A stretch of 64,000 bases of DNA, taken from Acidobacteriota bacterium. Lineage in GTDB: Bacteria; Acidobacteriota; UBA4820. The stretch is taken from positions 64,832 to 128,831 of the forward strand of contig JAKQCT010000066.1 of NCBI GenBank assembly GCA_029559035.1. The letters are read 5' to 3'. Below are positions 1 to 64,000 of the stretch, piece by piece. Made by a program: the position numbers and the translations under genes. Below the pieces are notes generated by a model. The model was not told the origin of the DNA and made no database searches. It was given only the letters and a program-made list of their open reading frames with translations. The first letter of the stretch is position 1; every line of letters starts with the position of its first letter.

Positions 1-1
1 G

Positions 2-127
2 GCGAAGCTGGTGGCGAAGAAGGGCGCGCTCCTCAAGGCGATGGTCCCCAAGGGCGAGACGGTCGAAGTCACCGTCCAGAACGTTGACGACGTGACGCAG
101 TCGGAGAAATATTATTTTACGAGGTGA
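2..127 (+). CDS. 3' end (last 41 codons) of a gene that starts upstream of the window; product unknown
   Basis: Frame-2 open reading frame from the window edge to TGA at 125-127 (…VQNVDDVTQSEKYYFTR*). Confidence 0.3.
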   Translation, partial: AKLVAKKGALLKAMVPKGETVEVTVQNVDDVTQSEKYYFTR

Positions 128-135
128 GAAAAGGC

Positions 136-330
136 TTATTTGCTTTCAGGTTTGATTATTTCCAGGTCCTTGCAGATCTTCTCGACAAGCCAGTTGTTGA
201 TCTCCCGGTGTCGGGGAATTGTGGACACCTTTCCTTTTATCCTGTTGACATAGATAGTATGATCAGAGCCTTCCCTCAGGAATTGGCAGCCGTGTTCTTC
301 AAGATGTCTTATCAGGTCTATTCTTTTCAA
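136..330 (-). CDS. hicA: HicA-family toxin (YcfA-like mRNA interferase), copy 1
   Basis: 64 aa, MKRIDLIRHLEEHGCQFLREGSDHTIY…; typical HicA length and motif. Overlaps the upstream hicB stop. Confidence 0.75.
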   Translation of the reverse strand: MKRIDLIRHLEEHGCQFLREGSDHTIYVNRIKGKVSTIPRHREINNWLVEKICKDLEIIKPESK

Positions 331-548
331 GCGGAGAGGCTTAGCTGTTCCCGGATCACTTCTTCTCCGGCAAGCTGAATTTCAGATAGTTCGCGGTTGG
401 CTTCAAGCACGAGCCTGACCGCTTCTTCGAGATTGGTTCTGGTCTCCTCCAGGGTTTCTCCCTGGGTGTTGGCTCCCGGAAGCTCTTCCACGAAGCCGAC
501 ATAACCTTCTTCTACCTTCTTGTAAACCGCGGTGAACATTAACTGCAT
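327..548 (-). CDS. hicB: HicB-family antitoxin (UPF0150), copy 1
   Basis: …MFTAVYKKVEEGYVGFVEELPGANTQGETLEETRTNLEEAVRLVLEAN… matches the HicB N-domain pattern. Start placed at the internal ATG (548); the longer ORF to 638 is probably an overcall. Confidence 0.7.
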   Translation of the reverse strand: MQLMFTAVYKKVEEGYVGFVEELPGANTQGETLEETRTNLEEAVRLVLEANRELSEIQLAGEEVIREQLSLSA

Positions 549-770
549 TTTTAACCTCCACCTATATTGTAGTGCCCGAAGGAGATAAATGCAACGTTTG
601 GGAAGGGAAAAAGGCAGGCAGGCGGGGGCCAGGGGCAAGCAATCCGAATGAACTTTTGTTATCTTGCCCCCGGCCCCCGCCTGCCTGGTCTGGGAAACTA
701 ACTCACAGGAGTCTCATTTCTTTGACATAGTTCCCCTAAAACCTTATATTCTGTTATTAGGAGGAGGAAA

Positions 771-2063
771 GTGCAGAGATTTTCTTTGATCTCCCTAATC
801 GTCTCGCTAATAGTGGCTTTCAATGCCTGTGATGCATATGCCAAGAAACTTATGCCAAAAAAGACAGATCCTGTAATAATCATAGCCGCAGCAAAGGGGG
901 ACATCAAAACACTGAAAAAGCTCGTAGAGCAAGGGGCCGATATAGAAACAAAAGATTCTTTTGAGCGCACACCTTTGTTGTGGGCTGCGATGTCAGGTGA
1001 ATTTGAGGCGGTCAAGTACCTTGTTTCCAACGGTGCAAATATTCATGCAAAAGATAAAATAAATGAAAACACATTGCACGCTGCGGCTCGAGGAGGCACT
1101 GGTGAAATCGCCGAATATTTGATAATGAAAGGACTATTTGCGGATGAAGACGACACACAAGGAAAAACTCCTTTGCACTGTGCAGCGGTGATGGGAAACT
1201 ATGAAGTTGCAAAGGTGTTGATTGACCATGGAGCGAACGTCAATGCCCTTGATAGATTCTTAGGGGTAATGCCGTTGCATGACACTGCTCTCTTGGGAAG
1301 ACCCCACACGATGAAACTGTTGTTGAGCAAAGGAGCAGACGTCAATGCAGTAAATGGTTTCGGGGATACAGTCCTTGGGGTAGCTTGCTCTTCTGGCTGC
1401 AAGGAATGCGTGGAATTATTGCTTGATTATGGAGCAGATTTTGAATATGTTAAAGAAGGAAATGTTGCCATATTGCACAAAGCCGCAGCTGGCGGATTGA
1501 CCGGTATATGCGCCCTTTTACTTTCCAAGGGCGCCGATATTGATGCAAAAGACAGCAGCGGCGAGACCCCTCTGTTTTGGGCCATAAGCAGATGGGCTGA
1601 AGATACAGCCAAATTTTTAATAAAGAGGGGAGCAAGTATCCATATTAAAGACAAGCAGGGATATACTCCACTACAAACTGCCATGTGCCATGCGGAAAAA
1701 AACCTTTGTTATTTTCTTATTTCTTCTGGAGCAGATTTATATTGCAATTCGGGAAATACTACAAATCTCCATCTTGCTGCAGGAGCGGGGTTAAAAGGAA
1801 TATGCAGAAGGCTATTGAAATCTGGTGCAGATGTTAATGCTAAAGATCCAGATGGGGCAACGCCTCTTCATAGCGCCGCCGGCGGAGGCCGGGCGAGCAC
1901 TTGCAGCTACCTCATTTCAAAAGGAGCGAATATAAACGAACAAGACAAAGAAGGGTTGACCCCATTGCATTATGCTGCAAGAGGAGACATTCCACGATTG
2001 AATACGGTAAAAATTCTGGTAAGAAAAGGTGCAGAATTTCAATTAAAGACAATGACGGATTAA
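771..2063 (+). CDS. Secreted/lipoprotein-like ankyrin-repeat protein (~11 ANK repeats)
   Basis: N-terminal signal peptide MQRFSLISLIVSLIVAFNAC. Repeated G-TPLH-AA--G---V-LL--GA-(V/I)NA modules throughout. A further ANK repeat continues in another frame after 2045 (see findings). Confidence 0.8.
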   Translation: MQRFSLISLIVSLIVAFNACDAYAKKLMPKKTDPVIIIAAAKGDIKTLKKLVEQGADIETKDSFERTPLLWAAMSGEFEAVKYLVSNGANIHAKDKINENTLHAAARGGTGEIAEYLIMKGLFADEDDTQGKTPLHCAAVMGNYEVAKVLIDHGANVNALDRFLGVMPLHDTALLGRPHTMKLLLSKGADVNAVNGFGDTVLGVACSSGCKECVELLLDYGADFEYVKEGNVAILHKAAAGGLTGICALLLSKGADIDAKDSSGETPLFWAISRWAEDTAKFLIKRGASIHIKDKQGYTPLQTAMCHAEKNLCYFLISSGADLYCNSGNTTNLHLAAGAGLKGICRRLLKSGADVNAKDPDGATPLHSAAGGGRASTCSYLISKGANINEQDKEGLTPLHYAARGDIPRLNTVKILVRKGAEFQLKTMTD

Positions 2064-2202
2064 CACCCCAAGATCATGCCGAGCTCCGAGAAGTTGCTGA
2101 TTATCTAACGTCTGTCGAAAAAGGCGGCAGGCCTTAACCTGCTGCAATACTTAAAGATCACTTCATAAAAATTGCTTCAAAATCTCTCGTGATGGCGCCC
2201 CG

Positions 2203-3630
2203 CTATCCCTTCAGCACGGCCAGCGGCCTCATCTTTGCGACGACCTTTGCGAGCTTCGCGCCCTCGACGACCCTGATCACCTCGTCTATGTCCTTGTAGG
2301 CCTGGGGGGCTTCCTCCTTGATGGTGTGCCTGTTTTCGCAGATGAGGGTGATACCCTCCATCGAGCGGTTGAACTCCTCGTCGGTTATCGCGCCCTCTCT
2401 AAGGACCTTCCCGTCGCGGTGGCGCACCTTCCCGGCCGCCTGGGTCCTGCTCATCCTTCGGCCCGCCCCGTGGTTCGTGGAGCAGAGCGCGCGGTCGTTC
2501 TCCTCTATCCCGGCGAGAAGGTAGGAGAACGATCCCATCGAACCGGGAATCAGCACGGGCTGTCCCGTCTCCCTGTAACATCCTGCGGACATCCTCGACG
2601 GGGCGAAGGCCCGCGTCGCCCCCTTCCTGTGTACCCACAGCTCCTGACCGAAGTGAGTCTCCGGTTTCGCGATGTTGTGCGGGACGTCGTAAAGGAGCTC
2701 TAAATTCGCGTCCCTGCAATGATGGAAGAAGTTCTTTTTCACCAGAGCGGCCATCGCGTGCCTGTTGGCGAAAGCGAGATTCGCCCCCGCGCGCATCGCG
2801 CCGACGTAGTCCCGTCCCTCTTTCCTGTCGAGCGGGATGTAGCAGAGCTGGCTGGAAGGGTGGGGCTCGCCGTAGCTTCTTGACCTCGCGAATGACATGT
2901 AATCCTCGCCGATCTGGTGGCCGAAGCCGCGGCTTCCCGAGTGGATCATCACGAGAAGCTGGCCTTCGCTTATGCCCCACGCCGCAGCCGTCGCTTCGTC
3001 CCCGACCGAGACCACCTCCTGCAGTTCTATGAAGTGGTTGCCTCCGCCCAGAGTGCCAAGCTGGTTCCGCCCCCGATCTTTCGCCCTCGGCGAGACGGCA
3101 GCGGGGTCGCCCTCCATGGAGCCTCCGTCCTCGATAAGGTTCCTGAGTTCGCTCTTCTCGTGAGGGTCCATGAAATCCCACGCCGGGTGGTCCTTCCGGG
3201 AGATTTCGTAGAGCGCCGGAACCCCGGCTTCAAGGACGAGGTCGAACTCCTCCCTGCTCAGGCGGATGTTCTCCTTCCCCTCGCCGAGCGGGATGTCCCT
3301 TCTTATCGACCTCGCGAGCATCGAAGCGTCCACATCGCGGGCAGTCAGGTTCGTTCTCAGCACCCTCATGCCGCAGTTGATGTCGTAGCCGACAGCGGCG
3401 GGGATGATCACTTCCGATGTGGCGAGGACGCACCCTATCGGGACGCCGTAACCGACGTGGATGTCGGGTGTCGCCACGACCTTCCTGACCGAAGGGACCC
3501 TGCACGCGTCGACGAGTTGGCTCAGCGAATCAGCTTCCAGCCTGATGCTTTCGGAGACGAAAAGGGTCGCCTCGACCCTCATGTCGTCCTTCCTCGGAAT
3601 GTTCGCCTCGAACGCCGACCTTCTTTCCAT
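2203..3630 (-). CDS. rtcB: RNA-splicing ligase RtcB (3'-phosphate/5'-OH RNA ligase)
   Basis: Conserved RtcB blocks: NHFIELQ, GSMGSxSY, HGAGR, CENRHT. Start set at the internal Met (MERRSAFE…) because the 514-aa ORF has a non-homologous N-extension. Confidence 0.9.
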   Translation of the reverse strand: MERRSAFEANIPRKDDMRVEATLFVSESIRLEADSLSQLVDACRVPSVRKVVATPDIHVGYGVPIGCVLATSEVIIPAAVGYDINCGMRVLRTNLTARDVDASMLARSIRRDIPLGEGKENIRLSREEFDLVLEAGVPALYEISRKDHPAWDFMDPHEKSELRNLIEDGGSMEGDPAAVSPRAKDRGRNQLGTLGGGNHFIELQEVVSVGDEATAAAWGISEGQLLVMIHSGSRGFGHQIGEDYMSFARSRSYGEPHPSSQLCYIPLDRKEGRDYVGAMRAGANLAFANRHAMAALVKKNFFHHCRDANLELLYDVPHNIAKPETHFGQELWVHRKGATRAFAPSRMSAGCYRETGQPVLIPGSMGSFSYLLAGIEENDRALCSTNHGAGRRMSRTQAAGKVRHRDGKVLREGAITDEEFNRSMEGITLICENRHTIKEEAPQAYKDIDEVIRVVEGAKLAKVVAKMRPLAVLKG

Positions 3631-3805
3631 TCGTCCCTCAAGAGCAATATAGGGCCAATGCCTCCGCGATGCAACAGGTGCCCGGATCGATATTCGTCGA
3701 TAAGGATGTATAATGGGATCTGGAGAGATACAGGCGCCCGAACTCAACCGGCTGCGGCAGCATCGAACGCGCGCCGAAACAGGGTCCGCTTGAAGGGGGG
3801 AAACA

Positions 3806-6102
3806 TGAGCTGTCCGGCAGGTCTGGCAACAACCGATCTTTCAATTGTAACCCGCAAATCGTTGGTCTGTTTTATGAAGCTGCTGTTGATCGTCCTCGTG
3901 GCGGTCCAGATGAGCGTTCTCGCCCAGGCCGGCGCGGACGGCATAACCCTCGGCATGGGGCAAACGGTCACTGTGAACATCCGGGACTTGGGGACGATCC
4001 TCGCGGTCACCGGAGTCGAACCCGGAGTCAGCGGCAAGGATGGAGCAATTGAGTTCAGTCTGAGCACGATGGGGCAGATGCGTGTGCTCGCGATCTATAA
4101 CAGGACGGGCCGATCGCTGACTTACAGGTGTTTTCTGAAAAGAGGGTCGATGATCGTCGAGACCAACGTGCTTCCGCTGTACGATATGTCGAACATGAAA
4201 CTGAAAGAGACGCCGGCGATGCTGGAGACCTGGCAGGAGCCTTTTGACGCGGTGATCATAAGGGATATCGCCAAATTGAACGACGGTAAAGAAGGGTCGG
4301 AGGAGAAACCCGTGAATGCGCCGGAAACATCTCACCCGCCTGTCGAGAAACTTTCCCCCGAAGCTGTCTCGGGGATGGAAAGATCACTCTCCGCGGCGAG
4401 GCTTTTGTATGAAATGGATACCGCGGGATGGGCGGGAACAGACATGCTTGTGCCTGCACTCCAGGTTAATGCCGGAGAACTTCCGGGGGACGTCAGGGAT
4501 GTCCGTTATGTGGTTTGGAGGGATGAAGGCAGGTGGAGAATCATTTTCTATTATGAGAACTACGCCGGAGATCGTCACCCGATCGTTTCAGCCTCACTGG
4601 ACCAGCCCCTGACAAGGTCAAGCCGTGGAGAGCAGCACCTTTTTGACCTGAAGAAAAAAGAGACGCTGGGCGAGAACGCGGAGTCGCTTGCAAATCTTAA
4701 CCGAAAAGGGGCGTCCCTTTTCGACAAGGCGCTGGGTTTCGCTCTGGCACCCCCTTTCAACTCCTACGCTTTCAAGGCGGAGGATGGAACATTCTGGTTC
4801 TACGCGGTTGCGGGGGACGAGAATTTTTCCGATGCGAGGATAGGGCCCACATACGCCGTTCACTTTGACAGGGATCTTGAAAAAGTGCTTGAAGAAAGGC
4901 GGTCGGTTACAGAGAAGCAGTCGTTCCCGCTGATGGTAAGGGGAGGCGGGACAAGCGCCCCCGGGAAACCTGTGCTGAAGCTCGCCTCGCCTTACATTGA
5001 GAGCGAAGTGATGTTGTTCGTGATGCTGCATCCGGAGCTATCCCCCCTGGTCGCAGTATCTCCCGCGGGGACATGGGTCCTGCGCGCCGGAGTAATGCCC
5101 GAGTTCCGCGCAGGCGAACCGGCAGAATCCGTCATAGCCTCCCTCTCGAAAACACCGTCCCTCCCCGGAGGACCGCCTCCGCCAATTTCCGGAGAACGGT
5201 CAGATACGCCCGGAAAAGCGCAGATGGAAGAGATCCGGGGCCAGATCAGGAACAGGGCGGCGGCGATGTTTTTCACTTCATACATGATAAGGGAGGCAAA
5301 AAAAGCCGTCGCTGGCGGTGTTGACTGTCCCGCCTTTCCTGAGCCTCACGATGTGTTGATAGACGTTCAGGGAGACAACGAGTTCTTTGTCTACTTCGTT
5401 CCTGCCGGCTCATTCTTTCCGTGCATGGCTGTCCGGCCTTCAGGCCCCTTCGGACCGGCGAACGATTGGAAATTCGAAATATTGAAAAATGTGCCGGCGC
5501 CGTCGAAGATCTTCAGGACGAACCTGTCGCTTGTGAGATCCGCGAGAACGAGAGTGGACGAGTTCCTGGGTCCCGGAACTCACATTTACTTCCCCGTTCT
5601 CGAGAATGATGAGATCGGACAAGTTTACGCCTGGTCGGAAATGACTCGCGACGCGGAGATTGGAAAGGGACAGGACCTTTGGCTCGTAGGTTCGTGCGTC
5701 AATATGGTGTTCATAGGCACCGGAGGGATCTTTTCGATAGCAGGGGAATCGGTCATTGATGCGACCACTCCGGGCTGGGATATAAGAGGTCTGAAGAAGG
5801 AAGGGCCTTTCGGGATAATTTCCGCAGCCGACTCTGACAACGGTTATTTCTCCGAGTTCGAGATCCTGCGATGCAGGCTGAACGGCTGGCTCTGTCCGAG
5901 ATTAATGAAGTCGGGCTCCGAGTGGGTCGTGGTCAACAGGGATGGTTCATACAAGTTTCTCGAAAAGAAGGAAGCGAAAAAGATCAAATCCCTGCCCGCA
6001 GAGATGTTTCCATCAAAGATCTTCGTGAATAAAAACCTTGAGGAATACAGTAAGGGTTCTCCTTCCATACTGAACGTAGGAGAAAAACCGGGAAAGAAAT
6101 AG
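3806..6102 (+). CDS. Large secreted hypothetical protein (~765 aa) with N-terminal signal peptide
   Basis: GGGGG Shine-Dalgarno 5 nt upstream of ATG 3806. Hydrophobic h-region KLLLIVLVAVQMSVLAQA. No recognisable catalytic motifs. The upstream part of the 1061-aa ORF overlaps rtcB antisense and was discarded. Confidence 0.55.
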
Positions 6103-6183
6103 AGGCATCGCCGGATTTGTCCCGCTCTAGCTTCCCGGCCAGATCCTCCCGCTTCTCTGATATAATGCCGGAGGGAGGCGTCA

Positions 6184-6465
6184 ATGAAATATCTCGCGGG
6201 TATCGGCTCCGCTCTGCTTCTTCAGGTCGCGGTGACTCTTCTGGTGATCAGGGTGACTGCAGGCGGAGGATCGTTCGTGGGGCTCATCGCGTTCTTGTCG
6301 GCAATCTACGGAATACCCGCCACTCTCGTCGTAAATCTTCTGCTCATCAGGATCTTTTCTCAAAAGCCCCTGAAGACTCATGTCATCCGCTCCTTGCTGG
6401 TCGGGCTCGTTCTTCCCGCCTTCCAGCTGGGGCTTTTCGCGGCAGTGAAATATTTCAGGCTTTGA
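6184..6465 (+). CDS. Small hydrophobic membrane protein (3 predicted TM helices)
   Basis: GGAGG RBS 6 nt upstream; 93 aa almost entirely hydrophobic. Confidence 0.45.
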   Translation: MKYLAGIGSALLLQVAVTLLVIRVTAGGGSFVGLIAFLSAIYGIPATLVVNLLLIRIFSQKPLKTHVIRSLLVGLVLPAFQLGLFAAVKYFRL

Positions 6466-6607
6466 GCTCGAGACGTCGCATCGGAATGCCGGGGACACAT
6501 CGTCGGGAAGCTGTAATCTCTACCCTGGAACTTGACGGAATCGCCATATAAGAGCAGAATAAAAATGTCAGAGGTCTGGGGGTGATCGATCGAAAGGGAG
6601 GATCCCG

Positions 6608-7582
6608 ATGGCGCAGCAGTCGCTTCCGGTGACAAGGGAGGACCTTCTAGTAAGACGGGCGAAGCTCGAAAAGTCCCTTGCCGTCTTCACGGATGATCAT
6701 CAGATAACAAGCCTCATCGACGAGGTCGACTCCGCCCTCGAAAGGATGGACGCGGGAACTTACGGCCTCTGCGAGACCTGCCACGAGCCGATAGAGGACG
6801 AGTACCTTGCGGCGGACCCTCTCGCCAGGTTCTGCATCGAACACCTTTCGACGGCGGAAAAGGACGCGCTCACCAGCGATCTTCTTCTCGCGTCGCAGAT
6901 CCAGGCCGGGCTTCTCCCACAGCAGGGGCTTTGCGCGGCGGGATGGGAGACGGCCTACCTCTACAGGCCCGCGAAGATCGTCGGCGGCGACTACTGCGAC
7001 CTGCTGGTCCACGACGGCAGGCTTTATTTCGCGGTGGGCGATGTGAGCGGAAAAGGCGTTTCGGCGGGACTCCTCATGTCGCACCTTCACGCGACCTTCC
7101 GTGCGCTGGTCGCGCAGGACCTTCCCCTGAACGAGATCCTTTTCCGCGCGAGCCGCGTCTTCTGCGAAAGCTCCCTCAGCGAAAGGTTCGCCACTCTCGC
7201 CTGCGGGATCGCGCGGGACGACGGTCGCGTCGAATTCGCGATAGCCGGCCATACGCCGGTGCTCGTCGCCGGAGCTTCGGGGGTTCAGAAGATCAAGGCG
7301 ACTGGCCTGCCGCTCGGACTGTTCTGCGAGGAACGGTTCTTCACCACCGGGACGAGCCTCGCTCCGGGCGACACGATACTTCTCTACACCGACGGCCTAA
7401 CCGAAGCCGAAAGCCCTTCCGGAGAGGAGTTCGGCATAGACAGGCTCATCGATTGCATCAACCCCGGGAACATTTCATCCCCCCAGGGGACCATAGATGC
7501 CTGCGTCAGGGAGATGGAGGGTTTCAGGAAAAGCAGGAAGCAGAGCGACGACCTCACCATACTGGCGCTGAGAAAAGTCTGA
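6608..7582 (+). CDS. PP2C-type (SpoIIE/RsbU-like) serine phosphatase with N-terminal DksA/TraR C4 zinc finger
   Basis: CETCHEPIEDEYLAADPLARFCIEH zinc-ribbon (DksA/TraR type), followed by PP2C motifs GDVSGKG…, …DGLTEA…, DDLTILALRK. Confidence 0.8.
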   Translation: MAQQSLPVTREDLLVRRAKLEKSLAVFTDDHQITSLIDEVDSALERMDAGTYGLCETCHEPIEDEYLAADPLARFCIEHLSTAEKDALTSDLLLASQIQAGLLPQQGLCAAGWETAYLYRPAKIVGGDYCDLLVHDGRLYFAVGDVSGKGVSAGLLMSHLHATFRALVAQDLPLNEILFRASRVFCESSLSERFATLACGIARDDGRVEFAIAGHTPVLVAGASGVQKIKATGLPLGLFCEERFFTTGTSLAPGDTILLYTDGLTEAESPSGEEFGIDRLIDCINPGNISSPQGTIDACVREMEGFRKSRKQSDDLTILALRKV

Positions 7583-7662
7583 TCTCTGCTTTGACCGCAC
7601 CTTGAGAGCGCGACGATCCGCGCTCTTCGGCATAAGTTTCCTTTAAGGGAGGGATATAACAG

Positions 7663-8634
7663 ATGAGCATGATCTTCCTGCTTCTGCTGGCGGCCGGGAT
7701 AACCTCTTTCATCGTCGGATTTCAGATCACCAAGCTTCCCCAGCCGGACTCCTCAATCATAAAGGCGGGGGAATTGCTGGAAAAGGCGGAGGCGGCATAC
7801 GGCGAGGGAAGCCCCGAGATCGTCCCCTTCCTTTACACTCTCGCCGAGAGGATCATAAAACACCAGAAGAACTACGAAGTGGCATTTCCATACATTGAGA
7901 GAGCCTTCGTCATCAGAAGCAGGCTGGGAGAACCGGAGAGCCTCGAAATGGCCGCAGCTCTTCAGAGGACGGGCGAATGCGCACTTTTCATGGGAAACAC
8001 GCTGCTCGCGGAAGAGAGGACATCGAAAGCGCTCGCGATAAGGCGCGCCAGGCTAGGCGACGACCACCCGATGACCGGGCAGTGCTGGGCGGTGGCGACC
8101 ATGCTCGAACTGCTGAAAGCTCGGCCCGGGATCCAGCCGGTCATGCTGCGTTCGATCATTTCGGTTAACCCGATGATTCCTGCGGCGATGCCGCCGGCCG
8201 CGAAGGAAAATGCGGAAAAGACGCTCGTCTGCATCGATAGAGCTCGCAAGGAGGTTTGGGGTGCCGTGAGCCAGCCGGAGACCACTTTCGGTTACGACGC
8301 CGCCTGGAACGCTTTTGCGAATTGCGATCCCCTTTACGACGAATATATGAAAGCAGTGGATGCGCTGAAAAAAGGTCCGCTGGTTCCCGGCGCCCCGGCC
8401 CAGAATTGTTTCATCGCGACGGCGGTCTACGGCTCTTCTGACTGTCCCGAAGTCCTCTCGTTAAGGAGTTTCAGGGACCGGAAGCTTGCTCCGACGGCCC
8501 CCGGAAGGGTATTCATCGCGTTTTACGGCGCTGTGGGGCCCATCGCGGCGGCGCTTGTCAGGAACCGCCCCGTTCCGAGAAAGCTCTGCCGGATGATCCT
8601 CGATCCTCTCGCAAAGAGATTGGGCCGAGGATAA
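7663..8634 (+). CDS. Membrane-anchored TPR-like protein with conserved C-terminal CFIATAVYGS…LRxFRD module
   Basis: N-terminal TM helix, helical-repeat middle, C-terminal CFIATAVYGSSDCPEVLSLRSFRDRKL… motif. Confidence 0.6.
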   Translation: MSMIFLLLLAAGITSFIVGFQITKLPQPDSSIIKAGELLEKAEAAYGEGSPEIVPFLYTLAERIIKHQKNYEVAFPYIERAFVIRSRLGEPESLEMAAALQRTGECALFMGNTLLAEERTSKALAIRRARLGDDHPMTGQCWAVATMLELLKARPGIQPVMLRSIISVNPMIPAAMPPAAKENAEKTLVCIDRARKEVWGAVSQPETTFGYDAAWNAFANCDPLYDEYMKAVDALKKGPLVPGAPAQNCFIATAVYGSSDCPEVLSLRSFRDRKLAPTAPGRVFIAFYGAVGPIAAALVRNRPVPRKLCRMILDPLAKRLGRG

Positions 8635-8709
8635 GGAGGAGCCAGATCAGAAGCTGAAGGAATCAAACCGGCCACCGGTCGGTTAAGGCGATAAAGGAAG
8701 GCGGTACAA

Positions 8710-9849
8710 ATGACCGGACAAACAAAAACCTCTTTGCCCGAGGAGCTTCTTCTAATCATACTCGATTCGGTTCCGATCCCCGTCTTCATTAAGGGAGCTG
8801 ACCTTCGTTATATCGACGCCAACAAGGCCTGCGCCGATTTCTTCGGACAGGCCAAGGATTACCTGATCGGCAAAACCGCTTTCGATATACTTCCGAAAGA
8901 GCAGGCGGAGATGATCAATCAAAAGGACCTGGAACTCCTGAAAAAGGGAGGCAAGCAGGTCTACGAAGCCGAGCTTAACGATTTCTTCGGGACCGTCCAC
9001 CAGGTCGTCTATCACAAGAAGGTCTTCAGGGACGCCGAGGGAAAAATAGCGGGGATCATCGCCGTGCTTCTGGATATCACCGAACAGAAGATCGCGGAAG
9101 TCAAGCTCAAGGATAACGAAAGGCGCTTCAGGAGCCTTTACGAGAACGCGGTCCTGGGAATATTCCGTTCTACGCCCGAGGGGAAGTTCCTGCTGGCGAA
9201 CCCCGCTTTCGTGGGGATGCTGGGTTACGACTCCTTCAGCGAACTAGCCGCCCTCGATATCGGGCGGGAGGTATACAAGGACCCTGAAAACCGGAATCTG
9301 TTCAGGGAGTCCATGGACAGGACCGGAGAAGTGATAGGCTTCGAAACCGAATGGAAAAGAAGGGACGGAACCATCTGCTTCGTAAGGGAAAGCGCGCGGG
9401 TAATAAAGGACTCTAAAGGCAAGACGATGTATTACGAGGGGACCGCCGAGGACATAACCGAAAAGAAGAAGGCGGAAATGACCCTGCGGGCCCTCGCCCG
9501 GCGCCAGGAAGCGCTTCTCTCGGCGATCCCCGAAATGATCATGGAAGTGGACAACAACAAGGTCTACAGGTGGGCGAACCGGAACGGGCTCGATTTCTTC
9601 GGCGATGACTGCATCGGAAAAGAAGCCGCGTACTATTTCGAAGGCGAACAGAAGGTGTACGAGACGGTCCAGCCTCTTTTCGAAGGAAGCGAAGAGGTGA
9701 TCCGCGTCGAAAGCTGGCAGAGAAGGAAGGACGGCGAAAAGCGCCTTCTCGCCTGGTACTGCACGACGCTCAGGGATGACAGCGGAAAAGTCACCGGAGC
9801 CCTCTCGTCCGCGAGGGACATAACGGATATAAGGAAAGATCACCGCTGA
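8710..9849 (+). CDS. PAS-domain sensor protein (three tandem PAS/PAC domains, no output domain)
   Basis: Three PAS-like modules separated by coiled linkers (…ITEQKIAEVKLKDNERRFRSLYENA…; …ITEKKKAEMTLRALARRQEALLSAIPE…). Confidence 0.8.
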   Translation: MTGQTKTSLPEELLLIILDSVPIPVFIKGADLRYIDANKACADFFGQAKDYLIGKTAFDILPKEQAEMINQKDLELLKKGGKQVYEAELNDFFGTVHQVVYHKKVFRDAEGKIAGIIAVLLDITEQKIAEVKLKDNERRFRSLYENAVLGIFRSTPEGKFLLANPAFVGMLGYDSFSELAALDIGREVYKDPENRNLFRESMDRTGEVIGFETEWKRRDGTICFVRESARVIKDSKGKTMYYEGTAEDITEKKKAEMTLRALARRQEALLSAIPEMIMEVDNNKVYRWANRNGLDFFGDDCIGKEAAYYFEGEQKVYETVQPLFEGSEEVIRVESWQRRKDGEKRLLAWYCTTLRDDSGKVTGALSSARDITDIRKDHR

Positions 9850-9885
9850 GTCAAACGATTTCTGCTTTCAACATTGGAGGCTTTG

Positions 9886-10245
9886 ATGTATGTCACGCTG
9901 GAGATCGAGGAGAAGAAGTTCGTCAACCTGGTGAAGCTCCTGCACCTGGGCAACCACATAGTCAACGGCAACAGGGAGGGAACCCGGGAAGACCCGAAGA
10001 TCGAAAAATACGACGAGCTGGAGGAGCTCATTCTCAAGTTCGCCTTTGGCAACGGCCATCAGGATCTTGTGCGTTTCGACTGCGATTCCGGCAGGCATGT
10101 TCCGACCGAGGACATCGAGCTTGAAGAGGAAATGGTGCAATACATCAGGGAGTACGACGAGTGCGTCCTCTGGGACGAGCTGGGGAACCTCCTGGCGGAG
10201 AGGGACACGGTCGAGGAGATAGGCAACGAGGTGTCGTTCTTATGA
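9886..10245 (+). CDS. Acidic hypothetical protein
   Basis: GGAGG RBS before ATG 9886 (MYVTLEIEEKK…); stop overlaps the next start (ATGA). Confidence 0.4.
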   Translation: MYVTLEIEEKKFVNLVKLLHLGNHIVNGNREGTREDPKIEKYDELEELILKFAFGNGHQDLVRFDCDSGRHVPTEDIELEEEMVQYIREYDECVLWDELGNLLAERDTVEEIGNEVSFL

Positions 10246-10367
10246 CTCAGAAGGAAAAAGAGAAGATCAGGGAAGAGTACAAGGATAAATATTTCAGGGA
10301 GTTCGAAGTGAACGGAGTGAAGAACCTCCGGATCGTCGCTCCAGCGGACAGCCCCGATCCGGAATGA
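10242..10367 (+). CDS. Small (41 aa) hypothetical protein, translationally coupled
   Basis: ATGA overlap with the upstream gene; MTQKEKEKIREEYKDKYFREFEVNG…. Confidence 0.3.
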   Translation: MTQKEKEKIREEYKDKYFREFEVNGVKNLRIVAPADSPDPE

Positions 10368-10380
10368 AAAGGAGTGTCTC

Positions 10381-10710
10381 ATGAAGCTCGCGGGAATTGA
10401 ACACGGGATAACCGACTGGTCCAAGATTGATACGGCTGAGAGCAGGGGCGAGACAGGCTCCGCCCGCCAGCGGGTAAGGCAGTTCGGCGACATCCGGGCC
10501 AGGATCGTCGAGTATTCGCCGGGCTACAAGGCCGACCACTGGTGCTTCAAGGGGCACATCGTCCTCTGCCTCGAGGGCGAGTTCACGACCGAGCTGAAGG
10601 ACGGAAGGAAGTTCGAGCTCAAAGCCGGGATGGGCTACCAGGTCTCCGACGACGCCGAAGCCCACCGCACCTTCACCGAAAAAGGCGCGAAGCTCTACAT
10701 CGTGGACTGA
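10381..10710 (+). CDS. DHCW-motif cupin-fold protein
   Basis: …YKADHWCFKGHIVLCLEGEF…; typical ~110 aa cupin. Confidence 0.7.
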   Translation: MKLAGIEHGITDWSKIDTAESRGETGSARQRVRQFGDIRARIVEYSPGYKADHWCFKGHIVLCLEGEFTTELKDGRKFELKAGMGYQVSDDAEAHRTFTEKGAKLYIVD

Positions 10711-10761
10711 CCAATCAAGAGAAAAAATGCAGGTCCTTCATCGGAAAGGACAGGAGGGAAC

Positions 10762-11649
10762 ATGATAAGAGTCTCCACGATCATCCTCGCGGCGGGAGGT
10801 CTGCTGCTGTTCTGCGTGTCCGCGGCGGCAACAGGAAAGAATGCCGAGAATGAAAAGGCGGTCATCGAGAAAGTCGTCCGCGACAGCATAGGGTGGGCTC
10901 AAACCAAGGACCGTCCTCTCCTTGAAAGCCTCATGGTCCACGACGAGGGGCTTTTCATATTCAATCCCGATTCCGAGGTCACCTCAGGATGGGAAAGCTT
11001 CAAGAAAGGGTTCGATTTCTGGATGGACCCCAGGTTCAAGGCCACATCCATGGATATCAGGGACATGCGCATCAGCGTTTCGCCATCGGGAGAGACGGCC
11101 TGGTGGTCGTGCGTGCTGGACGACCTGTGCGAATGGGAAGGCAGGCCGGTCGGCTGGAAAAACACCCGCTGGACCGGGGTGCTTCAAAAGCGGGAGGGGA
11201 AATGGGTCATAGTCCAGATGCATTTTTCATTCGCTTCCGATAAGGTCCTCACGGAAGCCCGCGAAAAACTGCAGGCTGAGGGCGCAGAGGCTCTCAAGGC
11301 GGCCCAAGATTATGCCGAAGGGAGGGATGAAGGGAACGCGGCAAAGGTCGAACGGGTGCTTCACAAGGATTTTATCAGAAGAGTGCTCGTCTTGACTCCC
11401 GCAGGCGGAGAGACGATCGGGAGCCAGGACCGCGACCGGTTTCTCAAAGAAATTCGCGGAGGAAGCGGCAAAACGGTTCCCATGAAAGAGGGCGGGGTCA
11501 AGGCGACGGTGCGTGACATCGCCAAGACAACGGCCGTGATCCGCGTCGATTCCGCCGGTCATGTGGAATATCTGGACCTCATAAAGCTCAGGGAAGGATG
11601 GCGGGTAATAAGCGCCCTCGCGGAAGATCTCCCAGATCAAAAGAAGTGA
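10762..11649 (+). CDS. Secreted protein with tandem NTF2-like (SnoaL/DUF4440-like) domains
   Basis: Signal peptide MIRVSTIILAAGGLLLFCVSAAA; two ~130-aa halves with NTF2-like hydrophobic pattern. Confidence 0.55.
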   Translation: MIRVSTIILAAGGLLLFCVSAAATGKNAENEKAVIEKVVRDSIGWAQTKDRPLLESLMVHDEGLFIFNPDSEVTSGWESFKKGFDFWMDPRFKATSMDIRDMRISVSPSGETAWWSCVLDDLCEWEGRPVGWKNTRWTGVLQKREGKWVIVQMHFSFASDKVLTEAREKLQAEGAEALKAAQDYAEGRDEGNAAKVERVLHKDFIRRVLVLTPAGGETIGSQDRDRFLKEIRGGSGKTVPMKEGGVKATVRDIAKTTAVIRVDSAGHVEYLDLIKLREGWRVISALAEDLPDQKK

Positions 11650-11863
11650 AAAGAGAGTCTTTCGTCTTCAACAAACCGTCGGAATCCAAGAACTAGCCAT
11701 CATATATTTGCCAAAGAATTAGAAACCATGAGTCGCGCCCGGAGGCAGATTCACTCTGCGACAGGGCGCATTCTTCGCCGGGGAAGCGTTCAGCGCGGCG
11801 AGCTTGCGAGCGGAGCGCCCCCTTCTTCGGGAAGCGCTGGGTTAAAGGTCCCTTCGCGCGCCT

Positions 11864-11904
11864 TGACAAGTTAGGAATAGCTAACTAAAATAGGCGTTCC
11901 TAAC
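11864..11904 (+). promoter_or_regulatory. Promoter (-35 TTGACA) overlapping a DtxR/IdeR-box-like palindrome
   Basis: TTGACAaGTTAGGAATAGCTAACTAAaataggcGTTCCTAAC. Resembles the TTAGGTTAGCCTAACCTAA iron-box, with extended dyad GTTAGGAA…TTCCTAAC. Directly upstream of dtxR-feoABC. Confidence 0.6.
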
Positions 11905-11915
11905 TGGGAGGAGAA

Positions 11916-12386
11916 ATGCCCGGAAGATCAGAATATCTCGGAGAGAGCCTGGAGGATTACGCCGAAGCGATCCTCGAGCTCGAAGGCAAGGAAGGCTCGG
12001 CGAGGGTCACCGACATCTCGAAGAAGCTGGCGGTCTCGAAACCGTCGGTAACGGGAGCGCTCGCTCACCTGAAAGAGAAGGGCATCGTCGAATACGCCCC
12101 CTACTCTTATATCCGCCTCACCGACAAAGGGCGGGCGCTCGCCAAAAAAGTGCGCAGGAGGCACGAGGTCCTTTCTGGCTTCCTGACGGACATCCTCGGG
12201 ATAAGCCCAGAGAAGGCGAACGTCCAGGCGTGCAGGATGGAGCACATCCTCGAGCCGGAGACGATAGAGAAGATGTGCAAGCTCGCCTCCTTCATGAAGA
12301 GGTCCTACGCGAACCCCTCGGCAAAGATAGATTCCGAGCCGTCGTCAAAGCCCCCGAAAAGCGCGGGAAGGGGCGGCGGAAGATGA
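11916..12386 (+). CDS. dtxR: DtxR/IdeR/MntR-family metal-dependent transcriptional repressor
   Basis: N-terminal wHTH (…ARVTDISKKLAVSKPSVTGALAHLKEKG…), metal-site region, GGGAGG RBS. Confidence 0.85.
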   Translation: MPGRSEYLGESLEDYAEAILELEGKEGSARVTDISKKLAVSKPSVTGALAHLKEKGIVEYAPYSYIRLTDKGRALAKKVRRRHEVLSGFLTDILGISPEKANVQACRMEHILEPETIEKMCKLASFMKRSYANPSAKIDSEPSSKPPKSAGRGGGR

Positions 12387-12619
12387 GGGAACTCACGAAG
12401 CTCCTAAACAACGAAGAGGCGGCCGTAGTAGCGCTGAAAGGCGGGCGGTCCTTCACTTCGAGGATGGCCTCGATGGGCCTTACAGTGGGCGTCAGAGTGA
12501 AGATGCTCCAGAACTTCGGCAGGGGCTCGCTCATCATCCTCGTCAGGGACACGCGTATCGCTCTCGGGAGGGGGGAGGCTTCCAAGATATTGATAGGAGG
12601 TTCGACTGGCGACAAGTAG
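12383..12619 (+). CDS. feoA: FeoA ferrous-iron transport protein (SH3-like)
   Basis: ATGA overlap with dtxR. …LKGGRSFTSRMASMGLTVGVRVKMLQNFGRGSLIILVRDTRIALGRGEA… is a typical FeoA. Confidence 0.8.
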   Translation: MRELTKLLNNEEAAVVALKGGRSFTSRMASMGLTVGVRVKMLQNFGRGSLIILVRDTRIALGRGEASKILIGGSTGDK

Positions 12620-12650
12620 GATAAAAGCCGCCCTCATAGGCCAGCCGAAC

Positions 12651-14591
12651 GTGGGCAAATCGACTGTCTTCAACCAGTTGACCGGCCTCAGCCAGCATGT
12701 CGGTAACTGGCCGGGGAAGACCATCGCGCAGAAGACGGGCGAGGTGAGCTTCGAAGGCAGAGACTTTTTCCTCGTAGACCTGCCTGGGACTTACAGCCTC
12801 ACGGCGAACTCGGAAGAGGAGAGGATCGCCCGAGACTTCATCATCAAGGAAAAGCCCGACATCGTTTTCCTGCTCGTGAACGCGGCGGCGCTTGAAAGAA
12901 GCCTCTACCTGCTTTCCGAGATCCTTATCCTTGAAGTTCCTGTCGTCATCGGCCTCAATATGATGGATGTGGCCGAGCGGCGCAAGACGGTAATAGATGT
13001 GAAAAAGCTGGAAAAAGCGCTCGGAGTGCCGGTCGTCCCTCTTATCGCCACAAAGAACCTCGGCCCGGGTCAGCTCCTGAGGAGTGCGGTGGAACAATTA
13101 AGCGGAAATTTTCCCTTCTGTCCCGTTAAGCCCGTCATCAAGAAGAGCCACAGGGATGTCCTCGAAAAAGTAAGCGCGATCGCGAAGGGCAAAGTCCCCG
13201 AACCATATCATCCCGGCTGGGCGTCCGTGAAACTGCTCGAAGGCGACAAAGAAGTGCTGAAGCTCGCGGAGAAATGGCTCGGCGGCGACTGGAAGAAGGT
13301 CCACGACATCCTCGCGGAGCACGAGGACGCCTACCTCGACATCGTCGGCGAAAGATACGGCTGGATCTCAAAGGTGATCCGCGCGGCGGTCAAGAAGCCG
13401 AAGGCGCAGGAGATATCCAAGACCGACAGGATAGACAGGTGGGCCACCCACCCGATCGCGGGGGTTTTCATCCTTCTTCTCATGCTGATGACGGTCTTCT
13501 TTTTCACCTACACGATAGCATCTCCGATATCAGGCCTTCTCGAAACGGCGGTCGGAGGCCTGCAGGAGAAGACGGCCGGCGCTTTATCGTTTCTGCCGCC
13601 GTTCTTTTCGGGCCTACTCACCGAAGGGTTCCTCGGCGGAGCGGGAATGGTCCTCGTCTTTCTTCCCACGCTGATATTGTTCTTCGTGTTCCTGGGACTG
13701 ATGGAGGATGTCGGTTACCTCGCCCGCGTGGCCTATGTGATGGACGCCTTCATGCACAAGATAGGGCTCCACGGTAAGTCGTTCATTCCCTTCTTCCTCG
13801 GCTTCGGCTGCAACGTCCCCGCGATCCTTGGCAGCAGGATCGTGGACGAGAAACGCGGCAGGCTTATGACGATCCTTCTCGCCCCGTTCGTGCCGTGCAC
13901 CGCGAGGATAGCGGTGATCACCTTCCTAGCTCCCGCGTTCTTCGGAAAGAAGGCCGCGTTCGCGATGGCCGCGCTGATGATCCTGAACGTCGCCGTGCTT
14001 TTCATAGTGGGGCTTATTGTCAACAGGTTCTTATTCAAGGGGGAAAAGGGGGCCTTCATAATGGAGCTTCCCATCTACCACAAGCCCAACCTCAAGACCG
14101 TTTCGCTTTACGTGTTCAACAATGTGAAGGACTTCCTGCTTAAAGCGGCTACAATTATAGTCCTCGTTTCGGGGCTGATCTGGTTCCTCGCAGAGTACCC
14201 TTCCGGAAGCGTCGAAAACAGCTACCTCGCATCGTTCGGAAGGAGCCTCGAACCTCTGGGAGCCCTTATCGGCGTTTACGACTGGCGAATCATCGTCGCC
14301 CTCCTGACCAGCATCGTGGCGAAGGAGAACACGATAGCCGCTCTCGGCGTGCTTTACGGCAGTTCCCCGGAACATGGCCTCGCGGAAAGGGTCTCGTCCG
14401 TGATGACGATGCCCTCGGCCTTCGCTTTCCTCGTCGTCCAGATGCTCTTCATCCCATGCGTCGCCTCTCTCGCATCGATAAGGCAGGAGGCGGGATGGCG
14501 ATGGACATTCGTCTCGATCGGCCTTCTTCTTCTGGTGTCGCTCGCGTGCGGTATCGCCGCCTATCACATCCTGGGGCTTTTCGGTGCTTAG
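12651..14591 (+). CDS. feoB: FeoB ferrous-iron transporter (G-protein domain plus permease)
   Basis: G1 GQPNVGKSTVFN, G-domain, multiple TM segments. The annotated GTG start truncates the conserved IKAALIGQPN N-terminus (see findings). Confidence 0.9.
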   Translation: MGKSTVFNQLTGLSQHVGNWPGKTIAQKTGEVSFEGRDFFLVDLPGTYSLTANSEEERIARDFIIKEKPDIVFLLVNAAALERSLYLLSEILILEVPVVIGLNMMDVAERRKTVIDVKKLEKALGVPVVPLIATKNLGPGQLLRSAVEQLSGNFPFCPVKPVIKKSHRDVLEKVSAIAKGKVPEPYHPGWASVKLLEGDKEVLKLAEKWLGGDWKKVHDILAEHEDAYLDIVGERYGWISKVIRAAVKKPKAQEISKTDRIDRWATHPIAGVFILLLMLMTVFFFTYTIASPISGLLETAVGGLQEKTAGALSFLPPFFSGLLTEGFLGGAGMVLVFLPTLILFFVFLGLMEDVGYLARVAYVMDAFMHKIGLHGKSFIPFFLGFGCNVPAILGSRIVDEKRGRLMTILLAPFVPCTARIAVITFLAPAFFGKKAAFAMAALMILNVAVLFIVGLIVNRFLFKGEKGAFIMELPIYHKPNLKTVSLYVFNNVKDFLLKAATIIVLVSGLIWFLAEYPSGSVENSYLASFGRSLEPLGALIGVYDWRIIVALLTSIVAKENTIAALGVLYGSSPEHGLAERVSSVMTMPSAFAFLVVQMLFIPCVASLASIRQEAGWRWTFVSIGLLLLVSLACGIAAYHILGLFGA

Positions 14592-14814
14592 GAACCTGCT
14601 TGAGTTACTAAAGGAAAAAGAGGTCCACTCGCCCAAGGAGCTCGCGAGGAAGCTCGGGGAGAGCGAGGAGATGGTGGCCGTCCTCCTCGACGAACTGGCG
14701 AAGCGCGGCGTGATAACCAGCTCCGAGTTGTGCGCCCCGTCGGCATGCGAAGGCTGTCCCGTCAAGAACGGCTGCAAGAGCTCGAGCGGGAAGATCTACT
14801 TCCTGAAAAAGTGA
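14584..14814 (+). CDS. feoC: FeoC-like winged-helix / Cys-rich FeoB-associated protein
   Basis: Overlaps the feoB stop; …SPKELARKLGESEEMVAVLLDELAKRG… followed by CxxxxCEGC…C cluster. Confidence 0.55.
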   Translation: MLRNLLELLKEKEVHSPKELARKLGESEEMVAVLLDELAKRGVITSSELCAPSACEGCPVKNGCKSSSGKIYFLKK

Positions 14815-14894
14815 AGATCAAAAAACCACATTTGCCGCAGAGATCTCAGGGGACACAGAGAAAGACGATTACAATTCACCAGGATGAACAGGAT

Positions 14895-15124
14895 CGGCAG
14901 GATCTGAAGGCTGAAGGCTGAAGAGCTGAAGTTCAACAAGGAAATTGATTCCACAATTTTAAAATTTAATCTTTAAAATTTGAAATTTAAAATGCAGGCG
15001 TGTCCTGCGAACAGGCTGAAGACTGAAGAGCTGAAGGGTCGATAAGGAAATGGATTCCACAAATTTGAAATTTAATCTTTAAAATTTGATATTTTAAATT
15101 CAGGCGTGTCCAGCCGGGCTGACG
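14895..15124. repeat. Modular repeat block (family B: GCTGAAG(G/T)-rich units plus GATTCCAC..AATTT(A/G)AAATTT modules), two tandem ~110-bp units
   Basis: …gctgaagttcaacaaggaaattgattccacaattttaaaatttaatctttaaaatttgaaatttaaaatgcaggcgtgtcc… repeated at 15035. Related modules recur at 16521, 22495, 36305, 36985, 38495, 39285. Confidence 0.6.
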
Positions 15125-15255
15125 CTTCCCGAAGAGAGGGGCGATCCTCTCCTCTCTTAGGCGCTCCGCTCGCATACTCGCTGCGCTGAACACTCCCCCG
15201 GCAGAGAATGTGCCCTTTCGCAAAATGAATTTGTCTCAGGGCGCAACATTTTGTA
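15125..15255 (+). repeat. Structured ~150-bp repeat, family A, copy 1 of 3
   Basis: cttcccgaagagagg…cctctcttaggcgctccgctcgcatactcgctgcgctgaacactcccccggcag(a/g)gaatgtgccctttcgcaaaatgaatttgtctcagggc(a/g)caacatt. Near-identical copies at 36757 and 39097. Contains hairpins aagagagg/cctctctt and tgtgccct/agggcaca. Confidence 0.65.
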
Positions 15256-15372
15256 AGACGGGATGCTGAATCAAGTTCAGCATGACAACAAATCTGTCAT
15301 TCCGGGCTCGACCCGGAATCTCTATCGCATGGGCGAGCGGCGGTTCGCCCCCCAAACCCCCGATAATATGCT

Positions 15373-16068
15373 CTATTTTGATTGATGAACTTCGCTTTTC
15401 AGGAGAGTGAAAATGGGATCGTCCTCTTGAGGATCAAGAGCGGCGGTAACCTTCTTCTGCCATGAGGGGAGCATGGCACTGTAGGCATCCAGGATCGCCC
15501 CTTTCATTCCTTCTTCGATCATCGCGTTAAGAACGGTCAGCGCTTCCCTCTTTTCCTTTATCCGCTTAACTTCCGTTTTTCTTCGTGCGGAGACGATGAG
15601 CTTGTGAAGCCCGAAAGCCGCCGGGGCTGGGACCCTGACCTTCAATCCGTCCGAAACGACATCAATGCAGTTCTTTGCGAGATAGTCGAGAAAGCGAAGA
15701 GGCTGGGCGTTCATACCAAATGCCGGAAGCGGATACGGCTGGTTTGACCCCTTTCCTCTCTCAGGAACCAGAAATTCGACTATCAGGTCGGGATGTTCCA
15801 GCCTCAGGAATCCGTCCCTGTTGTGGATCACGATGAAGCCGTCTGCTTCCAGGAGGGCGGCCACATCTATTTTCATTTTTGTTTTCAGCGGCAGCGGAAC
15901 AAGGAGATCGATATCCCTTGTCCTTATGGTCGGATGGTAATTAATTTCGCTGAAAAGCTCTTTATAAAAATGCATGCACCAGCTTCCGATGATGATGGTT
16001 TCAACGAGCACGCCGGCTTTGGACAACTTGCCGAGAACTTCAAGAAGCAGTTCGTATTTCTTTTGCAT
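15373..16068 (-). CDS. Nucleotidyltransferase-fold protein (GS…DxD motif), AbiEii/MNT-like putative toxin
   Basis: …IIGSWCMHFY…IRTRDIDLLVP…; 231 aa. Overlaps its small upstream partner by 29 nt. Confidence 0.55.
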   Translation of the reverse strand: MQKKYELLLEVLGKLSKAGVLVETIIIGSWCMHFYKELFSEINYHPTIRTRDIDLLVPLPLKTKMKIDVAALLEADGFIVIHNRDGFLRLEHPDLIVEFLVPERGKGSNQPYPLPAFGMNAQPLRFLDYLAKNCIDVVSDGLKVRVPAPAAFGLHKLIVSARRKTEVKRIKEKREALTVLNAMIEEGMKGAILDAYSAMLPSWQKKVTAALDPQEDDPIFTLLKSEVHQSK

Positions 16069-16372
16069 GAAGGGCTTTCCTCAGGAAGGCAACCTGTTTT
16101 TTGCTTTGCGAAAGAAGTGCTTTGTATTTTCTTCTCAGTTTGATCGATTCCCCGATCTTCTTCGCTTCGCTTTTTGATAGCTTCCCGAGGTAGGAGAACC
16201 TGACCTTGCCGTTCTCCCTGAAAACAAGATAGTAATACTCTCCGCTCCCTATCTTCTTTTTCACGAGCGAGCCGGGAGGCATTTTATCAAGGGCTTTCCT
16301 GTAGGCCGCTTCCTGCCTGAGCGAGCTTTCAAGTTCTTCTTCCAGAACGCCTTTTATCACTTTCATCTTCAA
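16040..16372 (-). CDS. Small basic protein, putative cognate partner (antitoxin/regulator) of the downstream nucleotidyltransferase
   Basis: 110 aa, Lys-rich; operonic overlap. Operator-like inverted repeats lie just upstream. Confidence 0.45.
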   Translation of the reverse strand: MKMKVIKGVLEEELESSLRQEAAYRKALDKMPPGSLVKKKIGSGEYYYLVFRENGKVRFSYLGKLSKSEAKKIGESIKLRRKYKALLSQSKKQVAFLRKALHAKEIRTAS

Positions 16373-16394
16373 TTCCTCTTTACCATACTACACA

Positions 16395-16480
16395 GGATAA
16401 TGATATATATGTATGGTAACATTGTCAAGCGGCCGCATTACCATACAATTGAATGTTATGTGTGCATTGTATGGCAACAT
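16395..16480. promoter_or_regulatory. Operator-like inverted/direct repeats (GTATGGYAACATT) upstream of the nucleotidyltransferase operon
   Basis: taccatac…atGTATGGTAACATTGtcaagcggccgcATTACCATACaattgaatgttatgtgtgcATTGTATGGCAACATTc. Confidence 0.35.
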
Positions 16481-16520
16481 TCACCAGCAAAGCGTTGATT
16501 TAGGCTGATGGCTTACGCCA

Positions 16521-16644
16521 GAACTGAAGTTCAACAAGGAAATGGATTCCTCCATTTTTCACTTTTCAATCTTCACTTTTCATTTTTCAATGCAAGCGCA
16601 GCTTGCCGGGCTGAAGTTCAATAGGGAATGGTTGGTTTTCCGTA
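16521..16644. repeat. Family B modular repeat
   Basis: ctgaagttcaacaaggaaatggattcc…ttttcacttttcaat…gggctgaagttcaatagggaatgg. Confidence 0.5.
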
Positions 16645-16757
16645 GGGGCGATTCACGAATCGCCCGAATTGCCACCCGCCATACCCGCACAGTAAAGAAT
16701 CCTGTCATCACGAGAAAGGCCCGCAGCATTTCAAGCGAAGTGATCTACCTTATCCCG
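16645..16757 (+). repeat. Family C repeat, full copy 1
   Basis: 20-bp palindrome GGGGCGATTCACGAATCGCCC, then gaattgccacccgccatacccgcacagtaaagaatcctgtcatcacgagaaaggcccgcagcatttcaagcgaagtgatctaccttatccc. Second full copy at 22531. Confidence 0.65.
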
Positions 16758-16851
16758 CGAGATTCAAGACTAAAGCCCTGACACCCGAGGTTTGCCCGTC
16801 GGCGAATAATACAACTGCCCAAGCATGAACCCGATCCCCGATCCAAGGTTC

Positions 16852-16880
16852 TTGACCGGCAATAAATTGAATGGTATATA
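16852..16880 (+). promoter_or_regulatory. Sigma70-like promoter for hicBA copy 2
   Basis: TTGACC-N17-TATATA, then RBS GAGGTGA, ATG at 16902. Confidence 0.5.
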
Positions 16881-16901
16881 GTTACTTGAAGAGGTGAGAC
16901 C

Positions 16902-17105
16902 ATGATAATCAAAGTGATTTTAGAACCAAGCGAAGAAGGAGGCTTCACCGCAATTGCTCCCTCCCTTCCCGGATGCATAAGCGAAGGTGACACCAAGGAA
17001 GATGCCCTCAAGAATGTCCGCGAAGCCATTGAACTCTATTTGGAGCCGGTGGAGGACGACCAGACATTTTCCCCCAACTCGGAAATTGTAGATCTTGCAG
17101 TATGA
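16902..17105 (+). CDS. hicB: HicB-family antitoxin, copy 2
   Basis: MIIKVILEPSEEGGFTAIAPSLPGCISEGDTKEDALKNVREAIELYLE… fits the HicB/UPF0150 fold. ATGA overlap with hicA. Confidence 0.8.
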   Translation: MIIKVILEPSEEGGFTAIAPSLPGCISEGDTKEDALKNVREAIELYLEPVEDDQTFSPNSEIVDLAV

Positions 17106-17329
17106 CCATAACACCTAGTCTGGCCTATGACCAGATTATCAAATGTCTGCAAAGGGATGGATGGGTTGTGGTTCGCCAAAAAGGCAGTCACATAAGACTG
17201 CATAAACATACTGCTGACGAAACCATAAAACTTACGGTACCGGCCCATCGCCCGGTCAAGAGAAGCACTCTCTCACATATTTTGAAACAAGCAAGATTAA
17301 CAGTCGAAGAATTCCAGAAACTTCTGTAG
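17102..17329 (+). CDS. hicA: HicA-family toxin, copy 2
   Basis: …IIKCLQRDGWVVVRQKGSHIRLHK… has the HicA dsRBD-like signature. Confidence 0.8.
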   Translation: MTITPSLAYDQIIKCLQRDGWVVVRQKGSHIRLHKHTADETIKLTVPAHRPVKRSTLSHILKQARLTVEEFQKLL

Positions 17330-17640
17330 CTTTTACGGTCATCGCTGGATGACACTTTAGAGGCTATCTGACCCGCAGGGGCATACTGAGAAAAGCCAAC
17401 GGCGATAAGCCCTTGAAGGATCTCATTCCTCTCTAGCTTCAGCTCTTCAGCACTAACTTGATCGATAGGGTTTTGCGGGATCGTGCCTCCTGACGCCAGT
17501 CCTCTCCCTTTCGCAAAGGGGGCACGAGGGGGATTTTCCGCCGACGGTCATCACGAGGATTTCTTAGAAGCCAAGACAAGCGAGGTGATCTGCAATATCC
17601 GGGAAATGCAGTGTTTTACAGGGATGAACAGGATCGGCAG

Positions 17641-17875
17641 GATAAAGAATCCGGTCATCACGAGAAAGCCTCCGCAGCATTTCAAACGAAGTGATTTACC
17701 TTATCCTGAAAATGCATAATGCATGGCCTGACCCCTGGGGCACCTCTAATATTTCTTAATGGACTTTTAGTCTTCAGCACTAATGATAATGTCGTCATTA
17801 CGAGCGCAGCTTCGTAGTGCGGGCAAACGAAGTGATCTACCGTATCCTGAAAATGCATAATGCATGGCCTGACCC
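17641..17875 (+). repeat. Two degenerate tandem family-C copies with ATGCATTATGCAT palindrome extension
   Basis: …ggtcatcacgagaaagcctccgcagcatttcaaacgaagtgatttaccttatcctgaaaatgcataatgcatggcctgacc… and the related …gtcgtcattacgagcgcagc…cgaagtgatctaccgtatcctgaaaatgcataatgcatggcctgacc. Confidence 0.55.
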
Positions 17876-17963
17876 TGCGCGCTTTCACTCTCAATAAAGA
17901 AAAAGGGTGCGGTATTCCGTGCCCCTTTGTAATGGTAATGGTAATAAGATGTTCCTCCATATC

Positions 17964-20900
17964 CTATGGACTGCAAGTGCTCTGTAAGGGGTCTATTTCT
18001 ATAATATTTGAATCATACCCGCTGGGGCCTTCAACTCCACCGCCAAAGGCAGTAACGAGGTAGTAATGGTTTCCCTCGCTCGGGCTTATCTCCACCCGCA
18101 TCTCCCCCGTGCCAAGGTCCTCGACTGTCGCCTGACAGACGCTGCCTGGCTTATTGTCGTGGTGATAGATCCCGTCCCATGGAGAAACGATATCTCCTTC
18201 GTAGATGTTGTAGCCGTCCAAGGAATCCAATCTTTGAAAATACATATAAAAACCTGTTGAAGATGCAACATCTTTTACCAATCTTGCCACGAAGATTGCA
18301 TCTGACGGTGACACTTCCGACGCAGGGCAAAAATCCACAAATACTTGGAATTCGCTTGAAAAGCCCGCACACCCATCAGGATTCATCACTTGAACTTTGT
18401 AATTTCCTGAAGTCTTTGCGTCGTAATTTTGCATTGTTGCGCCTACGATCAAAAAATTGTTCAAGTACCATTGGTAACTACTATAGCTTCCGGTGGCTAA
18501 AGAAACATAAGTTGATGGGCACATGTTTAAATGGTCGCCTGATATGGAAGGTGTGGGAGTTTGATAAACAACAACTTCCTTTCCGCTTGATGTTGCGACG
18601 CAACCGTCCGCAGTTGAAACCCTTACTGCGTATGTCCCACTTAAAACTGCACTATGGTTCTGTCCGGTTGCACCGATAAGATCAGTTCCATTTCGCATCC
18701 ATTGATATGTCGAAAATGCTTGCGTAGATATTTCGACTGAACCACAGCCAGTGCTGTTGCCAATAACCGAAGGATTTGGAGTAGGATATACCGTAATTGC
18801 CTTATCTTGGGAAACACCCACGCATCCGTTTGAATTTGTCACTCGAACTGCAAATACTCCAGTTTCTGATGTTGAATAACTCTGGCTGTTTGCCCCTGGG
18901 ATATCGATCGCATCCTTGATCCATTGGTAACTTTCATATACTTCTGTGGATAATAGGACAGAATCGCATGCGTTATTACCTGAGATTGTTGGAGAAGGAG
19001 AAGCATCTATGGTAACCGCTTTGGCGTTAGAGATTGATGTGCAGCCTCCGATATTGCCTACTCTTACACTGTAATTTCCAGTTGTTGTCGCTATATAAGA
19101 TTGATTGGTTGCTCCAGTAATATCTATTCCATCGCCGATCCACTGGTAACTCGCATAGCTTCCTGTAGAAAGCGCAACGCTTCCACACCCGTTCGACGGT
19201 CCGGTTATTGTCGGTGGTGTGGGGTATGCATACACAGTGAAAATAGGACTGATTGCCTGACACGCATGGGAATCAGTTACTTTGACCGTATAATTGCCTG
19301 GGACCACAGCCTCGTAGTTCTTGCCTGTTGCCCCCGATATAACTGAGCCATTTCTGTACCATTGATAGTTACCGGGAATAATTTCTTGGGTGCTCAAGTT
19401 GGCCGTCTGGCAGGCAGGACTCGGACCTGTAATAACCGGAGAAGGAGCACTCCAGTCATACACATTCACGCCTTCTGTTGATGAAGCATATCCATAACCG
19501 TTCCTGTAAACCACTTGGTACAGATAAGTCTGCCCGTTCTCCCCGGTTAAATCAATATACTCGACATTTCCATAAAGAATACTACTTGCGATCTTGACGC
19601 CATCTCTTGTCACATCATACGAACGCGTTCCGTTCCCATCATCATTCCAATTAAAAGGGTCCTGCTGCCAAGAGATCAATACGCCCGTATCGCCACATCC
19701 ATCAAGATCAACAGCACTATTGTTGATCGTACATTCCGGGGAAGCATGATAGTCATATGCCCATAAAGATTCATTGGATAAAGCGGATTCCACAAAGAAA
19801 TATAGCCGCAGATTCGATGCCGTAAGATTTTGGATGTCTGCGGATAAAGCACCCGGGTTAATGTCCGACACGCGTATTGTGCCAACTCCTGTCCCGTCGC
19901 TTTTCCAAAGCTCCATGCCATTAATGCCATCATCGGCCAAGAAGAAAAGCTCGCCACTCGCATAAGTTAGATATGTCGGATTTGATGAGGAAGCGCCACT
20001 GCGTAAATCCTCAACTATCACAGTGCCGGAAGGAGTGCCGTCGCTTTTCCATAATTCAGTGCCACTTGTATTATCATTGGCGGTAAAGAAGAGAATTCCG
20101 TTTGCATTAATCAAGTTGCTTGGATCTGATGATGATGCCCCGCTTGATATATCTTTTACCAGGGCGGTTCCTGCGGTTGTGCCGTCGCTCTTCCAGAGTT
20201 CACAGCCATTTACGCCGTCATCGACGGTAAAGAATAAAGAGCCGTTCATAGCAACAAGATTGTCAATGCATGGGAATTCGATACTATAGAATCCCTTTAC
20301 GAGAACAGTCCCGGCGGCAGTGCCATCGCTCTTCCATAATTCATTACCCCTTAATGTAAAGAATAATAATCCATCAACGCTTACAAGACCCTCCGGAGAT
20401 GTGTCGAAATGCGAGACCACTACTGTCCCGGCAGTTGTTCCGTCGCTTTTGCATAGATCAGAGTCAGACCAAGCGAGGCCTGCTGTAAAAAATAGTGTTC
20501 CTTCTGAATTCACCAACCTCTCCACTGCTTGATATCCATAATTCATTATGAGAACTGTCCCCGCGTCGGTCCCATCACTTTTCCAGAGCCCATTGGCATT
20601 AGCTGAAGGGTTATGCGCGGCGAAATAAAGAATATCGTTTACATTTGTAAGATATGCCGGACAACTCCCCTCTGCGCCAGGATAAATATCCTTAACTAAT
20701 GCCGTTCCTGGTTCAGTTCCATCGCTTTTCCAAAGTTCCCGTCCATGCAGACCATCATCCGCGGAAAAAACCAATGCCCCGCCGACATCTATGAAGTCCC
20801 TCGGATCGGAGCCATCGGAGCCTGAATAAATATCCTTAACCCTGACAGTACCAGCTTCAGTGCCGTCGCTTTTCCACAGTTCATTATCAATTGTTCCCTG

Positions 20901-22424
20901 ATTTCCTGAAAAATAGAGCGTGTTATTAATGCTCGCCGTAATACGCTCCTGAAAGTTGTAGTAATTGTTCTTGACCATGACGGTTCCGTTCTCGGTCCCG
21001 TCACTTTTCCAGAGCTCTATGCCGTGAGAGCCATCATTGGCACTAAAGTAAAGAACGCCATTTACATTTGTAAGATGATTCGGGTAACTTCCCTTTACGC
21101 CTTCATAAATATCTTTAACTAAAGTGGTTCCAACTTCAGTGCCGTCACTTTTCCACAGTTCAAAATGCAAATTATCATATTCATCCACAGAATCAAAGGT
21201 TCTAAAATATAGTATCCCATTCACATTTGTAAAATTTTGGCTGAAATCGTACCCACCAATACTAACGGTTCCTCCCGCTGTTCCGTCACTTTTCCATAAT
21301 GTTCCACCTGTACAATATATAAATAGCAACCCATCTGCGTTCACGAGACATTTAGCCCCCTCAATATATTTTATTGCCACTGTTCCGGCAGTCGTCCCGT
21401 CGCTTTTCCACAACTCATTTCCCGCGGAAAAATAGAGCGTGCCGTTTACATTTACTAAATTATCAGGCCAAGGATAGGCCGAGATGGTGGTCAATTGCAA
21501 TGTGCCTGCTTCAGTTCCATCGCTTTTCCAAAGTTCGACACTTTCTGTTGTTTCGTCCCGAGCTGTAAAGAAAAGAATCCCATTTACATTTGTAAGGTTA
21601 TCAGGGGGGAAATATTTCCATACGTAACTGGGCATATTTTTTACCAGCACAGTTCCGGACTCTGTTCCGTCGCTTTTCCATATGCTGGAATCTCCTTCTG
21701 AATGATCTTTTGCAACGAAAAAAAGAGTCCCATTAACATCTGTCATACATCTTATATATGCACCATCCGGATTTGTTGTTATGTCTTTTACGACTATTGT
21801 GCCTGTAGAAGTTCCATCACTTTTCCACAGCACCCTCTTAAAAAAATATTCTGGATTCCCCGCAGTGAAGAAAAGTGTACCATTCACATTGATCAGATTC
21901 TCCGGATATGACGGTATCCATCCATTCGATAAAAATTGCTTAACCATTATTGTTCCAGCTTCAGTGCCATCACTCTTCCATAATTCATAGCCGTTCTGGC
22001 CGGAACGCGCTCTAAAAAAAAGAGTCCCGTTCACATTCGTAAGATATTTGGGATAAGAAGATGCTTCCCCCGTATTAATGTCCTTGATCATATATGTGCC
22101 TGTCGCGGTTCCGTCGCTTCGCCATAGTTCCTCACCGTGATGAATATCATCCGCAACATAATAAGCAATATTACCTATTCCTACAATTTCAGTACCAGCT
22201 TCAAGACCGCCCCATGAATCCATCGCTGAAACTGCTTTCACCTGATATGGGTTGATCTCCGAAAGTTCACTGTTTTTATTGATGTATGGTGACTGGTCAG
22301 TTTTAATGGTTTGATAGCCATAATCATTGTTACCAGACATAGTATATTGAGCGTGAGTAACATGAGTAATAATTGAAGAAAGAACGATGAAAGCTATGAT
22401 ATTACCGATTGCACTAAGCTTCAT
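17964..22424 (-). CDS. Giant (1486 aa) secreted surface protein: ~20 ELWxxDGT repeats, ~6 Cys-containing Ig-like ~75-aa repeats, C-terminal domain
   Basis: Signal peptide MKLSAIGNIIAFIVLSSIITHVTHA. Reiterated (E/N)LWKSDGT(E/A)AGT…VKDI modules. Then repeats of …C(G/D)SV.LST..Y.SYQW…G(A/T)…Y.V.V…GC…; lower GC than flanks. Confidence 0.85.
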   Translation of the reverse strand: MKLSAIGNIIAFIVLSSIITHVTHAQYTMSGNNDYGYQTIKTDQSPYINKNSELSEINPYQVKAVSAMDSWGGLEAGTEIVGIGNIAYYVADDIHHGEELWRSDGTATGTYMIKDINTGEASSYPKYLTNVNGTLFFRARSGQNGYELWKSDGTEAGTIMVKQFLSNGWIPSYPENLINVNGTLFFTAGNPEYFFKRVLWKSDGTSTGTIVVKDITTNPDGAYIRCMTDVNGTLFFVAKDHSEGDSSIWKSDGTESGTVLVKNMPSYVWKYFPPDNLTNVNGILFFTARDETTESVELWKSDGTEAGTLQLTTISAYPWPDNLVNVNGTLYFSAGNELWKSDGTTAGTVAIKYIEGAKCLVNADGLLFIYCTGGTLWKSDGTAGGTVSIGGYDFSQNFTNVNGILYFRTFDSVDEYDNLHFELWKSDGTEVGTTLVKDIYEGVKGSYPNHLTNVNGVLYFSANDGSHGIELWKSDGTENGTVMVKNNYYNFQERITASINNTLYFSGNQGTIDNELWKSDGTEAGTVRVKDIYSGSDGSDPRDFIDVGGALVFSADDGLHGRELWKSDGTEPGTALVKDIYPGAEGSCPAYLTNVNDILYFAAHNPSANANGLWKSDGTDAGTVLIMNYGYQAVERLVNSEGTLFFTAGLAWSDSDLCKSDGTTAGTVVVSHFDTSPEGLVSVDGLLFFTLRGNELWKSDGTAAGTVLVKGFYSIEFPCIDNLVAMNGSLFFTVDDGVNGCELWKSDGTTAGTALVKDISSGASSSDPSNLINANGILFFTANDNTSGTELWKSDGTPSGTVIVEDLRSGASSSNPTYLTYASGELFFLADDGINGMELWKSDGTGVGTIRVSDINPGALSADIQNLTASNLRLYFFVESALSNESLWAYDYHASPECTINNSAVDLDGCGDTGVLISWQQDPFNWNDDGNGTRSYDVTRDGVKIASSILYGNVEYIDLTGENGQTYLYQVVYRNGYGYASSTEGVNVYDWSAPSPVITGPSPACQTANLSTQEIIPGNYQWYRNGSVISGATGKNYEAVVPGNYTVKVTDSHACQAISPIFTVYAYPTPPTITGPSNGCGSVALSTGSYASYQWIGDGIDITGATNQSYIATTTGNYSVRVGNIGGCTSISNAKAVTIDASPSPTISGNNACDSVLLSTEVYESYQWIKDAIDIPGANSQSYSTSETGVFAVRVTNSNGCVGVSQDKAITVYPTPNPSVIGNSTGCGSVEISTQAFSTYQWMRNGTDLIGATGQNHSAVLSGTYAVRVSTADGCVATSSGKEVVVYQTPTPSISGDHLNMCPSTYVSLATGSYSSYQWYLNNFLIVGATMQNYDAKTSGNYKVQVMNPDGCAGFSSEFQVFVDFCPASEVSPSDAIFVARLVKDVASSTGFYMYFQRLDSLDGYNIYEGDIVSPWDGIYHHDNKPGSVCQATVEDLGTGEMRVEISPSEGNHYYLVTAFGGGVEGPSGYDSNIIEIDPLQSTCSP

Positions 22425-22461
22425 TTTCCTACCCCCTTTGACAAGATCTTATTATAGGTCC

Positions 22462-22470
22462 ATTGTCAAC
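22462..22470. promoter_or_regulatory. ATTGTCAAC motif in the promoter region of the giant surface-protein gene (same 9-mer as the 38212-38307 direct repeats)
   Basis: ggtccATTGTCAACaaattgacaagg. Confidence 0.3.
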
Positions 22471-22530
22471 AAATTGACAAGGGCTGAAGGCGCAAGGCTG
22501 AAGTTCAATAGGGAATGTTGGTTTTTCTTA

Positions 22531-22643
22531 GGGGTGATTCACGAATCGCACGAATTGCCCCCCCGCCATACCCGCACAGTAAAGAATCCGGTCATCACGA
22601 GAAAGGCCCGCAGCGTTTCAAACGAAGTGATCTGCCTTATCCC
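22531..22643 (+). repeat. Family C repeat, full copy 2
   Basis: ggggtgattcacgaatcgcacgaattgccc…ccgccatacccgcacagtaaagaatccggtcatcacgagaaaggcccgcagcgtttcaaacgaagtgatctgccttatccc. Confidence 0.65.
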
Positions 22644-22747
22644 TTCCCTATCAACCCTTCAGCCTCCAGCCTTCAGCCTTCAGCTCTGGCGCAAGCCTTC
22701 CGCCTTCCGCACCGCCCTTCGGGCATTATCCTTGACACTTTTCCCGG

Positions 22748-24553
22748 ATGGGCTTATGTTGTAAGTGGGCGAGACATCGCGCTGGAGGGCAAGGGGTGGC
22801 CGAAGATAACGGGGGAAAAGACCTCACGAAAGAACGCATCGGGGAACTCGAGGACGCCTACCGGGTGATCGAGGAATACAACAGGATGAAGGAATCCGCC
22901 CCGCAATCCCCGCCTGCCGAGCCGCCTCCAACCGAACCGGCGACGCCGGAACAACCCGCGCCTGAACTTCCGCCCAGGCAGGAGCCTCCGCTTCCGTCCC
23001 CGCCCGCCGGCCATTCGAAACCCGCCGTCGTTCTCAGGGAGATCATAAAGAGCGTCACCCCGAAACCCTCGCCGCAAAAGATGACCAGGGAAGAGCGTCT
23101 GCAGGACAGGGAGCTTCTCTCGCAGTACAAGGGGCCGCGGCTCTACTGGCGGATAATCACCGTACTGACGATGATAATCCCTCCGATCCTGGCCTTCGTG
23201 GCGACGCTCGACCTTTTCAGGGTCAGGAACCACGAACTGCCCAGCCGTTACAAGTTCGCCCTTCACTACTGCATTCTCCTTCTGCTGACGGGCATCGGCT
23301 TCAATTATTTCTTCTTCCAGGACTCTCTGGGAGCCCTGAGCTCCGTCGAACTATGGCAAAGCGTTCTCAGCCTCTTCGCTCTCTTTTTCCCGCCCCTTCT
23401 CATCTGCATAGTGATCGTGGACATGATAAGAAGGCGCAACATGCGCATGGGGCCCTCCTACCTGCTCCACTACATCCTGCTCATCTCGGGCCTGTCGTGG
23501 CTTTTCATCAAGGTGGTGATCGCCCCCGACCTCGACACGCCGGACATCCTCGATATCGTCAACATCCTCCCCGCCATCTACACGGAGATCTTTCCGCCCG
23601 TCCTCTTTCTAATGATAATCCTCGGGCTGATAGGCATCCGCAACAGGCACCTCGCCAGCAGGTACTCCCATACGATCCACTACTGCAGGCTCCTTATCGT
23701 CGCCGGGACGCTCTGGTGGATCCTGCTCGCGACGGGCGAAGAGTTCAACTTCTGGGAGCCGATCAGATCGCCCGCGTCCCCCTCGAAGCTAACCCTTTTA
23801 CGCCTTGACAATTTCCCGGATACCGCGGCCCGGAAGGAGGAGATGACAGGCAGGGATATCGCGCGCGACTACATGCACCTGGTCGCCAAGATAAGCCAGG
23901 TTTACGAATACCGCTTCGCCCCCGGCCAAGGCGGCAATTCAGGGAGCACCGTCGTAATAATGGCCGACGAGCAGAACCTCTATTTCCTCACCTGCGACCA
24001 TGTCGTTGACATGGACGACAACGGAAGTTCCATAAACAACATCATCGACATAGCGATGGAGAACGGCCAGACCTCCCAGGCGAAGGTCATAGGCGCCCAC
24101 AAGAAATACGACCTCGCGTTCCTGCTGGCGCGAAGGGATTCATCAAAAACAGAAATGCCCGCAAAGGATTTTATCCTGCCGATAAGGTCCTCCGAAACGA
24201 TCGAGACGGGAGAACACATCTTTGCCATCGGCCATCCGCTGGGTCGCAACTTTTCCCTATCCGACGGCCTCGTTTCCCAGAAAATTGACCTTAAAGAAAA
24301 AGAGTATAACGGCCTCATCCAGATATCAGCCCCCGTCAGTCCCGGCAACAGCGGCGGACCCGTTTTCGACAGCAGGGGCAACCTGATCGCCATAGCCGCC
24401 CGAAGCTTCTCGCCCATATTCAGAGCTCAGAACCTGAATTTCGCCGTCCGCGCCGACGCCATTTTCGATATCAAAGATTGGGTACTCACCGAAGAAGGAA
24501 AAAAAGCGCTGGAGAAGATCGCCGAGACGCATGGGAAGGGGAAAGATACTTAG
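22748..24553 (+). CDS. Membrane-anchored trypsin-like (S1/HtrA-type) serine protease with Pro-rich linker
   Basis: Pro-rich region (PPAEPPPTEPATPEQPAPELPP), ~8 TM helices, then protease motifs …TCDHVV…, …GHPLG…, GNSGGPVF. Start uncertain between 22748 and 22886. Confidence 0.7.
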   Translation: MGLCCKWARHRAGGQGVAEDNGGKDLTKERIGELEDAYRVIEEYNRMKESAPQSPPAEPPPTEPATPEQPAPELPPRQEPPLPSPPAGHSKPAVVLREIIKSVTPKPSPQKMTREERLQDRELLSQYKGPRLYWRIITVLTMIIPPILAFVATLDLFRVRNHELPSRYKFALHYCILLLLTGIGFNYFFFQDSLGALSSVELWQSVLSLFALFFPPLLICIVIVDMIRRRNMRMGPSYLLHYILLISGLSWLFIKVVIAPDLDTPDILDIVNILPAIYTEIFPPVLFLMIILGLIGIRNRHLASRYSHTIHYCRLLIVAGTLWWILLATGEEFNFWEPIRSPASPSKLTLLRLDNFPDTAARKEEMTGRDIARDYMHLVAKISQVYEYRFAPGQGGNSGSTVVIMADEQNLYFLTCDHVVDMDDNGSSINNIIDIAMENGQTSQAKVIGAHKKYDLAFLLARRDSSKTEMPAKDFILPIRSSETIETGEHIFAIGHPLGRNFSLSDGLVSQKIDLKEKEYNGLIQISAPVSPGNSGGPVFDSRGNLIAIAARSFSPIFRAQNLNFAVRADAIFDIKDWVLTEEGKKALEKIAETHGKGKDT

Positions 24554-24577
24554 CAACATTCTTATTAGGAGGAATGA

Positions 24578-24991
24578 ATGCCTTTTTATCATTTTACTGA
24601 CACAAGGAACCTTCCTTCAATAAAACGTCACGGTCTCCTTAGTTGGTACAACTTACGCAATAGGAACATCGATCATTTTCCTGCATCTAATGATCTATCC
24701 CGTAAACTCGACTTAAAAAAAAGCCTTGAGAATTATGTCCGTCTTTGCTTAAAACCAAATCACCCTATGGCAAGTCGAGCATTATCTGAAGGAAGAATCC
24801 AAAGAATAGCATGGTTAGTTATTGATGACGCAGTGTCGCGGTGGCGATCCACCCTCTATAGCAATACAAATGCAACCGCAAACAATGCCGTAATTGATCA
24901 TGATATTAGAACGATTTACAATAGTTTTGATTCTCAGGCTGAAGTTCTTGTCGAAGGAGGTATTTCTCTCAAATGGATTACATTTCCGTAA
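24578..24991 (+). CDS. darT: DarT-like (DUF4433) DNA ADP-ribosyltransferase toxin, compact 137-aa form
   Basis: MPFYHFTDTRNLPSIKRHGLLS (DUF4433 N-motif), …ENYVRLCLKPNHPM…, C-terminal …SQAEVLVEGGISLKWI (catalytic Glu in QAE[VF]LV context). AGGAGG RBS; first gene of the AT-rich island. Confidence 0.6.
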   Translation: MPFYHFTDTRNLPSIKRHGLLSWYNLRNRNIDHFPASNDLSRKLDLKKSLENYVRLCLKPNHPMASRALSEGRIQRIAWLVIDDAVSRWRSTLYSNTNATANNAVIDHDIRTIYNSFDSQAEVLVEGGISLKWITFP

Positions 24992-25024
24992 TTTGATGGT
25001 TTCATTGAAAGAGCGAGGATAGAA

Positions 25025-25720
25025 TTGGCAGAAAGACCTGTTTTTATTCCTAATCACACCGGCAAGCAACTTGTTATTGAGAAAAATATTTCTTTTCATT
25101 GGAATCCAGGAATGAGCATATCTCAGAAAAGAAAGAACATAGTTGCTTTGCACGAAGCCGCCAGCATGATTGGAGTGTCACCGATTCTTGAAGTATCTAC
25201 AAAGTCCGATCAACAGATTGGCAATAGATTAAGTGCCTTCAACCTCAAAGTTAGAAGGAATACTGGGACACATATTTCTCTGGAATCTGCATTCCAAGGC
25301 AGTAAGGTATTTAAATACGGCGGCCCCTATAGTGACTTATATGGAAAAAGTGGCTTTGAGTGCAAAAAGGACGAGCGATTAAAGAACTCCGGTGAACTGG
25401 TTTCTTTCTGTTATGATGGCATTGAATGGGATCTTTCACCCCATACAGCTTTTTATGATTGGCTATATGTGAACGCAGTCCATTCGGGTCCATGTATTGA
25501 TGATGTGCTTCTTAGATACAACGGGTTCAGCGATATTGAATTCAATCCGGCAAAATCAATCAACTGCCAGGCCCGCTCATGCGCTTTATATGTTTCTCTG
25601 AAGAAAAGAAAACTTCTCGAAAATGCCATTAAAGACAAAGATTGTTTTATTGAACTGGTAAAAAACGGATACATTCAAAAGACCGACTTATCCCAAATGC
25701 ATCAAGGGAGCTTATTTTAG
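25025..25720 (+). CDS. Uncharacterised 231-aa protein in the antitoxin position downstream of darT-like; not a macrodomain
   Basis: 34-nt gap, same strand. No macro motifs (no GGG…AI / GIYG). Weak by-eye NADAR-like pattern FKYGGPYSDLYGKSGF…DGIEWDLSPHTAF. Confidence 0.5.
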   Translation: MAERPVFIPNHTGKQLVIEKNISFHWNPGMSISQKRKNIVALHEAASMIGVSPILEVSTKSDQQIGNRLSAFNLKVRRNTGTHISLESAFQGSKVFKYGGPYSDLYGKSGFECKKDERLKNSGELVSFCYDGIEWDLSPHTAFYDWLYVNAVHSGPCIDDVLLRYNGFSDIEFNPAKSINCQARSCALYVSLKKRKLLENAIKDKDCFIELVKNGYIQKTDLSQMHQGSLF

Positions 25721-25821
25721 CATAAGGAGAATTATATTACGGGGTCTCTAGGAAAGGCATATCAAATAAAACTATTGTCACGACAAAGGAAGACGTTGTC
25801 ATATAATTGTGAATAGCACTG

Positions 25822-26949
25822 CTATTTAATTACGGTACGCTTCATCCATTGGATGTCGCCTTCCTGAGAGTCTTTTCCTGATAACAGTACTTCATATTGT
25901 TCATTTTGAAGTTGACGGAAATACACTCTCCATTTTACCGCCTTAGAATGATACTCCTTCCATCCTTTATTTTGTCCTTCTACTCTCCACCCATCGATTT
26001 GGTTATTTATTATATTATGAATACTCTTTATGGCGTTAATTATTTCCTGGTCAGACAATTCAATTAATGCCATTTCTATGCTGCTCCGAACAAATATTAC
26101 GTTGGGCATTAACACTTCAATTATTGATGTAACTAAGTTCTTTCGGTCTGACAATGATGAATCCTTGTGCATTTTATCAAATATAGTTGTATTATCATTT
26201 TGAAGTCGGCATTTTTCTTGCCTAAGATGAGCGATCTCCATTTCACGTTGTTTTAATTCATTGTCAAATTCACTGATGTAATCGTTTAATTCTTTTTCTT
26301 TTTTCTCTATTTCTATCTTGAAATTAAATATTTCCTTATCTTTATTTTCTATTATTGCTTTGTACTCCGATTCGAGCTTATCTTTAGTTTGACTTTCAAG
26401 TCTCTCCTGGATTTTACTATTCAAAACATCGTTTTCTTCTTTACTTGATCTGAGCGATATTTCAAGTTCCTTCATCTTATTATTTTTACTAGCTATTTCC
26501 TTTTGATATTTTGCCTTCAGGGTTTCAACCTCAATATTTCTTAAAAACAATTCTTTTTCTATCGTTTCAATTCTGTTCAGGGATTCTTTAAGTGATTGAG
26601 ATGTATCATCTGCTTTTTTCTGAATTGCTTCCTGCGGAAGAGCAATATCTTGCTTTTTTTCCTCCTGCAAAGAAGTTTTCGTAAGACGTTGCTTCTTTTT
26701 TAATACTGCTCGCACCACAGCATTAATTTTTGTCTTACTCAATATATTGCTTTCACCTTCAACCCGGAAGTACCAATTGTATTGAATCCCATCAGATGCC
26801 GGACGAAAACTGTAGTTCTTCTTCGTTACTTGAATACCTTTTGATAATAATGCTTTTTCAATCTCATCATAATAGCCTTCAAAGGAGCGAGGAAGTAAAA
26901 GATATTTGAAATAACCTTGTTCGTCATAATACCATTTAGCATCTGACAT
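25822..26949 (-). CDS. Coiled-coil protein (375 aa) with small globular N- and C-terminal domains
   Basis: Long heptad-rich KE-rich middle (…LKAKYQKEIASKNNKMKELEISLRSSKEEND…); AT-rich codon usage. Confidence 0.5.
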   Translation of the reverse strand: MSDAKWYYDEQGYFKYLLLPRSFEGYYDEIEKALLSKGIQVTKKNYSFRPASDGIQYNWYFRVEGESNILSKTKINAVVRAVLKKKQRLTKTSLQEEKKQDIALPQEAIQKKADDTSQSLKESLNRIETIEKELFLRNIEVETLKAKYQKEIASKNNKMKELEISLRSSKEENDVLNSKIQERLESQTKDKLESEYKAIIENKDKEIFNFKIEIEKKEKELNDYISEFDNELKQREMEIAHLRQEKCRLQNDNTTIFDKMHKDSSLSDRKNLVTSIIEVLMPNVIFVRSSIEMALIELSDQEIINAIKSIHNIINNQIDGWRVEGQNKGWKEYHSKAVKWRVYFRQLQNEQYEVLLSGKDSQEGDIQWMKRTVIK

Positions 26950-27163
26950 TCACTACCTCCCCATATGCATCATTAAATGAACATTTTTTCAAAAGTGTTG
27001 TGATCTAACACTACTGAAAATATTTGCCCATCATGCTTCATCAACTCCTCTCCACCATTTTTCACGCCCAATCTATTCTACTCCTATCCTATTTCCAAAA
27101 AAATCCCCCGCCCTTGGGCTTTCGCTTCGGGGCGGGGGTGTCTTCAGCCATCAGCCTTCAGTT

Positions 27164-27898
27164 TTACTGTTTTGCTGCTTTCTTCGCCTTTCTCGTCGCT
27201 GCGGCCTTTTCGGGGGCTTTGCGCTGCGCGGCTGTCTTGCCGTTGCGCTTCAATATGCCCAGCTTTTCAAGAAGCTGGGGCTGGTCCCTCAGGGCGACCT
27301 TTGCGACCTTGATGAACGCGCTCATCCAATAGTCGATCGCTTCCATCGCCTTGTTCTGTTCATAGGTGGCCTGCTGGGCGGCTCCCTTCGCCGATTCCTG
27401 CGCCTGGTTCGCGGCCGTCAGCTCGACGATCTTTCCCCTCTCCTTCGAAAGCTTTTCGACAGTATATCCGTAAGACGACAGGATGTCGGTTATCTCCGCC
27501 GTGTGCGAAGCGTTGTCAAAGAGGGCCGTCGCCATCGTGATGAACAGCGGCAGGGCGTTCGGCATCGCGGCGTTCAACCCCAGAACCGCCAGCTTGGCCT
27601 TGTCCCTGACAAAAGCCGCCCTCGCCACCTGGGCGAGGTTCTGATAAGCCTTTTTCGCCTCCTTCTCGGCAGCCGACAACCTTGCCGTCGAATCCTTCTG
27701 GTCCCCGTAAGCGGCGACCTGCTTCTTTACAGCCGCCTCGGCCGCCTCGTACAAGCCCTTGCCCTCGCTGATCTTTGCCGTCTGGTAGCCGTACTCCCCC
27801 AAAAGCTGTCCGATCTGGGGATCCGAAAGAGCATTCGAAATTGCCACGTTCGCGGAAATCAACCTCTCTGACAAAGCGTTCTTCGGTCTGACCATCAT
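27164..27898 (-). CDS. Alpha-helical protein with C-terminal Lys/Ala-rich histone-H1/AlgP-like tail; candidate DNA-binding protein for the adjacent iteron array
   Basis: C-terminus …KTAAQRKAPEKAAATRKAKKAAKQ. The gene start abuts the 21-bp repeat array. Confidence 0.45.
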   Translation of the reverse strand: MMVRPKNALSERLISANVAISNALSDPQIGQLLGEYGYQTAKISEGKGLYEAAEAAVKKQVAAYGDQKDSTARLSAAEKEAKKAYQNLAQVARAAFVRDKAKLAVLGLNAAMPNALPLFITMATALFDNASHTAEITDILSSYGYTVEKLSKERGKIVELTAANQAQESAKGAAQQATYEQNKAMEAIDYWMSAFIKVAKVALRDQPQLLEKLGILKRNGKTAAQRKAPEKAAATRKAKKAAKQ

Positions 27899-27940
27899 GG
27901 CCTCCTTTCAGAAAAACTACTCTCCTTTGGTATGCGCTTC

Positions 27941-28306
27941 TGCTACTGGATTATCTTTCACTGCTACAACTCTATTTGCCTTTGCTACCGCCCCATTTGA
28001 CACTGCTACAGCCCGATTTCCCACTGCTACCATCCTATTTGTCGTTGCTACGACCCGATTTGTCCTTGCTACCGGGACGACAGCCATTGCTACCACGGTA
28101 GCAACCGCAGACAGGCCGGTAGCAACCATAAAATGACCGGTAGCAATCGTTTTTATGCCGGTAGCAATCACAGAAAGAGCGGTAGCAGCCATTAACATGG
28201 CCGTAGCAGACACAATTATGGCGGTAGCAACAATAATGTTACAGGTAGCGGACATAATTGTGGCGGTAGCAGACACAAACATGCCGGTAGGAATCAAAAA
28301 GAGAGA
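27941..28306. repeat. Non-coding array of 18 exactly 21-bp-phased repeats: 8x TGCTAC(C)… converging on 10x GGTAGCA… (inverted), centre TTGCTACCACGGTAGCAA; iteron / centromere-like (parC-type) site
   Basis: TGCTAC at 27941, 27962, 27983, 28004, 28025, 28046, 28067, 28088. GGTAGCA (or 1-mismatch) at 28097, 28118, 28139, 28160, 28181, 28202, 28223, 28244, 28265, 28286. Each unit also has an AT-rich sub-core (cc.ATTTg). Confidence 0.85.
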
Positions 28307-28482
28307 CTTGTAACAGGCTAACAGGCATAAAGATGTCGTAGAATGGCCACCGAACAAGCAAATATCGGCAAGAATCAATGAACCCCCCACAACCAGTTAA
28401 TAAAATCTATAAATAGTGGTTATCTAAGGGGGAATTATAGAGAGCGCGACGGGAGATGTCAAGAGGGGGGGAGGCCTAAGAT

Positions 28483-29913
28483 TTAGGTTAAGCCCATATC
28501 GTTCTTAATCTCAATAATAACTTCTTCTGTTCTTTCTCTTAACAAAGAATATTTTGACATTTCCTTTGTAGTATCTAGAAAAGATTCGAGTTTTTCCAAA
28601 GCCACAGGTGCGTTGTTTATCTTATAATAATAAAGAAACCCCAGAATAAAAAGAGAAGCATAAAACGTTGGGTTTTGTTGAAAATAGCTCTCGTTAAACC
28701 TGGTGCATCTGTCGATTGCCACAACTTCATTCTTAAAAATGTTGTCCTTTATTCTCGTATAATAGGAATAAGCGGTCTCATAATTCTCTATATACATATT
28801 TAGGAAGGCTTGGTTGTAAAGCCAAGTGCCGTCGCCATCAGAGAGAATTCCCGCCGCTCGACAATAATCCAATGCTTTATAGGCATCTCCATCAATTAGA
28901 AAAGCATAGTAAGCCTTTGATACAACAATAGAGTAATTGTTCTTATCAATTTTCTCAGCTTTAGCAACAAATGCCTTTGCCGATTTAATATCAGCTTTAG
29001 CATAGGCATTAATGGCTTTTTGAATGAGTTCCTCTATCAGCATCGAGCGTGTTCTTTCGTAAATATACACTATATTTGGTGGTTGTGGCTTGAAGTTCGA
29101 TAGATCCGCAAGCAGAGTGTTGTGGATATTATATGCAGTATTTGGATCGCCAGATACTAAGGCTGCCCATCCAATCATATACTGAGATGCCAAAAAGATC
29201 ATTTCCGCAGTGACTTGAAAACCACTAACTTCAAATGCCTCGTCAAACACAACTTCCTTCGGCAAAATTGCGTTGAATTCTTTTGATGCCTCTTTTGTAA
29301 CTGAGAAGTCTTTTGGTACATGTCTCACCATTGCGTTAAAAGTCAAGTAATATTTCTCTTCCCCCTCCTTTCGTTTTATAACGGAACCCCATATATACAA
29401 ATGAAAATGAGTCTTATTAATGAGTTTGCTGTGCATCTTGATTTTCTTGCTTTTTTGAAAGTCTTTTATTCTTTTCGTTTCAAGAAGCTTCTTCATTTCA
29501 TGTTGATATTCCATGAATAATTCATTAGCCATTTGGGCCTTGCACTCTTCAAAACATACTATATTAAGGAGATCGTCCAGTTTTTTCTTTTTACTTACCG
29601 CGTTCATGTTTTTAATAAAATCGTTTTTGATTCTGATTTTTTGATCGTCGTCTTCCGCTGTTATAGAAACGGCAATACCAATTCTATTCTTCAGGTTTTT
29701 AGGGTAGTGTTCTTTCCATAAGTACCAAGTAACAAACCAGCCAAAAAAAAGGATTAGATAAATCACCCATCTCAGCCATACTTCATCCAGAATATCTTTT
29801 AGCAAGCCATCTGTTGGTAATATCACCACCAGATACAACATAATGCAGCCAACGAAAAAGCCAACAGGTTTATTCTTGTATGTGTGGAAATACTCTTTAG
29901 GTAACTCAATCAT
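28483..29913 (-). CDS. Membrane-anchored (2 TM) TPR/Sel1-like helical-repeat protein, last gene of the Type III-like R-M operon
   Basis: N-terminal TM helices (…VGFFVGCIMLYLVVILP…, …WVIYLILFFGWFVTWYLW…); C-terminal TPR-like Ala/Tyr-rich repeats; AT-rich. Confidence 0.55.
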   Translation of the reverse strand: MIELPKEYFHTYKNKPVGFFVGCIMLYLVVILPTDGLLKDILDEVWLRWVIYLILFFGWFVTWYLWKEHYPKNLKNRIGIAVSITAEDDDQKIRIKNDFIKNMNAVSKKKKLDDLLNIVCFEECKAQMANELFMEYQHEMKKLLETKRIKDFQKSKKIKMHSKLINKTHFHLYIWGSVIKRKEGEEKYYLTFNAMVRHVPKDFSVTKEASKEFNAILPKEVVFDEAFEVSGFQVTAEMIFLASQYMIGWAALVSGDPNTAYNIHNTLLADLSNFKPQPPNIVYIYERTRSMLIEELIQKAINAYAKADIKSAKAFVAKAEKIDKNNYSIVVSKAYYAFLIDGDAYKALDYCRAAGILSDGDGTWLYNQAFLNMYIENYETAYSYYTRIKDNIFKNEVVAIDRCTRFNESYFQQNPTFYASLFILGFLYYYKINNAPVALEKLESFLDTTKEMSKYSLLRERTEEVIIEIKNDMGLT

Positions 29914-29958
29914 TCTAGAACCCTTTTAAGATGGATATGATGGACATCAGTACTGCCC

Positions 29959-30309
29959 TCATCCAATCGTCATGATCATGTATTCCATGTTCCTCTGCTT
30001 GCACCATATTTCCGCTGCTTTTCGTTTTCTCTGGACATCGTCGGAATCTATCCGGCTCGGGTCTTTGACTTCAATTATTACTTTCTTCCCATCTTCATAT
30101 TCGACGAAAAAATCCGGCACATACTTTCTTTGATGCTTCTGCCCATCGATCCAGGGAATGGTAATGCCGTGCCTTTTCATCCATTTCTTCACGAAAGGGT
30201 CTTTTTCAAGGCGGTCCATCATTCTTCTCTCAAGATCGCTGTGGTAGTTCTCGAAGTTCCAGGGGCTCTTCTTCGGATTTGCGTATTCACCGCGAATGCT
30301 AATCGCCAT
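29959..30309 (-). CDS. Small PD-(D/E)xK nuclease-fold protein (116 aa), possibly the detached endonuclease module of the upstream Res helicase
   Basis: …YVPDFFVEYEDGKKVIIEVKD… = D…E-V-K core; overlaps the res stop by 11 nt. Confidence 0.5.
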   Translation of the reverse strand: MAISIRGEYANPKKSPWNFENYHSDLERRMMDRLEKDPFVKKWMKRHGITIPWIDGQKHQRKYVPDFFVEYEDGKKVIIEVKDPSRIDSDDVQRKRKAAEIWCKQRNMEYMIMTIG

Positions 30310-32317
30310 ATTCTATTATCCCCCCTATAAGGCCAGGAACCTCTCTCACGTTCCTAAGTACCTGGGTAAGCATTCTCCATGCATAATCAATTTCCTGGCG
30401 ATCTGCAAGCCCGATGGAGTTGCCGTTCATGAATCTTTTCCTGACATGGTGAAGCAGGGCGCTGTAAACCTTGTCTTTTGAAGATGCTGCATACCCTGCC
30501 TCCACAGTCAATGCTTCTGCCATTTCAAGCAACCTTGATTTTAGTGCTTCTCTCACATCATCGTCGCTGATTTCCACTATGGGGATTTGGCCTTCATATT
30601 CCCCGGGAGCGGCATGAACACTTTTCCAGCCTTCCCCACCAAGCTCCTGCCCTGTCACCCCGTTAATCTCAACTTTTGTTATTTCAACAACATTGGGATC
30701 ATACTGGATTGCGTTTAAAGCTTCCTTCCAGTTTTCAAGCGGTTTCGGTGGAGGAGGGACATCCCCGACATCGAATTCGCCCTCATCCTTATAATCAGGG
30801 TCTATCGGAGGAAGATCAATAACGTTGTCAGGTTCGGTCAGTTCCTGTTTCTTTGGCGGCGGCGGCAAATCCTCCGTCTCATCAAAGAGGTCATCGATCT
30901 TGACGCCGACCCTTTTCTTTGCGTTGAAAATATCCCACAGCCATTGATGCTCAAGCTTTGGGTGGTCAACTACCGCGCAAATCTGCGGCTCGGAAGCATC
31001 AACCCCCTTGGCTCGCACCCGTCTAAGACCGCGACCAACAACTTGTTGTCCGTAAACCTTGCTCCCGAATTTTCTAAGAAGCAGTATCACCCCAACCTCA
31101 GGCACGTCCCAACCTTCGCGAAGCATCAGAACACTTACAACCGCGCGATACGGCATTGCGGTCTTCTGCTGTCTTCCAAGCTCTCTTGCCTTCTGCCTGT
31201 CCTCTTCGTCGCTGTCCTCTGTAACCATGAGCGCTTTTACTTTAAAATAGTTATTCAAGGTCTGTGCGGCCTTTTCTGCGTCAGCTTTGCACACCGCCAC
31301 TACAAAAAGAATAGGCTGGTATCGTCCCTTCGCTCGGCCTTCCTGTTCTTCAAGACGCTTTAATGCTATTGCCATCTGTTGGCGCATGGGCTCATCGTCC
31401 GTAACCCACTGTGTCGCGTTCAAGCCCAGCCGGTCTACCTCGTCCCAATCAATTTCCTCAACCTTCCTCTTTTCTCCCGTCTTTGCATCTGTATATGTCA
31501 GCTGAACCGTCTTGATATCAGGCTGATAGACAACCGGTGTCTTGATGATCCCGTCTGACAGCGCGTCTCTTACGCCGTATTCATAGATCATCTCGCTGTC
31601 CGGCACTTTCCCGTCGGCTCTGTCGGGAGTGGCCGTAGTGTCGAGGCGCAGGATGACCTTTTCTCTCATCTTCTTGAGGGTTGCGTCATATTCAGTAGCG
31701 GGCGAGTTGTGGGCTTCATCATTGAATAGGACAAACTCTGGCCCGTTCATGAGCGCAGAAAGGTTACTCTGGCCGCTTTTATTGCTCTGATAGAACTGAT
31801 GAATATTTCCAAGAACAACATCCGCCGAGAAAAGGCTGGCCCATCCCTTCTCCCTGTCAGCCCCAAGAGTAGTAAGAATGAAATCCTTGGATGTGGAATG
31901 CCCCCATTCTGGCAACAGGTCGCGGTCTACGAACACCTTCCCATTCTGAAAATCGTCTTCCAGCCTGTCCCTTACAATGAGATTGGGGCACAGCATGACG
32001 AATTTTCTCGTATCGTAGGCTATCCTTTGCCAGGCAATTACCGCCGCGATAATTGCTGTTTTGCCGCCCCCTGTAACTATGTTCAAAAGAAGGCCGTCAA
32101 GTCCTATCACCGGTTTCTTTAGTATCTCATGCGAATAAATGACTCTGAGAAAAGATTCCCACTGATGAGGCCATAAAGTCCCTTCTCTCGGCAGTTGGTC
32201 GTCATCTTTCGAAGTAAGAAAACCGATATATTTGTACGATTCATCCTTCAGCCCCGGCATCCCGTCACGTCGCCAATCCCTGAAGGCATCCTCATGTCGA
32301 GAGAATTGATTAAACAT
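30299..32317 (-). CDS. res: Type III restriction enzyme Res-like SF2 helicase (DEAH), apparently lacking its own nuclease domain
   Basis: Walker A TGGGKT, motif II FNDEAHNS, helicase C-domain motifs; 672 aa, shorter than typical ~900-1000 aa Res. Confidence 0.8.
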   Translation of the reverse strand: MFNQFSRHEDAFRDWRRDGMPGLKDESYKYIGFLTSKDDDQLPREGTLWPHQWESFLRVIYSHEILKKPVIGLDGLLLNIVTGGGKTAIIAAVIAWQRIAYDTRKFVMLCPNLIVRDRLEDDFQNGKVFVDRDLLPEWGHSTSKDFILTTLGADREKGWASLFSADVVLGNIHQFYQSNKSGQSNLSALMNGPEFVLFNDEAHNSPATEYDATLKKMREKVILRLDTTATPDRADGKVPDSEMIYEYGVRDALSDGIIKTPVVYQPDIKTVQLTYTDAKTGEKRKVEEIDWDEVDRLGLNATQWVTDDEPMRQQMAIALKRLEEQEGRAKGRYQPILFVVAVCKADAEKAAQTLNNYFKVKALMVTEDSDEEDRQKARELGRQQKTAMPYRAVVSVLMLREGWDVPEVGVILLLRKFGSKVYGQQVVGRGLRRVRAKGVDASEPQICAVVDHPKLEHQWLWDIFNAKKRVGVKIDDLFDETEDLPPPPKKQELTEPDNVIDLPPIDPDYKDEGEFDVGDVPPPPKPLENWKEALNAIQYDPNVVEITKVEINGVTGQELGGEGWKSVHAAPGEYEGQIPIVEISDDDVREALKSRLLEMAEALTVEAGYAASSKDKVYSALLHHVRKRFMNGNSIGLADRQEIDYAWRMLTQVLRNVREVPGLIGGIIEYGD

Positions 32318-32318
32318 C

Positions 32319-34334
32319 CTATTTCACCTCAACTTCGCCGGTCCAAATGCCTTCACCGCCCATATCATCCTGGACTTTACAGGCGACCGTAATCTTTCCT
32401 TCTTCGGGGAATTCATACTGAACCGACGACATCGGTTCCTTCTTGTCTGTCTTGGCAAATGCGTAATTGGCAGAGCTAGAAAAGCGATCTTGGTAATCAA
32501 AATCCCACTGAACATTGATTATTTTTGCGCCGGGATTCATAACGATAGTTTCGCTGGCGTCGAATTTATAAACCTTGTGGCTGATTCTCCTCATCCCCAC
32601 TTCTACCTTTGGGGATTGGACGAAGGTAAGGAAATTTTCGTAATCGGCGTGATCGGTGGAGAGCTTGGTGATGTGCTGCCGGAACGGTGGTGAATCAATG
32701 CGCACCATATCGAGCCGGATAAAATTGAGGTCTGTCAACTCCAGTCGTCTTAGCCTCTCAGCAGCTTCAACAGCATCAGGCCTGAACGCCCAGGCAAGCA
32801 TCATTCCGTCCCTTAAGTTGTCCTGCTGATATCTGAGCCCTTTTCTTATAGCATTGGCGAAATCCTGAACATCCTTGGAGGTGACCGCTTTTTTCTGGTC
32901 GGGCGATCCTATCCAGATTGGGATTGCCCCCTTATACCCATGTATCCCTTTTTCATTGCTCTCTATAACAGCGCCGAAAGCTTTTAAAACAAACGCCTGG
33001 AATTCCTTTTCCGGCATCTTCTCCATACGGCGTGCTTCATATACGCCCCAGTGCTCGACAGTGAAGTCGGGAACGGGGAAAAGGTTGCCTATCTTTTCTT
33101 CAACGAGACGCGTCAACCGATCAGCAGTTATTGCCACAGCCACACGGGATTGATCGCAGGCAATCCAGTGACGGCCAAGACGCTGGGCAACTGCGGCTGT
33201 AGTACCGCCACCAGAAAAAACGTCAGCAACTACATCGCCTTCAATTGTGAATGCCTTAATTACCTTTTCAAGCAATTCTTCAGGCTTTTGCGTTGGATAT
33301 CCTATTCTTTCATTTGCTGACTGATTGATAATATCCATTACCCACCAGTCTTTAGGTTTAACACCAACTTTCTCATCAAGATAATCTACTCGACACAGCT
33401 CAGGAGCCTTTGTCAACCATTCAATACCCACATCAGTAGAATTTTGAATTGGGCTCTCTTTAAGATTTCTCCCGTGAAGCCGGAATCTTCTCCCGTCATT
33501 ATCAATATGCTTATATTTTTTAATCGTGACCTCTGAAAAGGTATCGGCTACATTTTTCCAATTGTAACGATAGTGGGGAAAACCACTCTTTGAATACCAT
33601 AATATAGTATCATGTTGTGGGACAAATCGAGAGGTGCTTTGGTAGTAAGTAGTGTTTTTGCACCAAATAATTTCGTTCTTAAACCCAGGTTCTTTGCCAT
33701 CCTTGTCTCCATGACCAAAGATTTTGTCCAACTCCACCTTCACGTAATGGACTGCATGCAAATCAAGATGCACAATAAGCGATCCAGACTTCTTCAACAA
33801 TCTCTTTATTTCATATAGCCTTGCATTAAGCCAGATGAGATATCCTGGCATTCCGCCTTCCCAAATATCCGAGAAGGAGCGCAGTTCATTCTTGTCACCA
33901 AATATCACATTGTAATTCCGCCCAGAGAAGAAAGGCGGGTCAATATAAACTAGGTCAATGCTCTCACTTGGGAGCTGCCTCATCACGTGCAAGTTATCTC
34001 CCCAAAATAGTCTATTGGGTTCGAGATCAGGATGTCCGAATTTGACCCTCTCGACTATCTGGAATGGCAGTGATATTGTCGGAAAGAGCTTCCTGAATCC
34101 TCTCCTTCTATCCCATCCCAGCGGCTCCTTTTCAACCGGAACGCTCCCGAATCTTGTTGGCGGCCGCCAGAAGTCTTCTTGCTCCGGTAACGCTTCAATA
34201 CGCTCTTCTTCCACAGGAACTTCAATCTTTTTGAACTCATCCTCTGAGGTGCCTATCTCGGCAATCAGCGTCTTCTTTCCTTCATCCTTTTTCTTTGTCA
34301 TTATTTTTCCCCATTTGTGCGTAAAGCTGCCCAA
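32319..34334 (-). CDS. mod: Type III-like Mod N6-adenine (or N4-cytosine) DNA methyltransferase
   Basis: Motif IV IDPPF before motif I FSGGGTT (beta-class order); abuts res (1-nt gap). Confidence 0.85.
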   Translation of the reverse strand: MGSFTHKWGKIMTKKKDEGKKTLIAEIGTSEDEFKKIEVPVEEERIEALPEQEDFWRPPTRFGSVPVEKEPLGWDRRRGFRKLFPTISLPFQIVERVKFGHPDLEPNRLFWGDNLHVMRQLPSESIDLVYIDPPFFSGRNYNVIFGDKNELRSFSDIWEGGMPGYLIWLNARLYEIKRLLKKSGSLIVHLDLHAVHYVKVELDKIFGHGDKDGKEPGFKNEIIWCKNTTYYQSTSRFVPQHDTILWYSKSGFPHYRYNWKNVADTFSEVTIKKYKHIDNDGRRFRLHGRNLKESPIQNSTDVGIEWLTKAPELCRVDYLDEKVGVKPKDWWVMDIINQSANERIGYPTQKPEELLEKVIKAFTIEGDVVADVFSGGGTTAAVAQRLGRHWIACDQSRVAVAITADRLTRLVEEKIGNLFPVPDFTVEHWGVYEARRMEKMPEKEFQAFVLKAFGAVIESNEKGIHGYKGAIPIWIGSPDQKKAVTSKDVQDFANAIRKGLRYQQDNLRDGMMLAWAFRPDAVEAAERLRRLELTDLNFIRLDMVRIDSPPFRQHITKLSTDHADYENFLTFVQSPKVEVGMRRISHKVYKFDASETIVMNPGAKIINVQWDFDYQDRFSSSANYAFAKTDKKEPMSSVQYEFPEEGKITVACKVQDDMGGEGIWTGEVEVK

Positions 34335-34341
34335 TAGATCT

Positions 34342-34899
34342 TCAGGTTAGTAATTTAGAGATTTCATCAATTCCCAATTTGAATTCTTTTGCAAGTGCCC
34401 ATATTAATGCTAATAGCTCGGCAACACTTTTTACACTGGAAAGTCCTTTCCTTAATTTTTCCATGAATCCTTTTTGAGGAGTTCCTTCCTTATGAGCATC
34501 TATGTTTTTATCAATGATAGTTCGAATTTCGAGAAGCATTTGTATAGACTGGTTTTGCGACTGGCTTTGAGAAATTACTGTTGACGGACCCCCGCTGAAT
34601 GGCTTTTCTTCGTGGGAAAAATATTTTGCATACAACCTATTAATTAATCCATTAAGTTTCCCTCGGTAATCCGCCAAAGAAATAAACTCAAATCCCCCAG
34701 AGGATGTTGGCACGATCTTAAAACGAGCCATACTATCTCCAGTAAGCTTTTCAAGCTCATCAATAATATGGTTTATATTTTCCCAGCAAGTTTGTGATTG
34801 AGGTGGAAATGAATCTCTTGGATGCACAGGCATGGGGGTCTGGCTAAGATAGCCTTGGAGTTCCTCATATAAAACTTTAATTTCATCTATTTCCGCCAT
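34342..34899 (-). CDS. Hypothetical 185-aa protein, first gene of the R-M operon
   Basis: 8-nt gap to mod; preceded by gggagTATAAT promoter element; no recognisable motifs. Confidence 0.5.
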   Translation of the reverse strand: MAEIDEIKVLYEELQGYLSQTPMPVHPRDSFPPQSQTCWENINHIIDELEKLTGDSMARFKIVPTSSGGFEFISLADYRGKLNGLINRLYAKYFSHEEKPFSGGPSTVISQSQSQNQSIQMLLEIRTIIDKNIDAHKEGTPQKGFMEKLRKGLSSVKSVAELLALIWALAKEFKLGIDEISKLLT

Positions 34900-34976
34900 G
34901 CTTCCCTCCCTTTGCCTCCAAGTCTCTATTATACTCCCCCCCCCGTGTCATTTCGCGCTACAGGTCTTTTCCCCCC

Positions 34977-35282
34977 TCAAAGTACCCTTCCTAGCAGTTC
35001 AACTCTGCTGTCTTCCCACAGGTTCGCGGGGCTTATGAATCCGCGTTTATCGTAGGGGAACTCTATCCCGGCTCTGAGGAAGCATTCATAGACCAGTTCG
35101 GAGCAGATGTATTCGTTGTCCCTTTTCTTTTTCCCCCTGCCTGCTATGATCCTTGCGACGATCAGTTTTAAAATCCTCTTCAAAGGCTCAGTCAATTGTT
35201 TTGTCTTTCTTTCTGCTCCTCGGGACTTTTTTCTCAACCTTTTTCTGAACGTCTTTGATGGCGTCGAGATACGCCTTCTCAA
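34977..35282 (-). pseudogene. Probable C-terminal remnant of a permuted-papain (YiiX/DUF830-like) protein
   Basis: …ICSELVYECFLRAGIEF…RGFISPANLWE… preceded by a Lys/Arg-rich non-homologous N-extension; overlaps the rhuM 3' end. Confidence 0.3.
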
Positions 35283-36231
35283 CCTCGCTTAGATTCTTCG
35301 CTTTGTATTTGCGGAATTCGAGTGCGGCTTTTTCCGCAGCCTTCTCATGGCTTATTGTACCGGCATCGCCTAACAGTTTCCTGCCTGTTGTTCGTAAAAT
35401 ATTGTCCAACTCCCGTATATAATCCGCCATCTTCATCGGTTTATGTTCCATGGCGTTGATCTCAGCCAGGTCAAAATAAGCGGAGACAAGATTGTTAAGG
35501 ACCTTGAGCTCGCTTAATTCCAAAAAGTTCTTGGCGACCATCGCTTCGGCTTGAGTAGGCTGCAAGCCTTTAAAATTTCTCAGCCCAGCAAAGGGCCTGT
35601 CCGAATCCACCCGCAGATAAATCACTTCCGCCGCGGTATGCCCGTGGGCGGCATAATGAAGTTTGTTCTGGACTATTTTAAAGAACTTCAAGGACTCCTC
35701 TGCCCGGGGATCGTAATCAATCGCGGTGGCATAGAGGTCCAGCACCTGGCGATACAGCACTTTTTCACTGCTGCGGATATCCCGGATCTCATCGAGAAGG
35801 TCTTTCCAGTAATTCCCGCCGCCCAATTTCTTCAAACGATCTGAATCGACAGTGAAGCCCTTGACAATATATTCACGTAGGCGGGTCGTCGCCCAGATGC
35901 GGAAACGCGTTGCTACCGAGGATTTTATCCGGTAACCAAGCGAGATAATCATGTCGAGATTGTAATGCTCAACCTCATATGCCTTGCCGTCTGCCGCAGT
36001 TGTTCGGAATTTCCGAACAACTGAATCCCGATCCAGCTCCTTTTCTTCAAAAATATGTTTTATATGTTCACTGACATTTGCTTTGCTTGTCTGAAAAAGG
36101 TCCACAAGCTGGGATTGGGCGAGCCAGGCAGTCTCCCCTTGAAATCTGACATCAACGCTCGTCCTTCCATCGTCGGACTGATATATGACAATTTGGGTGT
36201 CTTGGCTTCCTTCTTTCATGTCATTCTCCAT
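35188..36231 (-). CDS. rhuM: RhuM-family virulence/Fic-DOC-associated protein
   Basis: N-terminus …IVIYQSDDGRTSVDVRFQGETAWLAQSQLVDLFQ… is the canonical RhuM start. The true start may be the second ATG (36219), which has a GGAGA RBS. Confidence 0.75.
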   Translation of the reverse strand: MENDMKEGSQDTQIVIYQSDDGRTSVDVRFQGETAWLAQSQLVDLFQTSKANVSEHIKHIFEEKELDRDSVVRKFRTTAADGKAYEVEHYNLDMIISLGYRIKSSVATRFRIWATTRLREYIVKGFTVDSDRLKKLGGGNYWKDLLDEIRDIRSSEKVLYRQVLDLYATAIDYDPRAEESLKFFKIVQNKLHYAAHGHTAAEVIYLRVDSDRPFAGLRNFKGLQPTQAEAMVAKNFLELSELKVLNNLVSAYFDLAEINAMEHKPMKMADYIRELDNILRTTGRKLLGDAGTISHEKAAEKAALEFRKYKAKNLSEVEKAYLDAIKDVQKKVEKKVPRSRKKDKTID

Positions 36232-36445
36232 TTAATATTCGCAACTAACATTATACTCCCTACCTCTCCCTTCGGGCGGCGCTGAAGGCTGAACCCAGGC
36301 TGATGGCTGAAGGCTTAAGGCTGAAGTTCAAAAACGAGATTGCCGCAGAAGGGTTTACGCTTCGAGGCGCTCTTCGCAATGACGAACCAGGGAAACTCGA
36401 TAAGGAGGCGGTTTTCTCTCTTTTAGTCAAGATAACCTTCCTTTT

Positions 36446-36634
36446 CTAGGAAGACTTTTTCTCTGATGCCACCCCAATGGCAGCGCCCAGGGCCATTCCA
36501 CCGCCGCATCCAACGGCAAGCCAGACAGCCAAAGCCCCGCTCGTGACGCCAATCAAAACCCCAACCAGCGCTCCAGCGGCAAACCCGATCGCAACGCCCA
36601 TAGCTAAATTATTTTTGCTGTTATGATCATCCAC
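36446..36634 (-). CDS. Small glycine-zipper membrane protein (62 aa)
   Basis: GxxxG-rich …GVAIGFAAGALVGVLIGVTSGALAVWLAVGCGGGMALGAAIG…; gggagTATAAT element upstream. Confidence 0.4.
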   Translation of the reverse strand: MDDHNSKNNLAMGVAIGFAAGALVGVLIGVTSGALAVWLAVGCGGGMALGAAIGVASEKKSS

Positions 36635-36756
36635 GGCTTCTCTCCTTTCCCTGCAACTTCAGCCTTAAGCCTTCAGCCTTAAGCCCTTGCGAAGCAATAT
36701 TATACTCCCTCCCCCCTGTCATTTGGAGCAACAGGCCCTCGCTCCGCTTTCGCTAC

Positions 36757-36910
36757 GCTTCCCGAAGAGAGGAGCTATCCTATCCTCTCTTAGGCGCTCC
36801 GCTCGCATACTCGCTGCGCTGAACACTCCCCCGGCAGGGAATGTGCCCTTTCGCAAAATGAATTTGTCTCAGGGCACAACATTCTATGCCCAGTGGGCAG
36901 GCTAAAGGCG
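36757..36910 (+). repeat. Family A structured repeat, copy 2
   Basis: Near-identical to 15125-15255 and 39097-39250. Confidence 0.65.
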
Positions 36911-37130
36911 GAAGGCTTACGCCAGAGCTGAAGAGCTGAAGGCTGATGGCTGAAGCCAGAGCTGAAGGCTGAAGGCGGAAGGCTGAAGTTCAATAGGGAA
37001 AAAGATTCCACAATTTTTCACTTTTCAATGCCGGCGTGTCCTTCGGACAGGCTGAAGGCTTAAGGCTGAAGCGCTGAAGTTCAATAAGGAAATGATTCCA
37101 CGAAGGTGAAATCAGGATGACCCTGTCCTG
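36895..37130. repeat. Family B modular repeat block (GCTGAAGG tandems plus gattccac modules)
   Basis: …gaaggcttacgccagagctgaagagctgaaggctgatggctgaagccagagctgaaggctgaaggcggaaggctgaagttcaatagggaaaaagattccacaatttttcacttttcaat…aaatgattccacgaaggtgaaatcaggatg. Confidence 0.55.
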
Positions 37131-38189
37131 CTATTCCTTGAACAGGATCGGGGCTGTATCGATTTTCGTTTTTTTTGCCTGCCGGATGATCTTTTTTATA
37201 TCGCTGTTAGTGTTGGCCGGAACAAGCTTCACTTCGGGATGGATAGAAGGATAGACTCGGAATATCTCATCCGCAAAGGCGTTCCCGATGGTGTCCACTC
37301 CGGTGAAATCCAGGACGACCACCTTGAAGCGTTCGAACCGCGCCAGGAGCCTCTTGGCCTGCGACCTGGAGATAAGCTGCTCCATCCCGTGTTTTAGAAG
37401 CCGGACCGCTATTATTGTCTTGTTGAACCCGTAGTCTTCCTTCGATGTCTGGTATTTATTGAAAATCTCTTTGGTAGTCCTCGGGCAGAGGTTCCTGCAG
37501 GACATGTAAACCACTGTTCCGGTTTCACCGATCTGTATGTCCCTGTCCCATATCCAGTCTTCTTCCTGTCCGATGTCGTGGGAAAAAAAGACGCCACCGG
37601 AAAATATCATGAAATGGTCGAACATCCGCGACGTGAAGAATATCCCCTCGCCTGTATGCCTCGATGGATCGGTTGTCAGCTTGCCTTTCGCCAGTTCGAG
37701 GATGGCGTGTCTTTCGTCCTCCAGGTTCAATTCATTCTTGATCTTTTTAAATATGCCGATGCCGTTGTCGGCAATGAACATTTCAACGGTGGCGGCGGTC
37801 TTCCGGATGACCACATTCAGATCTGTCCCCGCCGAGTGATCCACCGCGTTGTTCACAATTTCTGAAAACCCATAATTCCAAATATGAATCATGTTTTCAG
37901 GCAGGTCCTTGAGCGAATCGTCAATCTTTTCCCTCCAAAGCTTGTCCTCCTCAAGGTTTTGAAGACTGACTCGAAAGGATTTTGTCTCAAGCAGTTTAAG
38001 TTTGTAGGTTCTCTGGCGGGTTCTCCCTTCAGCCTCGATCAGCCTGTCTTTCACCAGAGCGTTGATATGGTTGATAATCGCCTGGCGGGTCAGGCCGAAT
38101 TTCTCCATGGCTTTCGCCACGACATCCTTTGGATGCTCGGTTATTTCATTCAAGATGAAGTCTCTGATTTCCTTGGTTCGTCTCGCCAT
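37131..38189 (-). CDS. wHTH - GHKL (histidine-kinase-like) ATPase - STAS-like (DUF4325-type) three-domain protein
   Basis: N-terminal wHTH (…KAMEKFGLTRQAIINHINALVKDRLIE…), N-box/G-box …IVNNAVDHSAG…ADNGIGI…, C-terminal ~100-aa STAS-like module (…FKVVVLDFTGVDTIGNAFADEIF…). Confidence 0.7.
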   Translation of the reverse strand: MARRTKEIRDFILNEITEHPKDVVAKAMEKFGLTRQAIINHINALVKDRLIEAEGRTRQRTYKLKLLETKSFRVSLQNLEEDKLWREKIDDSLKDLPENMIHIWNYGFSEIVNNAVDHSAGTDLNVVIRKTAATVEMFIADNGIGIFKKIKNELNLEDERHAILELAKGKLTTDPSRHTGEGIFFTSRMFDHFMIFSGGVFFSHDIGQEEDWIWDRDIQIGETGTVVYMSCRNLCPRTTKEIFNKYQTSKEDYGFNKTIIAVRLLKHGMEQLISRSQAKRLLARFERFKVVVLDFTGVDTIGNAFADEIFRVYPSIHPEVKLVPANTNSDIKKIIRQAKKTKIDTAPILFKE

Positions 38190-38211
38190 ATTCCTCTCGG
38201 ATCAGGGATGC

Positions 38212-38307
38212 TATTGTCAACTATCCCAAGTCTTATTGTCAACTTATTGGGGACAATTGTCAACTAATACCCGACACATTACCAATATATTTCAATGATA
38301 TTGTCAA
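38212..38307. promoter_or_regulatory. Four direct repeats of ATTGTCAAC upstream of the wHTH-GHKL-STAS gene
   Basis: Copies at 38212, 38235, 38255, 38299 (spacing 23/20/44). Reverse complement GTTGACAAT embeds TTGACA. Confidence 0.5.
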
Positions 38308-38402
38308 CCATTAAGACTTTTAACACCGTTAACTTCTTGATTATCAACAATATGAGCAACATTCTCCTTGCAGTCATTCCGTACAACAAACCGCACGGAG
38401 CC

Positions 38403-38480
38403 AGGCCATGCATTATGCATTTGGGGGATAAGGTAGATCACTTCGCTTGAAATGCTGAGGGCCTTTCTCGTGATGACGAT
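38403..38480 (-). repeat. Family C repeat, partial copy (reverse orientation) immediately 3' of hicA copy 3
   Basis: ggccatgcattatgcatttgggggataaggtagatcacttcgcttgaaatgctgagggcctttctcgtgatgac. Confidence 0.55.
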
Positions 38481-38566
38481 CCCTCCGGGCAGCCTCCACG
38501 GCTGAAGATTCAACAGGGAAATGATTCCACGAAGGTGAAATCAGGATGCCATTGCTAGGGGACGGG

Positions 38567-38794
38567 TTATTTTAGAAGCTCACAGAAATCATCAACCGAG
38601 AGAAAGGCATCACGGATCAAGGCTCTCAGCAATCCCCTGTCAAGGGTCTTGTGATCCGGGATGCTAAGGGTGGTAATTGTGCCTTCTTTTTTCAAGATCA
38701 TGTGTCGGCTGCTTCCAACTCTAGCGACCACCCATCCGGCTTTTTCGAAAGCGGCGACAGCTTCCCGGCCGGATATTGAAGGAAGTTTCGACAT
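38567..38794 (-). CDS. hicA: HicA-family toxin, copy 3
   Basis: …AFEKAGWVVARVGSSRHMILKKEG…. Confidence 0.8.
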   Translation of the reverse strand: MSKLPSISGREAVAAFEKAGWVVARVGSSRHMILKKEGTITTLSIPDHKTLDRGLLRALIRDAFLSVDDFCELLK

Positions 38795-39004
38795 TTACAC
38801 AGTCACTTCTACAAATGTCACATCCTTTTGAGGAGGAGTCACCAATTCCCGATCAAGCGCGTTGAGACAGCCGCGGATGGCATCCTTGATGTTCTCGAGT
38901 GCTTCCTCCAAAGATTCTCCCTGAGAGTGACATCCGGGGATTGCGGGACAATGCGCGATGTAGCCGAAATCTTCGCCTTTTTCCAGTACGACTCTGTAAA
39001 CCAT
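38795..39004 (-). CDS. hicB: HicB-family antitoxin, copy 3
   Basis: MVYRVVLEKGEDFGYIAHCPAIPGCHSQGESLEEALENIKDAIRGCL…; start placed at the internal Met (the ORF extends to 39070). Confidence 0.7.
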   Translation of the reverse strand: MVYRVVLEKGEDFGYIAHCPAIPGCHSQGESLEEALENIKDAIRGCLNALDRELVTPPQKDVTFVEVTV

Positions 39005-39096
39005 TGATTCCTCCAGCAATATGATATGGTCAATGCTTTCCGAATGCAAGTGCTTTTCCTGAAAGAGCATCCAGAGCGGATGGCTGAAGGATGACG

Positions 39097-39250
39097 CTTC
39101 CCGAAGAGAGGAGCTATCCTATCCTCTCTTAGGCGCTCCGCTCGCATACTCGCTGCGCTGAACACTCCCCCGGCAGGGAATGTGCCCTTTCGCAAAATGA
39201 ATTTGTCTCAGGGCACAACATTCTATGCCCAGCGGGCAGGCTAAAGGCTG
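39097..39250 (+). repeat. Family A structured repeat, copy 3 (directly upstream of hicBA copy 3)
   Basis: Near-identical to copies at 15125 and 36757. Confidence 0.65.
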
Positions 39251-39357
39251 AAGGCTGACGCCAGAGCTGAAGGCTGAAGGCTGATGGCTGAAGTTCAATA
39301 GGGAAATGATTCCACGATTTTTCATTTTTCAATCTTTAAACCGCGCGGGGTCATGCC

Positions 39358-39440
39358 ATGCATATGAATTTGGGGGATAAGGTAGATCACTTCGCTTGTC
39401 ATGGCTTCGAAGAAATCCTCGTGATGACATGATTCTTTTT
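39358..39440 (-). repeat. Family C repeat, partial copy (reverse)
   Basis: gtcatgccatgcatatgaatttgggggataaggtagatcacttcgcttg…cctcgtgatgac. Confidence 0.5.
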
Positions 39441-39572
39441 CCTGCCGATCCTGTCCATCCTTGTAAATATTCCAAATTATTGACTGTTCGTTTCCGGAAG
39501 AAATATTCGGCTCGCGATGGATGTTGATTGCTTCTTGGTAACTGTGGTAGATTGCGCCTTTCGGGAGAGCCC

Positions 39573-39929
39573 ATGCGCGAAGGAAAAAGATCCGGGAAAG
39601 AGGGAATTGCGGCGCTGAAGATGCCCGTGATCCTTCTTGCCATGATGTTCCTGTTCTTCGCCGCCGACGGCCCTCTGGGTATCGCCCTGGACCTCGGCCA
39701 CCTCTGTCATTCCGAGGACGCGGGATGCCCCGACCGGGACAGCGACGGCCTTCCCTGCGGCCCCGACTGCCCTTGTTCCTGCTGTCCGGGATACCGCGTC
39801 ATGCCGGTCATCGCGTCAGATCCCCTCTTTCTTGCCACTCCCGCCCTGACGAGCACGGTCCAACCCGAAGACAAAACCCCTTCACAGAAAGACATCCCTT
39901 TCACAATATTCCGCCCGCCCGAAGCCTGA
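39573..39929 (+). CDS. Signal-anchored Cys/His-rich small protein (candidate periplasmic metal-binding / metal-sensing partner of the RND pump)
   Basis: GGGAGAG RBS; …MPVILLAMMFLFFAADG… then HLCHSEDAGCPDRDSDGLPCGPDCPCSCCPGY. Confidence 0.4.
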   Translation: MREGKRSGKEGIAALKMPVILLAMMFLFFAADGPLGIALDLGHLCHSEDAGCPDRDSDGLPCGPDCPCSCCPGYRVMPVIASDPLFLATPALTSTVQPEDKTPSQKDIPFTIFRPPEA

Positions 39930-40024
39930 CCCTCTCCACCTTGAACCGTATCGGTCTCCCGCGTTCCCGTTTTCCGCGGAAGCGCCGGAGCGTAACGAAA
40001 TTTCTCAACCGATGGAGTAGGGCA

Positions 40025-41323
40025 ATGATCAAGCGTTATCTTTTGTTGTCGATAATAATAACGGTGTCGGCGTTCTTCGCGGCTTGCGCCGGAGGAAAGG
40101 GATCTGCGGGGCATCCCGGATCGGAGGAATCCAACGGCCACGGACATGAGGAAGCCTCGGACCTGGATACTCCCGTGGAAGAACTTCTGTCGAGGGTGTG
40201 CGAACACGGCATCAAGACATATCTATGCGCGGAATGCCGCTATGAGACCGGCGTCGCGCGTATCCCTCCGGAGCTGGTCAGCGGCGGCCTCGTGAAGACA
40301 TCGAGCCCCGAGGTGAGAAGGATCGATGTGCCCCTGGCGCTCAACGGGGAGGTCCGGTTCGACGACAGGCTGGTCTCTCACATCAGCACGCAGGCGGAGG
40401 GGATCATCAGGAATGTCCATGTCGTGCTGGGCGACCGTGTCAAAAAGGGACAGCCGATATTGGAGCTCGAGAGCGTTCAGGTGGGCGAGGCGGAGGGTTC
40501 TCTCCTCGAAGCGCGGGCCGCGCTCGAACTGGCCCGCAAGGACCACGAAAGGAACGAATCTCTCTACAGGCAGTCCATACTTTCGGAGAGGGATTTCCAG
40601 AAATCCCGGCAGGAGCTGGAGGTTGCCGAGATCAGGGAGAAGACCGCCGGGGGCACCCTCGCGAGGCTCGGCGCGACGGGGCATGACGCGGCCGCGCAGG
40701 CGTCGATCCCGTCGAAGGGGAGGCTCGTCCTGAGGTCGCCCGCCGACGGAACGGTACTCTCCCTCCACGCCGTCCCCGGTGAGGTTGCGAGGGCGGAGGA
40801 GGCGCTCGCGACGGTCGGGGACAACTCCGCCGTGTGGGTGTGGGCAAGCGTTTACGAGAAGGACATCGCCCTCCTGATGAAGAGGCCGCCGGGGAGTGAA
40901 CTGCCCGCGTCGGTCACCGTCAAGGCCTATCCCGGAGAGGAGTTCTCCGGGACGGTGGATTTCGTGAGCCCCGTGATGGACGAGCAGTCGAGGACCGTCA
41001 AGCTGAGGGTCAACGTGAAAAACGACGGCGGCAGGCTTCTTTCGGGAATGTTCGCGGAGGTCCGCCTCTTCTTCCCCGGCGGCGAGAGCGCCCTTTCTCT
41101 CCCCAGCGCGGCGGTCCTGGAGGACGAGGGCAGGAGATTCGTTTTCATCCACCTCGAGGGCGACGACTATATCAGGAGGCCCGTCGAGACCGGCAGATCG
41201 TGGGGCGGGTTCACGGAGATAAAGAGCGGCCTCAAGGGAGGCGAGACGGTCGTCTCGGACGGCTCCTTCCTACTGAAATCCGATGTCCTGCGCTCGAAGA
41301 TGGGCGCGGGCTGCGCCGACTGA
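40025..41323 (+). CDS. Heavy-metal efflux RND periplasmic adaptor (CusB/CzcB-like membrane fusion protein), lipoprotein
   Basis: Lipobox …SAFFAACAGG; His-rich HGHEE segment; HlyD-like coiled-coil and beta-barrel regions. Confidence 0.85.
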   Translation: MIKRYLLLSIIITVSAFFAACAGGKGSAGHPGSEESNGHGHEEASDLDTPVEELLSRVCEHGIKTYLCAECRYETGVARIPPELVSGGLVKTSSPEVRRIDVPLALNGEVRFDDRLVSHISTQAEGIIRNVHVVLGDRVKKGQPILELESVQVGEAEGSLLEARAALELARKDHERNESLYRQSILSERDFQKSRQELEVAEIREKTAGGTLARLGATGHDAAAQASIPSKGRLVLRSPADGTVLSLHAVPGEVARAEEALATVGDNSAVWVWASVYEKDIALLMKRPPGSELPASVTVKAYPGEEFSGTVDFVSPVMDEQSRTVKLRVNVKNDGGRLLSGMFAEVRLFFPGGESALSLPSAAVLEDEGRRFVFIHLEGDDYIRRPVETGRSWGGFTEIKSGLKGGETVVSDGSFLLKSDVLRSKMGAGCAD

Positions 41324-41335
41324 GCGGGGGGATCC

Positions 41336-44300
41336 ATGAAACCGCTCACGTGGATTTTAAAGAACAGGATGCTGATCATCTTCGGCGCCGCGGTCGTGGC
41401 TTTCGGAGGCCTGCTAGCCTGGATGAGGCTTCCCATAGACGCGTTCCCGGACGTGACCAACACCCAGGTGATGATCCTCAGCAAGGCTCCGGGGCTCGCG
41501 GCGGTGGATGTCGAGGAGAGGGTCAGCTATCCGATAGAACTGGCGATGAGAGGCCTTCCCAGGGTGACCCAGGTGCGCTCGCTTTCCAAGGCGGAGCTTT
41601 CCCAGGTCGTGGTGATTTTCGAGGACGGCGCCGAGACCTACTGGACAAGGCAGGTGGTCTTCGAGAGGCTTGCCTCGGTAACGGCGGACCTGCCGCCGGG
41701 AGTCGAGCCCGAGATGGGGCCCATAAGCACCGGCCTCGGCGAGATCTTCCAGTACACGCTCGAAGGAGAGGGCCGCGATCCGATGGAACTCCGGACGATC
41801 CAGGACTGGCTCGTTTCGCCCCTTCTCAAGCCGATCCCCGGCGTCAACGAGGTGAACAGCTTCGGCGGCTTCGTCAAGCAGTACCAGGTGCTGGTCTCCC
41901 CGGAAAAGCTCGTCAAATACGGGCTTACCGTGAACGAGGTTGTCGAGGCGGTCGAGAGGAGCAACGCCAATTCCGGAGGCGGAGTGATCGTCGGCGGCTG
42001 GGAGCAGGTCTATCTCAGGGGCGTCGGCCTTTTCAGGGACATCCCGGACATCGAAAGGACCGTGATAAGGTCGGTAGACGGCGCACCCGTTTACCTGAGA
42101 GACGTCGCGGAAGTTGTCATCGGCTCCGAACAGCGGCAGGGAGCTGTCACCCGCGACGGCAAGGGCGAGGTCGTGGCGGGCATGATCATAATGCTCAAGG
42201 GGGAGAACTCGAGGGAAGTCGTGAACCGGGTCAAGGACGCCGTCGGGAAGATCGGCGGAACGCTTCCTCCCGGCGTGAGGATCAACGCCTTCTACGACAG
42301 GACTACGCTAATACAGGCGTGCATCAGGACCGTCGTAAGGGCCCTTCTGGAGGGCGGCGTGTTCGTGATCCTGGTGCTCTTCCTGTTCGTGGCGGACATC
42401 CGCGCGGCGCTCATCTGCGTCATCTCGCTTCCCCTCACCTTCCTGGCCAGCTTCATCGTGATGGGCTGGAGTGGCATCTCCTCCAACCTGATGAGCCTGG
42501 GAGGTCTCGCCTTCTCGGTGGGGATGGTCGTCGACGCTTCGATCGTCGTGGTCGAGAACGTAAGGAGGCATCTGTCGCGGCCGGGCAGGGAAGGAATGAA
42601 GATGATGATCGTCGCGGAGGCCGTATCCGAAGTGGCGAGGCCGATCGTCTTTTCGGTCGTCATAATCGCGGTGATCCTCGTTCCTCTTTTCACTCTCGAG
42701 GGCATCGAGGGGAAGATGTTCATGCCTCTCGCCTCGACGCTGATGATCGCCCTTCTTATCTCGCTCGCCGTGGCCCTGACGATCGTCCCGGTCCTTTCCG
42801 ACGTTTTCCTGAAAGCGGGGGAGGAGAGGGAATTTCAATTCGCCCGGCGTTTCAGGGAATGGTATCTCCGCGTCCTTCAAAAAGCGCTTGACAACAAGCG
42901 GGCCTGCGCGGCGTGGTCCCTTGCAGCCCTTGCGCTGGCTTCCCTCCTGGTCCCCTTCGTCGGCACGGAGTTTTTGCCTTTCCTCGACGAGGGTGCGATC
43001 GCGATCAACGTCGTGAGGCTTCCGAACGCCTCGCTCGAAGGTTCGGTCAAAGTTGCCGAGTTCATGGAAAAGAGGCTCCTCAAGTTCCCGGAAGTCGAGA
43101 CTGTGGTCAGCAAGACCGGAAGGGCCGAGATCTCCGAAGACCCGATGGGCCCCGAGCAGACCGACCTCCTCATAATGCTCAAACCGAGGCGGATCTTCGG
43201 CGGGTTCAGGAGAAGGGCGTCGCTCGTGGAGGCGATGCAGAAGGACCTTTCCGAGATACCCGGTCTGAGGTTCTCCTTTTCACAGCCGATAGCGCTCAGG
43301 GTGAACGAACTGATATCGGGAGTGAAGAGCGACCTCGCGGTGAAGGTCTTCGGGCCCGATCTCGATGTCCTCAAGGAATTCGCCGACAACGCCGCCGCGG
43401 CGGTGCGGGACGTGAAGGGGATCAGGGACATCAAGGTGGAGCAGGTGTCCGGCATGAGCCAGGCGGAGGCGGTGATAGACAGGGAGGCGGCCGCGAGGTA
43501 CGGGATAGATGTTTCGACTGTCAACGACACGATAGAGACGGCGATCGCCGGAAGGGAAGCGACCACCTTCATAGAGGGGGAATACCGCTTCCCCGTGGTG
43601 GTAAGGCTGAAGGAGGAAGCCCGTTCGAGCATCGAGGGCATCTCCGGATTGCTCGTCCCCGCCCCGGGAGGCGCGAGGGTGCCGCTTTCGGGGATCGCCG
43701 GGATAGGGGTGGTCGAGGCTCCCGCGCAGATATCGAGGGAGAACGGCATGCGGAGGGTGATAGTCGAGGCGAACGTCAGGGGGAGGGACCTCGGCGGGTT
43801 CGTGGACGAGGTGAAGGAAAAGCTTGCCCCTCTCTCGGCGAAACTCCCTTCCGGTTATTTCGTCGAGTACGGAGGGCAGTTCGAGAACCAGCAGAGGGCG
43901 ATGAAGAGGTTCGCGGTGGTGGTGCCGATAACGCTGATCATAATCATGTTCTTCCTCTACCTCGCGCTCGAATCAGTGGCGGGATCGCTCCTCGTGCTTC
44001 TGAACCTTCCCTTCGCGATGGTGGGAGGGGTGATCGCCGTCGTGCTCTTCCGGATGCCTTTGTCTGTTTCGGCCGCCGTCGCTTTCATCGTCCTACTGGG
44101 AATAGCAGTCCAGAACGGAGTCGTTCTCGTCACCTTTTTCAAACAGCTGAAGGAGAGGGGCGCCGGCCCGACGGAAACCGTGACCAAAGGATGCGAGCTG
44201 AGGTTCAGGCCCCTTCTGATGACCGCGCTCACCAGTTTCATAGGGCATCTGCCGATGCTTTACGCGACGGGGTCGGGCGCCGACATCCAGAAACCGCTCG

Positions 44301-44410
44301 CGGTCGTCGTGATGGGAGGACTGATAACTTCGACAGTCCTGACGCTTCTGATAATCCCGGTCATCTGGCACTGGCTTGAAAGCAGGAAAGCAGCTTTTTC
44401 TTGTAATTAG
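41336..44410 (+). CDS. Heavy-metal efflux RND permease (CusA/CzcA, HME family)
   Basis: 1024 aa, 12-TM RND architecture, N-terminus MKPLTWILKNRMLIIFGAAVVAFGGLLAW…PDVTNTQV typical of CusA/CzcA. Confidence 0.9.
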   Translation: MKPLTWILKNRMLIIFGAAVVAFGGLLAWMRLPIDAFPDVTNTQVMILSKAPGLAAVDVEERVSYPIELAMRGLPRVTQVRSLSKAELSQVVVIFEDGAETYWTRQVVFERLASVTADLPPGVEPEMGPISTGLGEIFQYTLEGEGRDPMELRTIQDWLVSPLLKPIPGVNEVNSFGGFVKQYQVLVSPEKLVKYGLTVNEVVEAVERSNANSGGGVIVGGWEQVYLRGVGLFRDIPDIERTVIRSVDGAPVYLRDVAEVVIGSEQRQGAVTRDGKGEVVAGMIIMLKGENSREVVNRVKDAVGKIGGTLPPGVRINAFYDRTTLIQACIRTVVRALLEGGVFVILVLFLFVADIRAALICVISLPLTFLASFIVMGWSGISSNLMSLGGLAFSVGMVVDASIVVVENVRRHLSRPGREGMKMMIVAEAVSEVARPIVFSVVIIAVILVPLFTLEGIEGKMFMPLASTLMIALLISLAVALTIVPVLSDVFLKAGEEREFQFARRFREWYLRVLQKALDNKRACAAWSLAALALASLLVPFVGTEFLPFLDEGAIAINVVRLPNASLEGSVKVAEFMEKRLLKFPEVETVVSKTGRAEISEDPMGPEQTDLLIMLKPRRIFGGFRRRASLVEAMQKDLSEIPGLRFSFSQPIALRVNELISGVKSDLAVKVFGPDLDVLKEFADNAAAAVRDVKGIRDIKVEQVSGMSQAEAVIDREAAARYGIDVSTVNDTIETAIAGREATTFIEGEYRFPVVVRLKEEARSSIEGISGLLVPAPGGARVPLSGIAGIGVVEAPAQISRENGMRRVIVEANVRGRDLGGFVDEVKEKLAPLSAKLPSGYFVEYGGQFENQQRAMKRFAVVVPITLIIIMFFLYLALESVAGSLLVLLNLPFAMVGGVIAVVLFRMPLSVSAAVAFIVLLGIAVQNGVVLVTFFKQLKERGAGPTETVTKGCELRFRPLLMTALTSFIGHLPMLYATGSGADIQKPLAVVVMGGLITSTVLTLLIIPVIWHWLESRKAAFSCN

Positions 44411-44430
44411 GAAGACGGGTGTTACCTTGC

Positions 44431-44472
44431 GGCGGCTTCACGGAACAACATCGTGAAGCCGCTCTTCTTTTC
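44431..44472 (+). terminator. Rho-independent terminator after the RND operon
   Basis: GGCGGCTTCACG-gaacaacat-CGTGAAGCCGC followed by TCTTCTTTTC. Confidence 0.6.
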
Positions 44473-44574
44473 GGGGAGACGCGCCTTTTAAACCATGATG
44501 AGGGCTGAATGGTATCATTGTCCTGCTTCGTTGCAGAGGGGAACGGAGCCGGTATTTCTTAAAGGAGACCTGAC

Positions 44575-45387
44575 ATGGCTGAAAACGACAATTGCCCCAA
44601 GGGACGGACGGCCCTGAATTTCCTGGTCGACCTTGTTTCTTTCGCCGTCCTCATGTTCCTCGTAACGACGGGAATTCTGATGAAATTCATTCTTCCTCCG
44701 GGGACGGGCGGCAAGCTCTCCGTGTGGGGATTGGACAGGCACCAATGGGGAGAGTTCCACTTCTGGCTCGCCGCGGCGTTTTTCGCGCTGATGGCTTATC
44801 ATGTATGGCTTCACTGGAAGTGGATCGTCGCGGTGGTGACGGGGAAAAAGCCTCTCGGGGCCGGAGCTGTCGTTTATCCGGTCGCCGCGGCCGTCGTCAT
44901 TGTCCTGGCCGTCGCTCCCATCTTCTCGCCGGTTAAAAAAGAAGGCGGCGGCCGCAGGGGAGAATTCAAGCTTGAGCGGTCGGGGACATCGGAGACCGCT
45001 CACGCTGCAGCCTTGGAAGATGAATGCGGCAAAAACGGACAACATGGCAGGAGAAAAGGCAATCAGGCAAGTCGAGAAGCATCAAAAGCCGAGACGAAAA
45101 CTGATGAGGCCCAGGTTGAGAATGACGGACACCAAGAAGCCGGTCACCACGGCAAGAGAGAAGGAAACGAAGAGGTCAGGGGGTCGATGACCCTAAGGGA
45201 AGTGGAGGAAGCGACAGGGGTCCCCGCCTCCCATATCATCAGGGAACTGAACCTTCCGCCCTCGGTCACTCCCGACGACAGGCTGGGCCACCTGAGAAAA
45301 AGCTACGGCTTCGAGATGGAAAAAGTGAGGATGATCGTCGAGGCTTACGAAAAGAAAAAGGGGGGCGAAGGAGCGCCCCCCTTGTAA
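44575..45387 (+). CDS. DUF4405-like (cytochrome-b-like) membrane protein with charged His-rich linker and C-terminal helical domain
   Basis: Four TM helices with conserved His/Trp (…HFWLAAAFFALMAYHVWLHWKW…); GGAG RBS. Confidence 0.5.
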   Translation: MAENDNCPKGRTALNFLVDLVSFAVLMFLVTTGILMKFILPPGTGGKLSVWGLDRHQWGEFHFWLAAAFFALMAYHVWLHWKWIVAVVTGKKPLGAGAVVYPVAAAVVIVLAVAPIFSPVKKEGGGRRGEFKLERSGTSETAHAAALEDECGKNGQHGRRKGNQASREASKAETKTDEAQVENDGHQEAGHHGKREGNEEVRGSMTLREVEEATGVPASHIIRELNLPPSVTPDDRLGHLRKSYGFEMEKVRMIVEAYEKKKGGEGAPPL

Positions 45388-45392
45388 AAAAT
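45350..45392. terminator. Bidirectional intrinsic terminator between convergent genes (A-run, GGGGGGCG-aaggag-CGCCCCCC, T/A-run)
   Basis: gaaaagaaaaaGGGGGGCGaaggagCGCCCCCCttgtaaaaaa. The hairpin lies within the last codons of the + gene and is followed by a T-run on the minus strand after osmC. Confidence 0.55.
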
Positions 45393-45403
45393 GAACGATC
45401 CTG

Positions 45404-45808
45404 TCACGCCTTCTTCGCCTTGACGGTGAAGACAGGCCGGGCTTCGATCGCCTTCTTGACGGCGCACTGGGCGACGGCTCGTTCGAGGGCAGGCAGGTAT
45501 TTTTCGTCGAAGGACGCGCCTGCTTCGATCGAAAAGTCGAACTTCGGGGGCTCGCCCTTTTCCTTCATCTCCTTCGTCCATTCGGCGTTCATTTTGATGT
45601 CGAGGGAAGACGGGTCGATCCCCCTCGCGAGGCAAAAGTCGAGGACGAAATAGGAGCCGCAGGTCGAGAGCGCTCCAAGAAAGAGCGCGTAGGGAGAAGG
45701 GGCTGCGTCCTCACCTCCGTCCTTCACCGGCTGGTCGGTGAGGATCTGATGGCCGCCAATTTCGGCCGTAACTTTTCTTCCGCCTTTGAACCCGATCTTT
45801 ATCTCCAT
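45404..45808 (-). CDS. osmC: OsmC/Ohr-family peroxiredoxin-like protein
   Basis: …GGEDAAPSPYALFLGALSTCG… has the OsmC Cys-containing core. Confidence 0.8.
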   Translation of the reverse strand: MEIKIGFKGGRKVTAEIGGHQILTDQPVKDGGEDAAPSPYALFLGALSTCGSYFVLDFCLARGIDPSSLDIKMNAEWTKEMKEKGEPPKFDFSIEAGASFDEKYLPALERAVAQCAVKKAIEARPVFTVKAKKA

Positions 45809-45836
45809 TCCGTTCTCCTTTCAATATTTCTTCGGA

Positions 45837-46280
45837 TCAATCATAGGCTTTCATGATTTCTTCCGAGTCCCTGAAGAGAAGGGGCGCGAGCTTCTCCATC
45901 TCGGACCTCTTCCAGAAGGGGAGCTTCCTGTGCTCCTTCAGGTACTTCATCGGGATCGGGTGGGTGCCGACGACCACTTCCAGTTCATACCTGCTCTTGA
46001 TGAAAGAAACGAAATCGGCCAGCCTCGGACAGGGAGGATAGCCGACGACAAGCCCCGTCGCCAGATGGACCACCTCGACGCCGTTCTTTTTCATCTCTTC
46101 GGGCGCGTACTCGATGTTGCCTCCCGGGCATCCTCCGCAGGATGTGTATCCTGCTATTTCGACTTCTTCCTCCCCGGCATAGCGGGAGAAGGCTCCCGCC
46201 TTTTCCCCGAGAGCGCGGAAGCACTTTCCGCCGGCGCAATTTCCGTACCTGTCGCAGATGATTATGCCGATCTTCTTCAT
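45837..46280 (-). CDS. CGGC-domain protein
   Basis: MKKIGIIICDRYGNCAGGKCF…YTSCGGCPGG… has the CGGC signature. Confidence 0.75.
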   Translation of the reverse strand: MKKIGIIICDRYGNCAGGKCFRALGEKAGAFSRYAGEEEVEIAGYTSCGGCPGGNIEYAPEEMKKNGVEVVHLATGLVVGYPPCPRLADFVSFIKSRYELEVVVGTHPIPMKYLKEHRKLPFWKRSEMEKLAPLLFRDSEEIMKAYD

Positions 46281-46302
46281 CGCGGCACCTCCTTTTATAA
46301 TA

Positions 46303-46956
46303 CTATGGGGTCTTCGAGAACCAGACTGCAGCGTTATTGTGGGCTTCGGCGCGGCCTTCTTCCTTGAGCCCCAGCGAACATAAAAAGCTCGCGGCGGAAT
46401 CGATCGTGCATTTGCTCCTCGGATGTTCCTTCCCTTCTGAACGGTGGACCTTCGCCACCATGCCGAACCCTTCCTCGTTGAAGTCGGCGATGATCAATTT
46501 TCCGTTGGGAGAAAGGACCCTCGTCATTTCTGACAGGACCCCTTCCGCATTATCAAGGTGATGAAGTACCTCCATCATCGCGACGGCCTTGAATTTGCCG
46601 CTCTCGTAGGGAAGGGAGGAAGCGTCCCGGATCGCGAATTCTATCCTTCCCGAGAGAGACCTTTCGGCTGCGAGGAAGCCGGCCAGCTCCGAGTCCTCTT
46701 CGCTTATGTCTATGGAAACTACCTCGAGACCGTTCGAGGCAAGCGCCATGGCAAGGAGCCCCTTTCCCGTTCCCACGTCCAGCGCGGGCGATCCGAGCTC
46801 TCCGGCGCAGCCCGCGACGAAGCGGGCCGCTTCGAACCTGTCGTGGCCGAGAGAAAGGTACTGCTCCGTCCTTCTGTCGAAATCCTCCGCCCGATCTTTT
46901 AAGGGTTTTTTCACGAGAGCCGGATCTGTCACAGAAGCCCCCTGCTTTCCATCCAC
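46303..46956 (-). CDS. Class I SAM-dependent methyltransferase
   Basis: Motif I LDVGTGKGLLAMALA, motif post-I, …PNGKLIIADF…. Confidence 0.7.
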   Translation of the reverse strand: MDGKQGASVTDPALVKKPLKDRAEDFDRRTEQYLSLGHDRFEAARFVAGCAGELGSPALDVGTGKGLLAMALASNGLEVVSIDISEEDSELAGFLAAERSLSGRIEFAIRDASSLPYESGKFKAVAMMEVLHHLDNAEGVLSEMTRVLSPNGKLIIADFNEEGFGMVAKVHRSEGKEHPRSKCTIDSAASFLCSLGLKEEGRAEAHNNAAVWFSKTP

Positions 46957-47909
46957 TGATCGTCGAAGATGTTGCTTAGGTACTTGGACGCCCCGTCGGG
47001 AAATATGGTCGCGATCCTTGCCGACGCCGGAAGATCTTTAGCGATCCCGAGAACGGCGCAGATGGCGGCGCCGCTGGACCCGCCTCCGAGGAGTCCCTCT
47101 TCCTTCACCAGCCTTCGTGCGTGCGAGAAAGCGTCCCTGTCGGACACCTGGACCATGTCGTCGATGACGGAGAAGTCGGCGCATCCGATGATGAACTCGT
47201 CGCCCAGCCCTTCCAGAAAATAGGGGCGTGCGTTCCCCTTTTTGCCGGTGCGGAAGTATTCGGTGAAGACCGATCCTTCGACGTCAACCGCAATTATCTT
47301 TATTTTTGGGTCCTTCTCTTTAAGGAATTTTCCCGCCCCCCCGATCGTTCCGCCCGTTCCCATGCCCGCGACCAGGCAGTCGATCCTACCCTCCATCTGT
47401 TCCCAGATCTCGGGGCCGGTGGTGCTGTAATGGGCTTCGTTGTTCTCCCTGTTATTGTGCTGGTCGGGGAAGTAGCAGTTCTTCGTCTCCCTCGCGAGCC
47501 TGGGGGTTATGTTGTTGTATGAATCGGGAGACTCCGGCGGAAGCGAGGTGTCAGCCTTCACGATCTCGGCCCCCAGCGCCTGGAGCTGTTTCAGCTTTTC
47601 CCTGCTCAGGGTGTCGCGCACCACCACCTTGAGCCTGTAGCCCTTCTGGATGGCCACCATCGCGAGGCTCATGGCCATGTTGCCCGAGGAGTTCTCGATT
47701 ATCGTGTCGCCCGGCTTTATCCTGCCGTCCCGCTCGGCTTTTTGGATCATGTACTTCGCGGTCCTGTCTTTTATGCTTCCGGTCGGATTGGCGAATTCCA
47801 GCTTGGCGAAAACCGAACAGGCTAGCCCCGCGGTGATCTTACGAAGCTTCACCATGGGGGTGTTTCCGATGGCATCAAGGACGCTGTCGTGTTGCCGGAC
47901 GGGCGGCAT
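46929..47909 (-). CDS. PLP-dependent cysteine synthase / cystathionine beta-synthase family enzyme
   Basis: …PTGSIKDR… PLP-Lys motif, GTGGTIGG glycine loop. Confidence 0.85.
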   Translation of the reverse strand: MPPVRQHDSVLDAIGNTPMVKLRKITAGLACSVFAKLEFANPTGSIKDRTAKYMIQKAERDGRIKPGDTIIENSSGNMAMSLAMVAIQKGYRLKVVVRDTLSREKLKQLQALGAEIVKADTSLPPESPDSYNNITPRLARETKNCYFPDQHNNRENNEAHYSTTGPEIWEQMEGRIDCLVAGMGTGGTIGGAGKFLKEKDPKIKIIAVDVEGSVFTEYFRTGKKGNARPYFLEGLGDEFIIGCADFSVIDDMVQVSDRDAFSHARRLVKEEGLLGGGSSGAAICAVLGIAKDLPASARIATIFPDGASKYLSNIFDDQWMESRGLL

Positions 47910-47927
47910 GTTTCCTCCTTGCAGGGG

Positions 47928-49109
47928 TTACGCTTTTTGCAGAGCCTGTTCCAGGTCGGACATGAGGTCGTTTATGTCCTCTATGCCCACCGAATAACGG
48001 ACGAGCCCGTCGCCGATCCCGGCGGCCTCGCGGGCTTCCTTCGACATCCCCGCGTGCGTCATCGAGGCGGGATGCTGGATGAGGGTCTCGACTCCACCGA
48101 GCGAGACGGCAAGGGTCGCGACCTTGACCGCGTCCATGACCTTTCTTCCCGCTTCGATGCCGCCCTTCAGTTCGAAGCTTATCATCGACCCGAAGCCGGA
48201 CATCTGCTTCTTCGCGAGCTCGTGCTGGGGGTGGGATTCGAGCCCGACGTAGCGCACCCATTCGACCTTCGGGTGCGTCTCGAGCCAGCGGGCGATCTTT
48301 ATCGCGTTCTCCTGCGCCCTCTCGACCCTGATGGAGAGGGTCTTGAGGCCGCGGAGGACCAGGAAAGCCTGGTGCGGATCCATGTTGCAGCCGAAGTTCA
48401 CCATTATCGGGCGAATCCGCTTGCAGAGGTCCCTTTCTTTTGTGACGATCACTCCGCCAACTATGTCGGCGTGCCCGTTGAGGAATTTCGTGACGGAATG
48501 AAGGACCACGTCCGCGCCGAGGTCAAGCGGCTTCTGCAGGTAGGGGCTCGCGAAGGTATTATCGACGACCAGCAGACAGTTCCTCGAATGGGCCAGTTCC
48601 GCGACCGCGGCGATGTCGGTAACCAGCATGGCGGGGTTCGAAGGAGATTCGACATAGACCAGCTTCGTCTCGGGTCGGAACGCCGCCTTCACGGCTTCAA
48701 GTTTGGAGGTGTTGACGAACGATGATGTTACCCCGAACCTCGAGAGCTGCTTTTCCACGAGGCCCCGCGACGGCCCGTAAACGGAGTCGGTGCTGATCAT
48801 GTGGTCGCCCCCGGAAAGCAGGGCCAGGAAGACCGTGCTAACCGCGCCCAGGCCGGAGCTCGTCGCTATCGCGTGGGAGCCGTTCTCCAGTTCGGCGATG
48901 TTCTCCTCGAACGCTTTCACGGTCGGGTTGGCTATCCTGGTGTAGATATAGCCCTCTTCTTTTCCGGCGAAGAGCGCGGCGCCGTGCTCGGCGTTCCTGA
49001 ATGCGAAGGTCGAGGTCTGGTAGATCGGGACGTTGACCGTTCCGGTATGGTCGCCGTGAAAACCGGCGTGGATGAGCTTTGTCGCGAAACCCTTGTTCTT
49101 GGTGTCCAT
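47928..49109 (-). CDS. Cys/Met-metabolism PLP enzyme (cystathionine gamma-lyase/synthase or methionine gamma-lyase family)
   Basis: …GAVSTVFLALL…, …DNTFASPYLQ…, SVTKFLNGH (PLP-Lys). Confidence 0.85.
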   Translation of the reverse strand: MDTKNKGFATKLIHAGFHGDHTGTVNVPIYQTSTFAFRNAEHGAALFAGKEEGYIYTRIANPTVKAFEENIAELENGSHAIATSSGLGAVSTVFLALLSGGDHMISTDSVYGPSRGLVEKQLSRFGVTSSFVNTSKLEAVKAAFRPETKLVYVESPSNPAMLVTDIAAVAELAHSRNCLLVVDNTFASPYLQKPLDLGADVVLHSVTKFLNGHADIVGGVIVTKERDLCKRIRPIMVNFGCNMDPHQAFLVLRGLKTLSIRVERAQENAIKIARWLETHPKVEWVRYVGLESHPQHELAKKQMSGFGSMISFELKGGIEAGRKVMDAVKVATLAVSLGGVETLIQHPASMTHAGMSKEAREAAGIGDGLVRYSVGIEDINDLMSDLEQALQKA

Positions 49110-49173
49110 TCGTTCTCCTTTTTCAAAAAAGCCCGTTATCACCGAAAAAACGGGCGAGGGACCGGTATTCAGA

Positions 49174-51417
49174 TCACGGGCGGGTCTCGACGACCCTTCC
49201 TTCCATTTCCGGGTGTGGCTTGACGCCGAGAATGTCCAGGATGGTCGGCGCCACGTCTAGTATGTTGAGCTCGGTATCCATCAGCGTCCTGTTGCAGAAG
49301 AACATTCCCTTGACGCAGTAGGGGTCGAGCGAGCAGTGGTCGCCGCTCCACGGCTTGAGGTTCGGGGCGATCAGCTTGTCGGGGACTCCTCCGAGCGATG
49401 TCTGCCAGGAAACCCTGTACCCCGGGTGGTTGGACACCCTCAGGTCGGGAATGACGTCGGGATCGTAATCCCTGTATATCTCGTCCCTCTTGTAAACCTT
49501 GCAGACGGGAGCTTCGCCCGTCTCGGGATCTACGATCTTGGGAAGCTCCGAGCAGATAGCGTCCATGAGCTCCTCGTATTCGCGCCCGGGGTTTACTATG
49601 CCGTGCTTTTCACGGCCCTTCAGGTTGACGTAGATGTTCCCGAGGCCCAGCCCGTAGGCTTTCGTTTTCGACCAGTCCACGTTCTTGAAGAGCAGCCTGT
49701 CGTCGTCGAACAGGTCGTAAAGAGACATCAACCCGGTGTCCTCTTTAAGCGCCATGTAGCCGTTGTCCACCAGCCACCTGTTGTAGTTGACCTCTTTCCT
49801 GAAGCTTGCGAAGCCGTGGTCGGACAGGACGATCAGGACCGTGTCGCGGGGGATGAGGGACGTCGCCCTGCCCACGATGTCGTCCATGTAGATGTAAGCC
49901 TTTTTCATCTCCTCCCTGTAGCGGGGCGCTTTGACAGGGTCGAAAAGGGGATGCCTTTCGTCCATGTAGCGCCAGAGAATGTGCGACATCCTGTCCGTGT
50001 ATTCGAACACCTGGACATAAAGGTCCATGTCTCCGTCTTTCAGCAGGGCGGCCATCATGTTCTCGTAAGGTTTTTCGGTCTCGTACATGTCGGAGAGGAA
50101 CTGCTCCTCGTCGGAGAGGGAGGACGATATGGTCCAGGTGTCGACCGCCCAGCCCATGGTCTTGAATGCCCCGAAACGGCGGAACAGCTCGCCGGCGTAT
50201 TTCCTCGGGAAAGAGATGTCGAGGTCGTTGTCCGGATGGATCTGGATAGGCGACATGTACATCCTGAACTCGGGTTTGACTTCCACCAGGTAGAACCTGA
50301 CGAGCCCTTTTACCTTAACCAGCCTGCTGAAGCGGAACTCCACCTCCGTCCATTCGGACCATTCCCTCATTCCCAGTTCGAGCCTTTTGCCGGGGACGGA
50401 AAGGGCCACTCGTTCCTTTTCGGGGAGGATCCTTATAGTAAGAGGAAAGGTTTGTATCTCCTTTACCCCCTTCTTTTCCAGTTCCTCTCTGCCCATCACT
50501 CTCAGCGCGTCTTTTGTCGTATCGTCCGTGCAGGCGTTTTCGTATTCGTCCAGGATGTATGTGAAGAATGGCTTGTTGAACGGCCCGGGGATTTCCACCG
50601 TCTTCTCTTCTTCGTAAACGGTCGGGTCGACCGGTACTATTTCGACGGAAAATTCGTTGTCTCTCATCTTGAGGGAATAATCGGTGGTGATTATGTAAGG
50701 CGTGCCCACTCTTCCCCTCATGTCGGGCACTCCAAGGCCCGACAGGAGCCGGCCTTTGAGGAACGGTTTCGCGGGGAAAGTGTCGGGATGTCTTATGACG
50801 ACGGCCTTTACGCCGCTATCCGCCGCGTGCTCCCAGAAGGTGACCCCCTTCAGGTGGTTTATGGCGAAGGGTATCTGCGAGGGGATGTTCTCCGAGATGA
50901 AATCGAGCGCCGCGACGCCGCAGAAAACGCCGAGGACGGCTGAACATCCCATGACGAGCATTCTGACCCTCTTTGGAAGCATCTTCGCCGTCACGAATCC
51001 GGCGGCAAAGAAGAACAGGAAGGCCAGTAAAGCCCCTGCCGCCGCGTTGTACCTTCCCAGAAGGAACCTCTTCTTTCCCTCTTCGTTGAGAGCGAACGAC
51101 GGCTTGTATGTTTCGGGGTTTCTTCTCAGGAAATCGAACACCTCGTTCTTGCCCGGGTTCGTGGATGTCATGAAGGCCGCCCACGAAACGGGGGTCTGCG
51201 GCGGGTTCACGACGCCGAGTTCCCTGAAACAACCCTCGTTTTCAAGCTTCCTGAGGTTGGGCAGCGCTCCTTCGTCCATGTATTGCCTGATGAGCCTGGG
51301 GTCGGCGCCGTCGAAGCCCAGGACAACGACCTTGGGCGCGGAGAAGGCGGGGAAGCTCAGGAAAGCCTGCAACAGCAAAACGAGGAGCCCGGCGATCCCG
51401 GTCGGAAAAAACCTCAT
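49174..51417 (-). CDS. Alkaline-phosphatase-superfamily enzyme (type I phosphodiesterase/nucleotide pyrophosphatase-like) with signal peptide and internal TM insertion
   Basis: …PKVVVLGFDGADP…, metal-ligand Asp/His blocks, …SDHGF…; signal peptide MRFFPTGIAGLLVLLLQAFLSFPAFSA. Confidence 0.7.
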   Translation of the reverse strand: MRFFPTGIAGLLVLLLQAFLSFPAFSAPKVVVLGFDGADPRLIRQYMDEGALPNLRKLENEGCFRELGVVNPPQTPVSWAAFMTSTNPGKNEVFDFLRRNPETYKPSFALNEEGKKRFLLGRYNAAAGALLAFLFFFAAGFVTAKMLPKRVRMLVMGCSAVLGVFCGVAALDFISENIPSQIPFAINHLKGVTFWEHAADSGVKAVVIRHPDTFPAKPFLKGRLLSGLGVPDMRGRVGTPYIITTDYSLKMRDNEFSVEIVPVDPTVYEEEKTVEIPGPFNKPFFTYILDEYENACTDDTTKDALRVMGREELEKKGVKEIQTFPLTIRILPEKERVALSVPGKRLELGMREWSEWTEVEFRFSRLVKVKGLVRFYLVEVKPEFRMYMSPIQIHPDNDLDISFPRKYAGELFRRFGAFKTMGWAVDTWTISSSLSDEEQFLSDMYETEKPYENMMAALLKDGDMDLYVQVFEYTDRMSHILWRYMDERHPLFDPVKAPRYREEMKKAYIYMDDIVGRATSLIPRDTVLIVLSDHGFASFRKEVNYNRWLVDNGYMALKEDTGLMSLYDLFDDDRLLFKNVDWSKTKAYGLGLGNIYVNLKGREKHGIVNPGREYEELMDAICSELPKIVDPETGEAPVCKVYKRDEIYRDYDPDVIPDLRVSNHPGYRVSWQTSLGGVPDKLIAPNLKPWSGDHCSLDPYCVKGMFFCNRTLMDTELNILDVAPTILDILGVKPHPEMEGRVVETRP

Positions 51418-51427
51418 GACGGCACTT

Positions 51428-51766
51428 TCAGTGGTCACAAACGTTGGCTCCGCTTACAAGAGTGCCCGCGAGGAAATCTCCCGCGAGCTTCTCGGGGGAT
51501 TCAGCGGGGGCGCCGATCACCACCTTTATTCCGTTCGCGGCGAAAAGCTCCTGAGCCCTCTGACCCATTCCTCCCGCTATTATCACGTTCGCTCCCCTTT
51601 CGGCGAGCCAGGGAGGAAGAAGTCCCGGCTGGTGGGGCGGAGCGTCAAGGAATTCTTTTCCCAGGATCTTCTTTTCTTTCTCGTCAACCTCGATGACTGC
51701 GAATTTTTCGCAATGGCCGAAGTGCATCGATAACTGTCCGTTCGCAACAGGTATGACTATTTTCAT
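51428..51766 (-). CDS. NifB/NifX-family (dinitrogenase FeMo-cofactor-binding-like) small protein
   Basis: MKIVIPVANGQLSMHFGHCEKFAVIEV…, typical NifX-like. Confidence 0.75.
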   Translation of the reverse strand: MKIVIPVANGQLSMHFGHCEKFAVIEVDEKEKKILGKEFLDAPPHQPGLLPPWLAERGANVIIAGGMGQRAQELFAANGIKVVIGAPAESPEKLAGDFLAGTLVSGANVCDH

Positions 51767-51788
51767 CGTTAGCTTCTCCTTTTGAAGG

Positions 51789-52559
51789 TCATTTCCGCCG
51801 TCTCAGGTCTTTCAACACAAGTTCGGCGGCTTTTAATCCGGACTTCAGCATCCCGCCGAAGATCGGACCCATCCGCGGGCCGCCGTAGTACGAGCAGACG
51901 CTCATCCCCGAGAGGTACAGCCCGGGGTAGACCGCACCCGTCTTTTCCACTACGAAATCCTCGCCGGAGCGGGCGTTCATTATGCCGTCGCCCTTAGGTT
52001 TTCCGAGGAGGTTCCTTTTGGCGAGCAGAGCCGCGGCAACAGCCTCGTGGCCTGTCGCGTCAACGACGGCGCGGCATTCGATCGTTATGGGGTCGACTGG
52101 AAGGTTCTCCCCGATGAAGGTCCTGTTGGCGACCACTCCCGCTATTTTCCTGTCTTTAACGACAAGGTCTTCGAGGTAGACAAGGTTCATTATGGAGGCG
52201 CCGGCTTTCATAGCCTGGTGGATCAGCGCCGCGGCCAGTTCGAAGGCGCTGGTCAGAAGAAGCCCGTCGCCCGTCCTGGAGTGGCCGATGTCAAGATCTT
52301 TGAGGATGGGACTGTCATTTTCCTCCACCACGATCTCGGGCATTCCCATCGCGCCGCCCCATATCCCGCCGCCGGGGGCCAGCCTTTTTTCCAGCAGTGT
52401 CACGCGGACGCCCTTCATCGCGAGCTGTCTCGCGCAGAGGAGGCCGGAAGGCCCCGCCCCGCATATTACCACGTCGCTTTCAAGACATTTGCCGAACCGT
52501 CTGGCATGGGCTTCAAAGATGGCGGTCGATATCTCTCTTTCGAAATTTTTTCTCTTCAT
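51789..52559 (-). CDS. thi4: Thi4-family thiazole synthase (sulfide-dependent type)
   Basis: …DVVICGAGPSGL… FAD/NAD fold, conserved Thi4 core. Confidence 0.8.
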   Translation of the reverse strand: MKRKNFEREISTAIFEAHARRFGKCLESDVVICGAGPSGLLCARQLAMKGVRVTLLEKRLAPGGGIWGGAMGMPEIVVEENDSPILKDLDIGHSRTGDGLLLTSAFELAAALIHQAMKAGASIMNLVYLEDLVVKDRKIAGVVANRTFIGENLPVDPITIECRAVVDATGHEAVAAALLAKRNLLGKPKGDGIMNARSGEDFVVEKTGAVYPGLYLSGMSVCSYYGGPRMGPIFGGMLKSGLKAAELVLKDLRRRK

Positions 52560-52664
52560 CGTTTTAGCTCCATCGAGAGGGCTCCGGGGGGGGTTCAATA
52601 CACGGAGCAAGCTTGAAATGATACCACAAAGGCTGTCCTGTTATCTTCCCCCCCGGGCTTTTTT

Positions 52665-53537
52665 TCAAAGGCCGAGAACCCTCCATACTTCCCTGATATC
52701 CGCGTCGGAATGGGCGCCGGTTTCAACCGCCGCCAGCCCCCTGATCTGGGCAGCCGTAACAGCTCCGTCGTAGCGTATCCTTCCTGCGATCGAAACGCCG
52801 GCTTCGATAGCGCCCCGCTCGATCTCTTCGGTCATGCCGGGGTTGATGTCCCATTTGTTTACACATATAAAGGTCGGTATTCCGAAGTGCTTGGTAAGCG
52901 ATACTATCCTTTCCAGGTCGTGCTTTCCGGAAACGGTGGGCTCCGTTACGACGAGGACTTGAGACGCCCCCGTTACGGAGGCTATGACCGGACATCCTAT
53001 GCCCGGAGGACCGTCCACGATGAGCGTATCCCTGTTCGTTTCTTCCGCTATCCTGCGGGCTTCCCTACGCACAATGGACACGAGCTTGCCGGAGTTCTCC
53101 GCCGCGGCATTCAGCTTCGCGTGGACCATCGGGCCTCTCCTGGTGTCGCTGACCATCCACCTGCCGCAGAGCCTTTCGGGGAAATCTATCGCGCGCTCCG
53201 GACAGCACCAGACGCACACACCGCATCCCTCGCATCCCGTTCTCCCAACTGCGTAAGCTGCGCCCTCTCCTTCGTTTTCATCCCTCCTGATGGCCTCGAA
53301 CCGGCAAACTTCCGCGCAGATCCCGCAGCCGGTGCATTTGTCCCGGACGATGACGGCTTCGTTTCTGCTGTAAAAATCGTGTGTCTCGACCAGGGTCGGA
53401 GTGAGAATCAGGTGCAGGTCGGCCGCGTCAACGTCGCAGTCGGCAAGCACCGCGTTGTTCGCCAGCACGGCAAATGAAGCGGCGATGCTTGTCTTTCCGG
53501 TCCCCCCCTTTCCCGATATTACGATAAGCTCTTTCAT
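52665..53537 (-). CDS. MinD/ParA-superfamily P-loop ATPase with inserted 4Fe-4S ferredoxin domain
   Basis: Deviant Walker A GKGGTGKTS; two CxxCxxC…CP clusters (CTGCGICAEVC…CEGCGVCVWCCP). Confidence 0.8.
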   Translation of the reverse strand: MKELIVISGKGGTGKTSIAASFAVLANNAVLADCDVDAADLHLILTPTLVETHDFYSRNEAVIVRDKCTGCGICAEVCRFEAIRRDENEGEGAAYAVGRTGCEGCGVCVWCCPERAIDFPERLCGRWMVSDTRRGPMVHAKLNAAAENSGKLVSIVRREARRIAEETNRDTLIVDGPPGIGCPVIASVTGASQVLVVTEPTVSGKHDLERIVSLTKHFGIPTFICVNKWDINPGMTEEIERGAIEAGVSIAGRIRYDGAVTAAQIRGLAAVETGAHSDADIREVWRVLGL

Positions 53538-53540
53538 TTT

Positions 53541-54149
53541 TCAGTCTCTCTTCCTTCCCCTCACTACCACGAGAGAAGCGGCGGAAGGATCCGATGTCTC
53601 GAATATGGTTTTACCTCCTATTCCGAGCCTGTAATCGATTTTCGTCTCAAAAAGCATGGCCGCGGCCTCAACCAGCGGAACGGGATCGCTATGCCTTATC
53701 TTTGAAACATGGCTGTCGCTCCTTTGGGACCGTTCCAGAAAAAATGGGGATAAAGGGTTCAGAAGCATCAGCATGAGGCTTCCGCCTTCGCGGAGAACCC
53801 TGGCAGATTCTTTCAACGCTTTCGCGGGATCTTTCATGAACTGAAGGGAGGCGATGAAGATCACGCCGTCGAACGATCTGTCCGGGAAGGGCATCTCCTC
53901 GGCGCTTCCTTCGAACTTTCTCATTTCCTGAGGGGCGCAGGAAAGCGCTTCTCCCGACACGTCCAGCCCCGTCAGGTCGAATCCTCTGGCGAGAAGGATC
54001 CTTTCGACACCCGCGGGGCCGCAGCCGACGCTCAAAAGAGCATCTTTCTTCGTGAAATACTCTTCCGCGTAGGACGCTTCCTTCTGAAACACGGCGTGCC
54101 AGAAGGCGCTCTCGGTTTTCTCCTTGTAATTTCTCGTTTCACGGTTCAT
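53541..54149 (-). CDS. Class I SAM-dependent methyltransferase
   Basis: …LSVGCGPAGVERILLARG…DVS…; Methyltransf_11-like. Confidence 0.7.
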   Translation of the reverse strand: MNRETRNYKEKTESAFWHAVFQKEASYAEEYFTKKDALLSVGCGPAGVERILLARGFDLTGLDVSGEALSCAPQEMRKFEGSAEEMPFPDRSFDGVIFIASLQFMKDPAKALKESARVLREGGSLMLMLLNPLSPFFLERSQRSDSHVSKIRHSDPVPLVEAAAMLFETKIDYRLGIGGKTIFETSDPSAASLVVVRGRKRD

Positions 54150-55110
54150 TCTTGCTTCCCTCTGCGGGGATGTAAAAGATCTGTCCGTTCTTCTCCGTTG
54201 CAGTTATTCTGCCTTCTTTGAACATCTGGCCGGTTCTCTTGAGAGCTTCGTTGGCCGGTATCCCGAGGCCGAGGGCGATGTCCCTTACGGTCACGGGCCT
54301 TCTCCTGACCAGCTCGAGTATCTCTGAATCTGCCGACTCAGGCACCGGTCGCGAGTCCTCCCGGCCTGATCCCTCCTTATATCCGATTATCTCGACAGGA
54401 GTCCGGAAAAATGAGGCGAACTGTTCCATTCTCGGACGGGGGACCTCAAGAGCTTCCGGCTTCGCGGGAGGCCTGACCACGGTGTTCAGTTGCACCTTCT
54501 CGGGCGAGATGTCGTCGACCAGCGCGGCTATCTTCTCAATCTCTGAATCGCTGTCGGTAGATCCTCCTACGACAAGGGATTCCAGCCAGACTCTTCCCTT
54601 GTACCAATCCTTCAGGCTCATCAGGCCTTCAACTACAGAGTCGAACCTGATCTTGCCGTGCGGCCTGTTGACTCTCCTGAACGAGGCGCCGGACCCGGCG
54701 TCAAGCGATGGGATGAGCAGGTCCGTCCCGGAAAGGGCCTCCTTGACCTCGTCCATGAACAGCAGGGACCCGTTCGTGATAACGGCAAGAGGGATCCCGG
54801 TCATGTTCTTTGTTTCACGGACGATCTCTTTCAGCGATCCGTTGAGTGTGGGTTCCCCCGATCCCGCCAGGGTGACATAGTCGGCGTGGATGTTAGTTTT
54901 TAACCTGGCTTCGAGTTCGCAGAGGAGCTTACTTGCCGAGACATATTCCTTTCTATCGACGGTCTTGAGGGTGGTCCCGCCAAGTTGACAGTAAACGCAG
55001 TCGTAGGTGCAGACCTTGAAGGGGACAAGATCCAATCCCAGCGATCTCCCGAGTCGCCTTGAAAATACCGGTCCGTATACGTGTCTCTCTGTCCGACCCG
55101 CGGAGTTCAA
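54139..55110 (-). CDS. Radical SAM enzyme with C-terminal wHTH-like domain
   Basis: CTYDCVYC (CxxxCxxC), preceded by YGPVFSRRLGRSLGLDL. Confidence 0.75.
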   Translation of the reverse strand: MNSAGRTERHVYGPVFSRRLGRSLGLDLVPFKVCTYDCVYCQLGGTTLKTVDRKEYVSASKLLCELEARLKTNIHADYVTLAGSGEPTLNGSLKEIVRETKNMTGIPLAVITNGSLLFMDEVKEALSGTDLLIPSLDAGSGASFRRVNRPHGKIRFDSVVEGLMSLKDWYKGRVWLESLVVGGSTDSDSEIEKIAALVDDISPEKVQLNTVVRPPAKPEALEVPRPRMEQFASFFRTPVEIIGYKEGSGREDSRPVPESADSEILELVRRRPVTVRDIALGLGIPANEALKRTGQMFKEGRITATEKNGQIFYIPAEGSKNEP

Positions 55111-55976
55111 ACCTTTTTCCCTCGTGCGGAGTTTTCCGCCATCTGCCTTATTTTTTTCATCAGCAGAACGAAAAGCTCCCTGTATTCGGGGATCGCGTTG
55201 ACCGCGGCCTCGCCTCTCGAATAAGCTTCGGCGACCCTCCTGTCGTCCGGCAGTTCCATAATCAGGGGTATGTTCCTTTCGCCGCAGTATTTCCCGACCC
55301 TGTCGTCGCCCGACCCCGCCCTGTTGATGACCACGCCGAAAGGTATGGACAGCTCCAAGACGGTATCTACTGCCAGCTTCAGGTCGTGAAGGCCGAAGGG
55401 CGTCGGCTCAGTTACCAGTACTACGCAATCCGCTCCCTTCATCGTCGTTACGACCGGGCATGACGTCCCGGGGGGAGCGTCAAGTATGTTTGTGGCGGCT
55501 TCGTCGATCTTTGTCTTGACCGCCCTGACCAGAGGCGGAGATGTCGGGATCCCGACATCGAGGCGCCCGGTTACAATGGAAAGCCCGTTCGAGGAAAAAT
55601 GGTCCATTATTCCTATCCGCTTCTGTATCTCGCTGATGGCTTTTCGGGGGCAGACGAGCAGGCAGCCTCCGCACCCGTGGCACATTTCGGCGAATATCAT
55701 CGGAACGGAACCGTAGCAGGCTATGACGTTGTAACGGCAGAAACGGGCGCATTCCCCGCAGCCGTCGCAGAGTTTTTCGTCCACTTCGGGGACAGGTATG
55801 GTCACGATCTCCGTTTCTGATGCCGTCCTGTTAAAAAAGAGGTGGGCGTTGGGTTCCTCCACGTCGCAGTCGAGCAGGCGGACGGGCGGCGACGCCGCTA
55901 TGGCAAGGTTCGTCGCGACCGTTGTTTTCCCGGTGCCGCCTTTTCCCGAAGCGATGACTACCTTCAACCCCTTCAT
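55107..55976 (-). CDS. MinD/ParA-superfamily P-loop ATPase with inserted 4Fe-4S ferredoxin domain (paralog of 52665-53537)
   Basis: GKGGTGKTT; CDGCGECARFC…CHGCGGCLLVCP. Confidence 0.8.
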   Translation of the reverse strand: MKGLKVVIASGKGGTGKTTVATNLAIAASPPVRLLDCDVEEPNAHLFFNRTASETEIVTIPVPEVDEKLCDGCGECARFCRYNVIACYGSVPMIFAEMCHGCGGCLLVCPRKAISEIQKRIGIMDHFSSNGLSIVTGRLDVGIPTSPPLVRAVKTKIDEAATNILDAPPGTSCPVVTTMKGADCVVLVTEPTPFGLHDLKLAVDTVLELSIPFGVVINRAGSGDDRVGKYCGERNIPLIMELPDDRRVAEAYSRGEAAVNAIPEYRELFVLLMKKIRQMAENSARGKKV

Positions 55977-56461
55977 TTTTCAAATCCTCTTTTTCCCAGC
56001 CTGCCGGCCGTGTCGTCGTCAACCTCATCCTGCCAGCCGTTCTTTTCGGTGTCTATCTTGTCGAACCTCTCTACGTAGGGCTTGATGTCCAGAAGGGGCG
56101 TTCCGTCCAGGGCGTCAAGCCTATCGACATGGAGGACCATTCCCTCCACGCGGATCAGCCGGACGACGCTCAACCCGATGGGGTTCGGGCGGCAGGGGGC
56201 TCTCGTGGCGAAAACCCCGCGCTCGGCGTCCTGAAGAAAAGGCCTGACAGACAGCCTGGGTTCTCCACATCGGTGAAAGTGATACACGAGGAAAAGGTGG
56301 GAGAATCCCTCCAGATCGCGAAGACCATCCGCGAACTCCGGGAAAACTTCCACCCTCCCCCCGCATCCTTCTGCAAAAACCGGCTGTATCGGAGTCTTAT
56401 CCGGCTCCCTGTGCCTGCTTCGGATGACGCCTATGGGTCTGTAAACGATCCCTTCGGTCAT
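55973..56461 (-). CDS. TsaA/TrmO (YaeB)-family tRNA methyltransferase-like protein
   Basis: …GVFATRAPCRPNPIGLSVVRL…DGTPLLDIKPY…. Confidence 0.8.
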   Translation of the reverse strand: MTEGIVYRPIGVIRSRHREPDKTPIQPVFAEGCGGRVEVFPEFADGLRDLEGFSHLFLVYHFHRCGEPRLSVRPFLQDAERGVFATRAPCRPNPIGLSVVRLIRVEGMVLHVDRLDALDGTPLLDIKPYVERFDKIDTEKNGWQDEVDDDTAGRLGKRGFEK

Positions 56462-56820
56462 GCCCAGTGCCCTTCCACGTCGGCGTCGCAGGCTTCCTTG
56501 AGTTTCCCCTGCCTGTAAAGCGTCAGAGCTTCGGAAACTGTCGCCGCGTCCGTGTTGTATATCTTGACGCCCGCGGCGGAAAGGACCCTGAAAGCCTTGG
56601 GGCCGCAGTGTCCTGTCACGAGGACTGCCGCTCCCTGTTTCACCACAGCCTGGGCCGACTGTATCCCTGCGCCCTGCGGGGCGTTGAGGTTCTGGCTGTT
56701 CTCCAAAACGGTGAATGTGTCACCTTCGAGGTCGTAAACGAGGAAATTTTTCGCCCGCCCGAATCTCATATCAAGGGGGGAATCCAGTCCCGTTCCTTCG
56801 GTAGTGAAGGCTATTTTCAT
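56458..56820 (-). CDS. NifB/NifX-family small Fe-S cofactor-binding-like protein (second copy)
   Basis: MKIAFTTEGTGLDSPLDMRFGRAKNFLVYDLE…. Confidence 0.75.
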   Translation of the reverse strand: MKIAFTTEGTGLDSPLDMRFGRAKNFLVYDLEGDTFTVLENSQNLNAPQGAGIQSAQAVVKQGAAVLVTGHCGPKAFRVLSAAGVKIYNTDAATVSEALTLYRQGKLKEACDADVEGHWA

Positions 56821-57203
56821 CAGGGCGCCTCGTCCTTGCCGGCTCTCGACTCTATTTCGTCCATCCGCTTTTTGACGGCTTCCAGTTCCGACCTGAGAAA
56901 CTCCGCCTTCTCGGCAAGCATCTCTTTCTCGCTTTCCGGGTCGGGAGCGGGAAACCTCGAAGGATAAACCGGCGCGGCTCCATAGCGAGCCCAGCCGGGT
57001 AGTCCGGTCGCGTAGAACATGTTCCTCCGGCCCCTGCCTCCGCATCGCACTGCCATCCCGCGGCCCCTGCCTCTGCCCATTCCCGGTCCGTATCCTGCCG
57101 ATGGATTGGCGTACCCGGGCATTCCATGTCCTGCGCAGTATCCCGCGCCGCGTCCCGTCATCGGTCCCATTCCCATCGGTCCGGTTCTGTCTCCTCCCGG
57201 CAT
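56820..57203 (-). CDS. DUF5320-family protein (Gly/Pro/Met-rich N-terminus, C-terminal coiled coil)
   Basis: MPGGDRTGPMGMGPMTGRGAGYC… is typical of DUF5320. Confidence 0.6.
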   Translation of the reverse strand: MPGGDRTGPMGMGPMTGRGAGYCAGHGMPGYANPSAGYGPGMGRGRGRGMAVRCGGRGRRNMFYATGLPGWARYGAAPVYPSRFPAPDPESEKEMLAEKAEFLRSELEAVKKRMDEIESRAGKDEAP

Positions 57204-57233
57204 TTTGATATCCTCCTTTCAGGATGAAAAGAG

Positions 57234-58001
57234 CTACTCTCTCGTCATCGCGTTTCCGCACTTCGGACATTTTTTCTCTATGCACGGTACTCCCTGCTGA
57301 TGAGGCTCGGCGAACCCGCACTTGGGACAGACGCAGTTCCCTCCGGGTCCTCCGGCGAAGCCTCCGCCCATTCGGCCTCTACCGCCGCCCCTGCCCTGCC
57401 CGCGTCCGCCGCCCTGCCCCTGCCCGCGTCCTCCTCCTCCTCCTTGTCCTCTTCCGCCTCCGCCCTGATTTCGTCCGTTCATGTTTCCGTTCCTTTCTTC
57501 AAGAGTCGTATGAGCTGCAGCGGCTTCTCCGCTTTCCTGAAAACAATTTCCCCTTCTCCATCCCTTCCCGTATCCTCCGCAGCCATGCCCCTGCCCGCGG
57601 ACGGACCTTCGGAGGTCCCGGCTGTCACATTCGGGGCATGATCCCGGCCTCGGTGTTCCGAAGGGGACCTCCCATTCGTTGCTGCATTCGTGACAGAAGA
57701 ATCTTCTCTGGCCCATGACGAGGCTTCCACCGTCGATCTTCAGGACCCTTCCGTTCAGCAGGAAGTCGGCGATCTTTGCGCGTGCAGATTGGATGATGTT
57801 GCCGAAGGTCTGCCTCGATACGTTCATTTCCCGGGCCGCCTGCTCCTGGTACATCCCTTCAAGATCCGCGAGCCTGACGGCTTCCAGTTCGTCGACGGTA
57901 AGTACGGTTTCGTCGAGTTCCGACGAGGGAACGCCGACCGGCTTGAAAGCCACGAAATCGGGGGGGAACCCGACATATCTGCATTTTCTGGGCCTGGGCA
58001 T
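57234..58001 (-). CDS. DUF134 (UPF0251) DNA-binding protein with C-terminal Gly-rich region and two zinc ribbons
   Basis: [12 protein letters not shown]… canonical DUF134 start; sigma-70 region-4-like HTH; CxxC…CxxC pairs. Confidence 0.75.
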
Positions 58002-58154
58002 TTGTCCTCCGCATATATTGGCATATGCCAATAAAGAATATATGCCTGCTTCCGCGCTTTGTCAAGCCGGGTCCTAAACTCAGGAATAGCCTTAAAGCGA
58101 AACTTGTTCAAAAATCGTTGGTTTTGATGTAAAATCCCTGTTTAGGAGGAAAAG

Positions 58155-58388
58155 ATGGCAGGATCGGATTTCGAATCGAAAGTGAAGGAAGTGATCGAAA
58201 AAATAAGGCCGGCTCTCCAGATGGACGGCGGAGACATAGAGATCGTAGCCATCGAGCCCCCGAACCTGAAGGTCAGGCTGAAGGGCGCCTGTCACTGCTG
58301 CCCTTCGGCCTCCTACACTCTCTACCACGGAGTTTACGCCGAGCTAAAGAGAAGCATTCCCGAATTCGGCGAGCTGATAGCCGTCTGA
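58155..58388 (+). CDS. NifU-like C-terminal-domain Fe-S assembly protein (Nfu-type)
   Basis: …IRPALQMDGGDIEIV…LKGACHCCPS… has the CxxC Nfu motif. Confidence 0.75.
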   Translation: MAGSDFESKVKEVIEKIRPALQMDGGDIEIVAIEPPNLKVRLKGACHCCPSASYTLYHGVYAELKRSIPEFGELIAV

Positions 58389-58389
58389 A

Positions 58390-58950
58390 ATGTCACTTTC
58401 CGCGGAGGTCAAGAGCGGCCTTCTGGCCCTCGCCAGGAAAAGCCTGGAGACCCACCTCAGGGAAGGACGGAGGCTTCTCAAGGGCTCCGATTACAAACCC
58501 GTCTCCGAGGAAAAGAGAGGCGCTTTCGTCACTCTGAAAGATGAGAACGGCGGCCTCAGGGGCTGCATCGGCATGATAACCGGATACAAGGCGCTCGACG
58601 AAACGATAATCGACATGGCGATCGCCGCGGGGACCCAGGACCCGAGGTTCCCGAAGGTCGGACCGGATGAGCTTCCCCGCCTTCGCTTCGAGATCTCGGC
58701 CCTTACCCCGCCGAGGCCCGAGAAGGAGATCGGCAACATTACTATCGGGAAGCACGGTCTGATAATGAGCAGCGGCTTCAGCAAGGGGCTTCTTTTGCCG
58801 CAGGTTGCTATGGAGCACGACATGGACAGGACGACCTTCCTCGAGCACGCCTGTCTGAAGGCGGGCCTGGGCAGGAACGCGTGGAAGGATCCGGGGACGC
58901 TTATTGAAACATTCGAAGCGGAGGTTTTCGGTGAAACCGTTCAGGAATGA
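58390..58950 (+). CDS. AMMECR1-domain protein (AmmeMemoRadiSam system protein A-like)
   Basis: …RGAFVTLKDENGGLRGCIGM… is the AMMECR1 signature. Confidence 0.8.
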   Translation: MSLSAEVKSGLLALARKSLETHLREGRRLLKGSDYKPVSEEKRGAFVTLKDENGGLRGCIGMITGYKALDETIIDMAIAAGTQDPRFPKVGPDELPRLRFEISALTPPRPEKEIGNITIGKHGLIMSSGFSKGLLLPQVAMEHDMDRTTFLEHACLKAGLGRNAWKDPGTLIETFEAEVFGETVQE

Positions 58951-60175
58951 GGCGGAATTCGAGATCGAGCTTTTCTGCTGCGGTATGAGGCTCGATCCGT
59001 CCGCACAGGTCGAGTCTTTGCTTTCTGCCAGGACAAGGGCGGGATTGGGTTCGGGCCTCGACATAATAATAGGGAGGCGCAGGAAGAGGCGCCACATAAA
59101 CGTTCCCGTAAAAGAGAAATTCGTCGGGGACTCGCCGTACCGCCTGCTGAAGATAGGGCACGACTTCGTGATCGCAGACGACAGGGACCCCCACGTCAGG
59201 TTCTTCGCCGAGATCCCCTCGCTGCCTTCCTGGTACCAGAAAAAAACCTCATCGGGAAAACTGATGTCACGCGTCGGGGTCATGCAGGGGACCTACCTCG
59301 GGATCTATGTCGGCGACATCTGCAAGTTCTGGAAAGTGACGCCAAAAACAGCCTGCAAGTTCTGCACTACCGGCGTCAACGTGGGGATCAACGAGGACAC
59401 GGAGAAAAAGATCGATGACGTCGTTGAGACGGCCCTCGAGGCGAAGGCGGAATCCGGGATCACTTTCGTCCATCTCAACTCGGGCGAACAGGAAGGGGGA
59501 GGCCTGGAAACCGCGGCCCCCTATGTGAAAGCCATCAAGGAAAGGGTCGGCGCCCTCGTCGGCGTCCAGGTGACCCCCACGAAGGACCTCTGGAAATACG
59601 ACTGGCTGATCGACCTCGGGGTCGACCATTTCTCGTTCTGCTACGAATTCCACAACCCCGAATATTTCGCGAAGTATTGCCCGGGGAAAGCCGAGGCGTT
59701 CGGCCAGGAGACCTTCTTCAGGGCCATGGAATACGTTTCGAAAAAAATGGGAAAAGGGAGGAACAGCGGTGAGATAATCGCGGGACTCGAGCCGGTCGAG
59801 GACACGCTGGCCGCCATAGACTACATCACCGGCGCCGGCTGTTTCCCGACCGTATGCATCTTCAGGCCGCTCGTCGGCGCGGAGCTCGAGGACAACCCGT
59901 CCCCCCGCTACGACGACATGGTCGCCGTCATGCGGCGAGTATATGAATCGTGCATGAGGGATTCGATACCGGTGGGGCTCGCGCCGAACATCGAGGTCTC
60001 CCTTATAGTGAACCCGGACGACGCCCTGGAACTGGTGCCCTTTTCATTCCGCAAGATGCGATACGAAACGAACAGGAAGATGATGAAGCTGCTTGCCTAC
60101 CCGCTGTTCGTGTCAAAGATGAGGAAAAGGAAGGTCTCGGCGGACGCCTACGATCCGTCGAAGTACAAGCGCTGA
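58904..60175 (+). CDS. Radical-SAM-like (BioB/ThiH-type TIM-barrel) protein with non-canonical Cys motif; start uncertain
   Basis: Cx10Cx2C (CKFWKVTPKTACKFC) instead of CxxxCxxC. BioB/ThiH-like …EIIAGLEPVEDTL…GCFPTVCIFRPLVGAELE… block. Confidence 0.45.
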   Translation: MKHSKRRFSVKPFRNEAEFEIELFCCGMRLDPSAQVESLLSARTRAGLGSGLDIIIGRRRKRRHINVPVKEKFVGDSPYRLLKIGHDFVIADDRDPHVRFFAEIPSLPSWYQKKTSSGKLMSRVGVMQGTYLGIYVGDICKFWKVTPKTACKFCTTGVNVGINEDTEKKIDDVVETALEAKAESGITFVHLNSGEQEGGGLETAAPYVKAIKERVGALVGVQVTPTKDLWKYDWLIDLGVDHFSFCYEFHNPEYFAKYCPGKAEAFGQETFFRAMEYVSKKMGKGRNSGEIIAGLEPVEDTLAAIDYITGAGCFPTVCIFRPLVGAELEDNPSPRYDDMVAVMRRVYESCMRDSIPVGLAPNIEVSLIVNPDDALELVPFSFRKMRYETNRKMMKLLAYPLFVSKMRKRKVSADAYDPSKYKR

Positions 60176-60180
60176 GCCTC

Positions 60181-61290
60181 ATGAAAAAAACTCTCCTGCT
60201 TTTATTGTTCATGATGGCGGGGTGCCGGCCGTCCCCGGTCAACGTCGCCGTCATGCTCCCCGGGAACGGCTCCATGGACCATCTTTTCAGGGGCGTGGAA
60301 CTCGCGGCCGCGAAAATGAACGCGGAGGGAGGCATCTACGGGCACATCGTCTCGGTGGAAAGGATCGCCGGGGGAGAGACCATCCCCGGGGGGACATCAG
60401 CGGTCATCCTCGCTACAGGCCGCCGGGAGGCCCTCGATTCCGCGGCCTCGGCCTCGGAGCGGCTCCGCGTGCCGGTGATCCTCGTCAACCCTCTCCGGGT
60501 CAACGAAAAATACCGCCCGGGAATTGTCTGCCTCTCGCGAAGCGCTCTCGAGGAAGCGTCCTTCCTCGGGGATTTCTGCGCTTTTTCGCTCCACGCGTCG
60601 AAAGTCATGGTCCTGCAGGAAGACCCGGCCCTCGCCGCCGCCTTCGAAAAAGGTTTCTGCAGGGAAGGGAAGACAGCCGTGACCATTTCCGCGAAGGAGG
60701 CCGAGACTTTCCCGGCCAGGATCTCCGACGGACTCTGCTCCGATGATCCTCCGCAGGCCGTCTTCTGGGCGTCTTCCAAAGCGCTCCCTCAGGAAGTGTC
60801 GGATATCCTGGCGAAGAAACTGGAAGGAAGGGCCCTGTTCGTCGCCTCGGCCTCCCTGCTCGATCCGGAAGGTTCCTTCCCCGTTCCGACTCTGGCGGCC
60901 CTGCCGTTCTTCGACGGAGGGAAAAAGGCGGCCGGGACGGTCGAGTTCCGCGCGAACTACAAGCAGAGGTACGGCGAAAAGCCTTCCGCGTGGTCGGCCG
61001 TCGGGTGGGAGGCGATGAACCTTATAAAGCAGAGCTTCGAATCGGGCGCGAAAAGCTCGGAGGAGATGGGCGGATTCGTGAAAGACAGGGAAGTGAACTT
61101 CACCCTGCTCGGGAAATTGAACTTCAACGGCGACCGCGAACTCATGATACCGTTCGACATGGCGTCGGTCAGGAAAAAAGGCGTTTTTCCGCTGAAGGAC
61201 CTCGACAGGCAGGTGCTTGTCGACCTCCAGGAGAAGGTGCTCGCCTGCAGGTACGGGAAAAAAGATGGGAAGAATACTGACTCTGAATGA
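60181..61290 (+). CDS. Lipoprotein, periplasmic-binding-protein type-1 (Leu/Ile/Val-binding-like) fold
   Basis: Lipobox LLLLLFMMAGC; alternating beta-alpha pattern of PBP-1 proteins. Confidence 0.6.
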   Translation: MKKTLLLLLFMMAGCRPSPVNVAVMLPGNGSMDHLFRGVELAAAKMNAEGGIYGHIVSVERIAGGETIPGGTSAVILATGRREALDSAASASERLRVPVILVNPLRVNEKYRPGIVCLSRSALEEASFLGDFCAFSLHASKVMVLQEDPALAAAFEKGFCREGKTAVTISAKEAETFPARISDGLCSDDPPQAVFWASSKALPQEVSDILAKKLEGRALFVASASLLDPEGSFPVPTLAALPFFDGGKKAAGTVEFRANYKQRYGEKPSAWSAVGWEAMNLIKQSFESGAKSSEEMGGFVKDREVNFTLLGKLNFNGDRELMIPFDMASVRKKGVFPLKDLDRQVLVDLQEKVLACRYGKKDGKNTDSE

Positions 61291-61735
61291 AGCGGTGAAA
61301 TGGAGGGAGCGTCTAAAGTCCGAAGGGAAGACGCTTGTCTTCACCAACGGCTGCTTCGACATCCTCCACGTGGGTCACACCAGGTACCTTTTCGAGGCGA
61401 GGGCGATGGGCGACGCCCTGATGGTGGGCCTCAACAGCGACGCTTCCACGGCCAGGCTGAAGGGCGAAGGCCGCCCGGTCTACCCCGAGAAGGAGAGGGC
61501 GGAGATCCTCTGTTCGCTGGAAGCGGTAGACGCGGTGGTGATCTTCGGCGAGGACACGCCGTTCTCGCTCATCTCAGCCGTCGTTCCGGATGTCCTGGTC
61601 AAGGGCGGGGACTGGAAGGTCGACGACATTGTAGGGAAGGACATCGTCCTCGCGGCGGGCGGCAGGGTAACGAACATCAGTTACCAGGAGGGCCATTCCA
61701 CTACAGGCATACTGGAGAGAATAGGGAAAGGATAA
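61265..61735 (+). CDS. rfaE: D-glycero-beta-D-manno-heptose-1-phosphate adenylyltransferase (RfaE domain II / HldE C-terminal type)
   Basis: …VFTNGCFDILHVGHTRYL… cytidylyltransferase HxGH motif, …VKGGDW…. Confidence 0.8.
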   Translation: MGRILTLNEAVKWRERLKSEGKTLVFTNGCFDILHVGHTRYLFEARAMGDALMVGLNSDASTARLKGEGRPVYPEKERAEILCSLEAVDAVVIFGEDTPFSLISAVVPDVLVKGGDWKVDDIVGKDIVLAAGGRVTNISYQEGHSTTGILERIGKG

Positions 61736-61737
61736 GC

Positions 61738-64000
61738 GTGGCGGGCGTCTGGCGGGGGCTCATAAACGAACTGACAAAAATCGTGCCCGAAACTCTCTCC
61801 CTGAGAGGGTCGGCGCTTCCCTTCGGCATCGCCGCGGACCTTCTTCGCCATGAAGGCAGCCGGATCTTCATAGCGCCCTCGGAGGAGAGCGCTGCGGGAG
61901 TCCTCGGAACGGTCGAATGCCTGCTCGGGGAAGATTCCCCGCTCCAGACTTTTCCATGCCTCACGGACGATCCCTACGGCCCGCTCGCGCCTCATCCTGC
62001 GGTGGTCGCGGAACGCGCCTCTTCGCTGACGAAGATACTCCACAGTAAACGAATGTCCCTGGTCGTCTCGCCTCAGGCTTTCCTGTGGAAAGTTCCGAAA
62101 CCCGGAACATGGCGCGCTCTCCACGTCCTTCTGGAAGAGGACCGGGAATATTCCCTCAGGGACCTCAAGATGACACTCTGGGCGATGGGTTACAGGAGGG
62201 AGGACCTTGTGGAGGGGCCCGGCGAGTATTCCGTGAGGGGAAGCCTCCTCGACATACTTCCTCCCGAGCTCGACATAGGGCTGAGAGTTGAATTCTTCGG
62301 AGAGACGATCGAGGAGGTCCGTTATTTCGACCCTACCACGCAGAGATCCCTTTCCAGGATGGACGGCAGCTTCCTTGTCGGCCCCCTGTCCGAGGTGACG
62401 AGGAGCGACGAGGCGCTGTCCTGGCTGAAGGCGAAACTCGCGGAAAGCGGGGAGTTCGGCGAGATGAGGCTCGACGGCCTCGCCCGCAGCGGGAACTACC
62501 TGACCCTCCAGGTGGAAGCCAGGGCGGCCGCCGATTTCTGTCCGCTGACCGAATATTTCGCGGACCCGAAAATATACTCGCTCAGCGGAGGAGGCGCGGC
62601 CCTCTTCGAACCACTCAGGAAAAAGCTCGGGGAGGAGTTCCTGTCGAGCGGAAGGCCCGGTTTCCTCTCGCCGGAGAAACTCTTTCCTTCGGAAGAGGAG
62701 ATCGAGAAGAGGATCGAAAGCCTGCCGCAGTCAGCCGTGCCTTTCCCGGTCGAAAGGCCGAGCCTCGTGCCGCTGAGGCCCATCGAAAGCCTGCGGTACC
62801 TCGACGGAAAGGTGAAGGAGGGCTACCGCGTCATCCTCGATTTTTCGAGCGAGGGGAGCCTCGAAAGGTTCAGGGATTTCGCCGCGGGAGAGAATATCGG
62901 CCCCGTTTTCGGCGGGTCGGAACGCGGGGAGTACCCGGCGGGATTGTACTTCGCCAGGGGCGGTTCGGCGGAAAGCCTCATTTTCCCGACGATCAGGTGG
63001 ATCACCGTCTCCGAAAGGGACATCCTGGGCAGGGAAAGGATACAGGCGGCTGCCCCTTCGAAGGGTAGGGAACTCTTTTTCGAGGGGCTGAGGGACCTCA
63101 GGATAGGCGACCACATCGTCCACACCGAACACGGCGTCGGCAGGTATTCCGGGATAGAGACCATAAAGCGGGGCGAGAAGAGCGAGGATTTCCTGCTGAT
63201 CGTTTATTCGGGAGGCGACAGGCTCCTCCTCCCGATGAACCGGATCGACATGATCCAGAAATACAAGGGGCCGGAAGGGTTCGTCCCCGAGACCGACAAG
63301 CTCGGGACCCAGTCCTTCAGGAAAAAGAAGGAACGGGCGAGGAAGTCGGTCAAGGAGATAGCCGGAGAGCTGATAAAGATCTACGCGAAGAGAAGGTCCG
63401 TCGAGGGCGTTCCCGCGCTCGCTGACAGCCCTCTCCAGCGGGAGTTCGAGAACCTCTTTCCCTACGACCTGACCGCCGACCAGGCGAAGGCCCTGCTTGA
63501 AGTCAAGGCGGACATGGAATCGGCGACCCCCATGGACAGGATCGTCTGCGGCGACGTGGGTTTCGGCAAGACCGAGGTGGCGATGCGCGCCGCCTTCAAG
63601 GCGGTCTCCTCGGGAAGACAGGTCGCCCTGCTCTGCCCGACGACGGTCCTCGCTCTCCAGCATTACGAGAACTTCGTCGAGCGCTTCTCCCTTTTCCCCT
63701 CGCGGGTGGAGATGCTCTCGAGGTTCGTCCCCCTCAAGCAGAGGAGGGAGATCGTCAGGGACCTCGGGGCGGGGCTTGTGGACGTCATAGTCGGGACGCA
63801 CAGGCTTCTCTCGAAGGATGTGGAGATACCGAAACTGGGGCTCCTCATCGTTGACGAGGAACAGAGGTTCGGCGTCATGCACAAGGAGCGGATCAAGCAG
63901 TTCAAGGCCGACATCGACGTTCTCACCCTCACGGCGACGCCCATCCCCAGGACCCTCCAGATGGGTCTTTCCAGGATACTCGACATGTCCCTGATCGAGA
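61738..64000 (+). CDS. mfd: Transcription-repair coupling factor Mfd (5' portion; continues beyond the window)
   Basis: Open frame from GTG 61738 to the window end. RNAP-interacting and helicase motifs …GDVGFGKTEVAMRAAF…, …LVDEEQRFGV…. Confidence 0.85.
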   Translation, partial: MAGVWRGLINELTKIVPETLSLRGSALPFGIAADLLRHEGSRIFIAPSEESAAGVLGTVECLLGEDSPLQTFPCLTDDPYGPLAPHPAVVAERASSLTKILHSKRMSLVVSPQAFLWKVPKPGTWRALHVLLEEDREYSLRDLKMTLWAMGYRREDLVEGPGEYSVRGSLLDILPPELDIGLRVEFFGETIEEVRYFDPTTQRSLSRMDGSFLVGPLSEVTRSDEALSWLKAKLAESGEFGEMRLDGLARSGNYLTLQVEARAAADFCPLTEYFADPKIYSLSGGGAALFEPLRKKLGEEFLSSGRPGFLSPEKLFPSEEEIEKRIESLPQSAVPFPVERPSLVPLRPIESLRYLDGKVKEGYRVILDFSSEGSLERFRDFAAGENIGPVFGGSERGEYPAGLYFARGGSAESLIFPTIRWITVSERDILGRERIQAAAPSKGRELFFEGLRDLRIGDHIVHTEHGVGRYSGIETIKRGEKSEDFLLIVYSGGDRLLLPMNRIDMIQKYKGPEGFVPETDKLGTQSFRKKKERARKSVKEIAGELIKIYAKRRSVEGVPALADSPLQREFENLFPYDLTADQAKALLEVKADMESATPMDRIVCGDVGFGKTEVAMRAAFKAVSSGRQVALLCPTTVLALQHYENFVERFSLFPSRVEMLSRFVPLKQRREIVRDLGAGLVDVIVGTHRLLSKDVEIPKLGLLIVDEEQRFGVMHKERIKQFKADIDVLTLTATPIPRTLQMGLSRILDMSLIE

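What the first reader, a model, noticed from the sequence alone, without database searches (positions are those of the whole stretch)
14820..17960. Families of modular, hairpin-rich repeats (A, B, C) punctuating the accessory zone and flanking TA loci
Family A (~150 bp; three near-identical same-orientation copies at 15125, 36757 and 39097) contains at least three stem-loops (aagagagg/cctctctt, tgtgccct/agggcaca, gccca/tgggc). Family B is built from GCTGAAG(G/T) tandems plus gattccac…aatttNaaattt or ttttcacttttcaat modules (at least eight loci). Family C has the 20-bp perfect palindrome GGGGCGATTCACGAATCGCCC, then …gtcatcacgagaaaggcccgcagcatttcaagcgaagtgatctaccttatcc, and in some copies an ATGCATTATGCAT palindrome (two full and four partial copies, both orientations). 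The repeats are non-coding (the ORFs across them are identical artefacts). They cluster at every hicBA locus, at both ends of the giant surface-protein gene and at the island's right border. Copy C1 runs directly into the TTGACC-N17-TATATA promoter of hicBA-2, and copy A3 lies 30-90 nt upstream of hicBA-3. They could be REP/MITE-like mobile miniatures, small structured RNAs (for example cis-regulators of the TA loci) or recombination scars. Their tight association with TA modules is notable.
Basis: seen in the sequence. Interest (0 to 1): 0.55.

Follow-up and report, generated by a model that had tools for sequence, protein, structure and literature searches.

The report
Mosaic hairpin repeats at gene-cassette junctions
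The repeats are real, non-coding and modular: they form mosaic arrays at the joints between swappable defence, toxin-antitoxin and surface-protein genes, and their hairpin units look like the target sites of a recently described single-strand DNA nuclease family (Ssn), much like the intergenic mosaic elements of Neisseria.

Summary
Families A, B and C are real and lie at or near the stated coordinates. There are more modules (D, F, G, C3, E, H, Pal) and a fourth, diverged A copy at 11722-11836(-).

They are not TA-specific. They fill nearly every sizeable intergenic gap of the low-GC island (14.8-39.6 kb), including gaps beside R-M, RhuM and giant surface-protein genes. hicBA-1 (window ~130-545) has none.

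In sister strains from independent assemblies, 7 of 8 synteny breaks fall within 25 nt of a module edge. One strain carries a 228-nt non-coding B-Pal insertion exactly at a D|C joint.

Families C and A share one hairpin plan, P1-GAG-(variable hairpin)-CGAA-P1'. C also has a GTC head and a C tail, like the Neisseria NTS/dRS3. The same plan flanks small GIY-YIG nuclease genes in 3 of 3 loci inspected, which is the published SRM-ssn-SRM layout.

Best reading: a NIME/BIME-like mosaic array whose hairpins are Ssn-related-motif-like ssDNA sites acting as recombination joints.

The partner nuclease was not found in the ~1.4 Mb available, so membership is unproven. I rate it a new variant of a known kind, of moderate interest.

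The parts
11722..11836 (-). A0: diverged, inverted copy of family A. It lacks the first hairpin. It sits just upstream of the feo-operon promoter in the core region.
   Evidence: 81-83% complementary to A1-A3. Alignment. Present in all sister strains.
14847..14903 (+). Modules F + D (GGATGAACAGGATCGGCAGGAT). This is the left island border, 33 nt after the feoC stop. Here D is cut off from its usual partner C.
   Evidence: In relative L113 the order feoC-F-D-C-C3 is uninterrupted.
14904..15121 (+). Two family B units. Each has GCTGAAG-type heptamers, the core ...GTTCAAC(A/T)AGGAAAT(T/G)GATTCCAC, an A/T-rich tail and the hairpin GCAGGCGTGTCCTGC.
   Evidence: The hairpin plus tail is terminator-like on the minus strand, 15008-14994.
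15122..15252 (+). A1, family A core. Its main hairpin, read on the minus strand (15212-15242), is GCCCT-GAG-ACAAATTCATTTTG-CGAA-AGGGC.
15261..15321 (.). Head-to-head pair of mini hairpins: GTCATGCTGAACTTGATTCAGCATCC (-) and GTCATTCCGGGCTCGACCCGGAATCT (+). The second has the same GTCATTCC...GGAATC frame as the Neisseria NTS/dRS3.
   Evidence: NTS consensus CGTCATTCCCGCGMAVGCGGGAATCYRG from PMC11893778.
16502..16628 (+). Family B unit with a TTTTCACTTTTCAAT-type tail, followed by a second B core.
16629..16692 (+). Module Pal: the REP-like palindrome with a GTAG head, GTAGGGGCGATTCACGAATCGCCC (16640-16663), plus the tail ...CCGCCATACCCGCACAGT. A C unit always follows it.
   Evidence: L129 carries a compensated variant, GTAGGGGCGAACGGCCGTTCGCCC.
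16693..16795 (+). C1 (hairpin 16704-16746, tail ACCTTATCC) plus module G. It lies upstream of hicBA-2, and the shared sequence ends 57 nt before the TTGACC -35 box.
17338..17369 (+). Degenerate GTCAT-frame mini hairpin just after the hicA-2 stop. It is intact in L002 and L004 (GTCATCGC...GCGATCT).
17437..17451 (-). Inverted heptamer pair (CTTCAGCTCTTCAGC). Synteny with strains L004 and L005 ends exactly here.
17547..17885 (+). Array C(v2) - D - C - C3 - spacer - C(v3) - C3. It holds three GTCAT-frame hairpins (17547, 17654, 17794) with different interiors and two ATGCATAATGCAT palindromes.
   Evidence: Synteny with L002, L006 and L123 ends at 17735. L129 has a 228-nt insertion at 17644.
22483..22643 (+). 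B core + Pal' + C, lying between the giant surface-protein gene and the Trypsin_2 gene.
22656..22717 (-). Inverted heptamer array upstream of the Trypsin_2 promoter. In L004 and L005 it is expanded to about seven 47-nt units.
27142..27161 (-). Short inverted heptamer run.
36281..36383 (.). Heptamers and a degenerate B core (+), then module E, a GTCATTGC...GCAATCT hairpin on the minus strand (36337-36383).
   Evidence: E recurs in L115, L116, L117 and L132.
36655..37120 (.). In order: inverted heptamers; module H (TATTATACTCCC, promoter-like on the minus strand); A2 (36755-36900); a long heptamer array; B core with TTTTCAC tail; and B core with GAAGGTG tail. The last forms a terminator-like hairpin on the minus strand (37114-37093), just after the stop of the HATPase/DUF4325 gene.
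38402..38548 (.). C3 + C on the minus strand (hairpin 38435-38477), then a B core with GAAGGTG tail. This tail is the same module as the terminator-like one at 37093-37114, placed just after the hicA-3 stop.
   Evidence: Terminator-like status was scored only for the twin copy at 37114-37093; for this copy it is inferred from sequence identity (D17).
39083..39336 (+). A3 (39094-39240) + heptamer array + B core + TTTTCA tail, upstream of hicBA-3.
39340..39467 (-). C3' + C(v2) (hairpin 39384-39428) + D on the minus strand. This is the right island border and mirrors the F-D unit at the left border.

Best explanation
The region is a mosaic array of short, non-coding repeat modules. It is of the same kind as the Neisseria intergenic mosaic elements (NIMEs) and the enterobacterial BIMEs. 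The arrays occupy the joints between accessory gene cassettes in a strain-variable island: TA pairs, R-M, DarTG, RhuM and giant surface proteins.

Two module families carry the key structure. Family C reads GTC-ATCAC-GAG-[variable hairpin]-CGAA-GTGAT-CT. Family A, on its minus strand, reads TGT-GCCCT-GAG-[hairpin]-CGAA-AGGGC-ACA. Both are hairpins of the plan P1-GAG-X-CGAA-P1'. C also has the GTC head and C tail of the Neisseria NTS/dRS3.

I infer that these hairpins form in single-stranded DNA. I infer that a small GIY-YIG single-strand nuclease of the Ssn type, encoded elsewhere in the genome, recognises them in one orientation and nicks a few bases upstream.

Such nicks, together with homologous recombination between the many dispersed copies, would make module edges the places where cassettes are inserted, lost, swapped and reordered. 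The other modules (B heptamers, A/T tails, Pal, D, F, G, C3, H) would be the 'RS-like' filler of the array. Some of them double as terminators or promoters.

Shown here: the repeats, their modular grammar, their confinement to variable islands, the breakpoints at module edges, the hairpin covariation, and the same hairpin plan flanking small GIY-YIG genes elsewhere.

Inferred: recognition by an Ssn-like nuclease in this organism, action at the ssDNA level, and a causal role in cassette turnover.
For: 1. Reality and grammar. The modules recur in fixed sub-orders, F-D-C-(G or C3) and B...Pal-C, in the window and in at least 5 other accessory loci of the same species group.

2. Confinement to the island. 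All 10 GTCAT-frame hairpins lie in 14.8-39.6 kb. None is in the ~39 kb of core window sequence or in the 9 kb upstream of the window.

3. Breakpoints. Window positions 14903, 15122, 17451, 17644, 17735, 22661 and ~35016 are synteny ends against strains L113, L004/5/109, L129, L002/6/123 and L104/5. All are within 25 nt of a module edge. Each arrangement is seen in 2-3 independent assemblies.

4. Insertion and permutation. L129 has a 228-nt non-coding B-Pal insertion exactly at the D|C joint, which is contiguous in three other strains. The same joint in the window brackets a 1.8-kb block carrying the NTP_transf_8/DUF6788 pair. Cassette order is permuted around F-D-C-G units in L117, L121 and L132.

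5. Structure. The C P1 helix is 97.6% paired, two pairs carry compensatory changes, and 0 of 500 shuffles reach the observed score. C interiors differ in sequence but often form hairpins, in the window species and across phyla. Family A folds with z = -3.4, and four pairs of its hairpin covary.

6. Shared plan. P1-GAG-X-CGAA-P1' gives 9 hits in the window against 0.43 in shuffles. Eight of the nine are A or C copies.

7. Link to GIY-YIG genes. The same plan flanks small GIY-YIG genes in 3 of 3 loci inspected: L141, which includes a 24-nt-interior version, L142 and L143, where copies lie on both sides in inverted orientation.

8. Published precedent. PMC11893778 describes NTS = CGTCATTCCCGCGMAVGCGGGAATCYRG. 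It reports ssDNA-only, orientation-specific binding, a cut a few nt upstream, importance of the 3 nt before and the C after the palindrome, a loop that tolerates extensions, and clustering near surface-protein genes. PMC1797815 describes NIME arrays as dynamic and linked to variable neighbouring genes.

9. Neighbours elsewhere. In other loci the repeats flank ResIII/Mrr, AbiEi/DUF6088, Bro-N and HNH genes and giant LVIVD/Kelch proteins.
Against: - No Ssn-type gene was found. A profile of 120 small GIY-YIG proteins hits only the positive control among the window and 140 loci, about 1.4 Mb in all. That set includes about 40 Thermoanaerobaculum loci rich in the same hairpin.
- The paper's own SRM search pattern gives 0 matches in the window.
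- The heads of the hairpins that flank the inspected GIY-YIG genes differ from those of C and A.
- Family A has G.U-type pairs that favour the opposite strand to the GAG...CGAA reading, so an RNA role for A is not excluded.
- Breakpoints at repeats are also what plain homologous recombination would give, with no dedicated enzyme. In principle, assembly chimeras would give them too.
- Only about 84 kb of contiguous sequence from this genome was available, so 'island-restricted' is not shown genome-wide.
Confidence: 0.55

Rival explanations
1. REP/REPIN system. The palindromes are REP elements spread and maintained by a RAYT (IS200/IS605-like Y1 transposase), and the mosaic is a BIME.
For: Module Pal has the classic GTAG head followed by a GC-rich palindrome (GTAGGGGCGATTCACGAATCGCCC), and L129 carries a compensated variant. 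The mini hairpins at 15261-15321 form a head-to-head doublet like a REPIN. REP/BIME arrays are also mosaic and intergenic (PMC11893778 discussion; REPIN literature listed).
Against: A RAYT-like probe found nothing in the window or in any locus, although the probe was written from memory and is weak. Most hairpins here have GTCAT or TGT heads and the GAG...CGAA signature, which is what flanks GIY-YIG genes, not RAYT genes. Pal is a minority module, with 2 copies in the window.
Confidence: 0.12
2. Structured RNAs. Family A, and perhaps C, are small RNAs or UTR elements that regulate neighbouring genes such as the hicBA pairs. Other modules are terminators or promoters carried along with the cassettes.
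For: Family A is more stable than shuffled sequence (z = -3.4 on +, -2.6 on -) and shows compensatory changes and G.U pairs on the + strand. The B core with GAAGGTG tail is terminator-like on the minus strand right after the stop of the HATPase/DUF4325 gene, and an identical module follows the hicA-3 stop. The B A/T tail with its hairpin is terminator-like at 15008-14994. Module H looks like a shared -10 region for three minus-strand genes (my reading of the sequence).
Against: There is no Rfam match at E<=1. No promoter-like or terminator-like sites bracket A2 or A3 on the + strand. A0 lies antisense between two + genes. In L132 the C units are antisense to both neighbouring genes, and they keep one orientation along an array whatever the gene direction. 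The C composite has z near 0. hicBA-1 has none of the repeats.
Confidence: 0.12
3. Classical MITEs: non-autonomous elements moved by a DDE transposase encoded elsewhere, which insert preferentially into one another.
For: The 228-nt B-Pal block is present in L129 and absent from the orthologous site in three strains. A possible TA (or A) duplication lies at the joint GGAT(A)|...CACAGT(A)|AAGAATCC. The same left and right joints occur at other sites. C units end in short inverted motifs, GGTCA...TGACC.
Against: B-Pal, A and C have no convincing terminal inverted repeats. The putative TA duplication is not present at the window's own D|B joint (GGATCTGAAGG). Module boundaries differ from copy to copy, which is the opposite of a fixed element with defined ends. 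No transposase was seen in the island. The plasmid collection gave no match to a mobile element.
Confidence: 0.1
4. Integron-like or other site-specific cassette system. The folded C unit is an attC-like site (outer stem CAGGATAAAG/CCTTATCCTG, inner stem, variable tip) used by a dedicated recombinase.
For: Cassettes are bounded by like-oriented C units. Cassette order is circularly permuted between strains. The hairpin frame is conserved while its tip varies. TA cassettes are typical of chromosomal integrons (general knowledge).
Against: No integrase or recombinase gene was found in the island or its flanks. There are no R''/R' (RYYYAAC/GTTRRRY) boxes (read from the sequence). Genes point both ways. 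The same hairpin class is dispersed on dozens of contigs in other genomes.
Confidence: 0.06
5. Passive scars or artefacts. The repeats have no function of their own and simply accumulate where selection is weak, and some 'strain variants' are assembly chimeras formed at repeats.
For: The repeats are confined to non-essential intergenic space. All the sequences are metagenome assemblies.
Against: Each arrangement recurs in 2-3 independent assemblies. Compensatory changes maintain the hairpins. The hairpin frame is conserved across several phyla.
Confidence: 0.05

Closest known systems
Neisserial intergenic mosaic elements (NIMEs: dRS3/NTS hairpins separating 50-150-bp RS repeat families)
   Same: Both are arrays of many short repeat families separated by oriented hairpins. 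Both are intergenic. Both cluster beside surface-protein genes and R-M 'minimal mobile elements'. In both, arrays differ in length and content between strains, and neighbouring genes are variable (PMC1797815; PMC11893778). The mini hairpin at 15296-15321 shares the GTCATTCC...GGAATC frame of the NTS.
   Different: The phylum is different, probably Acidobacteriota. Most hairpins here have a short outer stem, GAG/CGAA internal-loop motifs and a 20-26-nt variable inner hairpin, rather than a simple 20-bp palindrome. Heptamer microsatellites and a GTAG-type REP are mixed in. The neighbours are mainly defence and TA cassettes.
Ssn-related motifs (SRM) and Ssn GIY-YIG ssDNA nucleases (cd10448; Nat Commun 2025, PMC11893778)
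   Same: Both have a GTC head three bases before the palindrome and a C just after it. Both are oriented hairpins and are rarely found in genes. The P1-GAG-X-CGAA-P1' plan flanks small GIY-YIG genes in all 3 loci inspected here.
   Different: The published SRM pattern does not match any element in the window. No ssn-type gene was found in the sequence available for this organism. Cleavage was not tested.
REP/BIME elements and REPIN-RAYT systems of Proteobacteria
   Same: Both are intergenic palindromes combined into mosaics. Pal has the GTAG head. Some modules sit as terminator-like hairpins after genes, a known REP role.
   Different: No RAYT was seen. The dominant hairpins carry other heads and the GAG...CGAA signature. 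The distribution is island-restricted in the sequence available, not genome-wide.
pdif modules and integron cassette arrays
   Same: In both, accessory genes, often TA pairs, are bounded by short structured sites, and module order varies between strains.
   Different: There are no XerC/D-type 11-6-11 sites, no attC R/L boxes and no integrase.

Membership tests
NIME/BIME-type intergenic mosaic element | Arrays built from several short repeat families interspersed with hairpin or palindromic units, located between genes. | tested here: met
   About a dozen modules are combined in many orders in 10 intergenic gaps, with hairpin units (C, A, E, Pal, minis) interspersed.
NIME/BIME-type intergenic mosaic element | Arrays are dynamic between strains and adjoin variable genes. 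| tested here: met
   Synteny breaks fall at module edges. There is a 228-nt indel, a 7x versus ~1.3x copy-number difference in the 47-nt unit, and different cargo in sister strains.
NIME/BIME-type intergenic mosaic element | Many copies dispersed over the genome. | tested here: inconclusive
   At least 5 further loci in the same species group carry them. Only ~84 kb of contiguous genome plus scattered loci could be read.
Ssn-related motif (SRM/NTS) | Oriented hairpin with a conserved GTC(A/T)(C/T) head before the palindrome and a conserved C after it. | tested here: met
   GTC is invariant. The C after P1 is present in 16 of 17 distinct C copies. P1 is 97.6% paired with compensatory changes. 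The mini hairpin at 15296-15321 has the NTS frame.
Ssn-related motif (SRM/NTS) | Match to the published degenerate pattern HGTCWYN(0-2)YYVSBRHN(0-5)WNVSBRGN(0-2)RNCYNB. | tested here: not met
   0 matches in the window. The stems here are shorter and the loops much longer than the pattern allows.
Ssn-related motif (SRM/NTS) | A single-domain GIY-YIG (cd10448) gene in the same genome, usually flanked by the motif. | tested here: inconclusive
   None was found in the window plus 140 loci (~1.4 Mb) with a profile of 120 such proteins, which recovered the positive control. The rest of the genome could not be read. In other organisms the same hairpin plan does flank such genes.
Ssn-related motif (SRM/NTS) | Bound and cut as ssDNA, on one strand only, a few nt upstream. 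| not testable with these tools
   This needs biochemistry. Indirect hint: homology between C copies often ends 0-11 nt upstream of GTCAT.
REP/REPIN-RAYT | GT(A/G)G head followed by an imperfect palindrome. | tested here: met
   Met for module Pal only: GTAGGGGCGATTCACGAATCGCCC and the L129 variant. Not met for A, B or C.
REP/REPIN-RAYT | A RAYT gene in the genome, flanked by the REPs. | tested here: inconclusive
   There was no tblastn hit with a RAYT-like probe written from memory. The whole genome was not available.
MITE | Terminal inverted repeats and a target-site duplication at fixed element ends. | tested here: not met
   A, B-Pal and C have no convincing TIRs. A possible TA duplication is seen at one joint only.
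Integron attC array | R''/L''-L'/R' boxes (RYYYAAC...GTTRRRY) and a nearby intI. | tested here: not met
   The boxes are absent from the sequence. No integrase domain was found in the island proteins.
Known structured RNA family (Rfam) | Match to a curated covariance model. | tested here: not met
   0 hits at gathering scores over the window, and 0 hits at E<=1 over 14800-17980 and 36200-39560.

The most novel reading that the evidence does not exclude
The P1-GAG-X-CGAA-P1' hairpins are the working joints of a cassette-exchange system for defence islands. An Ssn-type single-strand nuclease nicks incoming or replicating ssDNA just upstream of like-oriented hairpins. Whole cassettes bounded by hairpins (TA pairs, R-M, surface proteins) are thereby cut out, captured or reordered. 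This would be functionally analogous to an integron, but built on a GIY-YIG ssDNA nuclease and without an integrase.
Probability: 0.12. Interest if true: 0.75.

Novelty: new variant of a known kind. Interest (0 to 1): 0.42.

Why it matters
If the reading is right, Ssn-type hairpin repeats are more than a curiosity of Neisseria and a few symbionts. In an uncultured, probably acidobacterial, digester organism they mark the exact joints where defence, TA and surface-protein cassettes are swapped between strains.

That would extend the NIME concept to a distant phylum and to defence islands. It gives a concrete, testable candidate mechanism for how such islands turn over without integrases or transposases.

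It also widens the definition of the motif. Long-loop P1-GAG-X-CGAA-P1' hairpins escape the published search pattern.

On the practical side, these repeats generate spurious ORFs and break metagenome assemblies. Recognising them therefore improves annotation.

Tried and rejected
1. Rfam at gathering scores over the whole window and at E<=1 over both repeat-rich stretches: nothing.

2. tRNA or tmRNA as an island anchor in the window: none.

3. Literature search for the hairpin words (GTCATTGCGAG and similar): only primers, no relevant paper.

4. RAYT-like probe against all held sequence: no hit. The probe was written from memory, so this is weak evidence.

5. Recurrent neighbour-protein clustering over 125 loci, to find an associated enzyme. 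Only ABC ATPases, repeat-domain surface proteins and the like recur. No transposase- or nuclease-like cluster appeared.

6. Chi-like or polar-motif idea for GCTGAAGG. In core sequence it occurs 8 times on + and 2 on -, but this is only about 2-2.5x the Markov expectation and is unremarkable among octamers. Not supported on 39 kb.

7. BLAST of the C cluster and of the A-B block against 72,556 plasmids: no meaningful match. One 93-nt, 77% hit in a Burkholderia replicon matches the simple heptamer region.

8. Published SRM pattern: 0 hits in the window.

9. Small GIY-YIG gene searched by regex, tblastn and a profile HMM: none in the window or loci apart from the control.

10. Spurious-ORF trick to map family A across public data: only one weak hit, so it was uninformative for distribution.

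11. Extending beyond the right end of the window failed, because the gene starts did not match records.

12. dif/Xer and attC readings of the ATGCATAATGCAT and CAGGAT motifs: rejected on sequence grounds.

Full report
**What is there.** The window is 100% identical to a JGI digester-metagenome contig and to a contig of MAG GCA_035342895.1. The closest named homologues of a core enzyme are Acidobacteriia/Terriglobales MAG proteins at 72-74% identity. The organism is therefore probably an uncultured member of the Acidobacteriota, on weak evidence.

Between feoABC (which ends at 14814) and an HlyD/AcrB efflux operon (which starts at 39725) lies a low-GC island (GC 0.39-0.54 against 0.56-0.63). 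The island carries, in order:
- an NTP_transf_8/DUF6788 pair
- hicBA-2
- a 1486-aa repeat protein
- a Trypsin_2 protein
- DarT/NADAR
- a TnsA-like/ResIII/N6_N4 methylase block
- RhuM
- a HATPase/DUF4325 protein
- hicBA-3

No integrase or transposase domain was found.

**The observation.** Repeat finding confirms the three families at or near the stated coordinates. It also adds to the picture.
- A fourth, diverged copy of A lies inverted at 11722-11836, in the core region next to the feo promoter.
- The 'families' break down into about a dozen modules: F, D (GGATGAACAGGATCGGCAGGAT), the C hairpin with its ACCTTATCC tail, alternative 3' extensions G or C3 (with ATGCATAATGCAT), heptamer runs, the B core, four kinds of B tail, Pal, E, H and A.
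- These modules follow a loose grammar. F-D-C-(G or C3) recurs intact at about ten places in related contigs. Pal is always followed by C. A is nearly always next to a heptamer run.
- The repeats occupy almost every sizeable intergenic gap of the island, whatever the neighbouring genes.
- hicBA-1 at the left end of the window has none of them.
- The ~39 kb of core sequence in the window holds only A0, and the 9 kb upstream of the window holds no A, C or D module.

The claimed specific tie to TA loci is therefore not supported.

**Behaviour between strains.** Exact-protein look-ups and one metagenome scan returned the same locus from several strains, and other loci from the same species group. 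Each alternative arrangement appears in two or three independent assemblies, so chimeric assembly is unlikely.
- Synteny with the window ends at 14903 (end of D), 15122 (start of A1), 17451 (end of an inverted heptamer pair), 17644 (the D|C joint), 17735 (end of C3), 22661 (start of a heptamer array) and ~35016 (next to H).
- Only the break at 15962 lies inside a gene in the window, and in the other strain that joint abuts a C3 module.
- Modules cover about 12% of the island (my estimate from the coordinates). Seven of eight breaks within 25 nt of a module edge is far from random.
- Strain L129 has a 228-nt non-coding B-Pal block inserted exactly between D and C, where three other strains have D-C contiguous.
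- In the window the same two joints bracket 1.8 kb that includes the NTP_transf_8/DUF6788 pair.
- In an 88%-identical relative, feoC is followed directly by F-D-C-C3.
- Around a Bro-N gene, cassette order is circularly permuted between contigs, with F-D-C-G units at the joints.
- A 47-nt heptamer-based unit is present about seven times in one strain and about 1.3 times in the window.
- Elsewhere the same modules flank ResIII/Mrr, AbiEi-type, HNH and Bro-N genes and giant LVIVD/Kelch surface proteins.

**Structure.**
- The C core is GTC-ATCAC-GAG-(20-26 nt)-CGAA-GTGAT-CT.
- Across 17 distinct copies the 5-bp outer stem is 97.6% paired. Two positions change on both sides (CAC/GTG to TGC/GCA or CGC/GCG). 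No shuffle out of 500 reaches the observed covariation.
- The interior differs between sub-families and usually forms its own small hairpin.
- A scan of one genome per GTDB species with this frame found 89 loci. About 40 are in a Thermoanaerobaculum MAG. Others are in Ignavibacteria/Melioribacter, Bacteroidota, Aminicenantes and other groups. The frame is the same in all of them, but the interior hairpins are unrelated and often very stable.
- A few hits in Actinomycetota are coding and are probably chance matches.
- Family A is thermodynamically well structured (z = -3.4). Four base pairs of its 3' hairpin covary, and its first hairpin is compensated in a diverged copy.
- The composite D-C-C3 unit is no more stable than shuffled sequence.

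**The link to known systems.** A literature search on neisserial mosaic elements turned up the 2025 description of the Ssn nucleases. That paper reports the following.
- The Neisseria NTS (CGTCATTCCCGCGMAVGCGGGAATCYRG, which contains dRS3) is an oriented hairpin.
- SsnA, a 94-aa single-domain GIY-YIG protein, binds it only as ssDNA and cuts a few nucleotides upstream.
- The three bases before the palindrome and the C after it matter most.
- The loop can be replaced or extended.
- The repeats are rarely found in genes and cluster by surface-protein genes.
- ssn genes are usually flanked by their own motifs.

The C frame (GTC head, palindrome starting AT, C tail) fits this description. The mini hairpin at 15296-15321 (GTCATTCCGGGCTCGACCCGGAATCT) shares the NTS frame outright.

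I then looked at real small GIY-YIG genes. A consensus-like probe retrieved about 8000 such proteins. In all three loci I inspected, the gene is flanked by hairpins of the plan P1-GAG-X-CGAA-P1':
- Melioribacter: GGTTGC-TGAG-...-CGAA-GCAACC, including a version with a 24-nt interior hairpin.
- An ENA contig: GGTCATT-GAG-CTTGT-CGAA-ATGACC, lying immediately before the stop codon of the called ORF (inside its C-terminal extension).
- A third locus: GTGGCT-GAG-CGGAGT-CGAA-GCCAC on both sides, in inverted orientation.

Scanning the window for this plan gives 9 hits against 0.43 in shuffles. Five are C copies. Three are the main hairpin of A1-A3 read on the minus strand: TGT-GCCCT-GAG-ACAAATTCATTTTG-CGAA-AGGGC-ACA. 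A and C are therefore two sub-families of one hairpin class, and that class is the one associated with small GIY-YIG nuclease genes.

**What is not shown.**
- I could not find the nuclease gene in this organism. A profile of 120 small GIY-YIG proteins recovers only the positive control among the window and 140 loci.
- The published SRM pattern does not match the window's elements.
- Membership in the Ssn/SRM system is therefore a well-motivated inference, not a demonstrated fact.
- Module Pal is a separate, REP-like palindrome with a GTAG head. A RAYT-based component cannot be excluded, although a memory-based RAYT probe found nothing.
- Some modules probably also have ordinary regulatory roles. 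The B core with GAAGGTG tail forms a terminator-like hairpin on the minus strand right after the HATPase/DUF4325 stop, with an identical module after the hicA-3 stop. The B A/T tail with its hairpin is terminator-like as well. Module H looks like a shared -10 region.

**Verdict.** The repeats are real and more elaborate than described. The best-supported reading is a NIME/BIME-like intergenic mosaic whose hairpin units are Ssn-related-motif-like ssDNA sites. These arrays mark, and probably promote, the recombination joints of a strain-variable defence/TA/surface-protein island.

It is a new variant of a known kind rather than a new kind. The main open point is the identity of the enzyme that reads the hairpins.

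Noticed in passing
window 38205-38320 and 22455-22482: The 9-mer ATTGTCAAC occurs four times in direct orientation upstream of the HATPase/DUF4325 gene, overlapping two TTGACA-type promoter matches. It occurs again, with an inverted partner (TTGACAA), upstream of the giant surface-protein gene. It looks like an operator for a shared regulator.
   Followed up: no
window 17964-22424 (-): The 1486-aa ORF has no Pfam hit above the curated cut-off but is built of about 12-15 repeats of ~144 nt. The conserved stretch translates to ELWKSDGT, which from memory resembles the 'ELWxxDGT repeat' proteins. Giant repeat proteins of other kinds (LVIVD, Kelch/Big) sit beside the same DNA repeats in related contigs.
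   Followed up: partly
window 28076-28314: Ten tandem 21-nt units (GGTAGCA-rich) lie inside the ORF 27917-28390 (-). This is a 7-residue coding repeat in a protein with no family match.
   Followed up: no
window 615-687: Near-perfect inverted repeat with 25-nt GC-rich arms (96% complementary, 23-nt spacer), between hicBA-1 and the ankyrin-repeat gene. It is unrelated to families A, B and C.
   Followed up: no
window 11863-11915: The feo-operon promoter (TTGACA-17-TAAAAT, 11 of 12 matches) overlaps a palindromic TTAGGAATAGCTAACTAA/AGGCGTTCCTAACT motif that resembles a DtxR/IdeR-type iron box. The first gene of the operon is an iron-dependent repressor. The diverged A0 copy abuts this promoter on the opposite strand.
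   Followed up: partly
window 24578-25720: A DarT/NADAR (DarTG-type) pair. The DarT ORF is only 137 aa and covers profile positions 1-120 of 201, so it may be truncated.
   Followed up: no
L002 13069-13761 (-), also L006: Sister strains carry a 230-aa HARE-HTH + GIY-YIG two-domain protein next to DUF499/DUF1156/SLFN-AlbA defence genes. A GTCAT-frame hairpin (13858-13903) lies about 100 nt upstream of it. It is not an Ssn-type single-domain protein, and the small-GIY-YIG profile does not detect it.
   Followed up: partly
L004 10480-10830 / L005 11720-12080 versus window 22656-22717: A 47-nt unit made of CCTTCAG heptamers plus CTCTGGCGTAAGCC is repeated about seven times upstream of the Trypsin_2 promoter in two strains, and about 1.3 times in the window. 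This copy-number variation could alter promoter spacing.
   Followed up: partly
L138 ~1300-1620 (about 8 kb upstream of the window start): By eye, a tRNA-like sequence on the minus strand with a partial duplicate of its 3' part about 270 nt away (an att-like arrangement), next to a B-tail-like TTGAAAAGTGAAGATGAAA stretch. No tRNA scan was run on this locus.
   Followed up: no
L014, L041 and about 40 other Thermoanaerobaculum MAG loci: Long arrays alternate GTCATCACGAG...CGAAGTGATCT units with inverted AGATTGCTTCG...GCAATGAC units. Many lie at contig ends, which suggests that these repeats break that assembly.
   Followed up: partly

What the first reader, a model, noticed from the sequence alone, without database searches (positions are those of the whole stretch)
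24560..38310. About 13.7-kb AT-shifted genomic island packed with defence and mobile-type cargo
Base composition drops sharply from the GC-rich flanks to AT-rich sequence right after the protease gene stop at 24553. It recovers after the ATTGTCAAC repeats at ~38.3 kb. Cargo: the DarT-like pair, a coiled-coil protein, the iteron array with a KA-tail protein, a TPR membrane protein, a PD-(D/E)xK mini-nuclease, Type III-like Res and Mod, RhuM, a YiiX-like remnant, a glycine-zipper peptide and a wHTH-GHKL-STAS protein. Most are on the minus strand and are driven by reiterated gggagTATAAT -10 elements. No integrase or transposase is visible, which suggests an old or decayed insertion, or mobilisation in trans. 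The island is bracketed on the right by families A, B and C repeats and a hicBA pair.
Basis: partly seen in the sequence, partly recalled or inferred. Interest (0 to 1): 0.6.

Follow-up and report, generated by a model that had tools for sequence, protein, structure and literature searches.

The report
Strain-variable defence-gene hotspot, larger than claimed
The AT-rich block is real and carries horizontally acquired anti-phage and toxin-antitoxin genes, but it is part of a ~25-kb, integrase-less, strain-variable hotspot between an iron-uptake operon and a metal-efflux operon of an uncultured Acidobacteriota bacterium, which is an ordinary kind of genome feature.

Summary
The compositional shift is real, but the borders are wrong. 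Atypical GC, GC3 and tetranucleotide signature run from ~14.8 kb (just after feoC) to ~39.5 kb (just before czcB-czcA), not 24.56-38.31 kb. Two genes inside have native-like composition: the membrane trypsin-like protease and a PQLLE-family gene.

- an intact DarT-like/NADAR pair
- Type III-like Mod plus a naturally split Res (helicase + 116-aa PD-ExK nuclease)
- RhuM, a YiiX remnant, a glycine-zipper peptide, wHTH-GHKL-STAS and hicAB.

The 'TPR' call is unverified. A second hicBA pair, an NTP_transf_8/DUF6788 pair and an ELWxxDGT giant protein lie in the left part.

Near-identical strains (99% in the flanks) carry other cargo in the same slot: a Type II R-M, a Ser/Thr kinase, intact YiiX, an M23 peptidase and an HTH-SNF2 helicase. 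Modules assort independently. The Res helicase is ~80% identical across phyla, while core genes are at most 59-75% identical to anything else.

There is no integrase, tRNA or convincing att site. Most breakpoints fall in dispersed repeat families that fill every intergenic gap.

Verdict: a core-flanked defence/TA hotspot with modular turnover, and a new member of a known kind. A conserved two-armed 21-nt array upstream of PQLLE genes is the oddest thing seen in passing.

The parts
14584..14814 (+). feoC, the last gene of the dtxR-feoA-feoB-feoC operon and the left conserved anchor of the hotspot
   Evidence: Pfam FeoC/FeoB/FeoA in called genes. All strain variants are 99.7-99.8% identical to the window up to 15021-15122 and then diverge.
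14870..15331 (.). Left repeat block S1: CTGAAGG heptamer runs, two type-A units (GCTGAAGTTCAAYARGGAA-ATGATTCCAC plus an AT-rich tail) and a ~180-200-nt type-2 element (15122-15331)
   Evidence: The type-2 element is absent from strain contig L166, where 31 nt stand in its place.
15373..16366 (-). NTP_transf_8 nucleotidyltransferase (15373-16068) plus its DUF6788 partner (16040-16366), a toxin-antitoxin-like pair
   Evidence: Pfam PF12281 at E 8.5e-25; DUF6788 in the called genes. The module is deleted between type-A repeats in L167 and L169 and partly deleted in L168 and L170.
16902..17329 (+). Second hicB/hicA pair (hicB2 16902-17105, hicA2 17102-17329)
   Evidence: Pfam HicB_lk_antitox at 3e-11 and HicA_toxin at 3.4e-16. 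Only 32-34% identical to the right-hand pair. Replaced by other cargo in L166 and L167.
17964..22424 (-). 1486-aa ELWxxDGT-repeat protein, probably secreted; AT-shifted (GC3 0.40)
   Evidence: TIGR04534 at 8.6e-234 with 16 repeats; DNA repeats with a 114-153-nt period; composition.
22796..24553 (+). Membrane-anchored trypsin-like (HtrA-type catalytic domain) protease with native-like composition (GC3 0.76). A rare lineage-specific gene that splits the tract
   Evidence: Pfam Trypsin_2, NCBIfam, GC3. Only 3 other homologue clusters, at 56-61% identity. In those relatives it neighbours Fic/Bro-N, ankyrin proteins and PRTase-CE + NADAR.
24578..25720 (+). DarT-like ADP-ribosyltransferase (24578-24991, 137 aa) plus NADAR antitoxin (25025-25720): a DarTG1-type toxin-antitoxin/defence pair
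   Evidence: PF14487 at 3.2e-14, PF22397 at 4.6e-88, PADLOC DarT. NADAR matches 8BAT at 5e-65. The 137-aa length is normal for its subfamily and all invariant residues (H5, T7, N11, E122 and others) are kept.
25822..26949 (-). 375-aa coiled-coil protein, strain-private, function unknown
   Evidence: No family hit apart from a weak SMC coil match. The 90% cluster has 2 members. GC3 is 0.31.
27164..28462 (-). PQLLE-family gene (27164-27898) preceded by a two-armed array of 21-nt repeats (about 27940-28300) and a consensus promoter (28434-28462). A native-like, lineage-conserved module embedded in the tract
   Evidence: NF052641 at 8.8e-53, GC3 0.77, promoter, array. Homologues in other genomes have the same architecture.
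28483..29913 (-).
   Evidence: No Pfam, PADLOC, NCBIfam, PHROG or PDB hit. Its cluster has a single member.
29959..34334 (-). Type III-like restriction-modification operon: Mod (32319-34334), Res helicase (30299-32317) and a separate 116-aa PD-ExK nuclease (29959-30309)
   Evidence: N6_N4_Mtase at 6.7e-44, ResIII at 2.2e-14, Tn7_TnsA-like_N at 2.5e-13. The helicase and the nuclease both map onto one fused BPTD_3080/REase_III model. More than 100 helicase homologue clusters of 671-673 aa at 77-81% identity occur in several phyla.
34342..34899 (-). 185-aa unknown protein preceded by a GGGAGTATAAT promoter-like repeat (34927-34991)
   Evidence: No family hit; motif (D18).
34977..35282 (-). 3' remnant of a YiiX/Peptidase_C92 gene. 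The left edge of the segment shared with strains L089, L090 and L189 lies at 35011-35016
   Evidence: 69% identity to residues 116-195 of the intact 195-aa Peptidase_C92 in L090; breakpoints.
35188..36231 (-). RhuM-family protein (PADLOC candidate defence gene PDC-S05), shared by all four haplotypes
   Evidence: PF13310 at 3.1e-98, PDC-S05 at 2.9e-155; present in L089, L090 and L189 at 94-99%.
36446..36634 (-). 62-aa glycine-zipper membrane peptide
   Evidence: Weak match to the YiaD glycine-zipper family at 1.8e-4; called in all haplotypes.
36755..36955 (+). Type-2 element plus heptamer run, left copy of a 201-nt direct repeat (98%) whose right copy is 39094-39293. Together they flank the GHKL-STAS + hicAB modules, and the strain breakpoint lies at 36942
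   Evidence: (D4).
37131..38308 (-). wHTH-GHKL ATPase-DUF4325 (STAS-like) gene (37131-38189) with four upstream ATTGTCAAC repeats (38213-38308). The cassette is flanked by 40-nt direct repeats at 37080-37119 and 38509-38548
   Evidence: PF14213 at 1.7e-13, with HATPase_c and MarR_2 below their Pfam cut-offs; motif; flanking repeats (D17). Absent from L090, L189 and L190, which carry a Peptidase_M23 gene instead.
38567..39070 (-). hicA (38567-38794) and hicB (38795-39070) toxin-antitoxin pair, part of the variable tract
   Evidence: PF07927 at 2.9e-14 and PF15919 at 4.8e-9; absent from L090 and L189.
39071..39500 (.). Right repeat block S9 (type-2, heptamers, type-A, inverted type-3). Identity to all strains resumes at 39500
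40025..44410 (+). czcB-like membrane-fusion protein and CusA/CzcA RND pump, the right conserved anchor
   Evidence: Pfam; 98-99% identical in L089, L090 and L189.

Best explanation
The finding is the right-hand two thirds of a ~24.7-kb chromosomal hotspot (about 14.8-39.5 kb) in an uncultured Acidobacteriota species from wastewater and digester metagenomes. The hotspot is wedged between two conserved operons, dtxR-feoABC and czcBA.

It holds a mosaic of horizontally acquired, mostly self-contained modules, each with its own promoter-like element:
- a DarT-like/NADAR pair (DNA ADP-ribosylating toxin with a reversing antitoxin)
- a Type III-like R-M system with a split Res
- RhuM
- two HicAB pairs
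- an NTP_transf_8/DUF6788 pair
- a wHTH-GHKL-STAS protein
- several strain-private unknown proteins.

It also holds two native-like genes (the protease and PQLLE).

Inferred function: a pooled anti-phage and addiction-gene repertoire that differs from strain to strain.

Inferred turnover: modules are replaced, deleted and re-assorted by recombination. Crossovers fall either in the conserved flanks and shared modules (after DNA uptake from co-occurring strains) or in the dispersed repeat families that fill every intergenic gap. A resident integrase is not involved.

What is shown: the composition, the gene content, the strain-level replacement, the independent assortment of modules and the cross-phylum similarity of the cargo.

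What is inferred: the defence function, the activity of each system and the recombination mechanism.
For: (1) Composition. GC, GC3 and tetranucleotide signature are atypical from 14.8 to 39.5 kb.

(2) Content. PADLOC, Pfam and NCBIfam hits to DarT, NADAR-DarT1, REase_III, MTase_III, PDC-S05/RhuM and HicAB x2. DarT and NADAR look intact.

(3) Same slot, different cargo, in strains 98-99% identical in the flanks.
- L090/L190: Peptidase_M23, intact YiiX, Type II R-M, Ser/Thr kinase.
- L089: HTH-SNF2 helicase plus unknown genes.
- L189: a recombinant of L089's left cargo with L090's right cargo.
- Left side (L166-L170): the NTP_transf_8 module is present, absent or truncated, and hicBA2 with the ELWxxDGT gene is replaced by other genes.

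(4) Horizontal transfer. The Res helicase is 77-81% identical in Planctomycetes, Gammaproteobacteria, Chloroflexi and Thermoanaerobaculia. FeoB, CzcB and CzcA reach at most 59%, 62% and 75% identity outside the species. The tm476, cc375 and NADAR clusters have 1-2 members, against 11-12 for core genes.

(5) No integrase, transposase or tRNA from 1.9 to 54.4 kb.

(6) Seven of nine mapped breakpoints lie in or at the edge of dispersed repeats. The GHKL cassette and the GHKL+hicAB block are each flanked by direct repeats (40 nt at 95%; 201 nt at 98%).

(7) Assemblies break inside the tract, and even a 702-kb contig ends there.

(8) The concept is established. Core-flanked defence hotspots with varied arrangements across isolates are described in P. 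aeruginosa (cDHS1, median 26 kb; PMC10250203).
Against: - No phage-resistance phenotype, expression data or activity is available for any module.
- Several genes are not defence genes by any test: the ELWxxDGT protein, the protease, PQLLE and the glycine-zipper peptide.
- Intergenic DNA in the tract is almost entirely repeats. Breakpoints that fall between genes would coincide with repeats by default, so the coincidence does not prove that repeats drive the exchange.
- One breakpoint (35011-35016) lies inside a gene remnant and another (15962) inside a gene, so illegitimate events also occur.
- It is unknown whether the protease and PQLLE are fixed. If they are, there may be two or three adjacent hotspots rather than one.
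- No empty site was recovered.
- Only four right-side and about five left-side haplotypes were seen, and most are on short contigs.
Confidence: 0.78

Rival explanations
1. One reading: one discrete ~13.7-kb integrative island (24.56-38.31 kb) that entered in a single event and has since lost its integrase, or is mobilised in trans.
For: There is a sharp GC drop right after the protease stop. In distant relatives the DNA downstream of the protease homologue also differs. An 11-nt direct match, AGCAACATTCT, sits at 24552 and 38355.
Against: - Atypical composition continues on both sides, at 14.8-22.4 kb and 38.3-39.5 kb.
- No strain breakpoint falls at either proposed end. They lie at 35.01, 36.94 and 39.50 kb and in the 15-16.8 kb zone.
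- The interior is compositionally mosaic, with a native-like and lineage-conserved PQLLE module.
- Modules assort independently among strains.
- An 11-mer match has an expectation of about 0.03-0.1 in the windows searched.
- There is no integrase remnant and no tRNA.
Confidence: 0.05
2. A cassette-exchange system. The type-A repeat ([CTGAAGG]n-CTGAAGTTCAAYARGGAA|ATGATTCCAC) is a recombination site for a recombinase or transposase encoded elsewhere. That enzyme could be integron-like, Xer/dif-module-like or REP/RAYT-like. It would insert, excise and shuffle cassettes at a fixed position.
For: - All type-A copies in the window have the same orientation, whatever the gene orientation (7 of 7 matches to the 19-nt search pattern, plus one further copy at 38500-38548).
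- At least four different continuations follow the same point, just after GGGAA.
- The M23 cassette of L090 is bounded by ...TCAATAGGGAA| on the left and |GGAAAGTGATTCCAC on the right, as if inserted into one type-A unit.
- The GHKL and hicAB cassettes are each bracketed by type-A units.
- The repeats are 80-97% identical in related species whose proteins are only 55-79% identical.
Against: - No recombinase lies within 12-15 kb on either side.
- Type-A lacks the inverted R''/R' architecture of attC, and there is no Rfam hit.
- The central 12 kb (24.6-36.2 kb) has no type-A copies, yet it is replaced between strains.
- Other repeat families have mixed orientation.
- The type-2 polymorphism at 15122-15331 is a replacement without a clean target-site duplication.
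- Mosaic REP/BIME-like elements give similar junction patterns without any dedicated cassette system.
- The M23 case is a single example.
Confidence: 0.12
3. The tract is native DNA of unusual composition (lowly expressed accessory or surface genes), or a MAG assembly or binning chimera, and was not horizontally acquired.
For: Two genes inside are native-like. MAG contigs can be chimeric. Assemblies break at the repeats.
Against: - Identical sequence across every junction in two or more independent assemblies from different samples.
- Cargo differs among 99%-identical strains.
- The Res helicase is ~80% identical across phyla, while core genes have no relative above 59-75%.
Confidence: 0.03

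Closest known systems
Core defence hotspots (cDHS1/cDHS2 of Pseudomonas aeruginosa; Johnson et al. 2023, PMC10250203) and defence islands in general
   Same: A fixed chromosomal slot bounded by conserved core genes. It is tens of kb long (cDHS1 median 26 kb; here ~24.7 kb). Arrangements of R-M, TA-type and unknown systems vary between isolates of one species, and many genes have unknown function.
   Different: The host is an uncultured Acidobacteriota species known only from metagenomes. Only a handful of haplotypes are known and there is no phenotype. The intergenic space is saturated with three or more dispersed repeat families, and native-like genes are interleaved.
Mobile-element-borne defence islands of E. 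coli (Hochhauser et al. 2023, PMC10121019)
   Same: Strain-variable defence cargo at preferred chromosomal positions, with co-localisation of several systems.
   Different: In E. coli the cargo usually rides on recognisable prophages, ICEs or transposons that integrate at hotspots. Here no integrase, transposase, phage or conjugation gene is present, and there is no match to plasmid records. The only match to phage records is a 74% match over part of RhuM.
DarTG1 (DarT1-NADAR) toxin-antitoxin/defence system (Schuller et al. 2023, PMC11543638)
   Same: A darT-like gene directly upstream of a NADAR gene of the DarT1-associated family (PF22397 full length; 8BAT Geobacter lovleyi NADAR at E 5e-65).
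   Different: The toxin is a compact 137-aa DarT-like domain that is only weakly similar to E. coli C7 DarT1 (8BAQ, E 0.08, N-terminal half). It belongs to a large subfamily of ~135-160-aa proteins or C-terminal domains. Its base specificity is untested.
Type III restriction-modification (Mod + Res; fused BPTD_3080-type endonucleases)
   Same: The mod-res gene order, a beta-class N6/N4 methyltransferase with an inserted recognition domain, a ResIII/SF2 helicase and a PD-(D/E)xK nuclease.
   Different: The nuclease is a separate 116-aa protein that overlaps the helicase gene by 11 nt. This split form is the conserved state of a widespread family of 671-673-aa helicases, not a frameshift.
Integron cassette arrays / CALINs and Acinetobacter pdif modules
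   Same: Short modules (often TA genes) separated by a reiterated site in uniform orientation, with strain-to-strain module shuffling and an AT shift.
   Different: No integron integrase and no attC-type imperfect palindrome. Genes lie in both orientations relative to the repeat, each module carries its own promoter-like element, and large repeat-free multi-gene blocks are also exchanged.

Membership tests
Core-flanked defence hotspot / defence island | The same chromosomal slot is bounded by conserved core genes in different strains | tested here: met
   The feoABC side is 99.7-99.8% identical and the czcBA side 98-99.5% identical in variant contigs.
Core-flanked defence hotspot / defence island | Gene content of the slot varies between strains of one species | tested here: met
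   Four right-side haplotypes (window, L089, L090/L190, L189) and about five left-side haplotypes.
Core-flanked defence hotspot / defence island | Enrichment of recognised defence or TA systems | tested here: met
   PADLOC hits to DarT, REase_III, MTase and PDC-S05, plus two HicAB pairs and NADAR. The alternative haplotypes carry a Type II R-M and an HTH-SNF2 helicase.
Core-flanked defence hotspot / defence island | The genes actually protect against phage | not testable with these tools
   This needs expression of the modules and phage challenge; the host is uncultured.
Integrase-mediated genomic island | An integrase or recombinase gene at one end | tested here: not met
   No such Pfam family in any called gene from 1.9 to 54.4 kb.
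Integrase-mediated genomic island | Flanking att direct repeats, often at a tRNA/tmRNA gene | tested here: not met
No tRNA. The repeats at the true borders belong to dispersed families that are also present inside the tract and in other genomes.
Integron / CALIN cassette array | attC sites (R''-L''...L'-R' imperfect palindromes) after each cassette, with or without intI | tested here: not met
   By manual inspection only, type-A contains GTTCAAC (fits RYYYAAC) but has no inverted partner. There is no intI. No attC covariance model was available, so this test is weak.
DarTG1 (DarT1-NADAR) | A DarT-family ART with conserved catalytic residues, adjacent to and upstream of a DarT1-type NADAR | tested here: met
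   PF14487 at 53.6 bits (cut-off 22.5), PF22397 at 294.6 bits, and a 33-nt gap between the two genes. Subfamily-invariant H5, T7, N11 and E122 are kept.
DarTG1 (DarT1-NADAR) | Toxicity of DarT rescued by NADAR; guanine-specific ssDNA ADP-ribosylation | not testable with these tools
   This is biochemistry and genetics, as done in PMC11543638.
Type III restriction-modification | Mod methyltransferase plus a Res protein with helicase and PD-(D/E)xK nuclease in one polypeptide | tested here: not met
   Mod and the helicase are present, but the nuclease is a separate 116-aa ORF. The system works like a Type III enzyme, but it is a split-Res variant. Homologues are uniformly 671-673 aa.
HicAB type II toxin-antitoxin | A HicA toxin domain gene adjacent to a HicB-like antitoxin gene | tested here: met
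   Two pairs, at 16902-17329 and 38567-39070.
Prophage / plasmid / ICE remnant | Structural, replication or transfer genes, or DNA similarity to known elements | tested here: not met
   PHROGs gave nothing informative. Megablast of 14.8-39.6 kb found no plasmid match, and the only phage match was 74% over part of RhuM.

The most novel reading that the evidence does not exclude
The dispersed repeats are not passive junk but the substrates of a dedicated cassette-exchange mechanism encoded elsewhere in the genome. The key one is the uniformly oriented type-A unit, whose sequence is interrupted at one recurrent point (just after GGGAA) by different cassettes. This would amount to an integron-like or REP/RAYT-like system that shuffles defence and TA cassettes in this Acidobacteriota lineage. 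It would explain why the repeats are better conserved between species (80-97% nt) than the proteins (55-79% aa).
Probability: 0.12. Interest if true: 0.8.

Novelty: new member of a known kind. Interest (0 to 1): 0.4.

Why it matters
This is a clear example, from a poorly studied and uncultured phylum, of a core-flanked immune-gene hotspot that turns over without any resident integrase.

Practical value:
- feoC and czcB can serve as anchors to harvest further variable cargo from wastewater metagenomes of this species. That cargo includes strain-private unknown genes (cc375, tm476, u185, wHTH-GHKL-STAS) that are reasonable candidates for new defence functions.
- It shows that the split-Res Type III-like system and the compact DarT-like/NADAR pair are widespread, conserved architectures.

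Conceptually it adds little to what is known from Pseudomonas, E. coli and Vibrio, unless the repeats prove to be recombination sites.

Tried and rejected
- Synteny with other species. The genome-collection scan with FeoB found nothing closer than 59% identity (Thermoanaerobaculum), so it gave no close relative in which to look for an empty site. Metagenome relatives of CzcB at 62% identity or less share only the czcBA pair. So no empty site could be defined at species level; only strain-level variants were informative.
- Exact look-ups of the 532-aa HlyD and 601-aa protease ORFs failed because the called starts differ. They worked with the called coordinates.
- att sites at 24.55/38.3 kb: only one 11-mer, judged to be chance.
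- Known RNA families: none anywhere in the window.
- attC-like structure in the type-A repeat: no inverted partner. A MITE with a target-site duplication for the type-2 element: the L166 'empty' allele is a 31-nt replacement, not a clean excision.
- DarT truncation (Pfam covers only 1-120 of 201): rejected, because 137 aa is the normal length of this subfamily.
- Res frameshift pseudogene: rejected, because homologues are uniformly 671-673 aa.
- A RelE/ParE-like C-terminus in the coiled-coil protein (my impression from reading the sequence): no support from PDB sequence search.
- TPR in the 476-aa protein: no support.
- PQLLE fold: a confident all-alpha model but no significant structural neighbour. 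No PQLLE in plasmids or phages and none in the literature.
- Prophage or plasmid origin of the tract: no evidence.

Full report
**Observation.** The GC drop after the protease stop codon (24553) is real, but it is not the edge of the atypical DNA.
- At 400-nt resolution, GC is 0.54-0.60 up to 14.8 kb. It is 0.40-0.51 from 14.8 to 22.4 kb and rises to 0.52-0.62 over the protease gene. It then stays at 0.30-0.53 from 24.4 to 39.6 kb, apart from a 0.55-0.60 inset at 27.2-28.0 kb. It returns to 0.59-0.66 from 39.6 kb.
- Core genes have GC3 of 0.72 +/- 0.09. Every gene between 15.3 and 39.1 kb has GC3 of 0.31-0.65, except the protease (0.76) and the PQLLE-family gene (0.77).
- The tetranucleotide correlation with the core is 0.91-0.96 outside 14.8-39.6 kb and 0.02-0.76 inside.
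- The left anchor is the dtxR-feoA-feoB-feoC operon, ending at 14814. The right anchor is a small ORF (39573-39929) followed by czcB and czcA.

**Gene content.**
- The DarT-like protein (137 aa) covers only the first 120 of 201 Pfam positions. It is nevertheless full-length for its subfamily. A search of 1.84 billion representatives found 1179 relatives, many of them standalone proteins of 135-160 aa or C-terminal domains ending at the same residue. The window protein keeps all subfamily-invariant residues, including H5, T7, N11 and E122 in a QAEVL motif.
- Its partner is a full-length DarT1-associated NADAR (PF22397, 4.6e-88; 8BAT at 5e-65). This is the DarT-NADAR (DarTG1) arrangement characterised by Schuller et al. 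(PMC11543638).
- The 672-aa ResIII helicase and the 116-aa TnsA_N-like PD-ExK protein map to different parts of the same fused Type III-like endonuclease models. More than 100 homologue clusters of the helicase are all 671-673 aa long. The split is therefore the normal architecture, not a frameshift.
- Also confirmed: RhuM (equal to the PADLOC candidate PDC-S05), the wHTH-HATPase-DUF4325 protein, hicAB, the glycine-zipper peptide (weak) and the YiiX remnant.
- The coiled-coil protein has only a weak SMC-coil match. The '476-aa TPR membrane protein' and the 185-aa protein have no informative hit.

**Source and reality of the assembly.** The window is identical to a contig of an 'Acidobacteriota bacterium' MAG (GCA_035342895.1) and to contigs from three JGI metagenomes and Logan assemblies. 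All junctions are spanned by independent assemblies, so a chimera is unlikely. Shorter assemblies break at the repeats.

**Comparison with relatives.** Other species gave no usable synteny. Strain-level variants were decisive.
- Right side, L089 (activated sludge): 99.1% identical to the window from 35016 onward, but unrelated to the left of that point. There it carries two unknown genes and an HTH-SNF2/ResIII helicase.
- Right side, L090 (also seen as L190 in another sample): 99% identical from 39500 and 96.5% over RhuM. It has a Peptidase_M23 gene instead of wHTH-GHKL-STAS plus hicAB. Left of RhuM it has an intact YiiX peptidase, a Type II R-M (N6_N4 methylase plus MutH/MvaI-like endonuclease), a Ser/Thr kinase and more. 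All of this alternative cargo is also AT-shifted.
- Right side, L189: the end of a 702-kb contig from another MAG. It combines L089-type left cargo with the L090-type M23 module, so modules assort independently.
- Left side: contigs with an identical FeoC are 99.7-99.8% identical up to 15021-15122 and then differ. One lacks the ~200-nt type-2 element. Two lack the NTP_transf_8 module, and two have it truncated at 15962. Two carry unrelated genes in place of hicBA2 and the ELWxxDGT gene.
The horizontal-acquisition idea is supported, but for a larger and mosaic tract.

**Evidence for horizontal transfer.**
- The Res helicase is 77-81% identical to proteins from Planctomycetes, Phycisphaerales, Gammaproteobacteria, Chloroflexi and Thermoanaerobaculia.
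- FeoB, CzcB and CzcA have no relative above 59%, 62% and 75% outside the species.
- The 90%-identity clusters of the NADAR, coiled-coil and 476-aa proteins hold 1-2 members, against 11-12 for core proteins.

**Mobility.**
- There is no tRNA, and no integrase or transposase in any called gene from 1.9 to 54.4 kb.
- There is no phage-like content and no DNA match to plasmids. The only phage match is 74% over part of RhuM, in two unannotated phage contigs.

**The repeats.**
- Three or more dispersed families fill all nine larger intergenic gaps between 14.8 and 39.5 kb. Outside the tract there is only one partial copy in the window, at 11732-11819.
- The families are: type-A ([CTGAAGG]n-CTGAAGTTCAAYARGGAA-ATGATTCCAC plus an AT-rich tail; all eight copies on the + strand); a ~180-200-nt type-2 element; and a ~50-150-nt type-3 element.
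- The same families occur at 80-97% identity in contigs of related species whose proteins are only 55-79% identical. They are lineage-wide elements, not island-specific att sites.
- Seven of nine strain breakpoints lie in or beside them. The GHKL cassette is flanked by 40-nt direct repeats (95%), and the GHKL+hicAB block by 201-nt direct repeats (98%).
- The M23 cassette of L090 sits between the two halves of a type-A unit.
- Because the intergenic DNA is nearly all repeat, this coincidence is suggestive but not proof. Two breakpoints lie inside genes.

**Promoter-like motif.** GGGAGTATAAT is found three times in the window. It also precedes the M23 gene, the HTH-SNF2 gene and a gene in a related species. 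It looks like a lineage-typical -10 region that each module brings along.

**Interpretation.** The best-supported reading is a core-flanked defence/TA hotspot, like the cDHS loci of P. aeruginosa (PMC10250203). It differs from the mobile-element-borne islands typical of E. coli (PMC10121019).
- Each module is probably an independent immune or addiction unit: DNA ADP-ribosylation reversed by NADAR, methylation-dependent restriction, HicA RNases, and so on. These functions are inferred from family membership.
- Turnover most likely proceeds by homologous recombination after DNA exchange between co-occurring strains. Crossovers would fall in the conserved flanks, in shared modules such as RhuM, or in the dispersed repeats, with occasional illegitimate events.
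- A dedicated site-specific mechanism acting on type-A repeats is not excluded (about 0.12).

**Seen in passing: the PQLLE module.** The most unusual element in the tract is not foreign.
- The PQLLE gene (NF052641) has native-like composition. It belongs to a family of about 400 clusters with a smooth identity gradient in Acidobacteriota and neighbouring phyla.
- A perfect TTGACA-17-TATAAT promoter precedes it. Then comes an array in which about 9 units of GCTACC+15 nt are followed, after a central dyad, by about 8 units of GGTAGC+15 nt.
- Homologues at 79% and 72% identity in other genomes have the same two-armed 21-nt architecture, but with different core motifs (UGCUU/CAAGCA; UUCCUAC/GUAGGAA). 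The arms therefore co-vary.
- The predicted RNA hairpins have z-scores of -6.1, -3.95 and -3.1.
- The protein model is a confident all-alpha internal duplication with a Lys/Ala tail and no structural neighbour.
- Whether the array acts as RNA or as a symmetric DNA binding array is open.

**Verdict.** The feature is a new member of a known kind. Interest is moderate (0.4), mainly for the candidate genes, the repeat-bounded modularity and the embedded PQLLE array.

Noticed in passing
window 27164-28462 (minus strand); also L183 5917-7124, L185 9177-10738, L187 407-1998: A consensus promoter is followed by a ~360-nt array of 21-nt units in two arms of opposite orientation around a central dyad, and then by a PQLLE-family gene (NF052641). 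The architecture is conserved upstream of homologues at 72-79% identity, but with different core motifs, so the two arms co-vary. The predicted giant hairpins have z-scores of -6.1, -3.95 and -3.1. The protein is an all-alpha internal duplication with a Lys/Ala tail and has no structural neighbour, no literature, and no plasmid or phage copies. Gene callers call a 141-238-aa heptad-repeat ORF through the array.
   Followed up: partly
window 14870-15331, 16500-16790, 17547-17885, 22450-22733, 27075-27176, 36280-36340, 36655-37120, 38388-38548, 39076-39470; partial copy 11732-11819; L176, L181-L184: Three or more dispersed repeat families, including tandem CTGAAGG heptamers, are 80-97% identical in related species whose proteins are only 55-79% identical. 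They are therefore better conserved than coding sequence. Type-A copies all share one orientation and are interrupted at a recurrent point, just after GGGAA.
   Followed up: partly
Its expectation is about 0.03-0.1 and no strain breakpoint supports it, so it is judged to be chance.
   Followed up: yes
window 38213-38308 and 22462-22481: ATTGTCAAC is repeated four times at 22, 21 and 44-nt spacing directly upstream of the wHTH-GHKL-STAS gene, probably as operators for its own wHTH domain. A palindromic pair (ATTGTCAACAAATTGACAAG) lies between the ELWxxDGT gene and the protease gene.
   Followed up: no
window 22796-24553; L176-L181: The membrane-anchored trypsin-like protease is very rare: only 3 other clusters at 56-61% identity among 5.8 billion proteins. 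In those relatives it sits next to Fic/Bro-N, ankyrin-repeat proteins, or ankyrin plus PRTase-CE plus NADAR. The slot downstream of this protease therefore also holds conflict-type genes elsewhere.
   Followed up: partly
window 771-2063: A second AT-shifted islet holds a 430-aa ankyrin-repeat protein (GC 0.44, GC3 0.39; tetranucleotide r 0.60 for the 1-3000 window that holds it) at the left end of the window. Ankyrin proteins neighbour the protease homologue in related contigs.
   Followed up: no
window 29959-32317: The split-Res helicase family is strikingly uniform: more than 100 clusters, all 671-673 aa and 77-81% identical, across Planctomycetes, Gammaproteobacteria, Chloroflexi and Acidobacteriota. 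It has no close relative (26% identity at most) in 72,556 sequenced plasmids.
   Followed up: partly
window 12591-12660: The FeoB reading frame has no ATG, GTG or TTG upstream of its G1 motif (IGQPNVGKST). The listed GTG start lies inside the P-loop, and NCBI calls a start 15 nt upstream. This suggests a non-canonical start codon.
   Followed up: no
window 35616-36087: Part of the RhuM gene matches two unannotated 'Bacteriophage sp.' contigs from human faeces at 74-76% nucleotide identity (MT836552.1, MT838340.1).
   Followed up: no
L189 (GCA_032942435.1 JAWDGN010000018.1), positions 1-7486: A 702-kb MAG contig ends inside this hotspot, 7.5 kb upstream of czcA. Several other assemblies also break at 14.93, 22.58, 27.13, 36.88, 39.11 or 39.37 kb. 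The tract is a systematic assembly breakpoint, so its diversity is probably under-sampled.
   Followed up: partly

What the first reader, a model, noticed from the sequence alone, without database searches (positions are those of the whole stretch)
24578..25720. Compact DarT-like ADP-ribosyltransferase with a non-macrodomain partner at the head of a low-GC island
The 137-aa ORF carries the DUF4433/DarT N-terminal signature (FYHFTDTRNLPSIKRHGLLS), a Tyr-containing middle block (ENYVRLCLKPNHPM) and the C-terminal QAEVLVEG block that holds the catalytic Glu in DarT. This is an H-Y-E-like triad in only 137 aa, whereas typical DarT is ~200 aa. The co-directional gene 34 nt downstream sits in the antitoxin position but has none of the macrodomain motifs of DarG. 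By eye it has only a faint NADAR/YbiA-like pattern (FKYGGPYSDLYGKSGF … DGIEWDLSPHTAF). So this is either a minimal DarT with a NADAR-type or entirely new reversing enzyme, or a new DarT-like toxin with an unrelated immunity protein. It is the first gene of a horizontally acquired, AT-shifted defence island.
Basis: partly seen in the sequence, partly recalled or inferred. Interest (0 to 1): 0.8.

Follow-up and report, generated by a model that had tools for sequence, protein, structure and literature searches.

The report
Short DarT1–NADAR toxin–antitoxin pair
These two genes are a recognisable copy of the DarT1–NADAR (DarTG1) system, described in 2023, in which a toxin attaches ADP-ribose to DNA guanines and its partner removes it; the only unusual feature is a trimmed-down toxin, so the finding is largely ordinary.

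Summary
Window 24578-24991(+) encodes a 137-aa DarT-family ADP-ribosyltransferase, and 33 nt downstream 25025-25720(+) encodes a 231-aa protein. The partner is not new. It matches Pfam PF22397 "DarT1-associated NADAR antitoxin" over its full length (E 4.6e-88) and is 50% identical to the crystallised Geobacter lovleyi NADAR (8BAT). All four functional residues (E87, K94, K114, D170) are present. The pair is therefore a DarT1-NADAR (DarTG1) toxin-antitoxin and anti-phage module, characterised by Schuller et al. 2023.

The toxin is short for two reasons. The ARTT (acceptor) loop is half the usual length (24 versus 48 residues between Asn and Glu), and a C-terminal tail of about 40 aa is absent. 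This compact module recurs with a NADAR gene in every context examined, either alone or fused to varied N-terminal regions. The proposed H-Y-E tyrosine is not at the canonical position, which is Cys57.

The low-GC neighbourhood does hold defence genes.

Verdict: new member of a known kind, of modest interest.

The parts
24567..24572 (+). Shine-Dalgarno sequence AGGAGG, 5 nt before the toxin ATG
   Evidence: Read directly from the sequence. The upstream trypsin-like gene ends at 24553, only 24 nt before the toxin start. No sigma-70-like promoter was found in the gap.
24578..24991 (+). Compact DarT1-like DNA ADP-ribosyltransferase toxin, 137 aa
24590..24598 (+). Codons for H5-F6-T7, the NAD-binding His motif (E. 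coli C7 DarT1 H17-F18-T19)
   Evidence: Alignments. H5 is present in 60 of 60 compact-type relatives. Residue roles are taken from PMC11543638.
24701..24712 (+). Codons for R42 to D45, the proposed equivalents of DarT1 R52 and D54 (phosphate contact and proton relay)
   Evidence: hhalign pairs N38-D39-x-x-R42 with N48-D49-x-x-R52. R42 is conserved in 57 of 60 and D45 in 59 of 60. The D45/D54 equivalence needs a one-residue shift and is inferred.
24869..24871 (+). Codon for N98, equivalent to DarT1 N104, the guanine-coordinating Asn (His119 in thymine-specific DarT2)
   Evidence: The TNA(A/T) block aligns. N98 is conserved in 59 of 60. Role taken.
24872..24940 (+). Shortened ARTT (acceptor) loop, residues 99-121. 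The Asn-to-Glu distance is 24 residues, against 48 in DarT1 and 41 in DarT2
   Evidence: A single gap of about 21 columns lies at this place against both the canonical and the mid-size NADAR-linked DarT classes.
24935..24943 (+). Codons for Q120-A121-E122, containing the catalytic Glu (DarT1 Q150 and E152)
   Evidence: The QAEVLV block is identical to that of E. coli C7-like DarT1. E122 is conserved in 59 of 60 and Q120 in 54 of 60.
25015..25018 (+). Shine-Dalgarno-like GAGG, 6 nt before the NADAR TTG start
   Evidence: Read directly from the sequence. The N-terminus MAERPVF aligns with residue 1 of homologs and with position 1 of the profile.
25025..25720 (+). DarT1-associated NADAR antitoxin (DarG1-type ADP-ribosyl-guanine glycohydrolase), 231 aa
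   Evidence: PF22397, E 4.6e-88, profile positions 1-212 of 212 matched. 8BAT G. lovleyi NADAR, E 5.1e-65, 49.8% identity over 229 aligned positions. E87, K94, K114, D170 and E172 correspond to E. coli C7 NADAR E88, K95, K115, D171 and E173 (roles).

Best explanation
The two genes form a DarT1-NADAR (DarTG1-type) toxin-antitoxin module.

The 137-aa protein is an active, minimal DarT-fold ADP-ribosyltransferase. It uses NAD+ to attach ADP-ribose to a DNA base, most likely the exocyclic N2 of guanine in single-stranded DNA, which blocks replication of the cell or of an infecting phage. The 231-aa NADAR glycohydrolase, translated from the same transcript, removes the ADP-ribose from guanine and so keeps the toxin harmless. 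It acts enzymatically as a type IV antitoxin and is not expected to bind the toxin.

What is shown here: family membership and fold of both proteins, conservation of their catalytic residues, and the conserved gene pairing.

What is inferred: enzymatic activity, guanine specificity, toxicity and its rescue, and an anti-phage role.

The toxin belongs to a conserved compact sub-clade in which the ARTT loop is about half the length found in characterised DarT1 and DarT2, and the C-terminal tail of E. coli-type DarT1 is missing.
For: Partner: full-length PF22397 match, E 4.6e-88. It is 50% identical to the crystallised G. lovleyi NADAR. All residues shown by mutagenesis to be needed for guanine-ADPr hydrolysis or rescue are present (roles from PMC11543638).

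Toxin: PF14487 above the curated cutoff. The model has pLDDT 96 and superposes on E. coli C7 DarT1 (8BAQ) and on DarT2 structures at 1.7-2.2 A. The equivalents of the essential DarT1 residues H17, R52, D54, M71, N104 and E152 are present and conserved in 57-60 of 60 compact-type relatives. Asn at the base-coordinating position and a non-Tyr at the H-Y-E middle position are the DarT1 state, not the DarT2 state.

Pairing: a compact DarT lies immediately beside a PF22397 NADAR in every independent context examined. These are the window, L001, L081, L084-86, L087 and L088 with the NADAR gene immediately downstream, and L082/83 with it immediately upstream.

Expression: both genes have ribosome-binding sites and are 33 nt apart.

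Context: a Type III-like R-M system, RhuM/PDC-S05 and HicAB lie in the same low-GC stretch.
Against: No activity was measured. Sequence identity to the characterised DarT1 is only 21-26%. phmmer against PDB sequences is weak (E 0.05-0.08).

The guanine O6/N7 readers of E. coli C7 DarT1 (K74, Y75) are not conserved: the aligned positions are R67, which is variable, and A68. R35 is replaced by a conserved Trp.

Half of the ARTT loop that holds the DNA in solved structures is absent, so substrate or sequence preference could differ.

The NCBIfam toxin_DarT equivalog threshold is not reached (17.5 versus 150 bits). PADLOC v2 has no model that hits the partner, so automated defence finders may not call this system.

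No promoter-like site was found between the upstream gene and the toxin.
Confidence: 0.8

Rival explanations
1. This is the same DarT-NADAR module, but the halved ARTT loop and the loss of the K74/Y75-type guanine readers give the compact toxin a different substrate preference. This could be another sequence context, dsDNA or RNA, or a second base such as cytosine, within what a NADAR can still reverse.
For: The ARTT loop is the substrate-selectivity element of ARTs and the DNA scaffold in DarT, and here it is 24 instead of 48 residues. The K74/Y75 equivalents are not conserved. Some NADARs also remove cytidine-linked ADP-ribose (PMC12945103).
Against: N98 and Q120, the residues that hold guanine N2/N3 and the target phosphate in DarT1, are conserved in 59 and 54 of 60 relatives. 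The partner belongs to the DarT1-associated NADAR family whose tested members act on guanine-ADPr. E. coli C7 DarT1 showed no cytidine activity.
Confidence: 0.15
2. The 137-aa ORF is a truncated or decaying DarT remnant, inactive, left next to an orphan NADAR.
For: It is about 70 aa shorter than characterised DarT1. The Pfam match covers only profile positions 1-120 of 201.
Against: The whole chain folds as one confident domain (pLDDT 96) and 128-135 of 137 residues superpose on solved DarTs, including the strand carrying the catalytic Glu. Sixty relatives share the same short architecture with near-invariant catalytic residues, and several end at the same ...FP C-terminus. No frameshifted continuation exists, because the NADAR gene starts 33 nt after the stop codon.
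Confidence: 0.03
3. The pair is not primarily a phage-defence or addiction module. Instead it is a physiological, reversible DNA-modification switch controlling replication or growth, as proposed for DarTG in Mycobacterium tuberculosis.
For: DarTG systems have documented roles in growth control and transcriptional adaptation (PMC12170906 abstract). The toxin sits 24 nt behind a host-like 57% GC protease gene with no promoter of its own detected, and the same gene order recurs on an independent metagenomic contig.
Against: The genes are strongly AT-shifted relative to their left neighbour and lie beside R-M, RhuM/PDC-S05 and HicAB genes. Relatives sit on mobile elements carrying a serine recombinase or transposases, which is typical of defence or addiction cargo.
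Confidence: 0.1
4. It is a new DarT-like toxin neutralised by an unrelated immunity protein.
For: None beyond the absence of a macrodomain.
Against: The partner is a full-length, catalytically complete member of the DarT1-associated NADAR family.
Confidence: 0.01

Closest known systems
DarT1-NADAR (DarTG1) of E. coli C7 and Geobacter (Trichlorobacter) lovleyi; Schuller et al. 2023, PMC11543638; PDB 8BAQ/8BAR/8BAS (DarT1) and 8BAT (NADAR)
   Same: Same two-gene order, toxin then NADAR. Same partner family (PF22397), 50% identical to 8BAT, with E88, K95, K115 and D171 conserved. Same toxin fold. Same essential toxin residues (H17, R52, D54, M71, N104, Q150, E152) and an identical QAEVLV catalytic strand. 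Non-Tyr at the H-Y-E middle position.
   Different: The toxin is 137 aa against about 207. The ARTT loop is 24 residues between Asn and Glu against 48. The C-terminal tail of about 40 aa and the N-terminal leader of about 12 aa are absent. The NAD-binding loop region is about 8 residues longer and resembles the mid-size class. R35 is replaced by Trp, F72 by Ala, and K74/Y75 are not conserved. Identity to the characterised toxin is only 21-26%.
Mid-size NADAR-linked DarT class (about 170-177 aa), the commonest partner of PF22397 NADARs in the proteobacterial genomes sampled here (e.g. L002 Methylobacterium, L029 Rhizobium)
   Same: Closest profile match to the compact clade (hhalign probability 100%, E 1.6e-39). 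Shares the PxxNDxS...D, YV(R/H)LC, HPM and EGRI blocks and the lack of a C-terminal tail. Always directly upstream of the NADAR gene.
   Different: This class keeps an ARTT insert about 20 aa longer. It has K-x-E-(I/V)-L-V-P instead of QAEVLV, and GVSN-K instead of TNA(A/T) at the base-coordinating block.
DarT2-DarG (DarTG2), thymine-specific; PDB 7OMV-7ON0, 7OMU, 7YK3
   Different: Its antitoxin is a macrodomain protein. It has His119 instead of Asn at the base-coordinating position and Tyr71 present in the H-Y-E motif. It is sequence-specific for TNTC. None of these features is found here.
YarT-YbiA (Cihlova et al. 2024, PMC11125620)
   Same: An ART toxin neutralised by a NADAR-superfamily hydrolase.
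   Different: YarT is described as unrelated to DarT, and its partner belongs to the YbiA subfamily, which has a Glu catalytic residue. Here the toxin is a DarT, and the partner has the Asp (D170) arrangement of DarT1-associated NADARs.

Membership tests
DarT (PF14487 / DUF4433) DNA ADP-ribosyltransferases | Profile match above the curated threshold | tested here: met
   PF14487 scores 53.6 bits against a cutoff of 22.5, E 3.2e-14, but covers only profile positions 1-120 of 201. PADLOC DarT gives E 3.1e-7.
DarT (PF14487 / DUF4433) DNA ADP-ribosyltransferases | ART fold superposable on solved DarT structures | tested here: met
DarT (PF14487 / DUF4433) DNA ADP-ribosyltransferases | NAD-binding His on strand 1 and catalytic Glu on strand 5 | tested here: met
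   H5 and E122 align with H17 and E152. They are conserved in 60 of 60 and 59 of 60 relatives.
DarT (PF14487 / DUF4433) DNA ADP-ribosyltransferases | Long, PARP-like ARTT loop that scaffolds the DNA (41-48 residues between the base-coordinating residue and the Glu) | tested here: not met
   There are only 24 residues from N98 to E122, with a single gap of about 21 columns against both longer classes. The feature is described.
DarT (PF14487 / DUF4433) DNA ADP-ribosyltransferases | NCBIfam equivalog toxin_DarT (NF048013) threshold | tested here: not met
   17.5 bits against a cutoff of 150. The match is confined to residues 4-68.
DarT (PF14487 / DUF4433) DNA ADP-ribosyltransferases | ADP-ribosylation of ssDNA and toxicity when expressed alone | not testable with these tools
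   Needs expression and biochemical assays.
DarT1 subfamily (guanine-specific, NADAR-partnered) | Cognate NADAR (DarG1) gene directly downstream | tested here: met
   A PF22397 gene starts 33 nt downstream on the same strand. The same pairing is seen in every related context examined.
DarT1 subfamily (guanine-specific, NADAR-partnered) | Asn (N104) rather than His at the base-coordinating position, with Q150 contacting the target phosphate | tested here: met
   N98 and Q120 align with N104 and Q150. They are conserved in 59 and 54 of 60 relatives.
DarT1 subfamily (guanine-specific, NADAR-partnered) | R52-D54 pair and M71, essential by mutagenesis | tested here: met
   R42 (57 of 60), D45 (59 of 60) and M64 (58 of 60). 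The D45/D54 equivalence needs a one-residue shift and was not checked on superposed coordinates.
DarT1 subfamily (guanine-specific, NADAR-partnered) | Non-Tyr (Ser63) at the H-Y-E middle position | tested here: met
   Cys57 occupies this position. Across the clade it is C 39, S 10, T 4, A 4, V 1 and Y 1 of 60.
DarT1 subfamily (guanine-specific, NADAR-partnered) | K74 and Y75 recognising guanine N7 and O6 | tested here: not met
   The aligned positions are R67, which is variable, and A68 (46 of 60 Ala). The alignment in this segment is uncertain by one residue.
DarT1 subfamily (guanine-specific, NADAR-partnered) | Guanine-N2 specificity | not testable with these tools
   Needs in vitro assays on defined oligonucleotides.
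DarT1-associated NADAR antitoxin (PF22397, DarG1) | Full-length profile match above threshold | tested here: met
   294.6 bits against a cutoff of 27, E 4.6e-88, profile positions 1-212 of 212.
DarT1-associated NADAR antitoxin (PF22397, DarG1) | Homology to a solved DarT1-linked NADAR | tested here: met
   8BAT, E 5.1e-65, residues 1-229 aligned, 49.8% identity.
DarT1-associated NADAR antitoxin (PF22397, DarG1) | Catalytic E88, K95 and D171, and the rescue-essential K115 (E. coli C7 numbering) | tested here: met
   E87, K94, D170 and K114 are present. In the 11 aligned sequences the columns are invariant, apart from one Arg at the K115 column.
DarT1-associated NADAR antitoxin (PF22397, DarG1) | Guanine-ADPr glycohydrolase activity and rescue from the toxin | not testable with these tools
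   Needs biochemical and co-expression assays.
DarG (macrodomain antitoxin of DarTG2) | Macrodomain in the partner protein | tested here: not met
   No macrodomain family appears among the Pfam hits at E up to 1, and there is no PADLOC or NCBIfam hit for the partner.

The most novel reading that the evidence does not exclude
The compact DarT clade is a minimal 135-aa DNA-ADP-ribosylating cassette. Its ARTT loop is half length and it lacks the K74/Y75-type guanine readers. These changes could give it a substrate range different from characterised DarT1, for example another sequence or structure context, RNA, or a second base that NADAR can still remove. Its recurrent fusion to varied N-terminal regions (a membrane anchor plus an HTH-like segment, Sel1 repeats, proline-rich linker domains), always with a NADAR gene next door, could mark a set of differently targeted or regulated DarT toxins.
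Probability: 0.15. Interest if true: 0.5.

Novelty: new member of a known kind. Interest (0 to 1): 0.25.

Why it matters
The result mainly serves as a correction. A DarT with a non-macrodomain partner is not a new system. It is DarTG1, whose chemistry (reversible guanine-N2 ADP-ribosylation) and structures were published in 2023.

What remains of modest value is the toxin itself. This locus represents a conserved sub-clade in which the DarT catalytic core is reduced to about 135 residues and the ARTT loop is halved. That makes it a natural minimal scaffold for asking which parts of DarT are needed for DNA binding and base choice.

There is also a practical annotation point. The partner gets no hit in PADLOC v2.0.0 and the toxin fails the NCBIfam DarT equivalog threshold, so systems of this type may be missed by current automated defence annotation.

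Tried and rejected
Macrodomain, ARH or PARG partner: the only Pfam family hitting the partner at E up to 1 is PF22397.

Truncation or pseudogene: rejected on the fold, the clade-wide architecture and residue conservation.

PADLOC and NCBIfam gave no hit for the partner and only sub-threshold or weak hits for the toxin.

Island borders: no tRNA, no Rfam family and no integrase among the ORFs scanned. The only repeats spanning the region belong to a dispersed GCTGAAGG-rich intergenic family. This family also occurs outside and inside the low-GC stretch, so the repeats are not convincing att sites.

Promoter and terminator scan around the operon: counts were no higher than in shuffled sequence, and nothing lies in the 24-nt gap before the toxin.

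NADAR tree: a rough neighbour-joining tree did not place the NADARs partnered with compact toxins in one clade. The deep branches are unreliable, so no conclusion on toxin swapping was drawn.

Literature: in the papers read (PMC11543638, PMC11125620, PMC11257639, PMC12945103, PMC9967889) I found no description of short-ARTT DarT variants. This was not an exhaustive search.

Host taxonomy was not determined, because it would not change the verdict.
Full report
1. What is in the sequence

Window 24578-24991(+) is an ATG-started ORF of 137 aa, and 25025-25720(+) is a TTG-started ORF of 231 aa. The genes are 33 nt apart. Each is preceded by a ribosome-binding site: AGGAGG at 24567-24572 and GAGG at 25015-25018. 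The toxin starts only 24 nt after the stop codon of a 601-aa membrane-anchored trypsin-like protease gene (PF13365). No sigma-70-like promoter was found in that gap. GC content falls from 0.573 in the protease gene to 0.389 in the toxin and 0.397 in the partner, within about 100 nt.

2. The partner is a known antitoxin

Against Pfam, the 231-aa protein matches PF22397, "DarT1-associated NADAR antitoxin". The match covers the whole profile (1-212 of 212) at E 4.6e-88 and 294.6 bits, against a cutoff of 27. Against PDB sequences its only hit is 8BAT, the Geobacter lovleyi NADAR, at E 5.1e-65 over residues 1-229, with 49.8% identity.

Schuller et al. 2023 (PMC11543638) showed that DarT1-NADAR, also called DarTG1, is a toxin-antitoxin system. 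DarT1 links ADP-ribose to the N2 of guanine in ssDNA, and the NADAR hydrolyses that bond. In E. coli C7 NADAR, residues E88, K95 and D171 are needed for catalysis and K115 for rescue. I aligned the window protein with ten NADARs from genomes, including an Enterobacter protein that carries E, K, K, D and E at positions 88, 95, 115, 171 and 173. The window protein has E87, K94, K114, D170 and E172 in those columns. No macrodomain, ARH or PARG family hit the partner.

3. The toxin is an intact, compact DarT

Pfam PF14487 (DarT) is hit at 53.6 bits against a cutoff of 22.5, but only over profile positions 1-120 of 201. PADLOC DarT gives E 3.1e-7. The NCBIfam toxin_DarT equivalog is far below threshold, at 17.5 versus 150 bits.

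4. Catalytic residues

I used multiple and profile-profile alignments against E. coli C7-like DarT1 proteins recovered upstream of NADAR genes. L003 from Enterobacter shares the E. coli C7 numbering wherever the 8BAQ sequence was visible to me (chain residues 16-111). The hhalign probability was 99%, E 6.3e-17. The essential residues of DarT1 map as follows:

- H17, F18, T19 correspond to H5, F6, T7.
- S26 corresponds to S14.
- N48, D49 correspond to N38, D39.
- R52 corresponds to R42.
- D54 corresponds to D45, with a one-residue shift.
- M71 corresponds to M64.
- N104 corresponds to N98.
- Q150 and E152 correspond to Q120 and E122, within an identical QAEVLV strand.

Across 60 compact-type relatives (representatives of clusters at 50-90% identity), conservation is H5 60/60, R42 57/60, D45 59/60, M64 58/60, N98 59/60, Q120 54/60 and E122 59/60. 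This is the pattern expected of an active enzyme under selection.

There are differences from E. coli C7 DarT1. R35 is replaced by a conserved Trp (W23, 52/60) and F72 by Ala. The guanine O6/N7 readers K74 and Y75 have no conserved counterpart: R67 is variable and the next position is A68.

The position aligned with DarT2 Y71 and DarT1 S63 is Cys57, and it is Tyr in only 1 of 60 relatives. Y53 lies four residues earlier. Lacking that Tyr is itself a DarT1 trait.

5. Why the toxin is short

Between the base-coordinating Asn and the catalytic Glu lies the ARTT (acceptor) loop. In DarT this loop is unusually long and holds the DNA. The distance is 48 residues in DarT1 (N104 to E152) and 41 in DarT2 (H119 to E160), but 24 here (N98 to E122). 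The alignments show one clean gap of about 21 columns at this place. In addition, the tail of about 40 aa that follows the catalytic strand in E. coli-type DarT1 is absent, as is an N-terminal leader of about 12 aa.

Of the 80 NADAR loci from species-representative genomes, 36 had a recognisable upstream DarT. Measured from the His motif to the C-terminus, these fall into size classes. About 158 aa is the commonest class. About 181-216 aa is the E. coli C7-like class, with six cases. About 134 aa occurs once, in L001, an Acidimicrobiia MAG. The compact clade is closest to the mid-size class overall (hhalign probability 100%, E 1.6e-39). However, it shares the TNA(A/T) and QAEVLV active-site blocks with the characterised E. 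coli-type DarT1.

6. The compact toxin and the NADAR are a conserved pair

A search of 5.8 billion proteins found full-length relatives of 137-175 aa at 51-63% identity. An exhaustive HMMER scan of 1.84 billion cluster representatives found 1179 hits at E up to 1e-3 and 27 at E up to 1e-30. Among all proteins in hand, 60 match end to end without the ARTT insert.

In every context I examined, a PF22397 gene lies immediately beside the compact DarT:

- L001.
- Pseudomonas sp. o96-267, next to transposases (L081).
- An element with a serine recombinase, a primase-like gene and an ArdC-like gene, seen in three samples (L084-86).
- L087 and L088.
- An independent metagenomic contig identical to the window (L089).
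- L082/L083, where the order is DarT(230 aa)-NADAR-compact DarT.

Twenty-one of the 60 compact modules sit at the C-terminus of longer proteins. Their N-terminal regions vary: a TM helix plus a GcrA/HTH-like segment, Sel1 repeats, or a conserved N-domain plus a proline-rich linker. The two such fusions I could look up are also followed by a NADAR gene.

7. Context

The stretch 24.6-39.7 kb averages 0.453 GC, against 0.556 and 0.59 for the flanks. It contains the following:

- A Type III-like restriction-modification set: an N6/N4 methyltransferase at 32319-34334(-), a ResIII helicase at 30299-32317(-), and a small TnsA-like or REase_III C-terminal endonuclease ORF at 29959-30309(-).
- A RhuM-family protein matching the PADLOC candidate PDC-S05 at E 2.9e-155.
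- An HATPase plus DUF4325 protein.
- A HicA/HicB pair.

"Defence island" is therefore a fair description of the content. I found no tRNA, integrase or clean flanking repeat. One gene inside the stretch (PQLLE family, 27164-27898) has host-like GC of 0.584. A GCTGAAGG-rich intergenic repeat family occurs both inside and outside the stretch. The region thus looks like a mosaic variable region and not one freshly inserted block.

8. Mechanism and its status

Most likely (confidence about 0.8), the toxin ADP-ribosylates guanine in ssDNA using NAD+. H5, F6 and T7 bind NAD+. R42 and D45 handle the phosphate and the proton. M64 stabilises the oxocarbenium intermediate. N98 and Q120 hold the guanine and its phosphate. 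E122 is the catalytic residue. The NADAR removes the adduct through E87, K94 and D170, and acts as a type IV antitoxin that does not need to bind the toxin.

Family, fold, residues and pairing are shown here. Activity, base choice, toxicity and phage defence are inferred from the characterised homologs. The main uncertainty is what the halved ARTT loop and the missing K74/Y75 equivalents do to substrate recognition.

9. Novelty

The system type, its chemistry and structures of both components are published (PMC11543638), and the partner family has its own Pfam entry. The locus is a new member of a known kind. The short-ARTT toxin sub-clade and its N-terminal fusions were not mentioned in the papers I read. 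They are a modest point of interest for structure-function work. They also matter for annotation, because PADLOC v2.0.0 has no hit for the partner and NCBIfam does not name the toxin.

Noticed in passing
L082:3579-5477 and L083:3-1862: In two metagenomic contigs a single PF22397 NADAR gene is flanked by two toxins: a 230-aa DarT upstream and a 158-aa compact-clade DarT downstream. Gene junctions range from a 1-nt overlap to a 1-nt gap. The cluster sits among RVT_1, UvrD-like helicase, ClpS, AAA_11/12 helicase and Y1 transposase genes. One antitoxin may serve two toxins.
   Followed up: no
Proteins P0029, P0031, P0034, P0036, P0038, P0042, P0047, P0057; loci L087:278-1912 and L088:280-1888: The 135-aa compact DarT module forms the C-terminal domain of 21 of 60 relatives. 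The N-terminal regions vary: a TM helix plus a GcrA/HTH-like segment, Sel1 repeats, or a conserved N-domain plus a proline-rich linker. The two fusions that could be looked up are also followed directly by a NADAR gene.
   Followed up: partly
window 29959-34334 (-): A Type III-like restriction-modification cluster: an N6/N4 methyltransferase (32319-34334), a ResIII/SNF2-like helicase (30299-32317), and a separate 116-aa TnsA-like endonuclease ORF (29959-30309). The small ORF matches the C-terminal end of Type III Res proteins and overlaps the helicase ORF by 11 nt. This is either a naturally split Res or a frameshifted one.
   Followed up: partly
window 35188-36231 (-): A RhuM-family protein (PF13310, E 3.1e-98) that matches the PADLOC candidate defence family PDC-S05 at E 2.9e-155.
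   Followed up: partly
window 38567-39070 (-): A HicA toxin (75 aa, PF07927, E 2.9e-14) and a HicB-like antitoxin (91 aa, PF15919, E 4.8e-9) form an adjacent pair near the right end of the low-GC stretch.
   Followed up: yes
window 37131-38189 (-): A 352-aa protein with a weak, sub-threshold N-terminal MarR-like HTH match, a histidine-kinase-like ATPase domain and a C-terminal DUF4325 (STAS-like) domain. It gives weak PADLOC hits to Csa3/CARF-type regulators. Its function is unknown.
   Followed up: no
window 22450-22733, 27139-27176, 36282-37119, 38414-38548, 39059-39403: A dispersed intergenic repeat family rich in GCTGAAGG units. It includes a 179-nt pair at 98% identity (36755-36933 and 39094-39272) and a 53-nt inverted pair at 92% (22591-22643 and 38425-38477). 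Copies lie both outside and inside the low-GC stretch, so they do not define clean island borders.
   Followed up: partly
window 27959-28302: A degenerate tandem array of about 16 copies with a 21-nt period and a recurring (C/G)GGTAGCA core. It lies between the PQLLE-family gene and the 476-aa gene. It overlaps mechanical ORFs on both strands and has no assigned function.
   Followed up: no
window 27164-27898 (-): A PQLLE-family protein (NCBIfam NF052641, E 8.8e-53) with host-like GC (0.584) embedded in the low-GC stretch. This suggests the region is a mosaic and not one acquired block.
   Followed up: no
window 25822-26949 (-) and 28483-29913 (-): Two very AT-rich ORFs (GC 0.33 and 0.36) with no significant family match in Pfam, PADLOC or NCBIfam. 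One is a 375-aa protein that looks coiled-coil-rich and is convergent with the NADAR gene. The other is a 476-aa protein with predicted N-terminal membrane segments. Both are candidates for unknown defence genes.
   Followed up: no
window 17964-22424 (-): A 1486-aa protein made of about 150-nt periodic 'ELWKSDGT' repeats, with GC 0.445, lower than the flanks. It lies just left of the protease-DarT-NADAR genes.
   Followed up: no
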